Assembly: GCA_965262725.1 (NCBI GenBank)
Contig: OZ253555.1
Coordinates: forward strand, 2,080,001-2,144,000
Length of the DNA stretch: 64,000 bases
Reading direction: 5' to 3'
Source: Dehalococcoidia bacterium
GTDB taxonomy: Bacteria; Chloroflexota; Dehalococcoidia; UBA2979
A program made the translations under genes and the position numbers. Below are positions 1-64,000 of the stretch, in pieces. The number at the start of each line of letters is the position of its first letter. The first letter of the stretch is position 1. Below the pieces are notes generated by a model, which saw only the letters and a program-made list of their open reading frames with translations, ran no database searches and was not told the origin of the DNA.

Positions 1-1
1 G

Positions 2-175
2 CTCCCGCTCGTGCTGGTGCTCGTGATCCGCGCCACCAACCCGAACTACCTCACCGCCTTCTCGCAGCCGGCCGGCCAGCTCGTGCTCGGCCTCTGCCTG
101 CTCTCCGTCGCCTGCGGCTACATCGTGATGCTCAGGCAGGCCGCGCTCCCGGGCCCCGGGCGGCTGCTCCGGTGA
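2..175 (+). CDS. tadB: TadB-like type II secretion F-family membrane protein, 3' end only (runs off window)
   Basis: Frame 2 reads LPLVLVLVIRATNPNYLTAFSQPAGQLVLGLCLLSVACGYIVMLRQAALPGPGRLLR*, a typical TadB C-terminus; stop overlaps the tadC start (GTGA). Confidence 0.75.
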   Translation, partial: LPLVLVLVIRATNPNYLTAFSQPAGQLVLGLCLLSVACGYIVMLRQAALPGPGRLLR

Positions 176-1116
176 GCGCCCCGCTCGTCCTGGGGGGCCT
201 GCTCGGGGCCGGGCTCTGGCTGCTGGTGATGGCGCAGCCGCTGGGGCGGCCGCGGCCGGAGCTCTCCGCGAGGCTCCGCCGCCTCTCGGCCGAGGGGCGG
301 CTTCAGCTCGAGGAGAGCGCCCGGGCGAGCGGCGGGCCGATGTTCCGCTCGGCGCTGCTCGAGCGGACGCTCCGCCCCCTGATCGAGGACGCGGGCAGGG
401 CGGCGGGGACGCTGCTCGCGCGGCTCGGTATCGAGATAGCGGACCTCGACCGCCGGCTCGCCCTCGCCTCGCCCGGGATGAGCGCGGCCCAGTTCCGCGG
501 GCAGCAGCTCGCCACAGCCGCCGTGACCGGCCTGCTCCTCCCCGCCATGAACGCCGTCGGCGTCCATCCGCTCGGGCCGTGGCCGGTCTGGCTCTGGCTC
601 GGGGCCGCGGCGGCCGGCTTCGCGGCGCCGAGCTGGCAGCTCGCAGCGCGGCTCCGGGCGCGCCGCGCCCAGATCGCCGCCGAGCTCCCGGTCGCCCTCG
701 ACCTCTTCGTGATCGCGGCGTCGGCCGGGCTCTCGCCGGAGCAGGCGCTGGTCGAGGCGGGGCGCCGGCTCGAGGGCGTGCTGGGGGAGGCGCTGCGGGG
801 CGTCGTGCGCGAGGCGGGGCTCGGCGCGGCCGATGAGGCCGAGGGGCTGCGGGCTCTCGCCGAGCGCGAGGGGAGCGCCGAGCTCCGCTCGCTCGCCTCG
901 GCCTTCGCGCTCGCGCACCAGCAGGGGCTGCCGCTGGGGCCGGCGCTGCTCTCGCTCGCCGAGACGGTGCGCGAGCGCCGGCGCGCCGAGCTCGTCGAGG
1001 CGGGCGGCAAGGCCACCGTGCGGATGCTGCTCCCGGTGGCGCTCTTCATCTTCCCGGTCTTCCTGGTCGTGCTGCTCTATCCCGCCGGGGTGGAGCTGCT
1101 CGGCCTGGGCGGATAG
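172..1116 (+). CDS. tadC: TadC / T2SS F-family pilus assembly membrane protein
   Basis: ELPVALDLFVIAASAGLSPEQAL and KATVRMLLPVALFIFPVFLVVLLYP motifs; tad operon context. Confidence 0.9.
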   Translation: MSAPLVLGGLLGAGLWLLVMAQPLGRPRPELSARLRRLSAEGRLQLEESARASGGPMFRSALLERTLRPLIEDAGRAAGTLLARLGIEIADLDRRLALASPGMSAAQFRGQQLATAAVTGLLLPAMNAVGVHPLGPWPVWLWLGAAAAGFAAPSWQLAARLRARRAQIAAELPVALDLFVIAASAGLSPEQALVEAGRRLEGVLGEALRGVVREAGLGAADEAEGLRALAEREGSAELRSLASAFALAHQQGLPLGPALLSLAETVRERRRAELVEAGGKATVRMLLPVALFIFPVFLVVLLYPAGVELLGLGG

Positions 1117-1148
1117 CGGACGGCTCGCGGAGCCGGAAGGAGGGTCTC

Positions 1149-1334
1149 GTGATGAGGAGAGGGATGCTGCGGGCGGTGCGGTCGCTCCACCGCGACGAGC
1201 GCGGCGCGGCGATGGTCGAGTACGCGATCGTGACGGCGGTGATCGCGGTCGTCGCCCTCACGGCGGCGCAGGCGCTCGGCAACGCCGTGACCGACGTCTT
1301 CAACGACATCACCACCGCGCTCGGAACGATCTAG
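1149..1334 (+). CDS. flp: Flp family type IVc major pilin
   Basis: 61 aa with RDERG|AAMVEYAIV prepilin cleavage/Flp motif and hydrophobic helix. Confidence 0.9.
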   Translation: MMRRGMLRAVRSLHRDERGAAMVEYAIVTAVIAVVALTAAQALGNAVTDVFNDITTALGTI

Positions 1335-1344
1335 GGGCACCCGG

Positions 1345-1731
1345 GTGCTCCGCGACGAGTCGGGGCAGAGCACGGTCGAGCTCGCGCTCGCGATGCCGTT
1401 CCTGCTGGTGGTGCTCATCGGGGCGGTTCAGCTCGCGCTCGTGCAGCACTCCGGGCAGGTCGCCGCCACCGCGGCCCAGGAGGGGGCCCGGCTCGCCGCG
1501 GGCGAGAACCACACGCTCGCCGAGGGCGCGGAGCGCACCCGCGAGCTGCTCCAGGCGGGTCTCGGCACGCACGCGGCGGGCTTCACCGTCACGGCGGAGC
1601 ATCGCGGCGGGTCGGTCGTGACGACCGCGAGCGGCCACTACCCGCTCTTCATCCCCTGGGTGCGCGATCTCGCCCTCGCCGTCGAGGCGCGGGCGGAGGT
1701 GCGGCGGGAGGGGTTCCGCAGTGGTCCATGA
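1345..1731 (+). CDS. TadE-like minor pilin
   Basis: DESG|QSTVELALAMP and AAQEGAR TadE motifs. Confidence 0.88.
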   Translation: MLRDESGQSTVELALAMPFLLVVLIGAVQLALVQHSGQVAATAAQEGARLAAGENHTLAEGAERTRELLQAGLGTHAAGFTVTAEHRGGSVVTTASGHYPLFIPWVRDLALAVEARAEVRREGFRSGP

Positions 1732-2170
1732 TCCCCTGCCCCCCGCGCGCGCCCTCCACGCCGACCGCTCGGGGGGCGTGCTCATCGAGGCGGCGCTCGT
1801 CCTCCCGGTCGTGCTCGTGGTCGCCCTGGGGGTGGTGATGGCGGGGCGCGTCGCCCACGCCCGCATCGGCGTGGAGGCGGTGGCGCGCGAGGCGGGACGG
1901 GCGCTCGCCCAGGCGCCGTCGGCCCCGGAGGGGCTGCGAGATGCGCGCACGCGCGCCCTCGCCGCGGCGCGCGGTTACGGGCTCGACGAAGCGACGCTCC
2001 GGCTCGATCTCGACGCCGGCTCCTTCGCGCGGGGCGGGACCGTGAGCGCCCGCGCCTCCTACCGGGTCACGCTCTCGGACCTGCCGCTCCTCGGGCGGCT
2101 CGACGTCACCGTCGAGGCCTCGCACGCAGAGCGAGTCGAGCTCTACCGCAGCCGGGCGGCGCTCCCGTGA
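1721..2170 (+). CDS. TadE/TadF-like minor pilin
   Basis: DRSG|GVLIEAALVLP and AVAREAGRA motifs. Confidence 0.85.
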   Translation: MVHDPLPPARALHADRSGGVLIEAALVLPVVLVVALGVVMAGRVAHARIGVEAVAREAGRALAQAPSAPEGLRDARTRALAAARGYGLDEATLRLDLDAGSFARGGTVSARASYRVTLSDLPLLGRLDVTVEASHAERVELYRSRAALP

Positions 2171-2604
2171 CCGCGGTGCGGGCGGCTCTCCACGCGGACC
2201 AGCGCGGCGCGGCCTCGGTCATGGTCGCGCTCTTCCTGCTCGGGCTCGTCGCCGTCTCCGGCCTCGTCGCGGACGGCGGGATGGTGCTGGCCGAGCGCCG
2301 CAGCCTCCAGAACCTCGCCGACTCCGCGGCCGCGGCCGGGGCGATGCAGCTCGACGTCGCCGCCTACCGCCGATCGGGCGGGGCGGTCTCGCTCGACGGG
2401 CCGGAGGCGCGGCGCGCCGCCGCCGCCTCCATCCCGGCCGCACCCGGTGTCTCCTACGACGTGCGGGCGAGCTCACGGCTCGTCTCCGTGCGCGTCGAGC
2501 GCCGCGTTGAGCTCGCCTTCCTGGGCGTGCTCGGCCTCGGCCCGCTCACCGTGAGGGCGAGCGCCGAGGCCGAGCCGCGCGCGGGCGTGGGAGCACCGCC
2601 GTGA
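2167..2604 (+). CDS. TadG-like pilus assembly protein
   Basis: DQRG|AASVMVAL..GLVADGG..LQNLADSAAAAGA, TadG N-terminal signature. Confidence 0.85.
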   Translation: MTAVRAALHADQRGAASVMVALFLLGLVAVSGLVADGGMVLAERRSLQNLADSAAAAGAMQLDVAAYRRSGGAVSLDGPEARRAAAASIPAAPGVSYDVRASSRLVSVRVERRVELAFLGVLGLGPLTVRASAEAEPRAGVGAPP

Positions 2605-3200
2605 GGTGGGCCCTCCTGCTCGCGGCGCTCGCCGCCTGGGCGCTCGTCGCCGGGGCCTGCACCTGCCGGGGCGGGGACGGCGGCATGGACGAGCACCAGG
2701 CCCGTCCCCGCGCGGAGGGGATCGTGCCGCCGGTGACGGTGGTGCCCGTGACAGCGATCCGGCCGTACCCGCCGCCGGAGCCGGCGTCCGCGCCGACCAT
2801 TCCGCCCCCGCCCCCCGCCGAGCAGGAGCTGCTTCAGGCCTACGCGCGCTACTGGGAGCTCTACGCCGGGGCGCTGCTCGCACTCGACGGGAGCCGCCTC
2901 GGCGAGGTGATGACGGGCCCGCGCCTCGAGCGCGCCGAGCAGGAGATCGAACTGCTGACGCTCTCGGGCCACGCCGTCCGCATCGACGTCGAGAGCGCCC
3001 CCATCGTCGGAATGCTGGATGGAGAGGAGGCCGTCATCATCGACCGCTACCGGAACCAGAGCTACCTGGTCGACGCGGAGACCGGGCGACCGGTCGCCGC
3101 TCGCGGCGTCGCCAACACGGTCCACGCCACCGTCTCGCTCGTACTGGAGGAGGGCGCCTGGAAGGTGCGCGACTCGCTGAGGGAGGAGGCGTCCCGGTGA
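2601..3200 (+). CDS. Putative lipoprotein, NTF2-like C-terminal domain
   Basis: Signal peptide with lipobox-like VAGAC, Pro-rich linker, C-terminal LVLEEGAWKV; coupled to both neighbours. Confidence 0.65.
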   Translation: MRWALLLAALAAWALVAGACTCRGGDGGMDEHQARPRAEGIVPPVTVVPVTAIRPYPPPEPASAPTIPPPPPAEQELLQAYARYWELYAGALLALDGSRLGEVMTGPRLERAEQEIELLTLSGHAVRIDVESAPIVGMLDGEEAVIIDRYRNQSYLVDAETGRPVAARGVANTVHATVSLVLEEGAWKVRDSLREEASR

Positions 3201-4114
3201 GAGCGCGCGCATGCCTTCCGGCCGCGGCCCTCGCCTCAGCGGTGCTCCTGCTCGCCCCCGCCCCCGCCCCCGCCCGCGCGGACGTGGACGGGGGATACGA
3301 CCCCGACGCGGGCGGCCCTCAGGTCACGACCGAGGTCACGGTCACCTCGGGCCCCGACGGCGTCACGATCTTCATCGAGAGCGAGGAGATCACACCCGGC
3401 TCGGACGGGAGTCCCGGCGGCGACGACACCTCCGGCGACGGAACCCCCGGCAGCGGCGAGGCCCCCGAGTGCCAGGCGGCCCCCATCAACATCGGCCACA
3501 CCAGCACGACCTGGGTCGTGGAGGGACTCCAGGAGAACCCTGGCACCTACCCCTGGGGGGTGAACTGCGACGACGGATCCTTCGGCATCGCCTGGGTCCC
3601 GACCGGAACCTCCGGGACGCCCGAGGTCGTGGCGGGCGAGCCGCCGCTCCCGCCCATCGACCCCCAGGTGGTGCGGGACGCCGTCTTCCGGATCGTGTCG
3701 CTGCCGCAGATCGCGGTCGGCGTGAACCCGGCGGTCGGGCTCGTCGCGGTGGAGTCCTGGTTCTGGGTCGACGGCTACCACGGCCAGACGCTTCGGGGCT
3801 CCGCGACGCTCGGGCCCTACGACGTCGACGTGGAGATCACGGCCGTCCGCTACCTGTGGAACTGGGGGGACAGGAGCTCCCTCTCGACGTTCTCGCGGGG
3901 GCTCGCCTTCCCCAGGAAGAGCACCATCCGCCACCTCTACGAGCGCTCTTCGCTTCAGGCCGGCGGGAGCTACCGCGTGAGCCTCCAGATCACCTGGGAC
4001 GCGACCTACAGCGAGAACGGGGGCTCCTGGCTCCCGCTCGAGCCGATCACGCGCACCTACACGCGCTCCTACGCCGTGAGGCAGCTGCAGTCGGTCCTGA
4101 CGACGAACCGCTAG
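3197..4114 (+). CDS. Secreted protein with PKD-like C-terminal beta domain (Tad-associated)
   Basis: GTG at 3197 inside the 2606..4114 ORF; signal peptide ending ARA-D; GLVAVESWFW, YLWNWGD, HLYERSS motifs of the kind found next to tad genes in actinobacterial mobile elements. Confidence 0.7.
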   Translation: MRARACLPAAALASAVLLLAPAPAPARADVDGGYDPDAGGPQVTTEVTVTSGPDGVTIFIESEEITPGSDGSPGGDDTSGDGTPGSGEAPECQAAPINIGHTSTTWVVEGLQENPGTYPWGVNCDDGSFGIAWVPTGTSGTPEVVAGEPPLPPIDPQVVRDAVFRIVSLPQIAVGVNPAVGLVAVESWFWVDGYHGQTLRGSATLGPYDVDVEITAVRYLWNWGDRSSLSTFSRGLAFPRKSTIRHLYERSSLQAGGSYRVSLQITWDATYSENGGSWLPLEPITRTYTRSYAVRQLQSVLTTNR

Positions 4115-4127
4115 CGGGGAGCGCGCG

Positions 4128-7100
4128 GTGACGGGGGCGGTGCGGCCGCCCGGGCAGGGCGGCGCCGGCCGGAGGGAGCGGGAGCCCGGCGCGCGCGGCC
4201 TCCTCGCTCTCCTCGCCTCGGGCGTGCTGCTCGCGCTCGCGCTGCGGGCGTGGGGCGGCGCCCCGCGGCTCCCGGAGTGGGCCGAGCTCCGGCGGGGGCT
4301 CGGCGGCTCGGAGTTGGCCGACGCCGACCTCGTGACGGCCGCCACCGCCCTCTGCTGGCTCGTGCTCTGCTACCTCGCGCTCGCGGTCTCGCTCCGGCTG
4401 CTCGTGCTCGCGGCGGCGCGCGCGAGCGGCGGGGCCGCCTGGGCGCGCGCGGCGCTCCGCGTGAGCAACCTGGTCACCGTTCCGGCCGTCCGGCGCCTCG
4501 TCGACTCGGGCATCGGCGGAGCGCTGCTCGCCGCGAGCTGGCTCCCGCTCCCCGCTCCCGGGACGGCGCCGCCGCCCCCGGCCGCCTGGGTCGCGGCTGC
4601 GCCGGTCGCGGCGGAGGCGGCGGAGGCGGCGGCGGACGCCGCCCGGGCCCGGCACCACGCCTCGTACACGGTCGCTCCCGGGGAGCATCCCTGGGGGATC
4701 GCGCGGCTCTGCTACGGGGACGGCACCCGCGTCATCGATCTCTTCCGCGCCAACTGCGGCCGGGCGGCGGCGGGTGCCGGGGGATGGATCGACCCGCGGC
4801 AGATCGCGCCCGGCACGGTGCTCGCGGTGCCGCTCCCGACGCGCGATCTCAGCGCCCGTGACGGGCTCCTCACCTACCGTGTGCGGCCGGGCGACCATCT
4901 CTGGGGCATCGCCGAGCGCTGGCTGGGGGACGGCTTCCGCTGGGTGGAGATCTGGGAGCTGAACCGGGGCGCCGAGACGGAGGAGGGGCTCCGGTTCACC
5001 GACCCGAACCTGCTCCATCCCGGCCTCCTCCTCACGCTGCCGTGGGACGCCGTCCAGACCCTTCCGGCTCCGGAACCCGATCCCGCCCCGGCCGGGTCGG
5101 GAGGCGCGGCCGGGGCGCTCCCGGCGACGGCGCTCACGGAGGCCGGGCCGGCGGGCGGCGCGCGGGCCGAGAACGGCTCCGGGCCGGCGCCTGTGGGTCG
5201 GCTCGGCGACCCGCCCGGCGGGTCGCCTGCGGAGTGGCTGCATGCGGCGCGGCCGATCGCGCTCAGCGCCGGCGGCCTCGCCGTGGTGGGCGGCGCCGTC
5301 CTCTTCGTGCGGCGCCTGCACGGCGCGGGCTCGCTGCGCCTGCCGGGCCTCGCCGCACGGAGAGGGGAGGAGCCGGGCGACGCCGGTCTCGTCGCGCTCG
5401 TCGCCGGCGCCCTGGAGGCGACGCTCGCGGAGTGCGGCTTCCCCGGCACCGCCCCGCTGCTCGTTCGCGAGGGCGCGCGCCGCCTCGAGGTCACGGTGGC
5501 GTGCCCGGCCGGCGACGCCGGCGCGCTCCCCGCGCTCCGCCCCGAGCTCGAACGCCGCCTCGCGTGCGACGTCGGGGCGGCGGAGGCGGGGCCGGCGCAC
5601 GTGGTCCTCACGCTGTCGTGGCGCGGGCCTCCGGCGCCCCCGGCGATCCTCGCCCCGGATGCGCGGCCGGCGCTCGTCGTGCCGGCCGGCGCGGAGGGGG
5701 ACGACATCGTCTATCTCAACCTCGCGGCGGCGGGCGGCGTCACCGTCTCCGGCGACGACGCGGAGCGCGGGAGGCTGCTGCGCTCGTGGCTCGCGACGCT
5801 CTCGGTGATGCGCTCCCCGGGCGATCTCGTCTTCCGGGCGGACGCCGGAGCCGCGCGCCTGCTCGGGGCCGATGCCGGGCTGCCGCACTTCGCGGGTGGG
5901 GCCGCCGGCGGAAGCGCGGCGGAGCTCGCGGCGGAGCTGGACGAGGTGATCGTGAGCCGCGGGCAGGCCGGCGGTCCGGCCCGCCCCCTCGTCGCGATCG
6001 TCGACCTGGACGCGGGCGAGCGGGATCTCCCCCTGGCCGCGATGCGTCACGGGCCCGCGTGCGGCGTGCACGTCATCCAGAGCCTGCCCGCCGCGGGCGC
6101 CTCGGAGGGCGCGCCCGCCGCGGGCGCCTCGCTCGCCCTCGGCACGGCGGCCCCGGACGGCGCCGGCGACGGTGAAGCGCCGCCCGGCGCGATCACGCTG
6201 CGCATCGGGCGCTTCCCGCCCCTCCGGCTGGATCCGGTGCGCGTGCGGCGCGACGCCTCGGCGCGGTGGAGCGAGGGCGCCCCGGTCGCGGCGGCGGCCG
6301 GTCACGCCGCTTCCGAGCCCGGCGAACCGCTCGCGCGCCGGACCGCGAGGGAGGGCCTCCCCGTGGGAGGGCGCCCACCCGCCGTCGACGGGTCGTGTGG
6401 CCGCGCCCCGGGCGGCGACCCGGTCGCCGGGACGGACGGCGGTGCCGGCGTCGCGCCCGAACAGCTCCCGGAGGCGGGTGTGCCGGACGCCCTCGAGCCG
6501 GACGCCCGCGGTCCGGGGCCCTCCACGATCGCGGGGAACGGCGCGCGCGATGCCGCGCCCGGAGATGATGCGCGCGCCGACCCGTCCGCACCGCTCGAGC
6601 CGTCGGCCGGCGCCCGGGACGTGAGCGGGCCCGGGGCCGGCGCGGGGCCGGCGAGTATGGCCGGCGCGCCGGATGGGCCGGCACCCGCGCCGGAGCTGCG
6701 CGGGCCGGCCGCCCCGCCCCGGGCGGGCGGGACGACCCGCCAGGGCGCCCTCTTCACGAGCGGGGATGCCGCATCGCCCGCCGCGGGCGCCACGGCCGGC
6801 GCCGGGCCGGCGTTCACGATCCGCTGCCTGGGGCCGTTCGAGGTGTGGCACGGGGGCGTCCGGATCACCGGCTGGCCGCGCGAGAAGTCGCGCGAGATCC
6901 TCGCCTTCCTCGCGGCGCACGGCGGAGCGGCGGTTCCCCGCGAGTCCGTCGCCGAGGCGCTGTGGCCGGGCGAGCCGTGGGACGCGAGCCTCCGGCACGT
7001 GATGACGAACGTGGCGAGCAGCCTGCGGACCGTCCTGCGCTCCGCCGCCGGCGACGATGCCCTGCAGCCGGTGGTCGGGGCGCGCCAGCGGTACCGGCTG

Positions 7101-7559
7101 CAGGCGCATCTCTTCCGCATCGACCTCGACGCCTTCGACGCCGCGCTCGCCGGCCCCGAGGCGCTCGCCGAGTACGAGCGGGCCGCGGCCCTCTACCGGG
7201 GCGACTTCCTCGAGGGGGAGCTCTTCGAGTGGCTCGGCGGCTACCGCAGCGACTACGGCCGGCGGCTGGTCGACGCGGCCGGCCGCGCCGCGTCGATCGC
7301 CGAGGAACTGGGCGAGCGGGAGCGGGCGGCTCGCCTCTACGGCGTGATCCTCGAGCGTGAGCCCGCCGACGAGCCGGCGGCGCGCGGCCTGATGCGCCAG
7401 CGAGCCGCCGCCGGGCAGCCCAACGAGGCGCGCCGGGTCTTCAACCAGCTGACGGAGGCGCTCCGGCAAGAACTCGACGACCCGCGGGCACGTCCCGGAC
7501 CGGAGACGACGGCGCTCCTCGCCGGGCTCGTGGCCGGGGAGGGGAACGCGGCGAGATGA
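4128..7559 (+). CDS. Membrane-anchored LysM-LysM / FtsK-like / winged-helix-BTAD (SARP-type) regulator
   Basis: Two LysM repeats (YTVAPGEHPWGIA; YRVRPGDHLWGIAERWLG..PNLLHPG), a TM helix, then IRCLGPFEV..REILAFLAAH..EALWP and a BTAD (YRGDFLEG..EPADEPAARGLMR..RPGPET). Confidence 0.85.
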   Translation: MTGAVRPPGQGGAGRREREPGARGLLALLASGVLLALALRAWGGAPRLPEWAELRRGLGGSELADADLVTAATALCWLVLCYLALAVSLRLLVLAAARASGGAAWARAALRVSNLVTVPAVRRLVDSGIGGALLAASWLPLPAPGTAPPPPAAWVAAAPVAAEAAEAAADAARARHHASYTVAPGEHPWGIARLCYGDGTRVIDLFRANCGRAAAGAGGWIDPRQIAPGTVLAVPLPTRDLSARDGLLTYRVRPGDHLWGIAERWLGDGFRWVEIWELNRGAETEEGLRFTDPNLLHPGLLLTLPWDAVQTLPAPEPDPAPAGSGGAAGALPATALTEAGPAGGARAENGSGPAPVGRLGDPPGGSPAEWLHAARPIALSAGGLAVVGGAVLFVRRLHGAGSLRLPGLAARRGEEPGDAGLVALVAGALEATLAECGFPGTAPLLVREGARRLEVTVACPAGDAGALPALRPELERRLACDVGAAEAGPAHVVLTLSWRGPPAPPAILAPDARPALVVPAGAEGDDIVYLNLAAAGGVTVSGDDAERGRLLRSWLATLSVMRSPGDLVFRADAGAARLLGADAGLPHFAGGAAGGSAAELAAELDEVIVSRGQAGGPARPLVAIVDLDAGERDLPLAAMRHGPACGVHVIQSLPAAGASEGAPAAGASLALGTAAPDGAGDGEAPPGAITLRIGRFPPLRLDPVRVRRDASARWSEGAPVAAAAGHAASEPGEPLARRTAREGLPVGGRPPAVDGSCGRAPGGDPVAGTDGGAGVAPEQLPEAGVPDALEPDARGPGPSTIAGNGARDAAPGDDARADPSAPLEPSAGARDVSGPGAGAGPASMAGAPDGPAPAPELRGPAAPPRAGGTTRQGALFTSGDAASPAAGATAGAGPAFTIRCLGPFEVWHGGVRITGWPREKSREILAFLAAHGGAAVPRESVAEALWPGEPWDASLRHVMTNVASSLRTVLRSAAGDDALQPVVGARQRYRLQAHLFRIDLDAFDAALAGPEALAEYERAAALYRGDFLEGELFEWLGGYRSDYGRRLVDAAGRAASIAEELGERERAARLYGVILEREPADEPAARGLMRQRAAAGQPNEARRVFNQLTEALRQELDDPRARPGPETTALLAGLVAGEGNAAR

Positions 7560-8101
7560 CGGCGCGGCGCCCGTTCGCGTGCGGCTCCACGCTCTCGGGC
7601 ATCTGGGCGCCGGTCGCGCTCGCGGGAGCGGCGGCCGCTGCGGGGGCCGCGCACGGGCTGCGCGGGCGGGAGCCGGCCGACATCGTGCTGACGGCCGTCT
7701 TCGGGGCGATCCTCCTGGTGCTCGCCTGGACCGACGTCCGGCGCATGGTGATCCCGAACCGCGTCGTCTATCCCGCGCTCGCGCTGGCGCTCGGCGTCTC
7801 CCCCGCCTGGACCGGGCGCGGCCCCGCAGCGGCGCTGGCCGGGGCGATCGGAGCGCTCGTGGTGCTGGCTCTCGTCCGCCGGCTGAGCCGCGGCGGCCTC
7901 GGCGGCGGGGACGTGAAGCTGGCCGCGCTGGTCGGAGCGGTCGTCGGCTACCCGGGAGTGCTCCTGGCCGGGCTCGTGACCGCGACCGCGGGAGGCGCCG
8001 TGGCAGCGGCTCTGGTCGTGGCGGGGCGAGCCGGCCGGGGCACCCGTATCCCGTACGGGCCGCTGCTCTCCCTGGGGGCGATGACGGAGTTGCTCCGATG
8101 A
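7556..8101 (+). CDS. A24 family prepilin peptidase (TadV/CpaA-like)
   Basis: WTDVRRMVIPN, GGLGGGDVKLA and IPYGPLL motifs. Confidence 0.9.
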   Translation: MTARRPFACGSTLSGIWAPVALAGAAAAAGAAHGLRGREPADIVLTAVFGAILLVLAWTDVRRMVIPNRVVYPALALALGVSPAWTGRGPAAALAGAIGALVVLALVRRLSRGGLGGGDVKLAALVGAVVGYPGVLLAGLVTATAGGAVAAALVVAGRAGRGTRIPYGPLLSLGAMTELLR

Positions 8102-8341
8102 GTCCCCTTGCGCGGCCGCTGTCGCACGTCACGGCGGCGATGCGGCCGACGTCCGTCCCACAGTCGGTACTCAGCACCACTGGCGCGGGCAAGTGGAGGG
8201 ACGATGAGGCGAACGAGGACTTCGGCAGGTTCTCCGAACTCGTTCGGTGAGCTGCAGAGGAGGGAGCCCAGGGCCGCTACCGGCGGGGAGGAGGATCGAG
8301 GAGGGAGCCCAAGTCGTCACGTCGCGTGATCCCGTTGTGCT

Positions 8342-10243
8342 CTATCGCAGCAGAGCGCGGATGCTATCCGCGCTCAGGGCGTAGCTGACCCCCTCGATCG
8401 CCGTTCCGACGAGCTTCGCTTGGACGATCCCTATCACGTCCCCGCAGACATCGAGCAGCGGACCCCCGCTGTTTCCCTCGTTCGCGGGCGCGTCGGTGCG
8501 GATGTAGGTCTGGTCGCTCTTGATGAATTGTTCCGAGACGATCCCACGAGTTACGCCGGCCGTGAGCGTTTGCTGGCCCCTTCCGTATCCAAGTACCAGA
8601 GCCTCCGCCCCGTTCGGTGGCCTCTCGCCCCATGTGATCGCTGTGACAGTGGTCTCGGCGACGAGCACCGCGAGATCGAAGTCGACCCGAGCCTCCTTGA
8701 CGGTCGCGGTGATGTCTATCGCCCCGTTCGTCAGCCGGACGCTCGTCTCCCCCGCGACTACATGCTCCGCAGTGAGCCACTCGGAGTTCCCGATGTAGAA
8801 CGCGGTACCCAGGCCCGCGGTCGTGCGCACGAGGGCGACGCTCGGGCTGACACGCGCGGCTGCCGCTTCAGCCGAGCACTCGTCCGGGACCGGCGTCGGG
8901 ACGCGACCCGATGTCGCGGCCGGCGTCCCCGTCGCGCGAGTGGGCAACGGACGAGCGCGGTCGGGCGGGGACGGAGGTGCCGTCGGCGATGCCTGAGTCG
9001 CCGCTGACGCCAGCGAGATGCGCGCCTTGTTGAGCGAGAACAGCGGCTCGTAGATCAACTCCGCGAGCTGCCGGCCGGCCGGCAGCTGAAAGTAGACGTA
9101 CCCGCGGAGGCGGCCTCCGCGGACCAGATAGGCATCCCCGATCTGATCGGGACACGCCGAACTGCACAGGTACGCGTAGGGTTCGTGCGCGATGCCGTTG
9201 GAGTCGACGAGCTTGAAGAAGTACGCGTTGAGGTGATATTCCTCGTCGGCGCCGCCACGGGCATTCACGGCCTCGATCCGGAGACGCAGATTCGCATCGA
9301 CGTAGAGCCCTCCGTCGTGCCGCTCGACATCGAGGACGGTGAGGTTGAGGCTTCCAATCTCGACGATGTCGCCTATGCCCGGCGCTTCCGGTGTCTGCCG
9401 TGGCGTGCGCTGAGGCGTCGGCGCGGGTGCGCGCGTGGGCGTGGGCGCGGCCCTGATCGTTCCGTCGGAACTCGAGACCACCCCGGCGCGTTCGCCCGTC
9501 ACGTGGACTTCGAATGACGTCCGCTTGCGGGCGCCCGCCGCGTCGGTCCAGTGCACCGATCCCGCGACGGCGTGACCTCCGTCGATCTCCGTCACGCGGT
9601 ACCCGTCGAGGCCCTCGCTGTTGCAGTCACCCTGCCAGTCGAGATCGCGACCGGCGACCTCCTGTCGCATGACTGCTTCGGCATCCTTGCACGCGTCCTT
9701 CAGGGTCGTGTCTAGTAGGCTGCCCGCGATGAGCGCCAACGTGAACAGCGGGACGGTCACAGCCCCCACGTACGGCAGCCACGTGTACCGCGCCCCGCGA
9801 GAGAACAGGAACGGGATCGTGACGAGCCACAGGGCGCTACCAGCGACCAGCACGATGCGCAGCCAGTCCGGGAAGCTCGCCGGGTGAAGCCTGCTCCGCT
9901 CACTCGCTTCGGGCGCATGCTGGCTGCGGGTGTCCGTACCCCAATGGTCCGCCCGTATGGTCGCCGGTGCAGCGTCCGTTGTCGGAGACGGAGCAGGCGA
10001 TTGTGGAGCCCCCGATGAGACAGGACTGTCGTCGGCTCGACTGGGCTCGATCGACGCCTCGGGTGCAGGGTGCGCTTCGCGGGGACCGACCGCCGTCGAC
10101 GTCTCCGACGGCCCGAACGACTCGTCGAGGATGCGAGCGCGCTGCGCCTCGTACTCCTCGTCCGTGACCAGGCCGTCGTCGCGGAGGCGCTGGAGCGCGC
10201 GCAGGCGTTCGGTCGCGGGGCGGTTGCTGCCGGGGGAGTCCAC
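8342..10243 (-). CDS. SHOCT + DUF4352-like + trypsin-like serine protease membrane protein
   Basis: N-terminal SHOCT (LQRLRDDGLVTDEEYEAQRARIL), two TM helices, Ig-like DUF4352 region (FKLVDSNG..GYVYFQLP), trypsin motifs LTAEHVV, DLAVL, GNSGGPLL. Confidence 0.85.
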   Translation of the reverse strand: MDSPGSNRPATERLRALQRLRDDGLVTDEEYEAQRARILDESFGPSETSTAVGPREAHPAPEASIEPSRADDSPVSSGAPQSPAPSPTTDAAPATIRADHWGTDTRSQHAPEASERSRLHPASFPDWLRIVLVAGSALWLVTIPFLFSRGARYTWLPYVGAVTVPLFTLALIAGSLLDTTLKDACKDAEAVMRQEVAGRDLDWQGDCNSEGLDGYRVTEIDGGHAVAGSVHWTDAAGARKRTSFEVHVTGERAGVVSSSDGTIRAAPTPTRAPAPTPQRTPRQTPEAPGIGDIVEIGSLNLTVLDVERHDGGLYVDANLRLRIEAVNARGGADEEYHLNAYFFKLVDSNGIAHEPYAYLCSSACPDQIGDAYLVRGGRLRGYVYFQLPAGRQLAELIYEPLFSLNKARISLASAATQASPTAPPSPPDRARPLPTRATGTPAATSGRVPTPVPDECSAEAAAARVSPSVALVRTTAGLGTAFYIGNSEWLTAEHVVAGETSVRLTNGAIDITATVKEARVDFDLAVLVAETTVTAITWGERPPNGAEALVLGYGRGQQTLTAGVTRGIVSEQFIKSDQTYIRTDAPANEGNSGGPLLDVCGDVIGIVQAKLVGTAIEGVSYALSADSIRALLR

Positions 10244-10249
10244 GCGGTC

Positions 10250-10951
10250 CTAGAGCTCCTCAATGATGCGGGCGCGGCGCTCCTCGTGTTGCTCGTCGGT
10301 GATCAGGCCCTCGTCGAGCAGCCGTTGTAGCTCACGCAGCCGGGACGCGGCACTCCCTTCGCGCGCGGTGGACGAGCCCCCGAGGGCGTCCGCGCCCGTG
10401 TAGCGCTCCAGCGGTGGGTCCGCCTCCAGGGACGGCGAACGACGCGAGACCGTGGTGCGTCCGGAGCGCGCGGGGGGCTGCTCGTCGCGCAGGCGCAGCT
10501 CAGCGGCCGTCGACGGACGGAAACCGCCGGGCGAGTACGCGACGTACGTGTGGACGAGCTTGTCCCAGAGGCACTGGCGCTCGTGGTCCCAAATGCACCA
10601 CAGCACGACGGGAAGGTAGAGGAGGAGCCCGACACCACCCGTCGCTCCGCCGATCACGCCAGAGCCCACTCCGAACAGCCACCCCTTGATGACGAACTCG
10701 CGCAGGAATGTGGGCCAGCCGCCTGCGCGGCTGCCGTCCTCGCGCATGACGTACATCCCGAGCAACTGCTTGCCCGGAGTCTGCCCGCGGTGCATGACGA
10801 TCGCAAGCCAGATCAGCCACCCTATGCCGAGCGTCACGAGGGCGACGAGAGCGTCAAGCACGTAGCCGCCGAGGCGACGGCCCGGCGAGGCCGTCTGCAG
10901 TTGCTCCGGCGGGTAGAACGACTCGATGCGGCGTCGCGCTTGCATAGTCAT
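10250..10951 (-). CDS. RDD family membrane protein with C-terminal SHOCT
   Basis: RRLGGYVLD, GQTPGKQLLGM, RQCLWDKLVHTYV RDD motifs; SHOCT LQRLLDEGLITDEQHEERRARII. Confidence 0.85.
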   Translation of the reverse strand: MTMQARRRIESFYPPEQLQTASPGRRLGGYVLDALVALVTLGIGWLIWLAIVMHRGQTPGKQLLGMYVMREDGSRAGGWPTFLREFVIKGWLFGVGSGVIGGATGGVGLLLYLPVVLWCIWDHERQCLWDKLVHTYVAYSPGGFRPSTAAELRLRDEQPPARSGRTTVSRRSPSLEADPPLERYTGADALGGSSTAREGSAASRLRELQRLLDEGLITDEQHEERRARIIEEL

Positions 10952-11187
10952 GTGCCGGCCATCCTCATTCCCGCCATCTCGTGCACTCGATCCCTTCGAG
11001 CAGGGGCGCAAGTGGCCGGATTCTCCCAGAGCGTCGAGCGTATGTCAGTGCCACGCGGGTGAACAGGCGGCCACTGGCTGGACATCGGGGACTTCGCGCG
11101 ATCTGCCGGTTCGCGACAGGCTACTTCCCTCTACAGGAGGCAGCGGGTGTCTCGGCGCTCCGGGCGCATTGGCTAGAACGAGCCCCC

Positions 11188-12000
11188 GAGATCGCCCGTT
11201 ACTGTGAGCGGCAGGGCTACCGTCTGGTCCGCTTCTACGCCGACGAGGGCGTGAGCGCCCATACCGAGCAGATCGAACGGCGTTCTCAACTCATCGCGCT
11301 GCTCGACGACGCCTCGCACGACGAGTTCGACGTGGCGATCGTCCACACGCTAGACCGTTGGTCGCGCAACGTCGGCGTCCAGCGCCAGGCGCTGCAGCGC
11401 CTGAATGCCCATGTGGGCTTCGCGAGCGTCACCGAGAGCCTCGATGTCGCGACTCCCGCCGGCAGGCTCGTGCTCACAATGATCGGCGGCGTGTCGGAGT
11501 TCCTCTCGGACCAGCTTGGCGTCCACGTCAGCAAGTCGAAGAACGTCCGTGCCGAGGGCGGGCTCCCGGTCGGCAACGTGCCCTGCGGGTACCGGGCCAA
11601 CGCGGCGTCGGGCATTGCGGAGCAGATCCCCGGGGAAGTCTCTGCGGTCGCGGGCGCGTTCGAGCGCGGGGCCGCCGGTGACACCAACGGCGTGATCGCG
11701 GACTGGAGCAACGCGCAGGGGTTCACGACGCGCACCGGCCGGTTGTTCACGGCGCATGCCATCAAGGACGTGCTGAACACGCGCTTCGGCTCCGGGATCG
11801 TCTGTTACACGGGGAACGAGTACGCCGGACGGCACGTCGGCATCGTCGACGAGGATCTCGCCGAGCGCGTGCAGCAGCACCGGCGACGCGCCGGTCCGCC
11901 GCGCGGCCTCCACGGGATGCTCTACTGCGGCAACTGCGGTAGCGCGCTGCATTCCGATCGCAACCACGCGGGGTGTCCGCTCTACCGCGAGCGCCACGGC
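11188..12000 (+). pseudogene. Degenerate large serine recombinase (paralog of 28650..30266)
   Basis: YADEGVSAHTE, VHTLDRWSRNVGVQRQAL, MIGGVSEF closely match the 28650 gene; lacks the N-terminal YxRVST catalytic motif and is cut after YRERHG. Confidence 0.8.
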
Positions 12001-12059
12001 GGACCGGATCACCTACAAGACCGCTTGGCACCTCACACACCGCATCCGCGCGGCGATGG

Positions 12060-12491
12060 CCAACGATCCGCTCGAGGGGCCAACGCTGGTGCGGCGTCAT
12101 CGAGGTGGACGCGACCTACGTCGGCGGCAAGGCCGCGGGCAAGGGGAGCGGCTACCTCGGCAACAAGACCATCGTCGCAGGTGCGGTCGAGCGTGCTGGC
12201 CGTGTCCGGCTGGAGCGGATCCCCGACGTGAGGCGCAAGACGCTGCATGGCTTCACCAGCCGCACGGTGCGCGACGAGGCGGAGGCCATCTATACCGACG
12301 AGCTGGCGTCCTACCTGGGCATCGGTGACGACGTCGGGAGCTTCCACAAGGTCAGCTCCAAGCACATCGACCGTTCCCCGTCCGAGTTGGAGTGGCGCTA
12401 CAACAACCGCAAGAACGACCACATCTTCGTCGACACGCTGAGCCGCATCGTCAAGACCGATGAGCTCACGTACCGCACGCTGGTCGCCTAG
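12060..12491 (+). pseudogene. IS1595-family transposase fragment
   Basis: GVIEVDATYVGG, IYTDE, FHKVSSKHIDR..ELEWRYNNR..LTYRTLVA motifs; frameshifted, with N-terminal and internal deletions. Confidence 0.8.
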
Positions 12492-12730
12492 CGGTCGATG
12501 CGCTCGCCGATGACAAGCACTCCCTGTCCGCGCCAGTAGATGCCGAGAGTGCATACCGCGACGAGGATCGTCAGCAGCGTCTTGCCGAAGCTGAACTTGT
12601 CGGGGATGACAAACGCCACGCGATAGCCGTCGGCGTTCAACCTGGGCAGCACGCGCTCGAGCGGGTACTGACCTAGTTTGAAAAACCTCCCTCTAGCCCT
12701 CTAGCCAACCTCTAGCGACCTCTGCGCTAG

Positions 12731-14124
12731 CAGGGTCGGGAAAAAGGCCCCCTTTGGCGCGGCCACGGAGCGAATCACCGCCAAGAGGGCGTATGCGGCG
12801 TCATTTCGGGGCCGATTCTGGCCCCCTCCGGGGCTCTCTCACCCCGTCCGGGCGCCCCGGGACCTACTCCGGGCGCACTACGCCCGTGACAGCGCGGCGT
12901 CGATATTGGCCACGCGCACCAGGTTGTACGCGGCAGCGCCCATCTCCATCCAGAAACCGTTGACCTGTTCGCCGATGTAGCGGAGCTTGCGCCCGCCCCC
13001 CACGGTCTTCAGCCACCCGAAGCTCTCCTCCACCATCTTGCGCCGGCGCTGACTCACCTCGTAGCCGGGCGTCTGCGCCACCTCCTCGGGGATGGCGCTG
13101 TGCTTCGCTCGCCGTGCCACGTGCGGCACGACCCCGAGTTCGCACAGCCCCTCCACGAAGTGCTTCGCGTCGTATCCCTTGTCGGCGCCCAGCGTCGCCC
13201 CCGGTGTCAGGCTGCGCTCGGCCATGGCCAGCGCCGCATCCCGCTCCGCCCGCCCGTGCGCCGTCGTGAGCTCGACGTCGACGATGAGCCCGTTGCGGTT
13301 CTCCGTCATCACATGCCCGATGTAGCTCGGGCGCGCCGCCTGCCCGTTCCCCTTCCGGTACAGGTGCGCGCCGGGATCGGTCGTGCTGACGTGGGTGTCC
13401 CGGTGCCGGCGCTCGCCGCGGAAGTCGACGTCCGGATTGCGGCCCGCAGGCTTGTCCCCGTCCTGCTCGTCGCGTGACCGGTAGCTCTTGTGCGACGCCC
13501 ACGCCTCGAGCTGCGACCCGTCGACCGTGAAGTGCTCCTCGGACAGCAGGTTCCGCTCCCTCGCCTCCCTCACGACTTCCTCGAAGAACCCCCGGGCGAT
13601 GTCGCCGTCAAGGAGCCGGGAGCGGTTCTTCGAGAACGTGGAGCGGTCGAAGGAACCGGGGTCTCCCGGGAGGTCGAGGAACCACTTGAACGCCATGTCG
13701 GACCGCAGCCGCTCGCAGAACTGGCTCTCGCTACGAATCGAGAAGAAGGCGATGAGGAGTGTCGACTTGAGCAGCGTCTCGGGCGGAATCGACGGTCGCC
13801 CGGACTCGCTGTAGAGACCGTCGAAGCGCGGGGAGAGATTGGCGAGCGCCCGGTCGACGATGGGCTTGATGCGTCGGAGCGGGTGGTCGCTGGGGACGAA
13901 CATCTCCGGGTAGGTGAGAGTGGCGCGGCCCTGGTCCTCGCTCTGTCCTCGCATCGATATCCTCCCTCGTGGGGGTCCCTCTTGTATGATCGTTAGTATA
14001 CTCGCATTATCAGTTACAGTCGACCACTACCTGAGGCTTCTGACAGCTACCGGGGGGCGTTTGTTGCACCCGCGGGGCACCGCCGGCCATGCTCCGGGCG
14101 CCCAGGGAGAAAATCACAACCCTG
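12731..14124 (-). mobile_element. IS5-family insertion sequence with CTAG target duplication
   Basis: Ends CAGGGTCGGGAAAAA / AAATCACAACCCTG, flanked by CTAG at 12727-12730 and 14125-14128. Confidence 0.75.
12878..13954 (-). CDS. IS5-family DDE transposase
   Basis: VPSDHPLR, GRPSIPPE, HFTVDGS, STTDP, LGADKGYD, RKMVEESFGWLK motifs. Confidence 0.92.
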   Translation of the reverse strand: MRGQSEDQGRATLTYPEMFVPSDHPLRRIKPIVDRALANLSPRFDGLYSESGRPSIPPETLLKSTLLIAFFSIRSESQFCERLRSDMAFKWFLDLPGDPGSFDRSTFSKNRSRLLDGDIARGFFEEVVREARERNLLSEEHFTVDGSQLEAWASHKSYRSRDEQDGDKPAGRNPDVDFRGERRHRDTHVSTTDPGAHLYRKGNGQAARPSYIGHVMTENRNGLIVDVELTTAHGRAERDAALAMAERSLTPGATLGADKGYDAKHFVEGLCELGVVPHVARRAKHSAIPEEVAQTPGYEVSQRRRKMVEESFGWLKTVGGGRKLRYIGEQVNGFWMEMGAAAYNLVRVANIDAALSRA

Positions 14125-14694
14125 CTAGGGGTAACACGACAGAGCGGAAGCGACTCCCACGGCACCGGTCACATCGAAGGTCGCCGAGTTGGTGTCGTTG
14201 TTGTACGCGCTGACGAACTCGACAAACAGTGTTCCAGCCGCACCAGATAGTGCCTGCGTGAACGCAGCGGTCGCAAACACTGTCGAGTCGGATTCCTCGT
14301 TCGAGTACCAGGTCTCAAGCGTCGGCGCTCTCTGCGAAGCTAAGCGCCAGTTGACGCCTGCGGTGGAGTCGCCACCGTGGAGCAGGAACGGGGTCGTGAT
14401 GAATACGTCGTCGTAGCCATCATTTCCGATCCCACACCGCATGCGCAGCGTGGGCGCCGCTTCCCACGAGTAACCGGAGTCGCTCGTCGCGTCCAAGCTG
14501 TAGCCCTCGTATTTGCCACTGACACCAGAACCGCTGAAGTACTTCCACTCACCGACGCCGACTGGCGCTGCCGTTGGCAGTGCGGCGGTGATCGTTTCCC
14601 GCTGCGCCTCCGGCAACTCAGGCATGAGGCTTGTGAGGTCCACGTCCAACCAGGCGGCGATCAAGATTACGACCGCGAGTATCAACTTATCCAT
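14125..14694 (-). CDS. Exported protein of unknown function (cassette passenger)
   Basis: RBS GGGAGG; hydrophobic N-terminus; PTLRMRCG...ATFDVTG pattern; two Cys. Confidence 0.75.
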   Translation of the reverse strand: MDKLILAVVILIAAWLDVDLTSLMPELPEAQRETITAALPTAAPVGVGEWKYFSGSGVSGKYEGYSLDATSDSGYSWEAAPTLRMRCGIGNDGYDDVFITTPFLLHGGDSTAGVNWRLASQRAPTLETWYSNEESDSTVFATAAFTQALSGAAGTLFVEFVSAYNNDTNSATFDVTGAVGVASALSCYP

Positions 14695-15070
14695 GGGGTG
14701 CCTCCCTGCGGTGAGCGGTGGCTGTCATACTGCCGTCCTCTCTTATCAACTTCCATGTTGCAGTCAAGATTCTATCCGTGTTCTAGACCATAGTTTTTCA
14801 AACTAGGTCAGTGGTCTCGAGCGCGGCCCCTTGACTCTCGCCGCGGAAGGTTCCTACCCAGCCCCCGATATGATCGACTCGGCGCTGGACGTTGAGGGGA
14901 CGGTCGCTCGGCGCGGTCATCCCAGATATCCCATCAAGATTCGTAGGCCCGGGAAGCTGACGGTACTGCGTCGGGCCTGAGCGGCCCGGTGGAGGCCACC
15001 CGGGACGCAGATGTACCGTCGGCCGCGCCGATCCGGCCGCCAGAGCCGCATTTCTGACGCCGATCACGCC

Positions 15071-16921
15071 CCCAGATCGGCGTTTCCGAGCGTCTCACAG
15101 TCCCGGTGAGGCCGCAGCGAGCGCGGTGAAGAGAGAGGTACCTCGCTGGCGCCTTGATCGCTCAAGGCTGGAGAGTGTCTGTACGAAAAGAAAACTCACC
15201 AGCGAGGTGCAGACAGCATGACACGTCAGCGGCTCCCGATCGAGTTCGGCGCCGACACCAACTCCACCGCCCTTACCGCCAGCTCCGGCCTCGTGCTCCC
15301 GCTCCAGTTCATTCAGCGTGCCGGCCTTCTCGACGCCGTCGAACGATTCGTCCCCGATGACTCCACCCAGGGCTGGACCGCGTCGGAGATGGTGGAGGCC
15401 GTGCTCCTGCTCAACATCGCCGGCGGAGAGTCGCTCTCCGATATCGACCACCTGCAGGGCGACCCCGGGCTCGCGCGCGCCATCGACGAGGTCTCGGGGC
15501 GGGGCCTGAATCGGCGCATGCGGCGCTTGTTCGCCCGGACGGCGGTGCGGAAGCGCTGGCGCTGCCGGCGCACACGGAGCGTGCCCTCGGGCTCGGCGCT
15601 CTCCCGCTGGATCCGCCGCCAGCACGACGAGGAGCAGGAGCGCCTGCGCACCACGGGACCGCCCGCCTTCATCCCGGAGCCGTCCCCGACCGTGCGCGGT
15701 CTGGAGCGCGTCAACGCCGACCTGCTCGCATTCCTGAACACGCACCGGCCGCAGTCCTCCGCGACGCTCGACATGGACGCGACGCTGATTGTGACCCAGA
15801 AGCGCGAAGCGCTCTACGCCTACACGAAGGAGAAGGCGTACCAGCCGCACACCGTGTACTGGGCGGAGCAGGACACGGTCGTGCTCTCCGAGTACCGCGA
15901 CGGCAACGTCCCCGCCGGTCACCAGCAGCTGCGCGTGCTCGAGGAATCGCTGGAGCTGCTCCCTTCTGGCGTGGAGCGAGTGTCGATGCGCTCGGACACG
16001 GCGGGGTACCAGCGGGAGCTGCTCCGCTATATGGCGGAGGGCCGCTCCCGATTCGGCGTCATCGAGTTCGTAGTGGGCGTGGACCGCACGACCGAGTTCC
16101 GTCGGGCCGTAGAGGCGATGCCGGAGAGCGAGTGGAAGCCGCTTTCCCGCACTTCCGACGGGACGGTCATCGAGGAGTACGCCGAGGTCGTCTACGTGCC
16201 GAACTGGGCCGGCTACAGCGCGAACGCCCCGGACTACCGGTTCGTGGCGACGCGGGAGCCGCTGCGGCAGCAGGTGCTCCCGGGGATGGAGGAGCAACTG
16301 AATCTGGGCATGCCGCTGCTGCGGGGCCGAGCGGGACGTGTCTACCGGTTCTCGGGAGTGGTGACGAACCGCCACGAGCCAGCGGGCGATGAGGTCATCG
16401 CCTGGTACCGGGCGCGGGCGGGGAAGGGCGAAGAGGTCCACGGCGTGATGAAGACGGACCTGGCGGGCGGCAGGCTCCCGTCGGGGCTGTTCGGAGCGAA
16501 CGCGGTGTGGTGGGCGCTGACGATGCTGGCGTTCAACGTGATGTCGGTGATCAAGCAGTTGCTGCTGGACACGGGGTGGGTGAGCAAGCGGATGAAGGCC
16601 GTGCGTTTCGCCCTGCTGCAGATCCCGGGGCGCCTGGTGCGGCACGCGCGGAAGCTGACGCTTCGCCTGCCGGAGGGCCACCCGGGCACGACGCATCTCT
16701 TCCGGGCGCAGCGGCGACTGCTGGCGCTGCGCGCTCCGCCCCCGATATAGCCGCTGCTCAGTGCGATTCTCGTTGTATGACCCGGCCGCTGCATGCCCGG
16801 GTGGTGTCAAATGGGGCCCGCGCCGGCGAGTCGGAGTCCCTGCGCCGCAGCTTCCGGTGCTCGGGAGGCGCTCGGAGCGGCCTCGCGACCCCGCCAATCC
16901 GCGACACGACGCCGATCAGCG
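15071..16921 (+). mobile_element. IS1380-family element, approximate limits
   Basis: Imperfect IR CCCAGATCGGCGT / ACGCCGATCAGCG; no clear TSD. Confidence 0.5.
15218..16750 (+). CDS. IS1380-family transposase
   Basis: ATLDMDAT, YRDGNVPA, MRSDTAGY, WYRARAGKGEEVHGVMKTDL, FGANAVWW motifs. Confidence 0.92.
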   Translation: MTRQRLPIEFGADTNSTALTASSGLVLPLQFIQRAGLLDAVERFVPDDSTQGWTASEMVEAVLLLNIAGGESLSDIDHLQGDPGLARAIDEVSGRGLNRRMRRLFARTAVRKRWRCRRTRSVPSGSALSRWIRRQHDEEQERLRTTGPPAFIPEPSPTVRGLERVNADLLAFLNTHRPQSSATLDMDATLIVTQKREALYAYTKEKAYQPHTVYWAEQDTVVLSEYRDGNVPAGHQQLRVLEESLELLPSGVERVSMRSDTAGYQRELLRYMAEGRSRFGVIEFVVGVDRTTEFRRAVEAMPESEWKPLSRTSDGTVIEEYAEVVYVPNWAGYSANAPDYRFVATREPLRQQVLPGMEEQLNLGMPLLRGRAGRVYRFSGVVTNRHEPAGDEVIAWYRARAGKGEEVHGVMKTDLAGGRLPSGLFGANAVWWALTMLAFNVMSVIKQLLLDTGWVSKRMKAVRFALLQIPGRLVRHARKLTLRLPEGHPGTTHLFRAQRRLLALRAPPPI

Positions 16922-17189
16922 TTCCGTGACCGCCTCTCGAGCGCCTCGCCAGCCACAGATGGGAAGTTTGGGGTCATAGAGTCTCCTTGCGGCGCAACGC
17001 GAGGTGTCGCTCCGCACGAGGTCGACCACGGCACCAGGCCGCAAGGAGGCACGCAGCCCCCGGTCGGACAGTGTCGCAATCGTGGCTCGTGCGGAGCCGG
17101 CGGAGCATGGGCATCCACGAGGGGCGCTGTCAACGCGAACGCCCATTCGCGCGATTGCATGTGCGAGCGGCGGCCTGGCGGGGGCGCGG

Positions 17190-17538
17190 ATGCTCGCCGA
17201 GATTCGGTGACGTCTCTCGCTTCGAGAACGGATCGAGGCTGGCCAGCTACGCCGGCCTTGCCCCGGTCACCCGCCAGTCCGGCAGCAGCATCCGGGGGCA
17301 GACCCGGAGCCGCCGCGGCAATCACCGGCTCAAGAACGCGATGTACCTCTCCGCTTTCGCCTCGCTGCGCGATCCCGTCTCGCGAGCGTACTCCGACCGG
17401 AAACGGGCCGAGGGAAAGAAACACACCGCAGCCGTCATCTGCCTCGCGCTTCGCCGCTGCGACGTCATCCTGACCATGCTGCGCTCGCGCGAACCGTACC
17501 GCGCCGAGGCTCCTCGTCATGGGTCGGCGGCTGCCTGA
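17190..17538 (+). pseudogene. IS110-family transposase, C-terminal remnant
   Basis: GDVSRF..LASYAGLAPVTRQSGSS..GNHRLK..RKRAEGKKH motifs; the N-terminal DEDD domain is absent. Confidence 0.85.
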
Positions 17539-17784
17539 CGCCGCGCCGGGCATCCCGGGTTACTGGCGCTGGCCCTCGACAGAGAACATGGGGACACCAC
17601 CCGACTGAGCGACGGCTGCGCGGTCCCTCGCGTGCGGAGCAAGACACCTCCGCGGGAGCCACCGGCGACGGTCTGGTTGGCGCCGAGCCGGCAGCTCTGT
17701 CGGCTCCCTCCGCACCATGACGCCTCCACCGCGATGTCCCGGCTCGACGAACTCGCCGCCTACCGTGGGGGGTGCGACGGCGAT

Positions 17785-17854
17785 TGGGACCCGCTGTGAG
17801 CGAATTGTGACCGTTGTGACCGTCCTGGGACCGTCCTGTGACCTCCCTGTGAGC
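17785..17854 (+). promoter_or_regulatory. Phased TG(T/G)GA(C/G) direct-repeat array upstream of the T4SS operon
   Basis: Cores start at 17785, 17795, 17806, 17815, 17826, 17837, 17848; the last four are exactly 11 bp apart. Confidence 0.65.
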
Positions 17855-17933
17855 GCCTGGTAGCAGTCTGACCCCGCATCGCCGCACGCCGTCACCGGGG
17901 CGCGCGTGCGGCGATGCGGAGGGAGGCCGGCCG

Positions 17934-19076
17934 GTGCGCAGGGGTCTGCTCGCCGCGGTGTGCGCGCTCGGCTGCTGGCTGCTGCTCCCGGCGCCCGCGG
18001 GCGCGGAGCAGCCGGCGGATCCGCTCGCGGCGCTGATCGCCGCCGGCGCTCCGCTCACCTCTGTGGCGCCGCCCTCCGCCTCCGGCCCCGCCGGTCCGGG
18101 TGAGCCCCTCGCGGCGCCGGCCGCCTCGTGGGGCGAGGGAGCGCCCGCCCGCCCCGAGCCGGTCATTCCCGCCCTCCCCTCGCCGGGGGATCTCTTCGGC
18201 GGTCTCGACCCGCGCACCTGGGCGGAAGCGCTCCTGGACGCGTTCGTCGACCTGGTGGGGGAGGCGCTCGTCGGTGCGGCGCGCGGCGTCGTCGACTGGG
18301 CGCTCGGCCTCGGCGGCTCCTCCCTCAACTTCGTCACGCGCACGCCCGAGGCCGGCACCTACGGGAGCACGACGGTGCGCTCGATGTGGGAGGTCTCGCG
18401 CGGCGTCGCCAACGCCGCGCTCGCCGTGATCGCGATGTGGGGCGGCTTCAACGTGATGCTCAGGCAGCACCTCAGGAGCCCCTACCACACCGTGATGGAG
18501 CTCCTCCCGCGCCTGCTGCTGGCCGCGCTCGCCCTCAACCTCTCGCTCGAGTTCGCGAGCCTCCTCATCGACCTCAACAACGCCCTCACGGCGGCCGTCG
18601 GGCAGGGCGGTCTCCCCGGCTACGAGCAGGCCTCCGCCGGGCAGAGCGGCCTCGCGTACGTCGTCGTCGCCCTCGGCTACGCCGTGGTGGCGCTCCTGCT
18701 CGTGCTGCAGATGCTGATGCGCCTTGCGCTCATCGACCTCTTGATCGTGGTGGCCCCGGTGATGGTGCTGCTCTGGGTGCTGCCGCAGACGCAGGGGTGG
18801 GCGCGCTGGTGGGCGCAGCTGCTCCCGCTCACCGTCTTCCAGCAGGCCGTGCAGATGGTCGCGCTGAGGCTCGGCTCCTCGCTGATGGTGGAGCTCACGC
18901 CGGGGCACGCCGCCGACGCGCTCATCACGCTCCTGCTCGGCATCTCGGTGCTCTGGCTGACGCTCCGGGTGCCGTCGCTGCTCCAGGGGCAGCTGCAGCA
19001 GGCCGGGCTCTCGCGCGCGGTCCCGCTCGCCTCGCTCGGCCGCGCCGCCGCCGGCGCCGCGGCGGGGGGGAGGTAG
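17934..19076 (+). CDS. VirB6/TrbL-like conjugal transfer membrane protein
   Basis: Polytopic; LLPRLLLAALALNLS..LIDLNNAL and RLALIDLLIVVAP..LPQTQGWARWW..TVFQQAVQ motifs. Confidence 0.85.
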   Translation: MRRGLLAAVCALGCWLLLPAPAGAEQPADPLAALIAAGAPLTSVAPPSASGPAGPGEPLAAPAASWGEGAPARPEPVIPALPSPGDLFGGLDPRTWAEALLDAFVDLVGEALVGAARGVVDWALGLGGSSLNFVTRTPEAGTYGSTTVRSMWEVSRGVANAALAVIAMWGGFNVMLRQHLRSPYHTVMELLPRLLLAALALNLSLEFASLLIDLNNALTAAVGQGGLPGYEQASAGQSGLAYVVVALGYAVVALLLVLQMLMRLALIDLLIVVAPVMVLLWVLPQTQGWARWWAQLLPLTVFQQAVQMVALRLGSSLMVELTPGHAADALITLLLGISVLWLTLRVPSLLQGQLQQAGLSRAVPLASLGRAAAGAAAGGR

Positions 19077-19309
19077 ACGGTGCGGCGGGTCGCGTTGCTC
19101 GCAGGCTCCAGCCCGGCAGCCCCCGCGCGCCGGGGGACGCCGGCCGCAGCCGGGCTCGCGGCGCTCCCTGTGTGCCACGCGCTCCCGGCCGTGCCCCTCG
19201 CCGCGGCCCCGATTGCGGCCCCGCTCGCGGCGCTGCTCGGGGGCGGCCACGGAGCCGGCCTCCCGGGCCTCGCGCATCCGCTCCCGGCCGCGGCCGCCGG
19301 GGTGGCGTC

Positions 19310-19855
19310 GTGACCGACGGGCGCCGGGCGCGGTACGCGCTGCTCGGGCTCGGCACGGCGCTGCTCGTGCTCGCGGTCGCCTCCGGCTGGAGCGGCACAT
19401 CTCGCCCGGCGGGAGGGGCGGAGGACCGCGCCTCCGTCGCGGCGGCGGCCGGGGCGTTCGTGCGCGCCTACGGCGCCTTCGACCACCGACGGCCGGAGGG
19501 CTACACGAAGCGACTCGCCGCGCTCGCCGCGGGCGATCTCCGCGACGCGCTCGGGGCGGCCTCGGTCGATCCGGGCGTCGTGGCGGCGGGGCGACTCAGC
19601 ACGGCCCGGGTCGAGTCGGTCCGGGTCACGTCGCTCTCCGGCAGCTCGGCCGGGGCGTCGGTGCGCTCGCGGCACCAGCGCAGCTGGACCGACCCGGCCA
19701 CGGGGAGGGCCGTCCGGGAGGCGGTCACCCAGCACGCCGCGCTCCGGCTCGTCCGCGATGGCGATCGGTGGCTCGTGGCGGGGCTGGCGCTGGTGAGGGA
19801 GGAGCCGGCGGCGCCGCCGCCGGCGGAGAGGGCGGGCGCGGCAGGCGCCCGCTGA
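19310..19855 (+). CDS. Bitopic NTF2-fold protein, VirB8/TcpC-like
   Basis: GTG at 19310; one TM helix, AAGAFVRAYGAFD and LRLVRDGDRWLV; lies between VirB6 and the pilin. Confidence 0.6.
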   Translation: MTDGRRARYALLGLGTALLVLAVASGWSGTSRPAGGAEDRASVAAAAGAFVRAYGAFDHRRPEGYTKRLAALAAGDLRDALGAASVDPGVVAAGRLSTARVESVRVTSLSGSSAGASVRSRHQRSWTDPATGRAVREAVTQHAALRLVRDGDRWLVAGLALVREEPAAPPPAERAGAAGAR

Positions 19856-19868
19856 GGGAGGAGTCGGA

Positions 19869-20099
19869 ATGGATCAGGTCAACACGCTCTTCGAGAACCT
19901 GCTGAACATCGGGATCGGTGTCTCGGCGGCGGTCTCGGCCTTCTTCGTGATGTGGGGGGCCTTCCTCTACATGACGGCGGGTGGATCGCCCCGCCAGATG
20001 GAGACCGCCAAGACCGCGATCGTGAACGCGCTCGGCGGCCTCGCGATCGTGCTGCTCGCGCGCGTGATCGCGGGCATGGTGCAGGGCGCGATGGCATGA
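19869..20099 (+). CDS. VirB2/TrbC-like conjugative pilin
   Basis: 76 aa, two TM helices, FLYMTAGGSPRQMETAKTAIVNALGG. Confidence 0.85.
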   Translation: MDQVNTLFENLLNIGIGVSAAVSAFFVMWGAFLYMTAGGSPRQMETAKTAIVNALGGLAIVLLARVIAGMVQGAMA

Positions 20100-20494
20100 G
20101 CCCTCGCCACGAGATCCCGACCCACCTCGCCGTCGCCGACGGCGCCTTCGGGGGCCTCACGATGCGCCAGCTGCTCTCGGCGGCGGCGGGGCTCGCCCTC
20201 GCCTACGGAGCGCTGAGCGATCTCCCGCTGCCGCTCCCGCTCCGCCTGGCCGCCTGCGCGCTCGTGCTCGCGGCGACGCTCGCGCTCGTGCTCTGGCGGC
20301 CGGCCGGGCGGCCGCTCGAGGAGTGGGCGTTCGTGCTGCTGCGCTACCACGCGGCGCCCCGCGTCGCGGTGTGGCGGCCTCGCGAGCCCGGGCCGCTCCC
20401 GGACGGTCCGCGCGAGGTCGTGCTGGCGCCGCCGGGGCGGCGCCCGGATCCCGATGCGGCGACGAGAGGAGGGATGCATGCGCTCACCCCGTAG
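20096..20494 (+). CDS. PrgI (VirB3-like) family protein
   Basis: HEIPTHLAVADGAFGGLTMRQ, two TM helices, GRPLEEW. Confidence 0.85.
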   Translation: MSPRHEIPTHLAVADGAFGGLTMRQLLSAAAGLALAYGALSDLPLPLPLRLAACALVLAATLALVLWRPAGRPLEEWAFVLLRYHAAPRVAVWRPREPGPLPDGPREVVLAPPGRRPDPDAATRGGMHALTP

Positions 20495-21191
20495 CCCGCT
20501 GCGGCGCCTCGCGAGCGTGCAGGAGCAGCTGCCGCTCGAGGAGATCGCGGGCGACGTCGCGCGGCTGCGCGGCGGCGAGCACCGCGCCGTCCTCGAGACC
20601 GGCTCGGTTCCCTTCGAACTGCGGTCGGAGGGGGAACGGGAGGCGATCCTCGCCGGCTACCGGCGCTTCCTGAACGGGCTCGACTACCCCCTGCAGGTGC
20701 TGGTGCGGGTCGTCCCGGCCGACGTCGAGGGCTACCTCGCCGGCCTGGCGGGGGCCCGGCGGGGCGATGAGGCGCTGCGCCGGCTCGCTCTCGACCACGC
20801 GGCGTTCGTGCGGCGCATCGCGCGCGAGCGGACGCTGCTCGACCGCCGCTTCTACGTCGTGGTGCCGGCGGGCGGGGACGCCGTCCCGGAGTCCGGCGGC
20901 TTCCGGCCGGGGATCCTGCCGTGGCGCCGCGGCCCGGGCGTCGAGCGGGGGCCGGGCGAGGCCGCCCGGGCCCGGCGCACGCTCTCCCTGCGCTGCGGCG
21001 AGGTGGTGCGCGGTCTCGGATCGTTCGGGGTCGGTGCGCGCCGCCTCGGCGGGGAGGAGCTCGCCTCGCTCTGGAGGGAGGTGCTCGCGGGCGCGACCGG
21101 GGGCTCGCCGACCGCGCTGCTGGTCGCCCCCCTGGCCGCAACGCCCGTCGTCGTCCGGGAGAGCTCCCGGTCGGAGGCCGACCGTGCGTAG
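20478..21191 (+). CDS. VirB4-associated cytoplasmic protein
   Basis: RAVLETGSVPFELRSEGEREAI..FLNGLDYPLQVLV..RRFYVVVP; family usually found between PrgI and VirB4. Confidence 0.75.
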   Translation: MRSPRSPLRRLASVQEQLPLEEIAGDVARLRGGEHRAVLETGSVPFELRSEGEREAILAGYRRFLNGLDYPLQVLVRVVPADVEGYLAGLAGARRGDEALRRLALDHAAFVRRIARERTLLDRRFYVVVPAGGDAVPESGGFRPGILPWRRGPGVERGPGEAARARRTLSLRCGEVVRGLGSFGVGARRLGGEELASLWREVLAGATGGSPTALLVAPLAATPVVVRESSRSEADRA

Positions 21192-23031
21192 CGCCGCGGC
21201 ATGGTTCACCGGGCGGCGGGAGGCGCGGGCCGGCGCCGGGGCGGCACGCTTCGCGGACGGCGAGCGCTCGGCGGTCGACCTGGTCGCGCCGTCCGCCGTC
21301 GAGGAGCGGCGCGACCGCCTGGAGATCGACGGGCGGCCCGAGCGCGTGCTGGCGCTCACCGGCTACCCGCGCCAGGTGGTCCCAAACTGGCTCGGCCGGC
21401 TCATCGACGCGGACGAGCCGCTCGACCTGAGCCTCCACCTGGAGCCGCTCGACTCGCGGGAGGCGATCCGCGGCCTCACGCACCGCCTCGTCGAGCTCGA
21501 GTCGTCGCGGATGCTCGACGCGAGGGGCGGCCGCATCGCCCCGGCGGAGCGCGAGGTCGCCCGCGGGGATGTCGAGCGCCTCCGCGACGCGCTCGAGCGC
21601 GGCGACGAGCGCGTCTTCTCGGCGGCGCTCTACCTGAGGCTCGGGCGTGGCTCCGGGCGCGAGCTCGACCGCGCGACCGCGCGCGCCCGGGCGACGCTCG
21701 CGGGGATGATGGCGGAGGCGCGGCCGGCGCTCTACGAGATGATGCCGGGGCTCCTCTCCTGCCTCCCCGCCGGCCAGGATCACCTCGGCCGCCGCCGCAA
21801 CCTCGACACCTCGAGCGCCGCGACGATGATCCCCTTCGTCTCGAACCGGCTCGCCGCGCCCGGCGGCCTCCTCTACGGGGAGAGCGTGGAGGGCGGCTCG
21901 CTCGTGATCGTCGACCCCTTCGGGCCCGACCAGGAGAACGCCAATCGGGTCGTCTTCGCCAAAAGCGGCGCCGGCAAGTCGTTCGCCTGCAAGGTCGAGG
22001 CGCTCCGGGCGCTCCTGCTCGGCATCGACTACTGCGTCATCGACCCCGAGGGCGAGTACGGGCGCATCTGCGAGGCCGTGGGCGGAGAGCTGATCCGCCT
22101 CTCCGCCCGGGCGCCCCACCGCGTCAACCCCTTCGACCTGCCGCCCGCGGGCGGCGGGGAGCGCCACGACGTGCTCGCGGAGCGCGTCGTGGCGCTGCAG
22201 GGGCTGCTCGCGCTCATGCTCGCCGAGCCCGGCGGCCGGCTCGGGCAGGACGAGCGCGGCGTGCTCGACCGCGCCCTCTACGAGAGCTACCGCCGCGCGG
22301 GGATCACCGCCGACCCGGCGACGCACGGCCGCCCCGCGCCGCTGATGCGCGACCTGCTCTCCGTGCTCGAGGAGTCGGGGGCGCCCCACGGCCTCGCGGC
22401 GAGGCTCCGGCGCTACGTCTCGGGGAGCCTCGGCCGTCTCTTCTCGGAGGCGACCACGGCCGACCTCGACCGGCCGTTCGTGGTCTTCGACCTGAGCGCG
22501 CTCGACGAGGAGCTGCGACCCGTCGCCACCTACCTCATCGCCGACCACCTCTGGGCGCGGGCCGCGCGCGACCCGAGGCCGCGGATGCTCCTCGTCGACG
22601 AGGCCTGGTCTCTGATGCGGCACCCCGAGGGGGCGCGCTTCCTGGCGCAGCTCGCGCGGCGGGCCCGCAAGCGCTGGCTCGGGCTCACCGCGGTGACGCA
22701 GGACGTGGAGGATTTCCTCGCCTCGCCCGAGGGCCACACCGTCCTCGCCAACAGCTCGACGCAGCTGCTGATGCGCCAGGACAGCTCCACCATCGCGCTC
22801 GTCCAGGAGACCTTCGGGCTCTCTTCCGCCGAGCGCTCCTTCCTGCTGGCCTGCGGCCGCGGCGAGGGACTGCTGCTCGCGCGCGGCACGCACGTCGCGC
22901 TCCGCGTCGTGGCGAGCCCGCTTGAGCACGAGCTCGCGACGACAGACCCGGAGTTCCTCGCGTCCCGGGGCCGATCCGGGGCGACCGACCCCGCGGAACG
23001 CGCGATGGAGATGACGGAGGGTGAGCCATGA
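21184..23031 (+). CDS. virB4: VirB4-like conjugation ATPase
   Basis: Walker A AKSGAGKS, IDPEGEY, Walker B LLVDEAW, ARRARK..TQDVEDF. Confidence 0.92.
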   Translation: MRSAAAWFTGRREARAGAGAARFADGERSAVDLVAPSAVEERRDRLEIDGRPERVLALTGYPRQVVPNWLGRLIDADEPLDLSLHLEPLDSREAIRGLTHRLVELESSRMLDARGGRIAPAEREVARGDVERLRDALERGDERVFSAALYLRLGRGSGRELDRATARARATLAGMMAEARPALYEMMPGLLSCLPAGQDHLGRRRNLDTSSAATMIPFVSNRLAAPGGLLYGESVEGGSLVIVDPFGPDQENANRVVFAKSGAGKSFACKVEALRALLLGIDYCVIDPEGEYGRICEAVGGELIRLSARAPHRVNPFDLPPAGGGERHDVLAERVVALQGLLALMLAEPGGRLGQDERGVLDRALYESYRRAGITADPATHGRPAPLMRDLLSVLEESGAPHGLAARLRRYVSGSLGRLFSEATTADLDRPFVVFDLSALDEELRPVATYLIADHLWARAARDPRPRMLLVDEAWSLMRHPEGARFLAQLARRARKRWLGLTAVTQDVEDFLASPEGHTVLANSSTQLLMRQDSSTIALVQETFGLSSAERSFLLACGRGEGLLLARGTHVALRVVASPLEHELATTDPEFLASRGRSGATDPAERAMEMTEGEP

Positions 23032-24140
23032 GTCACATCGACATCGAGCAGCTGAAGCGCGCCAGCCCGATCGCCGCGGTCGTGGAGCGGCACGGGGTCG
23101 AGCTGCGCCGCGCGGGGACGCACCTCAGCGGGCGCTGTCCCTTCCACGAGGACCGGAACCCGAGCTTCTGCGTCTACCCCGAGACGGAGTCCTTCCACTG
23201 CTTCGGGTGCGGCGCGCGCGGCGACGTGATCGACTTCGTGCGCCGCGCCTCGGGGCTCGGCTTCCGCGAGGCGCTCGAACGCCTGGGCCGGACGGGCGCT
23301 CCGCACGCGGCGTCCGGGCCGCCACCGCCGCCGGCACGTCGCGAGCGGGTCCCGGCCCTCTCGCTCGACGACCGGCTGATGCTGACGGCGGCGTCTGAGC
23401 TCTACCACGAGACGCTGCTGGAGACGCCGGAGGCGCTCCGCCACCTGGAGGGGCGCGGGATCCCGGCGTGGCTCACGCGCTCGCGCCGCCTCGGCCTCTC
23501 GGACGGCCGCCGGCTCGTCCCCTACCTGAAGCGCCGCCGGCTCAGCCTGAAGCGGGCGCAGGAGCTCGGCCTGCTCCACCGGGGCGGCGCCGAGACGATG
23601 ACGGGGCGCATCGTGATCCCCGATCTCCGCGGTTCGCACTGCGGCTGGATGGTCGGGCGCGCGACGTCCGAGGAGCGCACGCCGAAGTACCGCGGCCTCG
23701 CGCTGCCGCGGCCGCTGCTCGGCTACGAGCGCGGCCGCCGCCGCCTCTTCGTGACCGAGGGCCCCTTCGACTGGCTGACGCTCGCCGGATGGGGGCTTCC
23801 CGCCTGCGCGCTGCTCGGAACCCAGCCCGGCGGCGGCGCGATGCGCCTGCTCGAGCGCGCTCGCTCGGTGGTGCTGGTGATGGACGGAGACGATCCGGGG
23901 CGCCGGGCGGCGGCGGCGCTCGCCGGCCTGCTGGACGGGCGCGCCCGCGTCCTGGAGCTCCCCCCGGGCGTCAAGGACGTGAACGAGCTGGGCACGCGAC
24001 CCGGTGGCCGCGAGACGTTCTTCCGGCTGCTCGACGCGGAGAGGGAGGCGCAGGCCGACATGGAGGGAGGCGCACATGGGGACGCACAGGGAAGTGCACG
24101 TGGGGACGTTCCGGGGGACGGCGATGCGCCCTCCCGCTGA
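23028..24140 (+). CDS. DNA primase (CHC2 zinc finger + Toprim)
   Basis: CPFHEDRNPSF..FHCFGCG..GDVIDF; FVTEGPFD; MDGDDPG; KDVNE. Confidence 0.92.
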   Translation: MSHIDIEQLKRASPIAAVVERHGVELRRAGTHLSGRCPFHEDRNPSFCVYPETESFHCFGCGARGDVIDFVRRASGLGFREALERLGRTGAPHAASGPPPPPARRERVPALSLDDRLMLTAASELYHETLLETPEALRHLEGRGIPAWLTRSRRLGLSDGRRLVPYLKRRRLSLKRAQELGLLHRGGAETMTGRIVIPDLRGSHCGWMVGRATSEERTPKYRGLALPRPLLGYERGRRRLFVTEGPFDWLTLAGWGLPACALLGTQPGGGAMRLLERARSVVLVMDGDDPGRRAAAALAGLLDGRARVLELPPGVKDVNELGTRPGGRETFFRLLDAEREAQADMEGGAHGDAQGSARGDVPGDGDAPSR

Positions 24141-26646
24141 GAGCTTGCATCTTGCCGAGGTGGTGCCGCCGCGCGACCTGGAGGGGGGCATCACGGCCGC
24201 CCGGGGCATGCTGCGCGCGCTCGCCGGGGAGCGCCTCTCGCTCGAGATCGTCGTCGACGCGGAGGGGCCGCGCTGGTACCTGCGCGCGGAGGCGCGGGCG
24301 GACCTCGAGCGTGCCCTCGCGCAGCTGAGGGCCGCCTACCCGCAGGCGCGCGCCGAGGAGATCCCCCCGGGGCGGCCCGAGCTGGATCCGGCTCGACCGC
24401 TCGGAGAGGAGCGATCCGTACTCGTCGAGCTCCGCCACCTGGCCGAGCCGGCGCTCCCCCTCCGCGCCGACTGGCGCCACGACCCCGATCCGCTCACCGG
24501 GCTCGTGGCGGGGATCGCGCCGGATGCGACGGAGCGCGTCGTCGTGAGGCTCTCGCTCGCTCCCGCTCCGCGGGGCGCCGACGCGCGTATCCGCCGCCGC
24601 GCCGCGCCCGCCGTCCGGGAATGGCGCGAACCGTCGGCGCCGCGCGGGCCGAGCCCCGTCCCGATGGTCGCCCTGCTCGCGCTCGTCGCCGGCGGGCTCC
24701 AGGGCTGGCGCTGGTGGGTGGAGGGCGAGTGGGAGCTCCTCGCCGCGGGAGGCGCGGGCGCTCTCGTCGCGCTGCCCGCCGCCGCCGCGCTCGCCGTCCG
24801 CCTCCGGCGCCGCCCCGACCCGCTCCCGCCGCAGCTCGTCGAGCAGAAGCTCGCGGCGCCGCTCGCCGCCGCGAGGCTTCAGGTGCTCGCGATCGGCGGC
24901 CGGCACGCGGACGGCGGGCGGCTGCGCCGGCTCGCGTCGCAGGCGGCCTCCTCCTACGAGGGCTACGACGGCGCCGCGGGCGGCGGCCTCCGGCCCGGGC
25001 GCGCGCGCCCGGCGCGCCGCGGCAAAGCGGGGCGACTGCCCCTTCTCCTCAACACCGACGAGCTCGCCGCGCTCTGGCACCTGCCCGACGAGGCGGCCGC
25101 GCCGGCCGGCGTTCGGCGCACGACCGCCCGGCGCCTCGCGCCCGCTCCGGGCCATGCGCGGCGGGGGGCGCGCGTCGGCCGGGCAGACGCCGGCGGCCGG
25201 TCGGTCCCGGTGTACATGCCGCAGCCGCTCCTCCACCGCAACCAGCTCATCGTCGCGAAGACCCGCCGCGGCAAGTCGACGCTGCTCCGGCACCTCGCCG
25301 CCTCCGTGATGGAGGGGGTGGGCCCGGAGGAGACGGCGCTGGTCGTGGTCGACCCGCACCAGGACCTCGCCGAGGCGGTGCTCGCGGCCGTCCCGCCGGA
25401 GCTCTCGGAGCGCACGACCTACCTCGACTTCGCGAACCCGGAGCGGCCCGTCGGCCTCAACCTCCTGGACCGGGGCCTCTTCCCGGACCGCGACCGCACG
25501 ACCGAGCACGTCGTCACGATGATGAACAGGCTCTGGCCGGCCAACTGGGGGCCGCGCATGGAGGGGGCGCTCCGCGCCTCGCTGCTCGCGCTGCTCGACG
25601 CGAACTTGCAGTACGGGCGGGACGAGCAATTCACGCTGCTCGACGTGGCGCCGCTTCTCACCGACCGGGAGTTCCGCGAGGGCGTGCTCGACCAGGTGCG
25701 GGACCCGGCGGTGCGCGCCTGGTGGCGCGACAACTACGACCGCGTCGGGCGCGTGCTGCAGCAGCAGACGGCGAACCCGGTCACCTCGAAGATCGGCCGC
25801 TTCACGGTCACCGAGGCCTCGCGCCTGGTCTTCGGGCAGGCGCGCTCCACCTTCGATCCGCGCGAGATCGTGCGGGAGGGCGGCGTGCTCGTCGTCAACA
25901 CCGCCACGGGTGCGCTCGGCGAGGGCGCCTCGGCGCTCGTCGGGGCGACGCTCCTCAACCTGCTCGGGCTGCTGGTCGAGGAGCAGGTGGCGCTCCCGCC
26001 GGAGCGCCGGCGCAAGGTCATCGGCCTGGTCGACGAGTCGAGCACGCTCGGCGCGGTCGACTACCCGCGGATGCTCTCCGAGCTCGGCAAGTACGGCGCG
26101 AGCTTCGTGCTGGTGACGCAGTCGCTCGCGAAGCTCGACGCCGTCGACCGCAACCTCGCGCCGACGCTTTTCGCCAACACCGACGGGCTCACCGTCTTCG
26201 GGGTGAGCGCCGAGGACGCGAGGCGCCTCGTGCCCGAGCTCGGGAGCGGTATTGAGGTCGCTGACCTGGTCTCGCTCGACGACTTCACGTGCTACGCGCG
26301 GTGGTGGGACGGGCGCACCCGGCCTCCGGCCTTCTCGTTCCGGGTCGACCCGCCACCGGCCGCCCTCCCCGGGCGTGCCGAGGCGATCGCCCGCCGCTCG
26401 GCGGAGCGCGTGGGACGGCCGCGCGAGCTCGTGGCGCGGGAGGTCGACGAGGCGCTCGCGGAGCGCTCGCCCGCCGGGCGGCGGGGCCGGGCGCGGGCGT
26501 CCGGGGAGGAGCTGGCCGGGCGGGCGATCGAGGGAGCCGTGCGGGTCGCGCTGGATGCGGGGGGCCACGAGGCGGGCGATACGTCCGGGACCGCAGCGCC
26601 TGCGCGCCGCGGCCGCGGCAACGCCCAGAGGGGGGCGGCCACGTGA
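24076..26646 (+). CDS. VirD4/TraD-like type IV coupling protein
   Basis: RBS GGAGGGAGG; two TM helices; Walker A AKTRRGKS, VVVDPHQDL, GLNLLD, LVDES, SELGKYG..TQSL. Confidence 0.85.
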   Translation: MGTHREVHVGTFRGTAMRPPAESLHLAEVVPPRDLEGGITAARGMLRALAGERLSLEIVVDAEGPRWYLRAEARADLERALAQLRAAYPQARAEEIPPGRPELDPARPLGEERSVLVELRHLAEPALPLRADWRHDPDPLTGLVAGIAPDATERVVVRLSLAPAPRGADARIRRRAAPAVREWREPSAPRGPSPVPMVALLALVAGGLQGWRWWVEGEWELLAAGGAGALVALPAAAALAVRLRRRPDPLPPQLVEQKLAAPLAAARLQVLAIGGRHADGGRLRRLASQAASSYEGYDGAAGGGLRPGRARPARRGKAGRLPLLLNTDELAALWHLPDEAAAPAGVRRTTARRLAPAPGHARRGARVGRADAGGRSVPVYMPQPLLHRNQLIVAKTRRGKSTLLRHLAASVMEGVGPEETALVVVDPHQDLAEAVLAAVPPELSERTTYLDFANPERPVGLNLLDRGLFPDRDRTTEHVVTMMNRLWPANWGPRMEGALRASLLALLDANLQYGRDEQFTLLDVAPLLTDREFREGVLDQVRDPAVRAWWRDNYDRVGRVLQQQTANPVTSKIGRFTVTEASRLVFGQARSTFDPREIVREGGVLVVNTATGALGEGASALVGATLLNLLGLLVEEQVALPPERRRKVIGLVDESSTLGAVDYPRMLSELGKYGASFVLVTQSLAKLDAVDRNLAPTLFANTDGLTVFGVSAEDARRLVPELGSGIEVADLVSLDDFTCYARWWDGRTRPPAFSFRVDPPPAALPGRAEAIARRSAERVGRPRELVAREVDEALAERSPAGRRGRARASGEELAGRAIEGAVRVALDAGGHEAGDTSGTAAPARRGRGNAQRGAAT

Positions 26647-28466
26647 TCGCGGCGGGCGCGCACCTCGCCCGCGCGCTGGAGTGGGTGGCGCGCCTGCCGC
26701 TCCTCGGCGAGCCGGAGCTCGCGCGGCTGCTCGGCGTCGACGAGCCGGACGCGCGCGCGCTGCGCCTCGCGCTCGAGCGGCTCGGGTGGGTCGAGTGGGT
26801 CGTGGCCCGGGACGGTGGGCTCGCGCCCGATCGACTCAGCTTCGTGCGGGAGGCGGCGCTCCCGGCGCTCGCGCGGCTGCTCCCCGTGGAAGAGGACGCG
26901 CTCGCCGCCCGCGTCCCGGCGCGCCGCGGCGACATCCTGGCGCGGATCGTGCGTGCGGGGACGACGGCCCGGGTCAACCGCTTCCTCGCGGAGCTCGCGG
27001 CCAACCCGGGCATTCCGCATGTGGAGCTGGAGGATGCACGCTCGCTCCCGCTCGCGATGCTGCGGAGCGAGCGCTGGTGGCCGCGCGGCGTCGAGGGCTA
27101 CGGCTGCCTCCGGGCGGGCTCGCTGCGGGCGCCGTTCTTCGTGGCCTGGGACCGGGAAGGGGCGCCCGACGCGTACCGCCGCCAGCGGGCGCTCGGCTGG
27201 GCGGCGCCCACACTGGGTGCGGAGGCGCGCTGGGGTGCGGAGGGGCTGCCTCCGGTCCTCCTCGTCCGCCGCGGCCGCCGCGGCCGGGCGGTCTGGGAGC
27301 GCGCGCTCGGGCGCGCGGCGGAGCGCGCGGCAAGGCGGCCGCCCGGCGTCCTGGTCGCGGATGCGGACGAGATCGCAGCGGCCGGGCCGGCCGGGTCGAT
27401 CTGGTCGGACCCGGTCGCCGCACGCGCAGGAAGCCTGCTGGAGCAGCTCGGGTGGGGCGCGCCGCCGCCGCTCGGACGCGTCTGTGTGACGGGGGATCTG
27501 GGTGGCGTGGGCCGCCCGCCGCCGGGCGAATCGCTCAGGCGGTGGGCGCCGCGCGCGGCGGCGGGCTCCGCCGCCGGCATCGGCGAGCGCGTTGCCGCGA
27601 TCGCGATGACGACCGACCCGGACGAGAAGCGCCTGCTCGAGTGGATCGGGCGCTGGCCGCTGCTCAGCATCCCGCAACTGGCGAGCCTCGCCTCCCTCGA
27701 CGCGGCGGCCGTCGAGCGGCGGGTGGAGCGAATCCTCCGCCTGGGCATCGCGCGCTTCGATACGGACGGACAGCCGGACGAGTCCCCGGCGAAGCAGCTT
27801 CTGCTCACGCCGCTCGGCCTGCTGCTGCTCGCCCGCCGGGACGGGGTGCCGGAGGGTCACTACGCGCTCTTCGCGGGCGTGAGCGCCCCCGACCCGGCGG
27901 GAGATGCCCCCTCGGTCCGCCACCGGGCCCACCAACTCGGCCTCAACGGCGTCGTTGCACGGCTCGCGGCGGACGCGCGCGCCGCCGGGGGCCGGCTCGT
28001 GGTCTGCCGCAACGAAGCGCAGTCGACCAGCCGCTTCCGGCACGAAGGGCGGGCTGCGTGGATCCGGCCCGACGGTTCGGGCGTGGTCGCCCTCGGTGGA
28101 GGCCGCGTGCCGTTCCTGCTCGAGTACGACCGCGGGACGCTCGACTCCGGTGACTTCGCGGCGAAGTTCGGCGGCTATGCGCGCTACTACGCGGCCCGCG
28201 CCTGGCGCCGTGACTTCGATGCCGAGCCCCTGTTGCTCTTCGTCTGCATCGATGACCGGGCGGAGGAGCACGTGGTGCGCGCCGCCCGGCGTGCCGCACG
28301 CGAGTCCGCCCTCCGCCTACCCCTCCTGGCCACGACCGGGTGGCGGTCGGGTCGGGGCCCCCGGAATCCGAGAGGATTGCTGGGGCCCGTCTGGGGCCCT
28401 TCCGGTGCATCGGGCGAGGGGCGCCGGTCGGTGGGGCTGCGCGTCCCGCGGGCAGAGAGCCAGTGA
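26643..28466 (+). CDS. Replication-relaxation (Replic_Relax) family protein with tandem domains; candidate relaxase
   Basis: C-terminal copy HRAHQLGLN..IRPDGSG..FLLEYDRGT; N-terminal copy degenerate (RVNRF..VEGYG..FFVAWDREG). Confidence 0.8.
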   Translation: MIAAGAHLARALEWVARLPLLGEPELARLLGVDEPDARALRLALERLGWVEWVVARDGGLAPDRLSFVREAALPALARLLPVEEDALAARVPARRGDILARIVRAGTTARVNRFLAELAANPGIPHVELEDARSLPLAMLRSERWWPRGVEGYGCLRAGSLRAPFFVAWDREGAPDAYRRQRALGWAAPTLGAEARWGAEGLPPVLLVRRGRRGRAVWERALGRAAERAARRPPGVLVADADEIAAAGPAGSIWSDPVAARAGSLLEQLGWGAPPPLGRVCVTGDLGGVGRPPPGESLRRWAPRAAAGSAAGIGERVAAIAMTTDPDEKRLLEWIGRWPLLSIPQLASLASLDAAAVERRVERILRLGIARFDTDGQPDESPAKQLLLTPLGLLLLARRDGVPEGHYALFAGVSAPDPAGDAPSVRHRAHQLGLNGVVARLAADARAAGGRLVVCRNEAQSTSRFRHEGRAAWIRPDGSGVVALGGGRVPFLLEYDRGTLDSGDFAAKFGGYARYYAARAWRRDFDAEPLLLFVCIDDRAEEHVVRAARRAARESALRLPLLATTGWRSGRGPRNPRGLLGPVWGPSGASGEGRRSVGLRVPRAESQ

Positions 28467-28649
28467 GGCCCCGTCGAGAGGCCGGGGGGGCGCGCGCTCA
28501 CGAGCGGGTCCGCGGGCGGCGCAGTGGGTCACGGGGGCGACCGGCGCTGCCTCCGACCGTGGAGTACCTTTGTCGTGAGTACGCAGCGGTCGGGTGGGCG
28601 ATCTGGGAGCGTGAACGCGCGCGCCGGGAGGGCAGGGACGGGAAGCACG

Positions 28650-30266
28650 ATGGGCAGAACTGAGCGAGCGGTCGGGTACGTCCGCGTCTCCACCGAGGAA
28701 CAGGCCGACGGGCACTCGCTCGATGCCCAGCGCCGCGAGATCGCACGCCACTGCGAGCGGCACGGGTACGAACTCGTGCGGATCTACGCGGACGAGGGCG
28801 TGAGCGCGCACACGGAGAAGATCGAGAAGCGGCCGATGCTAGCCGCGCTCCTCGACGCCTCCTCCCGCCGCGAGTTCGATGTCGTGGTGGTGCACACGAT
28901 TGATCGCTGGGCGCGGAACGTTGGTGTCCAGCGGCAGGCCCTGCAGTACCTCGGTCAATTCAACGTCGGCTTCGCCAGCGTCACCGAGAACATCGACTTC
29001 ACGACGCCAGCGGGGAAGCTGATGTTGACGATGATCGGGGGCGTCTCGGAGTTCTTCTCCGATCAACTCGCCGTCCACGTGAGCAAGGCGTTCCGGGAGC
29101 GGGCCGAGAACGGACTGCCGCCGGGTCCCGTGCCCTTCGGGTACGTGGCGCCGAGTCCCGGCGCGATCCCGGGCGTGGTCCCCGGGGAAGGGGAGGCGGT
29201 CGCCGAGGTCTTCCGGCAGCGGGCGCAGGGGGAGTCGTACGGCGCCATCGCCCGGTGGCTGAACGCGGAGGGCTTCGAGACGCGCGGGCACAACCCGGTC
29301 TTCACGTCGTTCGCGGTGAAGGACATGCTCGCCAACGTCTTCTACCGCGGTGCGGTTCTGTACAAGGGGACCGAGTTCGCGGGCGCCCACGAGGCGCTGG
29401 TCGACGACGACCTCTTCCGGCAGGTGCAGGCGAAGCGGGGGGTGCGGCGACAGCGGCGCCTCGTGGTCGGTGGCCGGGGGATCCTCCAGGGGCGGGTGAG
29501 CTGCGGGCACTGCGGAAGGGCGCTCCAATCCGACCGTGATCACCGGGGACGGCCGATGTACCGGGAGCGTCACGGCGAGCGGTGCAGCACGAACAACCGA
29601 TCCCTCATGGCCGCGGGCGTCGACGAGCAACTCGGTGCGATCTGGAAGTCGGTGCAGTTCTCGACGGACTGGCGCGACCGGATGGCGGAGATCCTCTCAG
29701 CCGGTTACGACGGTCCGAGCGCCGAGGACCTGGCCGAGAATCGTCGGCGCATCGCCCGGGCCTATGCCGACGGGGGACTCAACGAAACCGAGTACGAGGT
29801 GCGCCTCGCCGCGATCGACAAGCGCGCCCGGGACGTGCTCCGCCCCTCGGGCCCCGCGTTCGACGAGGCGGCGGAGTTGTTCTCGGACATGCCTGCGCTG
29901 TGGGAGCGGGCCGCGCCGGAGGAGCGGCGGCGGCTGGTGGCTCCCCTGATCGAGCGCGTCTACCTCGACATCGACTCGAGGCGCATCGGCGCGATCACGC
30001 CGACACCGGAGTTCAAGGCGCTGATCGACCATGCGCTCGAGCCGACGGCCGATCCCGAGGTCGCGCTGATCCCGCCGGAATCGGCTGAAGACGTTAGCAG
30101 TTGGAGATCCTGGAGATGGAGGTCAGGTGACATAACTGCCGACGACGGGGTCGATTTGAATCTGGACGAAAACGCTGACCTAGTAAACAGTTGGAGATGG
30201 TGGAGACGGGGGAGAATCGAACTCCCCGTCCAGAGAGCGTCCGTCACGGATCTGCTACGGGTGTAG
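28650..30266 (+). CDS. Large serine recombinase (ssrA-targeting integrase)
   Basis: AVGYVRVSTEEQ catalytic motif, DRWAR, PFGY, CGHCG zinc ribbon; the C-terminus overlaps the tmRNA 3' end. Confidence 0.93.
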   Translation: MGRTERAVGYVRVSTEEQADGHSLDAQRREIARHCERHGYELVRIYADEGVSAHTEKIEKRPMLAALLDASSRREFDVVVVHTIDRWARNVGVQRQALQYLGQFNVGFASVTENIDFTTPAGKLMLTMIGGVSEFFSDQLAVHVSKAFRERAENGLPPGPVPFGYVAPSPGAIPGVVPGEGEAVAEVFRQRAQGESYGAIARWLNAEGFETRGHNPVFTSFAVKDMLANVFYRGAVLYKGTEFAGAHEALVDDDLFRQVQAKRGVRRQRRLVVGGRGILQGRVSCGHCGRALQSDRDHRGRPMYRERHGERCSTNNRSLMAAGVDEQLGAIWKSVQFSTDWRDRMAEILSAGYDGPSAEDLAENRRRIARAYADGGLNETEYEVRLAAIDKRARDVLRPSGPAFDEAAELFSDMPALWERAAPEERRRLVAPLIERVYLDIDSRRIGAITPTPEFKALIDHALEPTADPEVALIPPESAEDVSSWRSWRWRSGDITADDGVDLNLDENADLVNSWRWWRRGRIELPVQRASVTDLLRV

Positions 30267-30550
30267 TCAGCGGTAAATCTCGCCGCCGCGCCTCCGCTGA
30301 CCAGGGGTGCGTCGACCAGTCTCGGTTAGCTTAGCGGGCGTCGCCCGAGGCGCACGCCGTCCGCGCATCCCGGCTTATCGTCGCCTCACCGAGCCCGCCG
30401 GGAGGGGGCCCGGGTCAACGTCGCTACCTAACTAGGCAGCGAGAGCGAGTTGTCGTTCGCCAGTTACCTTTTGCCACCTGATTTACGAGGGTGGTGGCAC
30501 CTCGACCCGCAAACCGCGTCCGTTGGCTCCTGTCGATTCCTGTCGTCCCC
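30198..30550 (-). ncRNA. ssrA: tmRNA
   Basis: 5' GGGGACGACAGGAATCGAC; 3' GGGGAGTTCGATTCTCCCCGTCTCCACCA; tag ORF (A)GERQLALAA* at 30461-30432; next to smpB. Confidence 0.96.
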
Positions 30551-30634
30551 ATGTTCACCCACCGGAGCGGCTCTTCGCTCCGGTGGTTCAATACTATCGC
30601 AATGACTCCGGGGAGTCATCGCCGAGCGCCACCA

Positions 30635-31141
30635 TCAGCGGGGTGACTCTCGAACGGAGTGGCGGAGCGCCCGCTGAATCGAACGGGCGGCGTCTCGCCG
30701 TGCGATCGCCTGCCTCTTGTCGTAGGCGCGCCGGCCGCGTCCGACGGCGAGCTCCACCTTGGCGCGTCCCGCCTTCAGATAGAGCCTGACCGGTACCAGC
30801 GTCGTACGCGGGTTCTCGCCGAGCGAGCGCTCGAGGCGCCTGATCTCCTCCTTGTGCAACAGCAGCTTCCGCGGTCGGGTCGGCTCGTGATTCTCACGGG
30901 CGGGCGGGTAGGGGGCGATGTGGACGTTCTCCAGCCACAGCTCGCCGTGGCGGAGGCGCGCGTAGCCCTCGGAGATATTCGCGTTCCCGGAGCGGATCGA
31001 TTTGATCTCGGAGCCGAGCAGCACGAGCCCTGCCTCGGTGTAAGAGAGGATCTCGTAGTCGTAGCGGGCGCGCCGGTTCTGGGCGACCGTGTGGTCGGCG
31101 CCCTGAACGGTGCGGGGGACCTGGCGCTTTCGTTTTGCCAC
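30635..31141 (-). CDS. smpB: SsrA-binding protein SmpB
   Basis: VAQNRRARYDY..EAGLVLLGSEIKSIR..RKLLLHK..YDKRQ. Confidence 0.97.
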   Translation of the reverse strand: MAKRKRQVPRTVQGADHTVAQNRRARYDYEILSYTEAGLVLLGSEIKSIRSGNANISEGYARLRHGELWLENVHIAPYPPARENHEPTRPRKLLLHKEEIRRLERSLGENPRTTLVPVRLYLKAGRAKVELAVGRGRRAYDKRQAIARRDAARSIQRALRHSVRESPR

Positions 31142-31282
31142 CTACGGACTCCGGAGTGGCCGGCGGAAAGCCGGTGCGAGTTTAGACGACATAAGTGTAA
31201 GCCTCGCGCCTCGGATCGGGAGGTGAGGGCTGCGACAGGGTAGCGCAGCCCCGGTGGGGTAGGGCCTGTGCGCGGGGATCCG

Positions 31283-32554
31283 TCAGTTCGCCGACTGAGA
31301 CTCGATCTGCGCCCGCAGGACATCGATGGCGCGGTGGATGAACACATCTCGCTGGGCGTCGATGTCCTCGGGCGTCAGCTCCACTGGAACGTCGGGGATG
31401 ACGCCGAGGCCCTCGATCAGGTTGCGGTTCGGCGAGAGGTACCGCGCGATCGAGATGTAGATGGCCCCACCGTCGGAGAGTTCGCGCACCGAGTTCACCG
31501 TCCCCTTGCCGAAGGATCGCGCGCCGACGATCGTCGCGCGGCCGTGCTCCTGCAGCGCCACGGCGAGGAGCTCCGAGCCCGAGGCGGACTGTTCGTCCTG
31601 GACGATGACGATCGGGAGTTGGGTGACTTGTCCCGGCCGTGCCTCGGCAATTCGTTCGTTACCGTCCCGGTCGACCTGGACGATGATTACTCCCTCATCG
31701 AGGAAGAGATCGGTGACCTCCACTGTCTCCGCGAGCAGGCCTCCGGGGTTGCCGCGGACGTCGAGGATCAGTCCCTGGACGCCATCCGCCTCGATGCTCT
31801 CGATCATGTCCTGCAACTCGTCCGGCGTGCGCTCCGTGAACTGGGCGATGCGGATGTAGCCGAGATCCGTGACGTCATTGCCATCGGCGTCGCGGAGGAC
31901 GCCGCCCGGCGGTATCCGATTGATCGAGTCGACCTCGATCCGGTCGCGGACGATGTCGACGACCTCCTCCGTGCCGTCACTGTGCCGGACCTTGAGCGTC
32001 ACGGTGGTGCCCCGCGGACCACGGATGGTCAGGACTGCCCGGTCGACCGACCAGCCGATCGCCGATTCGCCGTTGACCTCGAGAATGACGTCGCCCGCCC
32101 GCACGCCGGCCAGCTCGGCCGGGCTCCCGTCGAAGGGACGGACGATCACGATCTCGTCCTCCTGGCGGGAGACCGTGGCGCCGATCCCCTGGAAGGTCCC
32201 GGAGAGATCGGTGCGCGAGATCGAGTAGGTCGTGGGGTCTATGTAGGTCGAATGGGGGTCGTTCAGCGAACTGAAGAGGCCGTCGATGGCGCCCTCGTAG
32301 AGCTGTACGTCGTTGATGCGATCGGGCTCGACGAAATCGTCCTCGAGGATGCCGTAGATCTCCGCGAGAACGCCGAAGTCGACTTCCGTCGATCGCACTC
32401 CGGGCGTGACCGGGGCCTCTGGGGTGGCCGTCGCAGCGGGAGTCGCGACGGTCTCGTCGCCGGCGGGGTCGAGCACGAGCGCCACGAGGAAGCCCGCCGC
32501 GACGAGCAGGCCCCCGATCAGGGCGACGATCGCGCCGGCGAGGATGTTGCGCAC
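31283..32554 (-). CDS. ctpA: S41 carboxyl-terminal processing protease
   Basis: DPHSTY, PDZ domain (GIGA..SPAELAG), LDVRGNPGG, SASGSE, FGKG. Confidence 0.92.
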   Translation of the reverse strand: MRNILAGAIVALIGGLLVAAGFLVALVLDPAGDETVATPAATATPEAPVTPGVRSTEVDFGVLAEIYGILEDDFVEPDRINDVQLYEGAIDGLFSSLNDPHSTYIDPTTYSISRTDLSGTFQGIGATVSRQEDEIVIVRPFDGSPAELAGVRAGDVILEVNGESAIGWSVDRAVLTIRGPRGTTVTLKVRHSDGTEEVVDIVRDRIEVDSINRIPPGGVLRDADGNDVTDLGYIRIAQFTERTPDELQDMIESIEADGVQGLILDVRGNPGGLLAETVEVTDLFLDEGVIIVQVDRDGNERIAEARPGQVTQLPIVIVQDEQSASGSELLAVALQEHGRATIVGARSFGKGTVNSVRELSDGGAIYISIARYLSPNRNLIEGLGVIPDVPVELTPEDIDAQRDVFIHRAIDVLRAQIESQSAN

Positions 32555-33427
32555 TAGGTTGGAAGAGCCGCTCGTGGCGGCTGGAGGACCATCCGGGAGG
32601 GACGCGATGACTTGCCTCCCTCCGCGGCCGGGATGAGCCTCGCATACCAGTCTTCTGACCGGCCAAGGAGTGGCGTGCGCCCAGTTTATCACCCGCTATG
32701 TGTTGCGCGGGTCGCCAGAACCGTCCGAGAGGACATAACCCGAGGCCGTTGGTGATGCGGAGCGGCCGGGCCGTCTCGGCTCCCTGGGCAAAGCGGGGTC
32801 CCGGCGCCGACTCGGACCGCGACAGGTGCCGCCTCGGCCCCGCTGGCACGCGTCCTGGCGGCTGGGGCCGATGTCGTGGCCGGTCGTCGGCTGCCTCGCC
32901 CGGTGCCGTGATCATCGGTGGCCCGAGGTCGAGGCTCAGTGATACGGCATCGCTGCTATCGTGCCCCGGCCCTCCCCCAATTCCCGGAGAGTCAGGTTCC
33001 TCGTGCTTTCACATCACATAAGAAGAATAGTGCGACACGCCGGCGCGATGCGGCCGGGATCGCGGTATGGAGGGAAGAGCCCGCTGCCCGCCTCGCCGAA
33101 CCCGACCCACACGAGGCGAGCCGGCGGCGACGACCGAGCGCGCGGGCTTCGGGCGCGGGCGTCTCGAGAGCCCGCGTGCACACGCTGACCGGCCGGCCTC
33201 ACGGGCCGGGTCGCTAATCGGCCGTCGTCGGCGTGTCGTTGACCTGCTGGCCGGTGCGCCCGGCCGCGACCGCGAGGACCACCCTGCTCTGACTCGGGCC
33301 CGCTGGCGTGCGTGAGCCAGGCGTGGTGCTCGGCCTGCGTCGCTCGTGGAGGCAACCAACCTGGAAGTCAGCGCAGACCCTACCCCCCTGTGGTATATTG
33401 GCTGGGTAATGAGAGGAAGTATCGGAA

Positions 33428-33703
33428 ATGACGACGCTACGTGGTGAGCTCCGCTGCTTCGCCTGCTCCCGCTACCTCGGCGACTTCGAGTCGCACACCG
33501 GGAGCGGCCCCCGCGACCTCCGCCTGTGCCACTCCGACGCAGGGCCGTTGCCGCAATCCGCGGTCATGACCGAGCGCGGACTGCGCTGCTCGCACTGCGG
33601 CGGGCGTGCCGTCGCCGAGAACGTCGATCGGAGCGAGAGCAACGTCACGCAAGGCGAAGCGTATAGCTGTCCCAGCTATGTGAAGCCGGCCATAGCGGCG
33701 TAG
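33428..33703 (+). CDS. Small zinc-ribbon protein
   Basis: CFACS and CSHCGG pairs; RBS GAGGA; TGTGGTATATT extended -10-like element upstream. Confidence 0.65.
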   Translation: MTTLRGELRCFACSRYLGDFESHTGSGPRDLRLCHSDAGPLPQSAVMTERGLRCSHCGGRAVAENVDRSESNVTQGEAYSCPSYVKPAIAA

Positions 33704-33769
33704 TCGGGAGTCTGCCCCCCGCGACTCGGTGTTATGTCTTGTTGCAGCGGGCGACGGTGCCCTCTCTGA

Positions 33770-34243
33770 TCACCCGGAGGTACGTAGGGTGTTGAGCACG
33801 GCCTCACCGTGCCCCGCCGCCCGTGCGCGCTTCCACACCTTGGTGAGGCAGCCGTCCGGACCGATCACGAACGTCGAGCGCGTCATCCCCACGAAGCGGC
33901 GCCCGTAGAGCACCTTCTCGCCCCAGGCGCCGTAGCTCGTCGCCACCTTCGCCGCGTCGTCGACGAGCAGCGGAAACGGCAGTTCGTGCCGCTCCCGGAA
34001 GCTCCGGTGCGACTCGGCGTCGTCGGTGGAGACGCCGAGGACGACCGCGCCCTCGGCGGCGATCTCATCGTGCGCGTCGCGGAAAGAGCAGGCCTCGATC
34101 GTGCAGCCGGGGGTCTCGTCGCGCGGATAGAAGTAGAGGACGACCGTCTGGCCCCGGTAGTCGCCGAGCCGGTGCAGAGTCCCGTCCTGGTCGGCGAGCT
34201 CGAAGTCCGGCGCGGAGTCCCCCGCCCCGAGTGTGATCGCCAC
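33770..34243 (-). CDS. bcp: Peroxiredoxin Bcp
   Basis: YFYPRDETPGCTIEACSFRD motif. Confidence 0.95.
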   Translation of the reverse strand: MAITLGAGDSAPDFELADQDGTLHRLGDYRGQTVVLYFYPRDETPGCTIEACSFRDAHDEIAAEGAVVLGVSTDDAESHRSFRERHELPFPLLVDDAAKVATSYGAWGEKVLYGRRFVGMTRSTFVIGPDGCLTKVWKRARAAGHGEAVLNTLRTSG

Positions 34244-34483
34244 CGCGCCACCCCTCCCCTGCTGCCGCCGCCGGCGCCCAACTCGCCGAGAACGATACAA
34301 CCGGCGCGAGTGGGGGGAGGACCGTGAGGCGCGCCGCGTGAGCCGTGGGTCCCGAGGCCGCCGCCGCTTGCTGACAAGGGCCGCTCACTCGTACGGTCAG
34401 GCGCGCGCGGTGTCCCCGCTGCGGCCGCCCGGCCTTCACGATGATGTCGCGCGGAAGAAGTCGACCCGTCGAGGAGGTGCCCG

Positions 34484-35593
34484 GTGCGCTTCAGCTACTA
34501 CCTGAACCCGCAGACCCCCGGTCCCGATGACGACGAACGCGTCCTCGACGAGGTCTTCGGGCAGCTGGAGCTCGCCCAGTCGATGGGCTTCACCGACGCC
34601 TGGATCACCGAGCACCATTTCACTGGCTACAACGTCTACTCCGACCCGACCACGATGGCCGCCGCGGTCAGCCAGCGCGTCCCCGGGATGCGGATCGGCT
34701 TCGCCGTGGCGGTCGTGGCGCTCACGCACCCGATCCGCTTCGTGACCCAGTGCAACCTCCTCGACCAGCTCACGAAGGGGAAGCTGATCGTCGGGATCGG
34801 CTCCGGAAACGCTCCGGATGAGTACGACGGCTACGGGCTGGACCGTGAAGAGCGGTACGAGATCATGCGCGAGTTCCTCGAGGTGTGCGACCTCGCGTGG
34901 GAGCCGCCCAGCCCGGAGGGCTTCGAGCATCACGGCAAGTACTTCGACGTGGAGGTGCGCGGGCGGATCATCCCCGCCCCCATCCAGAGGCCGCGCCCGC
35001 ACATGGCGGTCGCGACGGGGACTCCCGAGCGGCTGGAGATGGCGGGCCGGCGGGGATGGTCTCTGCTCCTGGGGCCGCAGGACGTCGAGTTCATCGCGGC
35101 GCGCCTGCAGTACTACTTCAAGGGAATGGACGACGTCGGGCTCGATCAGGAGGCGCGGGCACGAGCCTGGCAGCACACGAGCCTCGTCCGTCAGCTTTAT
35201 GTCGCCGAGGATGGCGAGAACTGGCTGGAGGAACTGGACGACGTGCTCGACACGTACACGCGCAAGAGCCTGCGGGCGAACACGGGCATCGACGACCTCC
35301 CGAAGGCCGACATGGCGAAGCGCCGCTCGGAGTATCTGAAGCACGGGTGGCTGCACGCCGGCACCGCCGACGAGGTCTTCGAGCGGCTGCGGCCGTTCGC
35401 GGAGCTCGGCGTCAACAACCTGATGTGCTGGTTCAACTTCGGGCACATGGAGGACGAGCGCATCCGCGCCTCGATGACGCGCTTCCGCGAGCGAGTCATC
35501 CCGCGGCTCCAGGAGATCACGCCCAGGGAGGATCTGCTGCCGGCGCTGATCGAGGTGAACAGGGGGCTGGCGACCGTCGCCTCGATTCCCTGA
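34484..35593 (+). CDS. LLM-class flavin-dependent oxidoreductase
   Basis: AWITEHHF, HPIRF..LLDQLTKGKLIVGIGSG motifs. Confidence 0.92.
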   Translation: MRFSYYLNPQTPGPDDDERVLDEVFGQLELAQSMGFTDAWITEHHFTGYNVYSDPTTMAAAVSQRVPGMRIGFAVAVVALTHPIRFVTQCNLLDQLTKGKLIVGIGSGNAPDEYDGYGLDREERYEIMREFLEVCDLAWEPPSPEGFEHHGKYFDVEVRGRIIPAPIQRPRPHMAVATGTPERLEMAGRRGWSLLLGPQDVEFIAARLQYYFKGMDDVGLDQEARARAWQHTSLVRQLYVAEDGENWLEELDDVLDTYTRKSLRANTGIDDLPKADMAKRRSEYLKHGWLHAGTADEVFERLRPFAELGVNNLMCWFNFGHMEDERIRASMTRFRERVIPRLQEITPREDLLPALIEVNRGLATVASIP

Positions 35594-35660
35594 TGGGGCG
35601 GCACGTCGGTAGCGGACGGGGCTGGCATCGACGGGCGATGGATTCGCGGCAGGTGGGGGA

Positions 35661-36071
35661 ATGATGGCTGGTGACATGGGGTCGAGGCGTGTCGCGACCG
35701 CTCTGGCGGAGGGCCGGGACGTCGGCGAACTCGATTCGATGGACGCCGAGGCAATCGTCGAGCACGTCCGCCGTGAGCTCGACTCGGGTGACTCGACGCT
35801 ATCCCGGCGCGATCTCGCTGCTGCGCTCGTCGAGCTCGGCAACCAGAGAGCCGGGAGCGAGCGGCCGAACGAAGCCGCTACCGCTGCCAGGATGGCGGTC
35901 GACCTCTACCGCGCCCTCGCGGTGGAAGAGCCTGACGTCTACCGCGAGGAGTTTGCAGTCGCTCTCGATAGCCTCGCCATGCGAATGGCAGCGGTGTGGC
36001 TACATGAACCTGCTCTCCAGGCCAACCGCGAGGCGCGCCGCGTGCGTCGTGGCGCCCCGATTCAGAGCTAG
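35661..36071 (+). CDS. Helical (TPR-like) hypothetical protein
   Basis: AVDLYRALA..PDVYREEFAVALDSLA resembles TPR_10/12 repeats. Confidence 0.55.
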   Translation: MMAGDMGSRRVATALAEGRDVGELDSMDAEAIVEHVRRELDSGDSTLSRRDLAAALVELGNQRAGSERPNEAATAARMAVDLYRALAVEEPDVYREEFAVALDSLAMRMAAVWLHEPALQANREARRVRRGAPIQS

Positions 36072-36108
36072 ACGCCCTGCCCCAGGCGGCAGAGCGTCAC
36101 ATCGCCAC

Positions 36109-36591
36109 GTGCGAGCGATCCCGGCAGCCCCGCATCGCTTCACGGCCACGCTCCGCAGGCTCGCAATGAACTACTGCGTCGACGTGCCCATCGATGCCAG
36201 CCGGACGCTTGCGGGCGCCCCGCCCGAGCGTTACGTGCGCGTCGAGGGCCTCGCTAACGGCCGTCCCTTCCCTACGCGGCTCACACCGGGCGGCGGCGGC
36301 GCCTTCCGACTCTTCCTGGACGGCGCGGTCCGCGCCGCCGCAGGCGTGGGCGTCGGCGATGTCGTCGACATCATGGTCTGGCGGCACGAGGCACGGCGCG
36401 AGCCCGAGATGCCCGCCGATCTCGCTAGCGCTCTGGCGGCCATCCCCGGCGCGAGCGAGGCTTTCGTGGCGCTGACCCGGGCGCAGCGCGAGGGGATGAC
36501 CGCCTTCATCGAGCGCGCCCGGACAGCGGAGACGCGTGCACGGTATGTGCAGCGCGTGCTGAGGGAGGTCCGCCTGCGGCTGGGACGTTGA
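36109..36591 (+). CDS. DUF1905 / YdeI-OmpD-associated family protein
   Basis: VRVEGLANG..AGVGVGDVV; MPADLASAL..IERARTAETRAR. Confidence 0.8.
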   Translation: MRAIPAAPHRFTATLRRLAMNYCVDVPIDASRTLAGAPPERYVRVEGLANGRPFPTRLTPGGGGAFRLFLDGAVRAAAGVGVGDVVDIMVWRHEARREPEMPADLASALAAIPGASEAFVALTRAQREGMTAFIERARTAETRARYVQRVLREVRLRLGR

Positions 36592-37077
36592 TCGCTGCGG
36601 CCCCGAGCACACAGCTCGGTGTCCCTCCTGCGTCCTGCCCGTCGTGGGCATTTCCGGGCCCAACGGGGGGCCGTACGCAGAGCGACGCCACGCAGATGCG
36701 ATCCCCTCGCCGCCACCGGATAGCATGGAGCTGTGCAGCGAGTCGGCGGGCGTCTTGTGTACGTGGTCGCGAGCCCCGCACTGGTTCGCGTCCGCTGCCG
36801 CACCCCCCGGCAGATGCGCCTGGCGAACGCGCTCGCGCGCTTGGTCGAGGTGGCCGACGAGCAGGTCTAGAGGACAGAGTTTGGTGCGCCGCTCACGTTC
36901 GTTTACATGGGCGGCTCTGCTAGTGGAAGACGTTGTCAGCGTGCCACTCAAGCGCCTGCGAACTCGGAACGAGCCGACGGTTGTCGATCGCCAGGGTCAT
37001 TGATCCACGCGTCGCCACGGTCATTAGACCACCCGGGACGCCGGTAGGCGGCTTGATATCAGTGAGCGTCTAGCGCG

Positions 37078-37851
37078 TCAATCACCTCCCGTCTGCGCCT
37101 CGAGCAGGGCGCGGTGCGGCGAGAGCCGCTGGCGGTAGCTATCGCCCTCGATCACGATCTGGTAGCTGGCGTTGGCGAGGCGGTCGAGGGCGCTGTTGCC
37201 GAGGATCGGGTCGTCGAAGAGACCCAGCCATTCCTCCACGGCGCGGTTCGAGGTGATGACGAAGCTGGAGCTGCGGTGGCGCCCGATGACCAGCTCGTAG
37301 AGGTCGATGGACTGCTGCGCGCTGAGGCGATGGAGCCCGAGGTCGTCGAGGATGAGCAGGTCGGGCGCGAGGAAGCTTCGAAAGACCTTCTCGGCCGAGT
37401 GGTCGACGCGGGCCTGCGCCATCTCGCGGAAGTAGTGGTCGGCCGGGGCGAAGCGCACGCTGCGTCCGGAGCGGACGGCTGAGTAGCCGAGCGCCTGGGC
37501 TAAGAAGCTCTTGCCGACGCCGACGGGGCCGACGAGCAGGACGTGCTCGCGGCGGTCGAGGAAGTGCAGCGAGAAGGCGGCGTCGAGCAGGCGGCGGTCG
37601 AGCCGGATGGCGGCCGCCCAGTCGAAGTCCTCGAGGCGGCAGAGCTGCTCGAAGCCGGCCTGGCGCAGGCGCAGCTCCAACCGCCCGTGGTCGCGGCGGC
37701 TCACCTCGTCGACGAGGAGGATCTGCAGGAAGTCCGCGTAGTCGAGGTGGTCGCGCCGCGCGAGGGCGATGCGCTCGGGCAGGGTGTCGAGCATACGGCC
37801 GAGCTTGAGGCGCTTGAGCAGCGGGCGGAGGTCTGAGGTGGTGGCGGTCAT
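37078..37851 (-). CDS. istB: IS21 helper ATPase IstB
   Basis: LEDFDW, GPVGVGKS, LLILDDLG, ITSNR, ALDRL. Confidence 0.95.
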   Translation of the reverse strand: MTATTSDLRPLLKRLKLGRMLDTLPERIALARRDHLDYADFLQILLVDEVSRRDHGRLELRLRQAGFEQLCRLEDFDWAAAIRLDRRLLDAAFSLHFLDRREHVLLVGPVGVGKSFLAQALGYSAVRSGRSVRFAPADHYFREMAQARVDHSAEKVFRSFLAPDLLILDDLGLHRLSAQQSIDLYELVIGRHRSSSFVITSNRAVEEWLGLFDDPILGNSALDRLANASYQIVIEGDSYRQRLSPHRALLEAQTGGD

Positions 37852-39428
37852 CGTGGTGCTCCTGTCGGGGTCTGCGTGCGGGACTGGGCGAAGACGGAGC
37901 CCGAGCGGGCGAAGCGCCCCGGAGGCGGCGGCAGCTCGGGCGGGTCTGGGGTGCTCTCCTGGTCGAGGGCGCGGACGAGGATGCGCTCGAGGCGGCGCAC
38001 GTCGATGAGGTCGACCTCGAGCGCGCGGCGGCAGGCGGCGTCGAGGCGGTCCGGGGAGTAGCGCTCGGCGAGGCGCAGCAGCTTGTGGCCCTGCCGCAGC
38101 TTCGCCCAGGGCAGGGAGCCCTCGAAGAGACGCTCGGCGTAGGCGCCCACGGCCTCCCCCAGCTCGGCGGCGCGGCGCTGTATCCAGTCGGGCGCCCGCC
38201 TGGTGTAGGGGGTGAGCTCGGCCGGGTAGTCGTTCGGGTCGGTGGCGCGGCCGCCCCGGCGCTGGCGCGGGTGGACCTTGATGAGCTGACCGCGGTGGTA
38301 GATGCGCACCAGCTTCGAGCCGAGCTGCACCTCGACCTTCTGGCGGGGCGGGCAGGCCGTGGACGGCACCGAGTACAGGGCGTACTGGCAGGCGATGTGG
38401 TGGTCGGGATGGACCGTGGCGGTCCGCCAGTCGGGGACCTCGTAGGGCTCGCCGTCCCAGGGAGCGAGGAGAGGGAGCTCCTCCTCCCGGAAGACCTCGA
38501 GCGGCCGGCGGCGTGTCGTGCCGTGGATGCGCTGCCCCGCCACCTCGAGGCACCAGCTGCGGGCGGCGGAGCGCAGGTCGACGACGTCCCGGAAGTCGCC
38601 GCCCTTGAAGAGGCGCTCGCGCACGTAGGGGATGCTGCGCTCGACGCGCGGCTTGTCGCGGGGATGACGCACGCGCGCGGGGTCGGTGATGAAGCCGCGG
38701 TGGCGGGCGTACTCGAGGAAGCCCCGCGTGAAGCGCGGGTGCAGCGCGTCGGCCCCGGCGACGGCGGCCGGGAAGTTATCGATGACGAGGTAGCGCGGCA
38801 CGCCCCCGAAGAAGGCCCAGGCCTCCTCCAGGCCCTCGATCACAGCGTCCAGCTTCTGGCTGGTGGTGGGCCACACAAAGCAGTGGCGTGAGTAGCGCCA
38901 GACGACGACCAGCGCCCACACCGCGCGCCGGCGGCCGCTCTCGGGGTCCCGGATGAAGCCGAGGCGGCCGAAGTCCATCTCCGCCACCTCGCCCGGCGGC
39001 CCGTCGTCCATGCGCACCGTCGACGGCAGCCGGTGGCGCCAGCCGCGGCGCCGGATGAAACGCCGCAGCGTGGTGTAGGAGACCTCGCAGCCTCGTCCGG
39101 CGAGGAGCTCCTGGATGCGCGTCAGTTGCAGGCGGTCGGTCTCAAGCCAGCGCTCGATCTGCTCCGCCCAGGGCGAGAGCAGCTCCTCGCTCGGCGCCTC
39201 GACCTGCCGCGGGCCGGAGAGGCTCAGCGTCGCCAGCGCGGCGAGCTGCTCCTCACTCGGCTCGGGACCGCCCGGCGTGAGGCCGGCCGCCTCGGCCGCC
39301 TCGACGTAGCGGCGCACCGTCACGCGCGATAGCCCCGTGCCGCTGGCGATGCGGCGCTGGCTGAGCCCCGCCTGCCAGCGTCGAATGATCTCCTGGATCT
39401 CCACCCCGTGTACCTCCCGGTAGGCCAT
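37848..39428 (-). CDS. istA: IS21 transposase IstA
   Basis: PGEVAEMDFG, FFGGVP..IDN, DKPRVER, RIHGTT. Confidence 0.95.
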   Translation of the reverse strand: MAYREVHGVEIQEIIRRWQAGLSQRRIASGTGLSRVTVRRYVEAAEAAGLTPGGPEPSEEQLAALATLSLSGPRQVEAPSEELLSPWAEQIERWLETDRLQLTRIQELLAGRGCEVSYTTLRRFIRRRGWRHRLPSTVRMDDGPPGEVAEMDFGRLGFIRDPESGRRRAVWALVVVWRYSRHCFVWPTTSQKLDAVIEGLEEAWAFFGGVPRYLVIDNFPAAVAGADALHPRFTRGFLEYARHRGFITDPARVRHPRDKPRVERSIPYVRERLFKGGDFRDVVDLRSAARSWCLEVAGQRIHGTTRRRPLEVFREEELPLLAPWDGEPYEVPDWRTATVHPDHHIACQYALYSVPSTACPPRQKVEVQLGSKLVRIYHRGQLIKVHPRQRRGGRATDPNDYPAELTPYTRRAPDWIQRRAAELGEAVGAYAERLFEGSLPWAKLRQGHKLLRLAERYSPDRLDAACRRALEVDLIDVRRLERILVRALDQESTPDPPELPPPPGRFARSGSVFAQSRTQTPTGAPR

Positions 39429-40830
39429 CGCTGCTCCCTCCGCTGGGGATGCAGGCGATGGTGGCCGTACCGGCGACCCGGGCGGGCAGGAGTCCCTGAC
39501 GGGGTGGATCAATGACCCTGGCGAAGTGGATCAATGACCCTGGCGATCTGGCGATTTCGTGGTCTATAGACCTTGGCGATTCACACCGACGGTCGCGTGG
39601 AACGTGTATCCGACGACCAGCCATTTCGTAGTAGTGCTTACCGTTCTCGAACTCGTCACGCAGGCGGGAACTCACGTCTAGGCGCAGATCGGGCGTCACA
39701 GTTACATACCCCGTGTCGTAGAGCCGATGGAGGTCGGACCGAAGCACGATCCCGTTCTGTGGGTGGTTTGATGCCGGACCCAGATACGGCTGAATGTGGG
39801 CAGCCTCGAGAACCGGGATCGCGTGCTCTCCCGTCACCGCGCACTGCTGGTCATACGCGCTCAGCAGCCGCAGGCGGAATGTGCCCTGCCCGCGCCTGTC
39901 TACGCGGACGGCGTCAACGTGATGGCGAGCATCCTGCTCGAGCAACTCGAAGGACGGCTGGAGATCGAGCACAGGCTCCGGATGGGTGCTGCGCAGGAGC
40001 GCTTCGAGGCTTCGACCGTCGGTGGCGAGGTCATAGCCCTTGTAGCTCACGAGATTGGGATGCCACCCCTGGTCCCGTCCCCAGGGGAGCCATCGGTTTC
40101 GTGGCAGGAACACTGCTTCGCGGAGCACAATGCAGGCGAGCTGCGCACCTGCCGCGCGACCGGATCGCAGTCGGTACTCACGGATTCTCCTCTCGAAGTC
40201 CGCTCGCATGGCGTCGCCGTTGCGGTCGCCGAATATCTCCCAGGCGAGCTGGACCGGCATCCGAGACGAGAGGGCAAAGAACCCGAACCCGGCGATGGCG
40301 TTATGTGGCGCCTTCAGGCGGAAGAAGAAGGGCTCACCAGATCTGAGAGCGCGGAATTCGTCCTGAGCCGACGGGCGCCAGAAGTTGACCTCGTCAACCT
40401 CGGTCAACTCATCGGATGGCCGGAAGTAGGAGAACCAGCGTTCATCGGTGGGCGCGACGACGGCCGGCAGGGACGGGGTGGCCATGGCAGGTGGAGTCTA
40501 GCGCGCCGCGACCTGGAGCGGTCCTGCTGGCTCCGGGGCCGTCTGTTCGGAGCCAGGACCGACATCCCGGTCGTCTCTGTGTGTGACCTCGGTCTTGGCC
40601 AGTTGCGCGGCGCTGCCATCATGGTGCCGAATGGGCTCTCGGCTATGGCTGCCGATGTTCCGCACGGCGCGCGTCGCGCATAGAGGTAGGCGTAAGTCGC
40701 ATCCTTTGCCGCCCGCACGTACTACTGGGGACCGTGCTGATTGTGTTTGGTGAGCGGCACTGCCGGAGACGGACGGACTACACTGGGCATCGCGCGCTCA
40801 AGGAGTGCAGCGGCCAATGCAAGGGCCCGC

Positions 40831-42267
40831 ATGGACTTTGAGAAATACGACCTAGATCCGTCGATCTACGACGAGATGCTGCTCCCGGACGGCACGCACC
40901 GCGATCATTGCCGGGAGGTCGGTGCGGCTCTGCGCGATCTCTCGGTCGCGGAACTCGGCGTCATCCAGGAGCGGGTCACGCGGACGTTCTCCACCGAGGG
41001 CATCACCTTCACCGTGTACGGTGACGACGAGGCCGACGAGCGGATCATTCCCGTTGACTGCGTGCCGCGCGTCATCTCGGGCTCCGACTGGCAGCACGTC
41101 GAGACGGGCCTGACGCAGCGCCTGAAGGCGATCAACCTCTTCCTGGCGGACGTCTACGGCGAGGGCCGGATCGTCGAGGACGGTGTCATTCCCGTGGACG
41201 TGGTGCGCGGGTGCCCGCAGTACAGGCTGCAGATGCGCGGTGTCTCCCCGCCGCACGGCACGTGGGTCGCCATCTGTGGCACCGACATCGTCCGCACCAA
41301 CGAGGGCTTCCACGTTCTTGAGGACAATTTGCGCGTTCCCTCGGGCGTCTCGTACATGATCGCGAACCGGAAGGCGGTCAAGGCGAGCCTGCGCCGCCTC
41401 TTCCGCAGGTCCCGCGTGCGGGGGGTCGAGCACTACGGAAGCATGTTGCGGGAGACACTCCGGGAGATCGCGCCGGAGGGCCGCTCCGACCCGGCGATCG
41501 CCCTCCTGACTCCCGGCGTGTACAACTCCGCCTTCTACGAGCACATGTTTCTCGCGCGCGAGCTCGGTGCCGACCTGGTCGAGGGACGTGACCTGCTCGT
41601 CCACAACGGTTTCGTGTATGCACGTACCACCAAGGGTCTGCATCGCATCGACGTGATCTACCGGCGCGTGGAGGATGACTTCCTCGACCCGCTCGCCTTC
41701 CGCCCCGACTCCTTGCTCGGCGTGCCCGGCCTGATGCACGCGTACCGGCTTGGCAACGTGACCCTGGCGAACGCACCCGGGACGGGTGTCGCCGACGACA
41801 AGAGCGTGTACGCCTACGTGCCCGACATGATCCGGTACTACCTGGCCGAGGAGCCGCTGCTGCAGAACGTCGAGACCTACCTCTGTCGTCGCCCGGAGGA
41901 TCTCGAGTACACGCTCGACAATCTCGACAAGCTCGTCGTGAAGCGCGTCGGGGGCTCGGGCGGATACGGCATGCTGGTGGGGCCCCACGCCACCCCCGAG
42001 GAACGCGACCGGTACGCTGCAGAGGTGCGTGAGCACCCGGCCGACTTCGTATCGCAGCCGACGCTCGCGCTCTCGCGCTCTCCCTGCTTCGTGGATGGCC
42101 GCCTCGAGCCGCGCCACGTCGACCTTCGCCCGTTTGTCCTCCACGGCCGCACGACCAGGCTCGTGCCGGGCGCCTTCTGTCGCGTGGCGCTCAGGCGAGG
42201 CAGCCTCGTCGTCAACTCGAGCCAGGGTGGCGGCTGCAAGGACCTCTGGGTGCTGGACAATTGCTAG
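40831..42267 (+). CDS. Circularly permuted type 2 ATP-grasp protein
   Basis: GITFTVY, VLEDNLRVPSGVSY, IYRRVEDDFLDPL, VVNSSQGGGCKDLWV. Confidence 0.95.
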   Translation: MDFEKYDLDPSIYDEMLLPDGTHRDHCREVGAALRDLSVAELGVIQERVTRTFSTEGITFTVYGDDEADERIIPVDCVPRVISGSDWQHVETGLTQRLKAINLFLADVYGEGRIVEDGVIPVDVVRGCPQYRLQMRGVSPPHGTWVAICGTDIVRTNEGFHVLEDNLRVPSGVSYMIANRKAVKASLRRLFRRSRVRGVEHYGSMLRETLREIAPEGRSDPAIALLTPGVYNSAFYEHMFLARELGADLVEGRDLLVHNGFVYARTTKGLHRIDVIYRRVEDDFLDPLAFRPDSLLGVPGLMHAYRLGNVTLANAPGTGVADDKSVYAYVPDMIRYYLAEEPLLQNVETYLCRRPEDLEYTLDNLDKLVVKRVGGSGGYGMLVGPHATPEERDRYAAEVREHPADFVSQPTLALSRSPCFVDGRLEPRHVDLRPFVLHGRTTRLVPGAFCRVALRRGSLVVNSSQGGGCKDLWVLDNC

Positions 42268-43235
42268 CGCGCAGCGCCCAGGGACTCTACTGGATGAGCC
42301 GCTATCTCCAGCGGGCGGAGCGTCTCGCCCGCCTGCTACGGCTCCAGACGGAGAGTCTGGTCGACCGGCCGCTCCCGGAGATCCACATCGGATGGGCTCG
42401 CATCTACGCGGCGATCGGACGCCACCCGCCGTCGGGCGATCTCGTCGTACTCGAGAGCGACGACTATGCCCTCGCCGACTCCTACACTCTCGCCGAAGAC
42501 CTCACGTTCGAGCCCTCGAATCCGAATTCGTTGCGCAGCTGCTTCGCGCTCGGCCGCGAGAACGCCCGCCAGATGCGTCAGCTGATCAGCGCCGAGATGT
42601 GGACGTCGCTGAACACGAGCTACCTCCGCATCCAGCATCGGGAGCTGCGCGACATCTGGGGGGGATCGCCCGAGAGCTTCTACGCGGAGACGGCCACCGC
42701 GATCAACACGTTCCGGGGCGTGGCCGCCGCGACGATGTACCGGGACGAGGGGTGGAGGTTCATGCAGCTCGGGCATCTGTCCGAGCGGGCCCAGATGCTG
42801 ACGGGGATTCTGCTGGCACAGTTCGCCACGGACAAGATGCTCGGGGAGACCTCCGAGGCCGGCTGGACCAGTCTTCTGCGCCTGTACCACGCCTTCGAGG
42901 CCTACGACGATCTGTACAGCGTCGAGATCGAGCCCGAGCAGGTCGTGGATCTCCTGGTCACGAACCCGCTGCTGCCCGGATCACTCCTGCGGACGGTCGA
43001 TGCGACCGCTGCCGAGATCGCCAAGATCGGTCGCGGCCCCAACACTCGATCCAGCGATGAGACTGAGAGGGCGGCCGGAGATCTCGCCTCGTTGGTCCAC
43101 GACGCGTGGCAGGTTCGTGACGATGCGGAGAGCGTCCTGCGCCAGGTCCACGAGGGCTCTCGGCTGGTCCACGACCTGGTGACAGCGAGCTACTTCGACT
43201 ACCCGATCGAGATTTCTCCGACGGTGACGCCGTGA
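42261..43235 (+). CDS. Alpha-E domain protein (DUF403)
   Basis: MLARSAQGLYWMSRYLQRAE, RENAR, TMYRDEGWRF. Confidence 0.93.
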   Translation: MLARSAQGLYWMSRYLQRAERLARLLRLQTESLVDRPLPEIHIGWARIYAAIGRHPPSGDLVVLESDDYALADSYTLAEDLTFEPSNPNSLRSCFALGRENARQMRQLISAEMWTSLNTSYLRIQHRELRDIWGGSPESFYAETATAINTFRGVAAATMYRDEGWRFMQLGHLSERAQMLTGILLAQFATDKMLGETSEAGWTSLLRLYHAFEAYDDLYSVEIEPEQVVDLLVTNPLLPGSLLRTVDATAAEIAKIGRGPNTRSSDETERAAGDLASLVHDAWQVRDDAESVLRQVHEGSRLVHDLVTASYFDYPIEISPTVTP

Positions 43236-44107
43236 GCCAGTCAGCCCGCTACGAGATCGAGCACGTCACCCGCTACTCCTACACGTCGCCGGTGACCGAC
43301 TCCGTGCTGTCGCTCTGCTTGAAGCCTCGGGACGACGGCGGTCAACGCCTGCTGCGCTTCGAGATGGCTGCCGATCCCCATGGAACGTTCCCCGAGGCTC
43401 TGGACTTCTTCGGGAATGCGACGCACCTCCTCACCGTCCACCAGCAACACGAGGCGCTGGAGATCGCCGCCCGCTCGGCGGTGGAGCGGTTGACGCCGCG
43501 GGCGCTCCCGGAGTCGCTGGCGATGGACACCTGGACGGAGATGCGGCCCTGGGCGGAGTCGTCCGCTGACTGGGAATTCACGCATGCCAGCGCGTTCGCG
43601 CGCCCCTCCCCCGAACTCGAGGCATTCTCCCGACGCGAGGACCTCTTAGCCCCAACCGGGGACCCGCTGAGCGCCGTATCGGGGCTCACTGGTGCGCTCC
43701 ACCGGATCTTCGAGTACATGCCGGGGAGCACGTCGGCGGTCTCCCCCATCGAGCAGATCCTGGAGTCCGGCGTCGGTGTCTGCCAGGACTACGCTCACGT
43801 GATGATCGCCATCGCTCGCTCGTGGGGCGTGCCGTCACGTTATGTTTCGGGCTACCTTCATGTCGCCGACCCTGCTGACCAGCCGACGCGGGGGGAGGCG
43901 AGCCACGCGTGGGTGGAATGCCGGCTCCCCGACCTCGGATGGGTCGGATTCGACCCCACGAATCCGGGACTTGCGCGCGAGCGCTATGTCCGGCTTGCGG
44001 TCGGACGAGACTACCGTGACGTCTCGCCCGTCCGGGGCATCTTTCGGGGCGGGGCCACCGCTGAGCTCACGGTCGGCGTCGTCATGACGCCTCAGGCGAC
44101 AGGCTAG
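43232..44107 (+). CDS. Transglutaminase family protein
   Basis: GVCQDYAH, RYVSGYL, ASHAWVE, GFDPTN, GRDYRDV. Confidence 0.95.
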   Translation: MSQSARYEIEHVTRYSYTSPVTDSVLSLCLKPRDDGGQRLLRFEMAADPHGTFPEALDFFGNATHLLTVHQQHEALEIAARSAVERLTPRALPESLAMDTWTEMRPWAESSADWEFTHASAFARPSPELEAFSRREDLLAPTGDPLSAVSGLTGALHRIFEYMPGSTSAVSPIEQILESGVGVCQDYAHVMIAIARSWGVPSRYVSGYLHVADPADQPTRGEASHAWVECRLPDLGWVGFDPTNPGLARERYVRLAVGRDYRDVSPVRGIFRGGATAELTVGVVMTPQATG

Positions 44108-44342
44108 GTCGCGCCGGCCGCGTGCCCAGCCTGAGGGCGGCAGCGTGGCCCCCGGCATCTTCCGGGTGCTTCGCCGATCGTGTGCTCGCGGTCGCTGCGA
44201 TGATCACGCATCACGACCCGGAGACTCGGATCGAGCCCGCTCTCGTCGGCGAGGCTCGCCTGGCGCGCGGCCGCGGTGACGACGCGCAGGCGCGTCTAGG
44301 TTTCGGCCTCCTACGGCTCGGGCTGGGACATGCCCGGTGTTG

Positions 44343-45422
44343 TCAGCGCGAGGGCAACAGCGACCGGAGCGACCACCGGCGGCCGTGCGAGCGCGCCTGT
44401 TGCAGGAGATGGCCAACGTGGTGGTCCTCGAGACAGCCCTCCAGCGAGTTCTCCAGCTGGAACGTGGCGTGCGAAATGCCGTGCACGTTGTGGGCAATCT
44501 CCTGAAGGCGGATGGTCAACTGGTTCGTGTCTCCCCGGTAGTCAGGGTCGAGGAGCACGTGGGCCGTGCATGCTTCGCTGTTCGACGTGATGGTCCAGAC
44601 GTGAACGTCGTGGACGAGGGTGACCCCCTCCAGTTCCTCTATGTCGTGGCAGAGCTTGTACACGTCGATGTGTTTGGGAACCCCTTCCACCAGCACGTGA
44701 AACGCTCGCTGCACCAGAGTCCAGGCGGAGAACAGGATCAACACGCCGATGACGACGCTCAGCAACGGGTCGATGAACTCCCATCCGAAGGCAATGATTA
44801 GCAGGGCCGAAATGATCATGCCGGCAGCTATCAACACGTGGGACATGAGGTGCAAGAAGGCCCCTTCGACGTTGATGCTATGCCGCACTGAACCGTGCAA
44901 CACCCAAGCGCCTGCCGCGTTCACGATCAGCCCGACCGCGGCGACCACGAGGATCGGCAGCCCTTCGGGATGGGCATGAGCATCGCCGCCATGAGCGTGG
45001 GGATCTCCCCCACTGATGCGGTTGTAGGCCTCGAACAGAATGAGTGCCCCAACGACCACGAGGATGCCGACGTTCACCAGTACCGCAAGGACCTCGACGC
45101 GGTAGTAGCCCCAGGTCCGCTCGGCGGAGGCTTCCCGCTGGGCGATCAGCGTGGCGAGGAGTGCCAACGCAAGCCCGCCGCTGTCGGCAAGCATGTGGCC
45201 AGCGTGGGCCAGCAGGGCGAGGCTGCCCGCAAGCCAACCGCTGACCACTTCGAACACCATGAACCCGAAGATGAGGGCCAGCGCGACCGCGAGCCGGCGA
45301 CGACTAAGCCTCCGTAGCTGGTCAGCGTGCTCGTGGTGGGCGCGTCGTACGGCCGCGTGGCCCTGGCCAGCCTGCGCGTCTGGTCGGACTGTCCCGGAAA
45401 CTGAGTCCATCGTCGAAGACAT
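44343..45422 (-). CDS. Cation diffusion facilitator (CzcD/ZitB-like)
   Basis: SLALLAHAGHMLAD, INVEGAFLH, HDVHVWTI, HATFQLE. Confidence 0.92.
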   Translation of the reverse strand: MSSTMDSVSGTVRPDAQAGQGHAAVRRAHHEHADQLRRLSRRRLAVALALIFGFMVFEVVSGWLAGSLALLAHAGHMLADSGGLALALLATLIAQREASAERTWGYYRVEVLAVLVNVGILVVVGALILFEAYNRISGGDPHAHGGDAHAHPEGLPILVVAAVGLIVNAAGAWVLHGSVRHSINVEGAFLHLMSHVLIAAGMIISALLIIAFGWEFIDPLLSVVIGVLILFSAWTLVQRAFHVLVEGVPKHIDVYKLCHDIEELEGVTLVHDVHVWTITSNSEACTAHVLLDPDYRGDTNQLTIRLQEIAHNVHGISHATFQLENSLEGCLEDHHVGHLLQQARSHGRRWSLRSLLPSR

Positions 45423-48069
45423 GCTCGGCAGGGTCCTTCGCTAGTGTCCGCTGTGGAGCAAGTTGAGGATGGCCGTCCCGACATCCTACGGGCGCGACTC
45501 CTATAGCTTGCCTCCGACTCGCGCTCCCCGGCACGTCGCCACAATTGCGATAAAGGCAACACCTGGCGCGAGGCCACGTGCAGGCCGCATCACGCCACGT
45601 TCGAACTCCACGCCAGGCCGCATGCGCGGGGCGCACAGCAGCCTGGACTGGCTCGCCCCGGCTGCCCAAGCCGGGGGCTGTGCGCCATCCTGAGCACCTA
45701 GCTCAGGATGGCAAAGCCCGCTACTCGGAAGGCGGCGGCGCGGGCGGGACCTCGATCTCGCCGCTGCGGAACCAGACGCCTTGCGGTAGTTCGGCCGGCA
45801 GCAACACGTGCGTCGGCGTGACGGCGTTGCCGTTGGCGTCGCGGAAGCCGAGCTCGATGCGCCCATCGGACAGGCGCCGTGCGCGAATCGTCCCGATCGC
45901 GCTCTCGTTCACCTCGACATCGCTGCTGACGTACCACTGGTCAACGGCGGTATCCACCGGCAGGAAGCGGACAGACGGCAAGACTTGCTGGCCGCTGGCG
46001 AGTTCCACGGCGTGCTCGACGCGGCCGTCCTCGCCCAGCCGGGCGAGGATGCGCAGCGCGTATGGCGATGGCGGTGGCGGTTCCGTCGCCGCGGGCAGTT
46101 CGGGCGCGATGAGCTGGTTGAGCTCTTGGCTACCGCCGAGCCCCAGGCGTCTGAGGAACCGGGAGTTCACCGCATCGACGCCCGCCGCCGTGCAGAGCGT
46201 CGCGTCGGTCGCCAGGCCGTGGGTCGGCAGCGCCGCGCGGAGCTCCGCGTCGAGCTCGAGCAGCCCGTCGCCGTTCTCCACACCAGCCGCTATGAGGGCA
46301 TCGCCGAGCGACGCGTCGCGGCAGGAGGCCATCCGCGCGAGGTCGGCGACCATCGCGCTGACCACGGGATCCTGCCATCCCATCTCGGCGTCGCGGGCGG
46401 CCCGCACGATCTCTCCGGCCGTGATTGCCGGCGCGAGGACGCGCTCGGCGTAGGCGAGCTCGGACTGGAGCGCGAACGCCTCCGCGAAGGAGAGCGCCTC
46501 GCCGTCCGCGACCCGCTCCTGGAGCGCCCTCCAGGAGGCGGCCAACGACCCGTACCGCGCTGCCGCCGTCTCGGCCGTCCCGAGGGTCAGATCCTCGACG
46601 GCGACAGGGCTGATTGCCTCGCCCGAGGCCAGCGCTTCGACCAGCCCGGATCCTGCGATCGCGCTCGCGTACTGCTCCGCGATCGCCCTGGTCAGGGTGG
46701 TCGACGAAGCGTTCTCGAGGCCAGCGGACATCGGCTCGGCCGCGATCGGCAGCGCACCGAGGACCGACTGCTCGAAGATGCCGTCGAGCACCAGGGAGCG
46801 CACGCCTGCCGCGTAGATGGCTCTGGCCCGCAGTGCCTCGTCGATGTCCGCCCCGGGATCGGCGAGCGATGTCACGGAGGTCGTGACGAGCCCCTCTTCG
46901 TCGGCTGAGGCCGTGACCTCGTAGGCCGCACCGTCAACGGTGGCGGCGACCGGGCCGAAGGTCGGGCCGCCCAGCACCATCAGGTTCCGCCAGATGCCGT
47001 GGAACGCGATCTCCTCGCCGGCTTCGTCGAAAGCGATGACCGCGACGAACACCCACGAAGGGCCGGGTTCGCTGAGTGTGACCGCAAACGGCGCCACCCT
47101 GGCGGTCGCGATACTCGTCGCGCTCGCTGTCTGAGCGCCGGAATGATAGGAGACGCCTGCCCGCCACAGCTCCGGCGTCGCGATGATCCGCTCGAACACA
47201 CGAGGCGCCACCACGTACAACACGACGTTGCCGGCGGCGTCAGACAGGTCGCCGCCGCCCGGATTGCCGGTGCGGTAGTGAACGGCGAAGGGCTCGCCCG
47301 CGACCACCTCGTCGGGGGCGTGGGTCGCCTCGATCTTGAGCTGGAAGCGGCCCTGCCGCGCCTCCTCATCCACCAGGTGGACCACGAGGTCGAAGTCAGC
47401 CGTCAGAGGCTGGAGGTCGCGCTGCAGATACGTCGTCGCCTCGATCAGGTAGATACCCGCCGCCAGGTATTGTTCGATGCGTGAGTTGCGGCGGCCGCCA
47501 CCGTCGTCGTTGGCGCCGATGAAGTTCCCATCGGACGAGGCCAGAGAGAGGACCGGGTCGCCGTCGACCGACGTCAGGTCGATGAGCACGCGACCCTCGT
47601 GCGGCAGGTTGAAGGAGTAGGCATAGGCGGGGTGTTCCGCGACCACGCGTGAGCCGCACGTGTCGATCGTCCAGGTGCCGGATGCAGTGAGGTCGATACC
47701 CGGCTCGAGTGTGCCCAGATGTGCCGGCTCGCAACCGGTGACGTGCTCAACGGAAAGCCTGAAGTCCGCCGCGCCGCGTCCGCGTCCGCCGACCGTCGTG
47801 GCCTCGACGAGGTAGATGCCCGCCGCCAGCTCGCGCTCGATGCGCGCGTTGAGGTTGGCGCCGCCGTCGTCGTTGTCCGTGATGCGGGTCCCGTCCTCAT
47901 TCAGGAGGTAGAGGTAGGAATCACCGTCGGTCGACCTCAGGTCGATTCTGATCCGGTCACCCTCGGCGAGTTGGAATCGGTACGTGTGCGCATCGCTGTC
48001 AATGCGAAGGGGACTATATACAATGATGCCCCGGAGTGATAGAATAGGAGTGAAGCGAGGGGAGGGGCA

Positions 48070-49017
48070 ATGGCACGGAAGGCACCGGGACAGCACCGGC
48101 GCGCGGGGATCACCTACGTCTCCCTGGCCAAGATGTTCCCCGACGATGCCGCCGCGGAGAGCTGGTTCGTCGAGGAGCGCTGGCCGAACGGCGTTGCCTG
48201 CCCCAACGACGGCTCACTCAACGTGTTTGCCGGCTCCAAGCACAAGACCATGCCCATGCGCTGCCGCGACTGCCGGAAGCGCTTCAGCGTCCGCACCGGC
48301 ACCGTCATGGAGTCCTCCAACCTCGGCTACCAGACCTGGGCGATCGCCATCTACCTGCTCACCACGTCGCTCAAGGGCGTCTCTTCGATGAAGTTGCACC
48401 GGGATCTCGGCATCACGCAGAAGAGCGCGTGGCACCTGGCCCACCGCATCCGCGAGTCCTTCGATTCGTACGGCGCCGGCTCACCGCTCGACGGCCCGGT
48501 CGAGGTCGACGAGACGTTCGTGGGCGGCCTCGAGAAGAACAAGCACGAGCACAAGCGCCAGCACCAGCGTGGTGGCCCTGCGGGCAAGGCCCCTGTCCTC
48601 GGGATCAGGGACCGCACGAGCGGCGAGGTTCGCGCCCGCGCCGTCTCGCAGACGGACGGCGACACACTGCGCGGATTCGTCCGTGAGAACACCCGTCCGG
48701 GGTCGCAGGTCTACTCGGACGGCCACAGCGCCTACGTCCCGCTTGAGGGCGAGTACAAGCACGACGCCGTCCAGCACTCGGTTGGGACGTACGTGATCGG
48801 GGATGCCCACACCAACGGTATCGAGAGCTTCTGGTCGATGCTGAAGCGCGGCTACGTCGGGACGTATCACTTCATGAGTCCGAAGCACCTCGACCGTTAC
48901 GTGCGGGAGTTCTCAGGCCGTCACAACCAGCGCCCGCTCGACACGATCGACCAGATGCGGGCGGTCTGGCGCGGCATGGTGGGGCGAAGGTTGCGCTACG
49001 ACGAACTCACGGGGTAG
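48070..49017 (+). CDS. IS1595-family transposase
   Basis: ERWPNGVACP zinc finger, GVSSMKLHRDL HTH, VEVDETFVGG, YSDGH, HTNGIESFWSMLKRG. Confidence 0.95.
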   Translation: MARKAPGQHRRAGITYVSLAKMFPDDAAAESWFVEERWPNGVACPNDGSLNVFAGSKHKTMPMRCRDCRKRFSVRTGTVMESSNLGYQTWAIAIYLLTTSLKGVSSMKLHRDLGITQKSAWHLAHRIRESFDSYGAGSPLDGPVEVDETFVGGLEKNKHEHKRQHQRGGPAGKAPVLGIRDRTSGEVRARAVSQTDGDTLRGFVRENTRPGSQVYSDGHSAYVPLEGEYKHDAVQHSVGTYVIGDAHTNGIESFWSMLKRGYVGTYHFMSPKHLDRYVREFSGRHNQRPLDTIDQMRAVWRGMVGRRLRYDELTG

Positions 49018-49033
49018 GAGTTACACAAAATAG

Positions 49034-49276
49034 CTAGGGGGCGGTCCATATCCGTAACAGCATCATCGTTGCCATCACGATGGTCGTGATCGAAGGGACC
49101 GCGACGGCGACCACCAGCCAGCGCGCCATGCTGAACTGACCCTCGATGTTTGCGATTTTGGTCGTTAGTGCTCCCTCGGTTTTGGCAAGGGCAGTTTGCG
49201 TCGCGAAGTAACGGCGGACCTCATCGGCGGCGATATAGCCCATGGCTTTGCCGTTGCCGTCCGGCGCGTCTGTCAT
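49034..49276 (-). CDS. Small coiled-coil protein with C-terminal TM helix (passenger)
   Basis: FATQTALAKTEGAL..WLVVAVAV; ATGA-coupled to the upstream gene. Confidence 0.6.
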   Translation of the reverse strand: MTDAPDGNGKAMGYIAADEVRRYFATQTALAKTEGALTTKIANIEGQFSMARWLVVAVAVPSITTIVMATMMLLRIWTAP

Positions 49277-49551
49277 ACCCGGACTCCTTCGATCGCGCGC
49301 AGCCACGCCCATATGCGTGTCCAAGTAGAGCCAGCGATCGGAGCCCTTACGTTTAGGACAAGCACAGGCGATCCGTTGCCTAGACGTGCAACTACATCAG
49401 CGACTTCTAGGTCGTCACCGTGGACGAAGAACACATCATCCGTGAACCGGATGTGGTCATCACCGGGGAATGCCTGAGCGATCTGCTCCCGGATCTGCTG
49501 GTTTGCGTCGGACTCATCATCGTGTAGAAGCACCACATAGGAGTTGATCAT
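49273..49551 (-). CDS. Small alpha/beta protein, possibly ferredoxin-like fold (passenger)
   Basis: MINSYVVLL..VFFVH..VLVLNV..AG..IWAWL pattern. Confidence 0.65.
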   Translation of the reverse strand: MINSYVVLLHDDESDANQQIREQIAQAFPGDDHIRFTDDVFFVHGDDLEVADVVARLGNGSPVLVLNVRAPIAGSTWTRIWAWLRAIEGVRV

Positions 49552-49705
49552 GGTCGCTCTCTCTTGGTTAGGCACGAGCATTCTCCCTGTGCCGCGGTGC
49601 GGGCGGGATTGTAGCAGGCGCCGTACCCCGCGACGACACCGATCACGCGCCTCAATCGATCCGAAGCGCTGCGCGAGTGTGCGGATGCGCATTCTGCACC
49701 ACGAT

Positions 49706-50161
49706 CTACCGCCAGCCGAGGAGGTCAGAGCATTCCGCCGACTGAGTACCGAAATCCAACTCCCCGCCGCCGTTGTAGTAAGAGGCAGCGTACAGACCGA
49801 CCTGCTCCGCTGCCCCTCTCGTGTAGGTGCCTTCCGACACTACCTGGGCGATCCCGCCGCTGACAGCGGTGATCGACAGTCGATAGCCGGTCCCCTGCTC
49901 GAAGCACGAGCCGTACAGCTCGGCACCCTCGGATGGCACGGCGACCTGCACGACGGTGTCGATGCCGGTGACGGTGACGGACTCGACGGGATTGGCGACG
50001 GTCACGGTCTCGACCGGGTTCGCGATGGTCACCGTGTCGACCGGGTTTGCCACCGTGACCGTCTTGTCCATGACAGACACAAGGATCATCCCCGTCAGGG
50101 CCAACTGGACCGCAACTGCCAGAGCAGCGAGCCCGAACAATATGCTTCTGGCTGTCGGCAT
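49706..50161 (-). CDS. Membrane-anchored exported protein with VTVANPVE-type repeats (passenger)
   Basis: RBS GAGGAGG; N-terminal TM helix; four 9-aa repeats; Cys pair. Confidence 0.75.
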   Translation of the reverse strand: MPTARSILFGLAALAVAVQLALTGMILVSVMDKTVTVANPVDTVTIANPVETVTVANPVESVTVTGIDTVVQVAVPSEGAELYGSCFEQGTGYRLSITAVSGGIAQVVSEGTYTRGAAEQVGLYAASYYNGGGELDFGTQSAECSDLLGWR

Positions 50162-50321
50162 GGGAGCCTCCTCGCGGAGCAGTCGGGAGTTGACCGCTCT
50201 GGGCAGAAGGGCCACACCAGCACCATCCCGCGAGAAGGCACGAGGTCCTCCCGGGCTGCTGAACGGCACGGGTGTTGCGGCTCTGCCCAGAGCTCGCCGG
50301 TAGCCTTGGCGGTGTGCCCGC

Positions 50322-50378
50322 CGTTTGTCAAGGCGGCGACGCCGCCATTGGACAAACGCCCTAGACGACCGCTAATCT
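50322..50378. promoter_or_regulatory. Back-to-back promoters inside a palindrome
   Basis: TTGACA on minus (50331-50326); TGGACA..TAATCT on plus; arms CGTTTGTC/GACAAACG enclose GGCGGCG/CGCCGCC. Confidence 0.55.
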
Positions 50379-50388
50379 GCCCTCCGTA

Positions 50389-50516
50389 AGCTCTCCGCAA
50401 AGAGCTCGGACACCGGCGCGAACGAAAGCGAGCAGGGGCCTTCGTGCCTCCTTGCGGCTCGTGTCGGTGCGGCCCCTTTGCGGAGAGCGGTCTACCCCGC
50501 TTGCGCCGCAAGGGGG
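50389..50516 (+). ncRNA. Candidate structured RNA / attenuator
   Basis: 13-bp perfect IR GCTCTCCGCAAAG (50390-50402) / CTTTGCGGAGAGC (50476-50488) with internal stems; alternative hairpin AGCTCT-CCGCAA-AGAGCT. Confidence 0.5.
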
Positions 50517-50574
50517 CTCCACGTGACCCCTCCCGGCTGCGCGCTGCCGACGCCCGCGAAGGAAGGTGATTCAA

Positions 50575-50748
50575 ATGGAAGTGCTCCTGATTCTCGCGGT
50601 CTTGTGGGGGCTGCCCGTGGTGATCATCGGACTGATGGCCGACAGCCGCGGCCGCTCGCTGGCGTGGGTGATCTGGCCGCTTATGCTCGGCTGGATCGGC
50701 TGGGTTGTCGCCTTCCTGGCGCTGGTGAACCAGCCGAAGACGAAGTAG
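50575..50748 (+). CDS. Small two-TM membrane protein (passenger)
   Basis: RBS AGGAAGGTGA; MADSRGRSLAW loop between hydrophobic helices. Confidence 0.7.
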   Translation: MEVLLILAVLWGLPVVIIGLMADSRGRSLAWVIWPLMLGWIGWVVAFLALVNQPKTK

Positions 50749-50839
50749 GTCGCGCCCCCACAGGTTTACGCTGACGCTCACTGGACAACCGCCATGGGGG
50801 ACGCCACACTTTCTGAGTGAAGGGCGGGAGGAGCACCCC

Positions 50840-50965
50840 ATGGGTAACGAGAAGGATCTGCGGATTCCGACGACGCCGAAGGAGCTGGCGAAGGCGATTC
50901 TGAGCACGCCTCCGAAGCGCCGCTATCCACGGGGAGCACCACCACCCGCTTCCGTCACCAGGTAG
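50840..50965 (+). CDS. 41-aa basic peptide (passenger)
   Basis: Strong RBS GGAGGAG; MGNEKDLRIPTTPKELAKAILSTPPKRR.. Confidence 0.5.
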   Translation: MGNEKDLRIPTTPKELAKAILSTPPKRRYPRGAPPPASVTR

Positions 50966-50969
50966 GAGG

Positions 50970-51046
50970 TGGCGCCGGGGAAGGGTCTCGAACCCTCGTC
51001 TTCCCGATTAACAATCGGGCGCTCTCACCTACTGAGCTACCCCGGC
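50970..51046 (-). tRNA. tRNA-Asn (GTT), CCA-encoded, inside the IS1595 element
   Basis: Full cloverleaf: GCCGGGG TA GCTC AGTAGGTGA GAGC G CCCGA TTGTTAA TCGGG AAGAC GAGGG TTCGAGA CCCTT CCCCGGC G CCA. Confidence 0.92.
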
Positions 51047-51819
51047 ACCATCAGCGGGTCGCCTCCATCCCATGTGGGGGCGACCCCTCCTACCTTACTC
51101 CTCTCGGCCGGTCCCGGGGCACTACCCTATATACTCCCCAATGCGAAAGCGCGAGTCGCAGTCTTCAGTCGTCCAGCGGCCGTCTGTCGTCAGCTTGCTG
51201 TCCGCTTCCGCGCTGAGCGTCCCGAGGTCGATGACCTCGCAGGCAGACTCATCTTGCCCCCACGCGATGCTGGGCCCCTCCAGGGCCAGCAAACCGACGA
51301 TCACGGCGGCGGCGGCGCACGTCATGATCAGCGCGTGCACGCCGAGCCTCAGTGGGAGCAGAGCGGTTCGCATGATGGGCTACTTCGCGCGCGCGTGAAG
51401 CGCGGCATACGATCGTGGTCTGCGGGGACGATGCGCAGATGTTCGCAGCGCGCATGGTACGACGCCAGCGCGAAGCCGCCACCGACCGACCCGGCAGCTA
51501 TCCCATGGACTTCGCAGGGGAACACCCTCACGACGCCAACCTCGTGGTCCGATCAAGCATGGCCGAGGCGGCAACGCCCAGTCCCGCGGACTTCGTGGGG
51601 CTCACCGAAGACGGCCAACGGCAGTTTGACTGCCTGACCGAGTAGCAACTCGTGCGACTTCAGGAGCGCGGGGTGGCGCCGCTCTCGGCGCCGTAGCGGC
51701 ACCCCGTGCGCAGAGCGCGGGACGATCAGCGCCGCTGGGGCCTCGACGGTGCTATGACGGTGCGGTGAGATCCTGAGAGGGACGTCGGCGTCGCGCACGG
51801 CGTAGTTGGGGGGTAGAGG

Positions 51820-52248
51820 GTGACTGAGTACGTGCCGAGCCCGGCGGAGTGGGTCAGGGACCACGTGGAGCTCTACGAGGGCAGCGACGGTGCCGAAGGC
51901 GCGGAGATGCGCGGGATGCCGGTCGTGATCGTGACCCACCGCGGGCGCAGGACGGGCGCGATCCGTAAGACACCCCTGATGCGCGTGGCCGATGGTGACG
52001 GCTACGTGCTCGTGGGGTCGCTGGGCGGGGCGCCGAAGAACCCCGTGTGGGTTCACAACCTCCTCGAGGAGCCGAACATCGAGCTCCGTGACCGCGTCGC
52101 AGTCCACGCGATGCGGGCGCGGCTGGTCGAGGATGTCAGCGAGCGAGAGCGGCTCTGGCGTCTCGCGGTTGAGGCCTACCCTGACTACGAGGAGTACCAG
52201 GAGCGCACCGAGCGCGTGATCCCGCTCTTCCGCGCCGAGCCCGCCTAG
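51820..52248 (+). CDS. F420H2-dependent (deazaflavin) nitroreductase, Ddn-like
   Basis: GRRTGAIRKTPL, SLGGAPKNPVWVHNL, YPDYEEYQERTERVIP. Confidence 0.93.
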   Translation: MTEYVPSPAEWVRDHVELYEGSDGAEGAEMRGMPVVIVTHRGRRTGAIRKTPLMRVADGDGYVLVGSLGGAPKNPVWVHNLLEEPNIELRDRVAVHAMRARLVEDVSERERLWRLAVEAYPDYEEYQERTERVIPLFRAEPA

Positions 52249-52391
52249 CCTTCTTTCCCTCGTCGCGCCGGCGATCGCGCGTGTCGGGGTGCGAGCGTGC
52301 GCGTCGCGCACGGGGTCTGCTGGTCCGCGTCGCGCCCTGACCGAACGATGAGCGTGTGTCGGCAGAGCTCCGGCGATGCCGGTCTCCGCTG

Positions 52392-53327
52392 TCAGTGCGA
52401 GGGTCGCGGACGCCCTTCACCTCCGATCCCGGCTCCCAGCGGGGCGTCATGCATGTGTCCGGACGCCGGGCCCTCCGGCTGGATCGTGACGTGGTTGAGG
52501 TCAAAGCGATCGCGCAGCAGCGAGGTGGCGGCGTCGATCGCGGCCAGGGGCTCGGCGTCCGGTTCCAGTTCCAGGTGGCAGGCGAACGAGACGAAACTCC
52601 CCGAGATCGTCCAGCAGTGCATGTCGTGCGCCCGACGCACGCTCGGGAGCGTCGCCAGGCTCTCCTGCACGTCCCGCAGGTCGACTCCCGGCGGAGAGCG
52701 TTCCATCAGCACGTGGAGGGTCTCACGCAGTAGCCGGAGAGCGGTGACGCCGATCAGACCCACGATCAGCAGCGATAGCAGGGCGTCGGCCCGCTCCCAG
52801 CCCGTCAGGGCGATGACGAGTCCGGCTGTGATCGCCGCCACCGAGCCGCCGAGATCGGCGAGCACGTGGAGCCGCGCCGCCCGCAGGTTGACGGAGAGCC
52901 GCCGCTCGGAGGCTCCCTTGTTCAGCACGAAGAGCACGGCCAGATTCGCCGCCAGGCCGAGCGCGGCGATCGCCGCCAGTCCCGCCCCGTCGACGGTGCT
53001 GGGCTCCTGCAGCCGCTCGACGCCGCGCCACACCACGAAGGCGCCGAGCAGCAGGATCCCGACGGCGTTCCCGGTGGCGGCCAGCACCTCGGCGCGATGC
53101 AGGCCGAACGTGGAACTCCAGGTGTGCGCGCGGCCGGCAAGCCACACCGCCCCCAGCGCGATCACGAGGGCAGCGACATCGGAGAGCATGTGACCCGCGT
53201 CGGCGAGGAGCGCGAGAGACCCCGTCCACGCCGCCCCCCAGAGCTCGACGGCGAGCGCCGTCACCGTGATCGACAGCGCGAGCAGCAACCGTGCCCGCGC
53301 CGACACGTCCGTCTCGTGGCCATGCAC
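52392..53327 (-). CDS. Cation diffusion facilitator (CzcD/ZitB-like)
   Basis: SLALLADAGHMLSD, NLRAARLHVLAD, HDMHCWTI, HVTIQPE. Confidence 0.93.
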   Translation of the reverse strand: MHGHETDVSARARLLLALSITVTALAVELWGAAWTGSLALLADAGHMLSDVAALVIALGAVWLAGRAHTWSSTFGLHRAEVLAATGNAVGILLLGAFVVWRGVERLQEPSTVDGAGLAAIAALGLAANLAVLFVLNKGASERRLSVNLRAARLHVLADLGGSVAAITAGLVIALTGWERADALLSLLIVGLIGVTALRLLRETLHVLMERSPPGVDLRDVQESLATLPSVRRAHDMHCWTISGSFVSFACHLELEPDAEPLAAIDAATSLLRDRFDLNHVTIQPEGPASGHMHDAPLGAGIGGEGRPRPSH

Positions 53328-53559
53328 GGCTAGGACCCGCCTGCCGGGGCTTCCGCGGGTCGGCCGCGCGCGAGGAGCCTGAGGCGCCGCGTCGGGGAAG
53401 TCTCGCTCACGGTTGAGAGCCTCCTCGCCCCCGCGGTCGGTACGCGCCTCTCACCGCCCCGTGGCTGGCCGGAGCGCCTCAAGGTCCACGCGGCTGACAG
53501 TGAACCGTCGCTCGCGGACAATCGGGGATAGTGTCCCATGAGCGGACGGCAGGAGCGCC

Positions 53560-54570
53560 GTGATCGCGAACATCGCCACCGTGCTTCGTCGGGCCGCGCT
53601 GCGGAGGCCGGCCCGCGCCGTTTTCGGCCTCCTGCTCGCGACGAGCGTCGCGCTCGCCTTCGCGGCATGCGGGAGCGGTGACAGCACCCCGGCCGGAGAC
53701 GCGGACTGGTCGGGCCCGATCGAGTTTCGCCAGGGTCAGCCGGTGACCGCGACGCTCGTCAACAGCCGTCTCGCGGTCGGCACGAGCCGTCTCGCCTTCG
53801 GCCTCTTCGGGGACGACGGCTCGATGATCCACGACGCGACCGCCGCCGATCTCCGCCTCTACGCTATCGACGAGGACGACCGCGCGACCCTCGCCCTCGA
53901 AGCGGCGCTCCGGCCCTCGGCCCTCGTCCAACAGTTCGATCATCGCCATGAGGACGGCTCGATACACGTGCATGAGAACGCCCTCATCACGGTCTGGCGC
54001 GAGACCGTCGACGTGACGCAGGAGGGCTGGTGGGGCGCTGAGCTCGCCGTCACGCTGGACGGGGAGAGGCACGAGGGCCTTCGGATCCGCTTCTTCGTGG
54101 TCGAGGATGCTGCGGAGCCCGCGGTCGGCGACGCGGCACCGGCAACGCGCCAGCGCACGCTCGCCGGCGGCGACGGCATCGACTCTCTCTCGACGGCGCA
54201 GCCCCCGAACCCGGAGATGCACGAGCTGACCGTGGCGGAGGCGCTCACGCTCGGGCGGCCGCTCGTGATCGCCTTCGCGACCCCCGCGTTCTGCCGCACG
54301 CGCTACTGCGGGCCGGTGCTGGAGAAGGTCGTCGCACCCATCGCGGAGCGCTACGCCGGGCGTGTCGAGTTCCTGCACATCGAGCCGTACGAGCTCGCTC
54401 GCCTTCGCGACGAGGGCGTCTTCGTCCTTGTGCCGGCGATGGAGGAGTGGGGACTCTCGACCGAGCCCTGGGTCTTCGTGGTCGATGCAGAGGGTCGGGT
54501 CGCCGCGAAGTTCGAGGGCGTACTCTCCGAGGAGGAGCTCATCGAGGTGCTCGACAGGCTCGGCGCCTAA
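53560..54570 (+). CDS. Thioredoxin-fold lipoprotein
   Basis: Lipobox FAAC; FATPAFCRTRYCGP; FLHIEPY; TEPWVFVVD; His-rich loop. Confidence 0.8.
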   Translation: MIANIATVLRRAALRRPARAVFGLLLATSVALAFAACGSGDSTPAGDADWSGPIEFRQGQPVTATLVNSRLAVGTSRLAFGLFGDDGSMIHDATAADLRLYAIDEDDRATLALEAALRPSALVQQFDHRHEDGSIHVHENALITVWRETVDVTQEGWWGAELAVTLDGERHEGLRIRFFVVEDAAEPAVGDAAPATRQRTLAGGDGIDSLSTAQPPNPEMHELTVAEALTLGRPLVIAFATPAFCRTRYCGPVLEKVVAPIAERYAGRVEFLHIEPYELARLRDEGVFVLVPAMEEWGLSTEPWVFVVDAEGRVAAKFEGVLSEEELIEVLDRLGA

Positions 54571-54824
54571 CGCGTCGACCAGGGCCGGCCCGTCATCATC
54601 AGCAGCTCGCCGAAGAACTCGTCCACCGGCGCGTCGAGGCCATCGGCCGTGGGCTCGCGCTCCGCGACCGCGAGGCCTTCGCGGATGACCCACCGCGTTC
54701 CGGCGGGCGGTGGGGGCGTCGCGTCCCGATTCGAGCGGTGCTCGCAGTCGGGCCAGTAGCAGCCGTGCGGGCAGAAGTCGCTCGCGCCGTTGCTCCGGCC
54801 ACACGCTGTCGGCGCTGACTCCAT
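54567..54824 (-). CDS. Small Cys-rich hypothetical protein
   Basis: CPHGCYWPDCEH motif; fills the gap downstream of the nuclease gene. Confidence 0.35.
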   Translation of the reverse strand: MESAPTACGRSNGASDFCPHGCYWPDCEHRSNRDATPPPPAGTRWVIREGLAVAEREPTADGLDAPVDEFFGELLMMTGRPWSTR

Positions 54825-54862
54825 GCTCGGCCGGGGATTCCCGAGAGAGCCGGCGGAGTGCA

Positions 54863-64000: not shown

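Follow-up and report, generated by a model that had tools for sequence, protein, structure and literature searches.

Islands integrated at ssrA in Dehalococcoides carry at their edge a large CcrB-like serine recombinase, DsiB, with an open reading frame (ORF) that overlaps the 3' end of ssrA by ~70 bp, and they pile up in tandem downstream of this gene (PMC3146451). The islands are described as holding no conjugation genes and are proposed to be IMEs with an unidentified helper. Small, mobilizable IMEs of streptococcal class 8, without a T4SS, bring together a coupling protein, a Replic_Relax (MOB_C, PF13814) relaxase, and a serine integrase, in this order (PMC5357655). T4SS of the MPF_FATA type, as in pCF10 (Prg/Pcf) and ICESt3, offer a further point of comparison.

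Here, we analyzed a window of 64,000 nucleotides (contig OZ253555.1, positions 2,080,001 to 2,144,000) from a high-GC Chloroflexota (Dehalococcoidia-like) genome, referred to as G000; coordinates are those of the window unless given as genome positions. A preliminary description had taken positions 1-30266 to be a self-transmissible element at ssrA, with Tad pili for mating-pair contact. Our results instead make this stretch the right end of a ~119 kb mobile element which, judging from its gene content and att sites, is probably (at a probability of roughly 0.7) an integrative conjugative element (ICE) of 118.7 kb inserted at the 3' end of ssrA. In contrast to the Dehalococcoides islands as described, it encodes a relaxase and VirD4 together with a T4SS and a Tad pilus.

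Element boundaries and integration site

The integration target, ssrA, is an intact, full-length, single-copy tmRNA gene with the tag GERQLALAA (Table 1). The preliminary description ended the element with a serine recombinase at this gene, and the integrase ORF does extend 69 nt into it. The left end, however, lies 88.5 kb outside the window, where the displaced copy of the ssrA 3' end that had been expected upstream was found as a 17-nt repeat. This repeat and its inverted arms stand at genome positions 1,991,470 (attL) and 2,110,198. At attL, the repeat is directly followed by CTCCAAGATCTCCAAC (genome 1,991,487-1,991,509), an inverted repeat (14/16) of the arm adjoining ssrA; this motif has four exact occurrences in the 3.67 Mb genome, three of them at att regions. 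The 17 nt of the tmRNA 3' end have exact copies at only two other genome sites, and at both of these, the 17-mer directly follows a gene for a paralogous serine recombinase or a remnant of one. The 17-nt copy and its adjoining inverted arm thus delimit an attL-attR unit of 118.7 kb, of which positions 1-30266 are the right-hand quarter.

Further observations fit this extent. Between attL and attR, the ORFs scanned comprised mobile, defence, or accessory genes only, and host genes start again to the right of ssrA; the tad and T4SS blocks have 75-80% G+C, versus 65-69% beyond ssrA. Two genomes of the same genus (G003, G004) have an empty ssrA, with the element genes absent within 20 kb, which excludes a tad block fixed in the chromosome at this position. 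For the strain itself, neither an excised circle nor an empty site was seen among the assembled contigs of public runs. Between the tad and T4SS blocks, a search for the arm motif and for the 17-mer with up to 3 mismatches found no att site; the matches in the gap were chance or IS-internal hits.

From left to right, the backbone consists of attL, a module of ArdC and a second primase, cargo, defence genes, and IS nests, BTAD regulators, the tad operon, and a variable gap, followed by the T4SS operon, a DnaG-like primase, VirD4, a MOB_C relaxase, a large serine integrase, and attR in ssrA. The element has been enlarged by IS elements (>10 copies), by a group II intron RT, and by a further trio of VirD4, relaxase, and serine recombinase (genome 2,045,064-2,053,333, separate from the trio at ssrA), which suggests accretion or decay. 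The family has at least six copies in this genome.

With an integrase gene that overlaps the ssrA 3' end, and with this end directly repeated at the opposite boundary, the element resembles the DsiB type, which the preliminary description had rightly named for Dehalococcoides (PMC3146451). The likeness is drawn from the description of DsiB, and extends to a host that, judged by the record titles of the relatives, is of the same Chloroflexota class: all of the closest integrase and T4SS relatives are in records titled Dehalococcoidia, Chloroflexota, or Tepidiformaceae, in agreement with the Chloroflexota-like host proposed earlier. One record titled Dehalococcoidaceae (L047) contains an integrase homologue with 50% identity next to a tmRNA gene. 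The six-gene DsiA/RecF/ParB/Mom integration module of Dehalococcoides is not beside the integrase here, where the relaxase stands instead; neither a small serine recombinase nor ParB was seen beside it, and ARAGORN found no tRNA-like gene.

Table 1. Features of the element's right end and its target gene, in window coordinates.
Feature	Position	Strand	Evidence or remark
TadB 3' end (T2SSF family)	1-175	+	Frame 2 open to stop at 173-175; T2SSF Pfam match on upstream part
TadC (T2SSF)	172-1116	+	Pfam PF00482, E 1.5e-13
Flp/Fap pilin, 61 aa	1149-1334	+	Pfam PF04964, E 3.2e-11, 43.3 bits vs cut-off 32.2
Two TadE-like pseudopilin genes	1345-1731, 1721-2170	+	Pfam PF07811, E 2e-11 and 4e-9
TadG-like protein	2167-2604	+	Pfam PF13400, E 4.6e-9
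Two conserved tad-operon ORFs, unknown family	2601-3200, 3211-4131	+	Kept in relatives' tad copies
LysM/BTAD protein, 1143 aa	4128-7559	+	Pfam BTAD 1.3e-11, LysM 9e-7, Trans_reg_C 5e-4 (below cut-off)
Prepilin peptidase (A24, TadV/CpaA type)	7556-8101	+	Pfam PF01478, E 9e-18
Trypsin-like protease with SHOCT and DUF4352	8342-10243	-	Pfam
RDD/SHOCT membrane protein	10250-11011	-	Pfam
Serine recombinase fragment	11188-12000 (inside ORF 10981-12231)	+	Aligns to integrase residues 72-351 only
IS1595 fragment	11973-12491		After recombinase fragment
IS element (DUF772/DDE_Tnp_1 transposase)	12723-14131	-	>10 genome copies, ~99.4% identity
IS element (DDE_Tnp_1_4 transposase)	14921-16975	+	Copies 99.95-100% identical at genome 2,002,222 and 3,077,443
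VirB6/TrbL-like polytopic membrane protein	17934-19076	+	Pfam TrbL_4, E 4e-12
VirB8-like protein	19307-19855	+	Frame from GC3 frame plot; AlphaFold and Foldseek
VirB2-like T4SS pilin (T4SS_pilin), 76 aa	19869-20099	+	Pfam PF18895, E 5e-9
PrgI-family (VirB3-like) protein	20096-20494	+	Pfam PF12666, E 1.2e-7; start refined
VirB4 N-terminal domain, separate ORF	20454-21191	+	Foldseek, structure model
VirB4 ATPase part	21184-23031	+	NCBIfam conju_CD1110, E 8.7e-94; Pfam TraG P-loop
DnaG-type primase (CHC2 zinc finger and Toprim)	23028-24140	+	Pfam Zn_ribbon_DnaG, E 2e-25
VirD4-type coupling protein	24124-26646	+	Pfam TraG-D_C, TrwB_AAD_bind, just above cut-offs
Replic_Relax (MOB_C-type) relaxase, N-terminal HTH region	26643-28466	+	Pfam PF13814, E 3e-15
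Large serine integrase (Resolvase, Recombinase, Zn-ribbon domains)	28524-30266	+	Pfam
attR	30190..30214	.	P-arm GTTGGAGATGGTGGAG and 17 nt TGGTGGAGACGGGGGAG (30198-30214), repeated at attL
ssrA (tmRNA)	30198-30550	-	ARAGORN; Rfam RF00023, 135.9 bits, model 1-374/374

Conjugation genes

This ssrA-integrated element has a full conjugation gene set: the integrase, relaxase, coupling protein, and VirB4-type ATPase form one co-oriented block (17934-30266), and the genes named earlier were recovered with Pfam and NCBIfam on the + strand, at or near the places assigned to them. The T4SS operon is FATA-like, with VirB6, a VirB8-like protein, a VirB2-like pilin, PrgI, a split VirB4, the primase, VirD4, and the relaxase. 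A VirB8-like gene had been correctly suspected, but in the wrong frame: ORF 19213-19905 is an Arg/Gly-rich artefact, and the GC3 frame plot places the real gene at 19307-19855. The AlphaFold model of the real frame (pLDDT 80) combines an N-terminal TM segment with an NTF2-like fold; its best PDB matches in Foldseek were TcpC (3ub1), an IcmL-like protein (5cnl), and PrgL (VirB8, 7aed), with E 3e-5 to 2e-4, and R388 TrwG was also among the best matches.

The ORF left unnamed in front of virB4 is the VirB4 N-terminal domain. Its 12 best Foldseek matches, though weak (E 4e-3), are all R388 TrwK/VirB4; a paralogue in this genome (L133:7481-10009) has the domain fused in frame to the ATPase; and the ATPase ORF matches the conju_CD1110 profile from position 182 onward only. 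The two ORFs overlap by 8 nt. Since this split is kept in 14 of the 15 copies examined, it is probably the functional form.

The relaxase scores 57.1 bits against a PF13814 gathering cut-off of 25.3. Although it had been placed outside the canonical MOB relaxases, this family is listed as MobC in CONJscan and belongs to a recognised relaxase superfamily, MOB_C (PMC5357655). VirD4 paralogues with 73% identity adjoin every relaxase copy, and every intact integrase of the element family is preceded by a relaxase. Among 80 integrase-relative loci, VirD4 and the relaxase lie directly upstream of the integrase in eight, all within the 38 loci with Chloroflexota-type titles; VirB4 accompanies them in seven of these eight, and tmRNA or smpB lies directly downstream in five. 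Here, in contrast to class 8 IMEs, the trio of coupling protein, relaxase, and integrase closes a T4SS operon. In the integrase, R54-V55-S56 is invariant across 5/5 aligned homologues, so that the catalytic Ser is kept; homology to relatives stops near residue 520, and the tail of the ORF passes through attR into ssrA.

With MPF_FATA, the operon shares a VirB4 that appears to be of the CD1110 type, a PrgI/VirB3-like protein, a VirB6-like protein, a VirB8-like NTF2 protein, a small VirB2-like pilin, and VirD4, together with the absence of VirB7, VirB9, and VirB10. It differs in that VirB4, whose best NCBIfam match is conju_CD1110, scores 315 bits, just below the 325-bit cut-off, and is divided between two ORFs, in that no LPXTG adhesin and no hydrolase of the PrgK, CHAP, or SLT type was seen, and in the attached Tad pilus operon. 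As described earlier, VirB1, VirB9, and VirB10 were lacking: the ORFs scanned gave no Pfam match to VirB9 or VirB10 and no cell-wall hydrolase (VirB1/PrgK/CHAP/NlpC type), only the LysM domain of the 1143-aa protein. The host has PBPs and Mur ligases and makes peptidoglycan.

The lack of a visible hydrolase or RDF, the division of VirB4, and a size ~2x that of the counterpart in genome G041, with IS nests, a group II intron RT, and nested mobile elements, could mean that the element arrived as an ICE and is now an immobilised remnant that has lost excision or transfer. We regard this as unlikely, given that all core ORFs are open and free of IS interruption, the att arms and 17-mer are intact, and the VirB4 split recurs across the copies.

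The Tad operon and its pairing with the T4SS

The second block is a complete monoderm Tad/Flp operon. Its genes lie within positions 1-8101 as first described, together with a Flp pilin that had not been listed, but the operon really begins to the left of the window, at genome 2,076,066, with CpaB, CpaE-like, CpaF, and TadB. All parts of a Tad system are thereby present (Flp, A24 peptidase, CpaF/TadA, TadB, TadC, TadE/F/G, CpaB, and a CpaE/TadZ-like ATPase); no secretin accompanies the operon, as expected without an outer membrane. TadC has 76% identical paralogues at three other genome places. Neither of the two ORFs of unknown family has a Pfam or NCBIfam match; both are kept in the tad copies of G003, and the first (2601-3200) is also in G042. 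The 1143-aa protein joins a LysM domain to a SARP-like activator module at its C-terminus, composed of a winged helix and BTAD, and a paralogue of it closes every tad copy. The description of two co-oriented, tightly overlapping operons stands: start/stop overlaps (GTGA or ATGA) at TadB/TadC, pilin/PrgI, and VirD4/relaxase show the genes to be tightly coupled.

Between the blocks, positions 8102-17933 are IS-rich, as had been reported, with two multi-copy IS elements and an IS1595 fragment besides trypsin/SHOCT and RDD/SHOCT genes and a serine recombinase fragment. Aligning to integrase residues 72-351 only, this fragment lacks the C-terminal part as well as the catalytic Ser56. At the nucleotide level, it is 89% identical to a recombinase gene at genome 1,990,098-1,990,947, the integrase of an older island at 1.99 Mb, and it has the three IS elements or fragments for neighbours. 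It could therefore be the integrase of an old tad-bearing island, next to which a T4SS-only ICE (~12.3 or 17.5 to 30.2 kb of the window) entered ssrA, with the intervening att site destroyed by IS insertions. In Dehalococcoides, ssrA islands stand in tandem as a rule (PMC3146451); such tandems also occur in genome G006, which has two further 17-mer copies, and integrase elements with a T4SS only are found in genomes G016 and G018.

Such an accretion nevertheless appears improbable. The gap is free of a 17-mer or arm motif beyond the chance and IS-internal matches, and the fragment, unlike every intact integrase of the family, has no preceding relaxase. Further, the synteny of the two blocks holds in two relatives. 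A 54.1 kb unit in G041 lies between copies of the same 17-mer and inverted arms and runs ArdC/primase, regulator, tad, T4SS, integrase, ssrA, so that tad and T4SS share one att pair; in G042, tad, T4SS, integrase, and tmRNA fall within ~27 kb, with 2 kb from tad to VirB6, and a search for attL there found none. By tblastx, the G000 element is colinear with both. The modules also co-diverge: the distance matrix for tad correlates with that for the T4SS (Mantel r 0.97, p 0.0008; 8 elements, ~5 independent lineages).

A single element, however, need not use its Tad pilus for transfer. Tad loci are adhesion islands with wide horizontal mobility, and the operon could be cargo of a genuine ICE, serving host adhesion, aggregation, or DNA uptake. 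The T4SS has a VirB2-like pilin of its own, and tad and T4SS are 35 and 96 kb apart in two G000 copies. The T4SS-integrase element of G016 has no tad in the 26 kb upstream, and neither G016 nor G018 (genomes 87-90% complete) has a family-type CpaF genome-wide at E<=1e-100; hence, Tad is not indispensable to the module. In the description of Frankia, tad operons occur in prophage-like regions (PMC2266912). In favour of the paired arrangement, family-type CpaF was found in five of the seven relatives' genomes with family-type VirB4 (G000 included); G008 has it with no VirB4 match.

Against a role as cargo, tad lies upstream of the T4SS and in the same orientation in the copy at ssrA and in copy 1, in three copies of G003, and in G041 and G042. 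In G003, this applies to 3/3 T4SS copies, at ~8, 19, and 75 kb. The co-divergence of the modules argues in the same direction, as does the finding that the pairing, BTAD giant included, recurs in another phylum with just ~40% identity. That case is the linear plasmid of Embleya sp. NBC_00896 (NZ_CP108778.1, Actinomycetota), which bears out the earlier statement that Tad loci accompany conjugation genes on an actinobacterial element: at 274-300 kb, annotated PrgI, VirB4-like ATPase, T4SS coupling protein, and replication-relaxation protein genes lie beside SAF/CpaB, CpaF, TadB, TadC, TadE, and TadG, with a large BTAD regulator ending the tad operon. It is distant from our element (VirB4 40%, CpaF 39% identity), has the T4SS before tad, an NlpC/P60 hydrolase, and no ssrA integration, and is typed by MOB-suite as non-mobilizable. 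A type IV filament encoded by the element beside its T4SS and used for mating contact is familiar from the R64 thin pilus and PAPI-1, whose transfer needs type IVb pili. These are diderm systems with PilV-type adhesins, unlike the Tad (type IVc) pilus of the monoderm-type system here, whose role in mating is putative. Weighing both sides, we consider cargo a serious possibility, if somewhat short of even odds.

Conclusions

The following working of the element can be proposed. The integrase would recombine the observed attL and attR at the terminal AG of the shared 17-mer, the presumed crossover point, and excision would release a circle whose attP carries two inverted arms. Because the element brings along a copy of the tmRNA 3' end, ssrA remains intact. 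From what is known of their families, the MOB_C relaxase would nick a putative oriT, VirD4 would pass the DNA to a VirB4-powered channel, and the primase would prime the complementary strand. The Tad pilus, co-inherited with the T4SS, would most likely provide the cell-to-cell mating contact, although we give this about even odds.

More tentatively, the Tad pilus could be the integral mating-pair organelle of a distinct monoderm conjugation lineage, common to Chloroflexota ICEs and actinobacterial plasmids and made up of a FATA-like T4SS, a MOB_C relaxase, a Tad operon, and a LysM-BTAD giant regulator. As part of the same tentative reading, its ssrA-targeting versions might be the self-transmissible counterparts of the Dehalococcoides ssrA islands, and perhaps their helpers or ancestors. 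To our knowledge, the transfer route of those islands has not become known since 2011, and the element described here may show how related ssrA islands spread.

Results

Limits of the element at ssrA

The window occupies positions 2,080,001-2,144,000 of a single contig of 3.67 Mb, and exact copies of the 17 nt of the tmRNA 3' end, TGGTGGAGACGGGGGAG, occur at only two other genome sites. One, at 1,056,974, directly follows a recombinase remnant. The other, at 1,991,470, is the displaced upstream ssrA 3' copy that the preliminary description had anticipated, and lies in the ORF tail of a paralogous serine recombinase, which is preceded by a Replic_Relax gene. The sequence that follows this latter repeat copy, at 1,991,487, is GCTCTGGCTCCAAGATCTCCAAC; its distal part, once reverse-complemented (GTTGGAGATCTTGGAG), agrees at 14 of 16 positions with GTTGGAGATGGTGGAG, left of ssrA. 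The att sites thus described combine a 17-nt overlap and an AG core with inverted arms whose form is GTTGGAGATnnTGGAG, a motif with only four exact occurrences in the genome, three of them at the att regions. In our reading, joining the attR-side and attL-side arms would yield an attP symmetric about the AG that ends the shared 17-mer, which would be the layout expected of a large serine integrase. From the paired 17-mers and inverted arms, the integrated stretch therefore spans 118,728 bp, from 1,991,470 to 2,110,198, and the limits originally proposed for it (window 1 to 30266) were not borne out.

Every scanned ORF in this stretch was mobile, defence, or accessory, including multi-copy IS, a group II intron reverse transcriptase (RT), ArdC, a second primase, a type I R-M system, HicB, KAP and STAND NTPases, a tubulin-like/VWA pair, and a second, inverted VirD4/Replic_Relax/serine-recombinase trio. 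In the tubulin-like pair (genome 2,060,059-2,065,957; L001:59-5957), a 1179-aa Tubulin_2 protein adjoins one of 788 aa that matches VWA weakly, and the two may form a partition or cytoskeletal pair. The genome is IS-rich, with some families exceeding 10 copies that are 99-100% identical; IS occupy window 12723-14131, 14921-16975, 37848-39512, and 48070-49017, and a nest of them lies at genome 2,018,974-2,030,900.

Other att-like sequences were also observed. A second arm-motif copy, GTTGGAGATCCTGGAG (window 30100-30115), precedes the attR arm by 90 bp, within the tail of the integrase ORF, and is followed by sequence loosely like the ssrA end; this copy may be what remains of an att arm, or may act in accessory binding. 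At a distance of 1 Mb from ssrA, an attL-like site (an arm together with a 17-mer copy carrying one mismatch; genome 1,041,528-1,041,570, L041) lies 15 kb from an integrase remnant, after which comes a 19-nt copy of the ssrA end (1,056,705-1,056,992, L005); together these resemble a segment of an ssrA island array relocated by rearrangement. Finally, among public sequencing runs, all examined as contigs only, listed pieces from X5, X6, and X8 stop at 30227 while others start at 30235-30245, and X9 holds a piece spanning 30205-33932 at depth 41.2 versus depth 2 for the piece 28976-30215, with loose ends at 30194. These ends fit alternative ssrA 3' junctions in natural populations; repeats break contigs anyway, depth does not equal cell share, and we draw no conclusion from them.

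Gene content of the tad and T4SS operons

Gene calling by codon-position G+C, together with Pfam and NCBIfam scans of the window, bore out the two co-oriented operons of the preliminary description, with start and stop codons overlapping at several gene junctions. The tad operon begins outside the window (genome 2,072,904-2,080,175) with two BTAD regulators, CpaB, a CpaE-like ATPase, CpaF, and TadB. At the other end, the integrase ORF enters the tmRNA gene by 69 nt, beyond which lie SmpB and then ordinary host genes. The relaxase, VirB6, the VirB8-like ORF, and the unassigned tad ORFs had no family match in the NCBIfam scan. No wall hydrolase was found among the ORFs scanned; the host nonetheless encodes PBPs and Mur ligases.

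Features of the tad and T4SS operons and the ssrA junction (window coordinates)
Feature	Position	Context
TadB 3' end	1-175	tad operon
TadC	172-1116	tad operon
Flp pilin	1149-1334	tad operon
TadE-like genes (two)	1345-2170	tad operon
TadG-like	2167-2604	tad operon
Two ORFs of no recognised family	between TadG-like and LysM/BTAD genes	tad operon
LysM/BTAD protein, 1143 aa	4128-7559	tad operon
Prepilin peptidase	7556-8101	tad operon
VirB6	17934-19076	T4SS operon
VirB2-like pilin	19869-20099	T4SS operon
PrgI	20096-20494	T4SS operon
Primase	23028-24140	T4SS operon
VirD4	24124-26646	T4SS operon
Replic_Relax relaxase	26643-28466	T4SS operon
Large serine recombinase (integrase)	28524-30266	after T4SS operon
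tmRNA gene, intact, full-length	30198-30550	minus strand

Two T4SS genes had to be redrawn. First, a virB8-like gene is present as originally claimed, although not as the ORF first assigned to it (19213-19905), whose Arg/Gly-rich translation is in the wrong frame; a GC3 frame plot places the coding frame at 19307-19855. Its product has a TM segment and an NTF2-like domain in a model built from a 15-sequence alignment (mean pLDDT 80), for which the best PDB matches are TcpC (3ub1), an IcmL-like protein (5cnl), PrgL (7aed), and R388 TrwG (E 3e-5 to 7e-4), with generic NTF2 enzymes ranking below these conjugation VirB8-like proteins. Second, the ORF noted between prgI and virB4 does exist, at 20454-21191, and encodes the N-domain of VirB4. 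Its model is weaker (pLDDT 67), with all of the top 12 matches to R388 TrwK/VirB4 chains (E 4e-3 to 2e-2), and its counterpart in one paralogue from the same genome is joined in frame to the ATPase (an 843-aa ORF, L133:7481-10009). Further, the ATPase ORF aligns to the CD1110 VirB4 profile only from position 182 on. Because of these model matches, the fused paralogue, and the truncated profile match, we conclude that VirB4 is encoded by two genes, one for the N-domain and one for the ATPase (21184-23031), and that the split is conserved: the N-domain is a separate ORF in 14 of the 15 copies examined, overlapping the ATPase ORF with a one-frame shift. An ATPase ORF drawn as 20767-23031 was rejected, its first 167 residues likewise being wrong-frame sequence. 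The two-ORF layout (20454-23031 and paralogues) could come from programmed frameshifting, or be a split gene that has been conserved.

Every tad copy is closed by a giant protein with a LysM domain and a C-terminal winged-helix/BTAD activator, in the window and in its paralogues, and the tad locus of an Embleya plasmid ends in the same kind of protein (L137:38784-41719). It could be a candidate wall- or contact-sensing regulator.

The tad and T4SS blocks as a probable single unit

The gap between the two blocks (8102-17933) contains a serine-recombinase ORF, a possible old island end, as would be seen if tad and T4SS had come from separate islands by accretion. We consider such an origin unlikely, given that this ORF aligns only to integrase residues 72-351, and so is missing the catalytic Ser56 along with the C-terminal half, that no relaxase lies ahead of it, and that no 17-mer or arm motif occurs near it beyond chance or IS-internal matches. 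Specifically, the only positions matching the 17-mer with up to three mismatches were 16242, within an IS, and 23416, within the primase, which is at chance level (three matches found, 0.56 expected, with 3 of 100 shuffles reaching three); an arm-like match at genome 2,095,382 was discarded as internal to a three-copy IS. An att site between the blocks, which would have counted against the preliminary description, was thus not found, and we read the gap ORF as presumptive debris in a variable region.

Two relatives have the same arrangement. In G041, the same 17-mer and the genome's own inverted arm pair enclose a 54,127 bp unit ordered as an ArdC/primase module, BTAD regulator, tad, T4SS, integrase, and ssrA. 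In G042, tad, T4SS, integrase, and tmRNA occupy ~27 kb, with ~2 kb from the BTAD giant to VirB6; no attL was found within 69 kb upstream. By tblastx, the source genome is colinear with both, its ArdC module (2,005.5-2,009.9 kb) preceding tad and then T4SS. Further, G003 and G004, from the same genus, hold no element genes within 20 kb of the ssrA 3' side, in agreement with the proposal that the tad block is not a fixed chromosomal feature at ssrA. The G003 flank corresponds to 1,829,817-1,849,500 of the source genome, which therefore carries ~260 kb of variable DNA downstream of ssrA. Some 142 kb of it (1,849,500-1,991,470) separates the element attL from the genes flanking ssrA in G003, and includes an older relaxase and serine integrase (1,987,846-1,991,577) and a T4SS copy with a tyrosine integrase (~1,889-1,905 kb).

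Among other relatives, G006 and G018 carry integrase, relaxase, and VirD4 at ssrA, with a T4SS additionally in G018, while G008 retains an integrase remnant there. In G006, VirD4 is a C-terminal piece only, and no T4SS was found in the 80 kb next to the integrase and relaxase. G006 also has two more 17-mer copies, 20.9 and 43.8 kb from ssrA (L030, L033-L037), with arms of two types; the arm beside ssrA has its partner at the more distant of the two, an order that differs from what simple tandem integration predicts.

Across public genomes, relatives of the integrase come from records titled Dehalococcoidia, Chloroflexota, Chloroflexia, or Tepidiformaceae, which would place the host in Chloroflexota. 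The tmRNA gene or smpB directly follows the integrase in 18 of the 80 loci returned. VirD4 and relaxase directly precede it in 8 of the 80 (seven also with VirB4), all within the 38 loci of Chloroflexota-type title and five at ssrA or smpB.

Co-inheritance across a multi-copy family

By tblastn, the source genome contains five further T4SS-primase-VirD4-relaxase blocks (~447-458, 707-718, 1612-1623, 1891-1902, and 2616-2627 kb), whose proteins are 72-76% identical to those of the ssrA copy, along with fragments and three further complete tad operons. Three of the blocks end in a tyrosine integrase and two in a 417-aa protein without a Pfam match; thus, one conjugation backbone has been joined to different integration modules.

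Tad and T4SS distances, from five proteins each, formed the same clusters across eight elements (four in the source genome, two in G003, and those of G041 and G042) and were correlated (Mantel r 0.97, p 0.0008, 5000 permutations), a result that, since the elements amount to ~5 independent lineages, is support and not proof. Family-type VirB4 (at least 65% identity) was present in 7 of the 41 relatives' genomes, the source genome included, and family-type CpaF (E<=1e-100) in five of those seven, with none at that threshold in G016 and G018; G008 has family-type CpaF and no VirB4 match.

In the element left of the window, the inverted trio (genome 2,045,064-2,053,333; L002:5064-13333) has a different serine recombinase, with 28% identity to the integrase at ssrA. 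A copy of its VirD4-like gene, cut each time at the same point (~residue 330), lies inverted just upstream of VirB6 in three other family copies, accompanied by its relaxase in two, and the trio looks like an IME-like rider fixed in the family backbone.

Beyond the family, the plasmids that match VirB4 best are actinobacterial (40% identity). The Embleya plasmid NZ_CP108778.1 has an annotated run of PrgI, VirB4-like ATPase, coupling protein, replication-relaxation protein, and NlpC/P60, followed ~6 kb further on by SAF/CpaB, CpaF, TadB, TadC, TadE, TadG, and a large BTAD regulator. These proteins are only 27-40% identical to those of the window, so that the pairing of the gene families, BTAD giant included, is old and recurrent. 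The T4SS is also found on a Candidatus Chlorohelix plasmid (VirB4 32%), with no tad within 20 kb of VirB4 and a CpaF-like gene ~42 kb from it. CpaF searches against plasmids (tblastn) returned mostly proteobacterial Tad loci and were uninformative on linkage.

Discussion

Our results describe a predicted ICE in which an ssrA-specific serine integrase is combined with a Tad pilus and a FATA-like T4SS that has MOB_C. Its parts are known. In passages of PMC5357655, PF13814 is the MOB_C of CONJscan, VirD4 is reported in FATA systems together with relaxases of the MOB_P, MOB_Q, or MOB_C type, and the VirD4, MOB_C, and serine integrase trio, which the element shares, is known in streptococcal IMEs. 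Similarly, passages of PMC3146451 describe Dehalococcoides ssrA islands, with vinyl chloride reductase genes among their cargo, as integrating by the serine integrase DsiB; the element has in common with them the integrase type, the ~70 bp ssrA overlap, the 3'-end repeat, and tandem accretion. Unlike these islands, which were described there as without conjugation genes, their transfer being left in 2011 to an unknown host or phage system (PMC3146451), the element has a relaxase, VirD4, and T4SS set joined to its integrase. Thus, it appears to be an ICE of a new combination in a new host. Our literature search, most of it outside subscription journals, found no Tad-T4SS ICE or T4SS-bearing ssrA island for Chloroflexota, and none is described in passages of PMC3429521, PMC9513070, PMC2266912, and PMC4027160; PMC2266912, on Frankia, describes both the tad-like genes and the VirB4/VirD4 genes as "associated with prophage regions".

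Within the same bacterial class, integrases that share the target, the overlap of the ORF with ssrA, and the kind of repeat, and that are joined to a full relaxase, VirD4, and T4SS set, offer a concrete candidate for how Dehalococcoides ssrA islands move or once moved, and the defined att sites permit a direct recombination assay. Further, the means of mating contact in wall-bearing monoderm-type bacteria are poorly known. The repeated co-inheritance of a Tad operon with a monoderm T4SS, in several diverged copies, three further genomes, and a distant actinobacterial plasmid, suggests that type IVc pili may serve conjugation in such bacteria.

What the first reader, a model, noticed from the sequence alone, without database searches (positions are those of the whole stretch)
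48001..51147. IS1595 transposon that carries a complete tRNA-Asn gene
Seen: TIRs, an 8-bp TSD and exact restoration of the split host gene fix the element at 48009-51139. A 77-nt, fully paired, CCA-encoding tRNA-Asn(GTT) lies 93 bp inside the right end and reads inward. It is cargo, not an att site, because this is a DDE transposase and the target is a protein gene. Known: IS1595 elements can carry protein passengers, and phages carry tRNAs that offset anticodon nucleases; I do not know of a described IS-borne tRNA. Inference: a mobile tRNA-supply or anti-tRNase module, a tRNA antitoxin, or a decoy/landing pad for integrases.
Basis: partly seen in the sequence, partly recalled or inferred. Interest (0 to 1): 0.85.

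Follow-up and report, generated by a model that had tools for sequence, protein, structure and literature searches.

The report
Jumping gene carrying a tRNA gene
A small bacterial jumping gene (an IS1595-type insertion sequence) really does carry a complete tRNA gene, and its relatives carry tRNAs or miniature tRNA look-alikes at the same spot, so the tRNA is a recurring part of these elements and not a one-off accident.

Summary
A 3131-bp IS1595-family element lies at 48009-51139. It has inverted ends and an exact 8-bp duplication (AATGCGAA). Removing it in silico restores an 837-aa host gene. It carries a canonical 77-nt tRNA-Asn(GTT) with encoded CCA at 50970-51046, 93 bp inside the right end and reading inward (Rfam 71.4 bits).

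The tRNA is not a one-off. Among TIR-bounded relatives in this genome and its order, 8 of 16 copies hold a tRNA or a 69-71-nt tRNA-like RNA: 0.195 genes/kb inside against 0.006/kb in the flanks. The RNA usually sits between a conserved small ORF ("orf2") and the right end, and a GC hairpin always precedes it. Two such elements exist as two copies each with different duplications, so the RNA gene moves with the IS.

The mini RNAs form a covarying family with G3·U70, A73 and CCA. They also sit just upstream of IS1-like and IS5-like transposase genes.

The tRNA-Asn is foreign: at most 73% identical to any host tRNA, and G1-C72 where the host has U1-A72. The host appears to lack AsnRS.

Function is untested, because no RNA data were available. 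I favour a role for the tRNA shape itself over extra decoding capacity. Five literature searches found no description of an IS-borne tRNA.

The parts
48001..48008 (.). left copy of the 8-bp target-site duplication AATGCGAA
   Evidence: read; identical to 51140-51147
48009..48048 (+). left terminal inverted repeat (IRL), GGGGACTATATACAATGATGCCCCGG...
   Evidence: 20 of the first 26 positions identical to the right end read inward
48017..48045 (+). sigma-70-like promoter for the transposase inside IRL (TATACA-17-TAGAAT, TG before the -10)
   Evidence: The same arrangement is flagged in the IRL of two related elements. This is a consensus match only.
48070..49017 (+). IS1595-family DDE transposase, 315 aa
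   Evidence: DDE_Tnp_IS1595 1.6e-39 and Zn_ribbon_IS1595 25.5 bits; plasmid homologues (47% identity or less) are annotated 'IS1595 family transposase'.
49034..49324 (-). passenger ORF, 96 aa, hydrophobic C-terminus, no family
   Evidence: no significant hits
49273..49692 (-). passenger ORF, 139 aa as listed (a later ATG would give about 92 aa), no family
49706..50269 (-). passenger ORF, 187 aa as listed, with an N-terminal hydrophobic segment and three 27-nt tandem repeats at 49967-50047; no family
50186..50498 (.). intergenic stretch rich in inverted repeats. About 90 nt of it is shared at 77-87% with related elements E2a/E2b and G028.
50566..50748 (+). passenger ORF, 60 aa, two hydrophobic segments
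50840..50965 (+). orf2: conserved small basic protein of this IS clade (41 aa; core ..RIPTTPKELAKAIL..). It is convergent with the tRNA, and its stop codon lies 4 nt from the tRNA 3' end.
   Evidence: 124 database relatives at E<=0.01, all unnamed. Third-codon-position variation among copies fits a coding sequence.
50970..51046 (-). tRNA-Asn(GTT), 77 nt, G73, encoded CCA, G1-C72
   Evidence: (71.4 bits)
51053..51088 (-). GC-rich hairpin (GGGGUCGCC...GGCGACCC) ending a few nt before the tRNA 5' end
   Evidence: z -1.47 here. The equivalent hairpins of 5 related elements have z -3.3 to -5.9.
51100..51139 (-). right terminal inverted repeat (IRR)
51140..51147 (.). right copy of the target-site duplication AATGCGAA
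51140..51373 (-). 5' part of the interrupted host gene (78 codons, signal-peptide-like). It is transcribed towards the IS right end and the tRNA.
45721..48008 (-). 3' part of the interrupted host gene (PPC-domain protein)

Best explanation
This is a structurally intact transporter IS of the IS1595 family. In this clade the element has a conserved 'RNA slot'. Reading inward from the right end, the order is IRR, a GC hairpin, then a tRNA-shaped RNA gene, which converges on the clade's small conserved orf2. Here the slot holds a complete, foreign tRNA-Asn(GTT). In sister elements it holds other tRNAs or a 69-71-nt tRNA-like RNA with the alanine acceptor signature (G3·U70, A73, CCA). The RNA gene lies inside the TIRs and is moved with the element (shown). 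How it works (inferred): it is made as a hairpin-leader/tRNA precursor transcribed inward from the right end. In this copy that could equally be read-through from the interrupted host gene, which points the same way. The tRNA would then be released by the normal tRNA-processing enzymes (RNase P, 3' trimming). The occupants differ in isotype and anticodon domain. They share the acceptor/T-arm half, the CCA end, the leader hairpin and the inward orientation next to an IS end. I therefore think the selected property is the tRNA shape. On this view the RNA acts for the element as a processing or insulating signal, or as a tRNA mimic, for transcripts entering or crossing the IS end. Extra Asn-decoding capacity is the less likely benefit. 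I put the structural part (real IS, real tRNA gene, recurrent co-mobilised slot) at about 0.9 and the mechanistic part at about 0.4.
For: The element and the tRNA are verified, and both junctions are seen in contigs of two studies.

Recurrence. In TIR-bounded copies from this genome and its order, 8 of 16 copies (7 of 14 distinct elements) contain at least one tRNA or TLS. That is 9 genes in 46,048 bp inside against 1 in 176,779 bp of flanks. The position is conserved: orf2, then a convergent tRNA/TLS, then a hairpin, then IRR in this element, E2a/E2b, G003, G028, G107 and G105. The orf2-tRNA pair is inverted and placed next to the transposase gene in the truncated tRNA-Phe element and in L026.

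Co-mobilisation. E2a and E2b are two copies with different 8-bp duplications, and both hold the TLS. L060 and L062 are two copies in one Acidobacteriota MAG with different duplications, and both hold the RNA.

The TLS is a real structured RNA. 95.3% of cells are paired against 68.6% in shuffles, 14 of 20 pairs show compensatory changes, slid controls give 44-60%, and G3·U70 is present in 12 of 13 sequences. My strict tRNA-shape scan of the whole 3.67-Mb genome returned 52 hits: tRNA genes that ARAGORN also calls (a few of them counted twice at alternative 5' starts), the two E2 TLS copies and one further place.

A strong hairpin lies 4-13 nt upstream in every IS-borne case folded: 6 of 6 right ends and 8 of 8 further cases, though z is only -1.5 to -1.7 in two of them.

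The same TLS type lies 32-72 bp upstream of IS1-like transposase genes (L173, L193/L197) and IS5-like ones (L176, L177), in the same orientation. In total, 9 of the 12 places scoring at least 39 bits in 99 genomes lie beside a transposase gene.

Against a decoding role. The anticodon is the same as the host's own tRNA-Asn. The tRNA is at most 56/77 identical to any host tRNA. It has G1-C72 where the host has U1-A72. No AsnRS scores above cut-off (109 against 342.6 bits), while GatB is present at 540.8 bits.
Against: No expression data exist: no RNA run holds the stretch. The consensus scan finds no sigma-70-like promoter on the minus strand between 51047 and 51139, nor in the IRR of two sister elements.

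This particular tRNA is fully canonical, including its anticodon arm. A pure 'shape' role does not require that, so it fits either a decoding function or a recent capture.

Half of the close relatives (8 of 16 copies) and 26 of 29 bounded distant relatives carry no tRNA or TLS. The RNA is therefore dispensable for transposition. In the distant set the enrichment is weak: 0.047 against 0.018 per kb.

orf2 occurs without any tRNA in at least four elements (G002, G004, L141, L095), so the two are not an obligate pair.

The TLS family is not restricted to ISs. Metagenome copies lie beside purH/purB and inside large tRNA arrays.

Related elements are not independent observations. The TLS of E2, G107 and G028 is probably one ancestral acquisition.

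The alignment used for the pair counts was fitted to the model.
Confidence: 0.55

Rival explanations
1. Trans-acting spare or decoy tRNA. On this view the IS-borne tRNA (and the odd tRNA-like RNAs of its relatives) serves the host cell or the element as a back-up isoacceptor or a decoy. Its different body would escape or soak up tRNA-targeting nucleases or toxins, as is proposed for phage-encoded tRNAs (recalled).
For: The anticodon is the same as the host tRNA's, but the acceptor stem, D loop, anticodon stem and position 32 all differ. The tRNA-Phe of the second element also duplicates a host anticodon and has U73 instead of A73. The tRNA is canonical and complete. The isotypes among relatives are diverse: Asn, Phe, Gly, two in L051, and a class-II tRNA, all above Rfam's gathering score. 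The host lineage is rich in mobile DNA, and the relatives' record titles are sponge-associated MAGs.
Against: No nuclease, toxin or defence protein is recognisable in the cargo or among the six ORFs. The mini RNAs have a reduced D arm and irregular anticodon domains, which makes them poor decoding substitutes. The constant hairpin and the end-proximal inward orientation are not explained by this idea. With G1-C72 the tRNA may not be converted to Asn-tRNA in this host (plus a recalled GatCAB rule).
Confidence: 0.22
2. Neutral hitch-hiker. An ancestor IS inserted next to a tRNA gene and later used a surrogate right end beyond it, so the tRNA and its leader were trapped between orf2 and the new IRR. 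It persists only because the element is young.
For: The tRNA lies exactly where end-skipping would place captured DNA, between the last IS gene (orf2) and IRR. In tRNA-less relatives orf2 ends about 30-60 bp from the element end. One relative (L062) sits 18 bp from a chromosomal tRNA-Pro. This element is single-copy here, and the identical element was not found in 60 relatives. Half of the close relatives lack any tRNA.
Against: No donor was found. An exact 40-nt search of the metagenome collection found nothing. The same slot is filled in six other elements, always with a hairpin and always inward, and the density is about 30 times that of the flanks. Between E2a and G107 the TLS differs at about 3 of 71 positions while the adjoining spacer is largely replaced. 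That looks like purifying selection, not drift.
Confidence: 0.18
3. Mobile mis-decoding tRNAs. The IS-borne RNAs are charged according to their acceptor stems but read other codons. The G1-C72 tRNA-Asn(GUU) would stay Asp-charged in a GatCAB-dependent host, and the G3·U70 mini tRNAs would carry Ala to Val, Trp or Pro codons. The elements would then spread regulated mistranslation.
For: No AsnRS scores above cut-off and GatB is present. The host tRNA-Asn has U1-A72 and the IS tRNA has G1-C72. G3·U70 with A73 occurs in 12 of 13 TLS, with anticodon-like loops reading UAC, CCA or UGG. G107 carries a class-II tRNA with G73 and anticodon CCA. The identity rules themselves are recalled, not tested.
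Against: The mini RNAs lack a normal D arm and have 7-bp stems or 8-13-nt loops, so ribosomal decoding is doubtful. Constitutive mistranslation would usually be costly. There are no data on charging. The register of the 'anticodon' is ambiguous: ARAGORN reads different triplets or quadruplets.
Confidence: 0.06
4. Landing pad. The tRNA 3' half serves as an attachment site so that integrase-driven islands can insert into the IS and be carried by it.
For: The most conserved part of the tRNA-like RNAs is the T arm to CCA, the usual integrase target (recalled). Cargo between the transposase gene and orf2 differs completely among related elements.
Against: No integrase or recombinase domain is present in the element. 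Conserved orf2 abuts the tRNA 3' end, so the variable cargo is not inserted at the tRNA. BLAST of the element against its own genome found no second copy of the tRNA segment (element positions 2962-3038) at E<=1e-5.
Confidence: 0.03

Closest known systems
IS1595-family insertion sequences with passenger genes (transporter ISs; ISfinder subgroups such as ISNwi1 and ISNha5, recalled and not checked with any tool here)
   Same: Single DDE transposase with an N-terminal zinc ribbon, GGGG... inverted ends, an 8-bp duplication, and extra genes between the transposase gene and the right end.
   Different: The passengers described, as far as I recall, are protein genes. Here a tRNA or tRNA-like RNA gene with a leader hairpin occupies a conserved position beside a conserved small orf2. 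Five full-text searches (listings only, no paper opened) returned no description of an IS-borne tRNA.
tRNA genes carried by phages, plasmids and integrative elements, including mobile tRNA arrays (recalled)
   Same: A mobile element carries tRNA genes that duplicate host anticodons but have divergent bodies. Metagenome contigs found here hold arrays of 10-23 tRNAs that include the same mini tRNA-Ala-like type.
   Different: The carrier is a 3-kb DDE insertion sequence with one RNA gene at a fixed, end-proximal, inward-reading site. It is not a large element with its own translation-heavy life cycle.
tRNA-like domain of tmRNA (Rfam RF00023)
   Same: The mini RNAs of the sister elements share a G3·U70/A73/CCA acceptor, a T arm, a reduced D region, and a helix in place of the anticodon arm. 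Four of the five metagenome members tested (L196, L198, L206, L208) align to the two ends of the tmRNA model at 21-38 bits; L193 matched tRNA-Sec instead.
   Different: Those scores are below the gathering score of 47. The RNAs are 69-75 nt long with no mRNA-like part. The IS1595-borne copies gave no Rfam match at E<=10. The tRNA-Asn of this window is not of this type (C3-G70). The host's real tmRNA is elsewhere in the window, at 30198-30550.
tRNA-like processing signals in longer transcripts (plant mitochondrial t-elements, MALAT1 mascRNA, mitochondrial tRNA punctuation; all recalled)
   Same: A tRNA-shaped unit whose value lies in being cut by tRNA-processing enzymes, whatever its anticodon. 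This is the 'works like' model I favour.
   Different: No processing data exist here. Those systems are eukaryotic or organellar, and membership cannot be tested.
IS-encoded non-coding RNAs (IS110 bridge RNA; IS200/IS605 omega RNA; recalled)
   Same: A structured RNA encoded next to an IS end and conserved with the element.
   Different: Those RNAs guide their recombinase or nuclease and belong to other enzyme families. No RNA cofactor is known for DDE IS1595 transposases, and half the relatives lack the RNA.

Membership tests
IS1595 family insertion sequence | DDE transposase of the ISXO2/IS1595 type | tested here: met
   PF12762 E 1.6e-39, 135.8 bits, profile positions 2-153 of 153
IS1595 family insertion sequence | N-terminal IS1595 zinc ribbon | tested here: met
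   PF12760 25.5 bits against a cut-off of 25.4, so marginal. The Cys residues of the first ~70 aa (C44, C65, C68) are invariant in 8 aligned relatives.
IS1595 family insertion sequence | terminal inverted repeats and an 8-bp target duplication | tested here: met
   20 of 26 end positions identical, and AATGCGAA on both sides. In-silico excision restores an 837-aa ORF.
IS1595 family insertion sequence | moves as a unit (several copies or an empty site) | tested here: inconclusive
   This element is single-copy in the genome, and no empty-site joint was seen in 4 runs. Sister elements E2a/E2b and L060/L062 are two-copy with different duplications.
canonical elongator tRNA (tRNA-Asn) | cloverleaf with conserved core nucleotides, scored by a covariance model | tested here: met
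   Rfam RF00005 71.4 bits against 29. ARAGORN shows 7/4/5/5-bp arms. U8, A14, G18G19, U33, TTCGA T loop and encoded CCA can be read in the sequence.
canonical elongator tRNA (tRNA-Asn) | Asn identity set: anticodon GUU and G73 (recalled) | tested here: met
   Anticodon gtt at position 35 and discriminator G
canonical elongator tRNA (tRNA-Asn) | U1-A72 pair, used by bacterial GatCAB to accept tRNA-Asn (recalled rule) | tested here: not met
   The IS tRNA has G1-C72 and the host tRNA-Asn has U1-A72. The host has GatB and no AsnRS above cut-off.
canonical elongator tRNA (tRNA-Asn) | expressed, processed and aminoacylated | not testable with these tools
   No RNA run is listed for the stretch
alanine-type mini tRNA-like RNA (model R1, built here) | G3·U70, A73, 3-bp mini D hairpin, 5-bp helix abutting the T arm, 69-75 nt | tested here: not met
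   The window's tRNA-Asn has C3-G70, a normal D arm and 77 nt. In the window, R1 at E<=1 matched only the host tmRNA end. Sister elements do meet the definition.
tRNA gene used as integrase attachment site | adjacent integrase and a duplicated tRNA 3' segment bounding an island | tested here: not met
   No recombinase domain in the six ORFs, and no second copy of the tRNA segment in the genome at E<=1e-5

The most novel reading that the evidence does not exclude
tRNA-shaped RNAs are selected, integral components of DDE insertion sequences from at least three families (IS1595, IS1-like, IS5-like) in these uncultured bacteria. Some are full tRNAs, as here. Others are a tmRNA-like, alanine-signature mini RNA. 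All are preceded by a hairpin and read inward from an IS end. On this reading they form an unrecognised class of IS-encoded RNA that either controls the element's own expression or transposition, or spreads tRNA mimics or mis-decoding tRNAs through genomes.
Probability: 0.25. Interest if true: 0.9.

Novelty: new variant of a known kind. Interest (0 to 1): 0.78.

Why it matters
Insertion sequences are thought of as minimal elements: a transposase gene plus two ends, sometimes with protein passengers. A conserved slot for a tRNA or tRNA-like gene in a DDE IS clade adds an RNA component to that picture. The same mini tRNA-like RNA just upstream of transposase genes of two other IS families points the same way.

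If the RNA acts in cis, this would be a bacterial counterpart of tRNA-like processing signals known from organelles and eukaryotes. It would also be a new way for ISs to handle transcription that crosses their ends.

If it acts in trans, ISs become vehicles for spreading spare, decoy or mis-decoding tRNAs. That bears on tRNA-targeting defence systems and on the fidelity of translation.

The finding also gives a concrete, testable RNA family (model R1) that Rfam 15 did not recognise as its own family.

Tried and rejected
Expression. The look-up of sequencing runs listed no RNA holder. Read laying could use only contigs, so nothing can be said about transcripts. No empty-site joint was seen.

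Promoter. The consensus scan found no sigma-70-like site upstream of the tRNA or in the IRR of E2a and G028. By eye I saw a TAnnnT motif (TAAGGT, TAGGCT, TAGTCT) just before the hairpins, but it is unscored and I do not rely on it.

Donor search. The whole element was not found in 60 relatives. An exact 40-nt pattern found 0 metagenome stretches. A search centred on another phylum failed for syntax reasons and was dropped.

Cargo function. Pfam, NCBIfam and PADLOC gave nothing significant for the five passenger ORFs and orf2. I did not fold them.

Detection methods. ARAGORN at lowered thresholds (-ps80) and in mitochondrial mode gave mostly noise. tblastx between elements was dominated by summed statistics. 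A global MAFFT alignment of whole elements failed across the unequal cargo and was replaced by an alignment of the right ends.

False positives. Three ARAGORN 'tRNA-Ser(tga)' calls of 82 nt (genome 342535, 405878, 736840) are identical pieces of a multi-copy repeat. They have no acceptor pairing and no CCA, so I treat them as false positives.

Rejected ideas. I first thought orf2 and the tRNA were an obligate pair. That is rejected because orf2 is widespread near the right end of tRNA-less relatives. I also thought the TLS might be IS-specific. That is rejected because of copies next to purH/purB and inside tRNA arrays.

Rows dropped before the counts. From set A I left out L018 (no ends found), L142 (bounded, partial transposase, no tRNA), the truncated elements L024 (tRNA-Phe), L025 and L141, and the fragments L019-L021. 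For set B, 47 of the 80 loci had no exact-duplication bounds and were dropped. Among those are L030 (TIR-bounded, tRNA-Gly inside) and L072 and L082 (a tRNA about 200 bp after the transposase gene, ends unknown). Four further loci duplicate set A and were also dropped.

Papers. I saw only search listings (titles and abstract starts). I opened no paper and saw no supplements.

Full report
THE OBSERVATION

The sequence shows an element from 48009 to 51139. Its ends read GGGGACTATATACAATGATGCCCCGG... and, read inward from the right, GGGGAGTATATAGGGTAGTGCCCCGG.... They agree at 20 of the first 26 positions. The octamer AATGCGAA flanks it on both sides (48001-48008 and 51140-51147).

The 315-aa ORF at 48070-49017 matches the IS1595 DDE domain (E 1.6e-39) and, marginally, the IS1595 zinc ribbon. 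Its plasmid homologues, at 47% identity or less, are annotated 'IS1595 family transposase'.

A script removed the element and one duplication copy. The result is a single 837-aa frame on the minus strand running through the junction, and a PPC domain begins a few residues after it. Contigs of two studies bridge both junctions without a difference.

ARAGORN and Rfam agree on a tRNA-Asn(GTT) at 50970-51046 on the minus strand (71.4 bits against a gathering score of 29). It has a regular cloverleaf, G73 and encoded CCA. It lies 93 bp inside the right end and reads inward.

THE GENOME AND THE tRNA

The window lies in a single 3.67-Mb contig of 70.6% G+C. Relatives carry record titles of uncultured Chloroflexota/Dehalococcoidia, many of them from sponge-derived bins.

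The element is single-copy here. The genome has a second tRNA-Asn(GTT) at 3463787-3463862. That one is the ordinary host gene and is very different: it has U1-A72, whereas the IS-borne gene has G1-C72.

The IS-borne tRNA is at most 56/77 identical to any host tRNA. In 400 further genomes of the phylum the best matches are 78-80% identical. An exact 40-nt search of the metagenome collection found nothing. The tRNA is therefore foreign and its donor is unknown.

The host has no AsnRS above the family cut-off (best 109 against 342.6 bits) but does have GatB (540.8 bits). It therefore probably makes Asn-tRNA by the indirect route. As I recall, that route depends on U1-A72. If so, the IS-borne tRNA may not be handled as a normal tRNA-Asn in this cell.

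THE tRNA IS NOT A ONE-OFF

Four other IS1595-type copies lie in the same genome.

- Two of them (E2a at 1979203-1981577 and E2b at 58969-61342) are full elements of about 2375 bp with different duplications.
- One, at 702346-704240, has a truncated transposase gene and a complete tRNA-Phe(GAA) (69.1 bits).
- Aligning the right ends of this element, E2a and elements from three related genomes revealed a conserved small ORF. Downstream of it, on the opposite strand, is the reverse complement of a T arm, acceptor strand and CCA.

I wrote a strict scanner: 7-bp acceptor, 5-bp T stem, TTYRA loop, NCCA. Run on the whole genome it returned 52 hits. These were tRNA genes that ARAGORN also calls (a few counted twice at alternative 5' starts), the two E2 copies and one other place.

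With this scanner, 69-71-nt tRNA-like RNAs (TLS) were found near the right end, reading inward, in E2a/E2b, G003, G028, G107 and G105. G107 also holds an 88-nt class-II tRNA with anticodon CCA and G73 (54.8 bits).

The counts over TIR-bounded copies from this genome and its order are as follows.

- 8 of 16 copies (7 of 14 distinct elements) hold at least one such gene.
- That is 9 genes in 46,048 bp inside against 1 in 176,779 bp of flanking DNA.
- In 29 bounded elements from other phyla the signal is weak: 3 loci, 4 genes, 0.047 against 0.018 per kb.
- One of those elements (L060/L062, Acidobacteriota) is present twice with different duplications and carries the same kind of mini RNA behind a 14-bp hairpin.
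- tRNAs inside or just after the transposase gene in L026, L030, L051, L072 and L082 all pass Rfam's gathering score.

THE MODULE

The small ORF (orf2; 41 aa here, at 50840-50965) has a conserved core..RIP(A/T)(T/S)P(E/Q)ELA(K/R)A(V/I)L... Its third-position variation is typical of coding sequence. A profile search found 124 unnamed relatives and no Pfam family. An HMM scan of my loci placed it near the right end of many relatives that have no tRNA. orf2 is thus an old part of the IS clade and not a dedicated partner of the tRNA.

Where an RNA gene is present it is convergent with orf2 and within 0-40 nt of it. In two cases the pair is inverted and lies next to the transposase gene (L024, L026).

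In every case folded, a GC-rich hairpin ends 4-13 nt before the 5' end of the RNA.

- Six right ends were folded. Five have z of -3.3 to -5.9, and the window's own hairpin is weaker at z -1.47.
- Eight further cases were folded. Their z values are -1.7 to -5.0.

THE MINI RNAs

A covariance model (R1) was built from five of the mini RNAs and searched over the 99 genomes of the order. It gave 12 places at 39 bits or more, clearly above ordinary tRNAs (36.7 bits or less).

- Six places are in IS1595 elements.
- One lies 32 bp upstream of an IS1-like transposase gene (L173).
- Two lie 72 bp upstream of IS5-type transposase genes (DDE_Tnp_1 + DUF772; L176, L177). All three of these are in the same orientation as the transposase gene.
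- Three have no transposase in the flanks I examined.

I gave 13 of the loci I held to the aligning search, which returned 13 sequences. On them the proposed structure has 95.3% of cells paired against 68.6% in shuffles and 44-60% when slid. Fourteen of 20 pairs show compensatory change. G1-C72 and G2-C71 are invariant and G3·U70 is present in 12 of 13. The alignment was fitted to the model, which favours the structure somewhat.

G3·U70 with A73 is the alanine acceptor signature (recalled). The IS1595-borne copies had no Rfam match at E<=10.

A degenerate pattern of the 3' part found 21 metagenome stretches.

- Two contigs have an identical mini RNA 34 bp upstream of a 274-aa ORF. The one I scanned (L193) matches the IS1 transposase family; I did not scan the L197 ORF.
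- In others the RNA lies beside purH and purB.
- In others it sits inside arrays of 10-23 tRNAs.
- Of the five tRNA-like RNAs tested, four (L196, L198, L206, L208) align to the two ends of Rfam's tmRNA model at 21-38 bits, below the gathering score of 47; L193 matched tRNA-Sec instead.

So this is a wider family of tmRNA/tRNA-Ala-like mini RNAs that ISs have repeatedly taken up. It is not IS-specific.

WHAT IT MOST LIKELY IS AND DOES

Shown:

- The element is a real transporter IS.
- It carries a real tRNA gene, and that gene is foreign.
- There is a conserved hairpin-plus-tRNA-shaped-RNA slot in the clade.
- The RNA moves with the element.
- The TLS is under purifying selection relative to the neighbouring spacer (E2a against G107: about 3 of 71 TLS positions differ, while the hairpin spacer is replaced).

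Inferred:

- The RNA is transcribed inward from the right end.
- In this copy, read-through from the interrupted host gene could also supply transcription, because that gene has the same orientation.
- The RNA is released by tRNA-processing enzymes.
- The selected feature is the tRNA shape, because isotype and anticodon domain are free to vary while the acceptor/T half, CCA, hairpin and orientation are kept.

I therefore favour a role for the element itself (processing or insulation of transcripts at the IS end, or a tRNA mimic) at about 0.4. A trans-acting spare or decoy tRNA stands at about 0.2, and a neutral hitch-hiker at about 0.2. Mis-decoding and landing-pad readings are unlikely.

Weighing against my preferred reading:

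- There are no expression data.
- No promoter was called upstream of the tRNA.
- The tRNA-Asn is fully canonical.
- Many relatives have no RNA gene.

COMPARISON WITH WHAT IS KNOWN

The element is a member of the IS1595 family by every feature I could test. Passenger-carrying IS1595 subgroups are known to me only from memory.

tRNAs on phages, plasmids and integrative elements are well known. Five full-text searches listed no paper describing a tRNA or tRNA-like gene inside an insertion sequence. I saw only the listings, and the library lacks most subscription journals.

I class the finding as a new variant of a known kind: a transporter IS whose passenger is a tRNA in a conserved RNA slot.

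TOOL AVAILABILITY

Noticed in passing
G000 genome 702346-704240 (locus L024): A second IS1595-type element with a 5'-truncated transposase gene (residues about 121-313). It carries a complete tRNA-Phe(GAA) (69.1 bits, U73 instead of the host's A73), convergent with an orf2 copy. A right-end-like repeat lies at 702346. G107 has a similarly truncated copy (L141) with orf2 but no tRNA.
   Followed up: partly
L173:8236-8307; L176:1571-1641; L177:8641-8714; L193:1420-1491: The alanine-signature mini tRNA-like RNA lies 32-72 bp upstream of IS1-like and IS5-like (DDE_Tnp_1 + DUF772) transposase genes, in the same orientation, each behind a hairpin. Similarity between the two IS5-like loci stops at the 5' side of the RNA.
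   Followed up: partly
L196:1767-1838, L206:1150-1223 and other metagenome contigs: A 72-74-nt variant of the mini RNA sits beside purH and purB housekeeping genes. It aligns to the two ends of Rfam's tmRNA model at 26-38 bits, below the gathering score. It may be an undescribed chromosomal tRNA-like RNA in some lineage.
   Followed up: partly
L201, L204, L208, L210, L211: Metagenome contigs with arrays of 10-23 tRNA genes. Some include D-arm-reduced 72-nt tRNA-Ala(TGC)-like members and tRNAs with 8-nt anticodon loops.
   Followed up: no
L134:5854-5941 (G107 element): An 88-nt class-II tRNA with a long variable arm, G73 and anticodon CCA lies inside an IS1595 element, 225 bp after the transposase gene on the opposite strand. 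It has a serine-type body with a Trp anticodon, if read at face value.
   Followed up: no
window 30198-30550: The host tmRNA gene (tag peptide GERQLALAA) lies on the minus strand. It is unrelated to the element.
   Followed up: no
window 50186-50498: Nested inverted repeats (43-nt arms 227 nt apart, and others) lie between the 187-aa and 60-aa passenger ORFs. About 90 nt is shared at 77-87% with elements E2a/E2b and G028, in both orientations. It could be a regulatory region, a small repeat element or a structured RNA.
   Followed up: partly
window 50960-50976 and 51079-51095: A 17-nt inverted repeat (88% complementary) brackets the tRNA-Asn. One arm covers the orf2 stop codon and the tRNA 3' end, and the other lies in the leader hairpin. 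It could pair leader with trailer in a precursor.
   Followed up: no
G000 genome, many places (e.g. 342535, 405878, 736840): The genome is dense in multi-copy repeats of about 0.9-2.1 kb at 99-100% identity (over a dozen copies of one 1.5-kb unit). Three identical 82-nt ARAGORN 'tRNA-Ser' calls lie inside one such repeat and look like false positives.
   Followed up: partly
L062:5824-5900: One copy of the Acidobacteriota element is inserted 18 bp from a chromosomal tRNA-Pro(GGG) gene. L097 has tRNA-Ser and tRNA-Pro genes just upstream of its transposase gene. This may hint at insertion near tRNA genes.
   Followed up: no
L137:4576-4712: A c-di-AMP riboswitch (74.2 bits) lies about 540 bp outside the left end of the G105 element.
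   Followed up: no
G000 genome 2438650-2438730 and 2414553-2414624: Two further tRNA-shaped stretches that ARAGORN does not call. One is 81 nt with a 7-bp acceptor, T arm and ACCA. The other is a weak R1 match at 39.2 bits ending in ACCG. No IS1595 transposase was found by tblastn within 8 kb of the second; for the first only 1.5 kb on each side was searched.
   Followed up: partly
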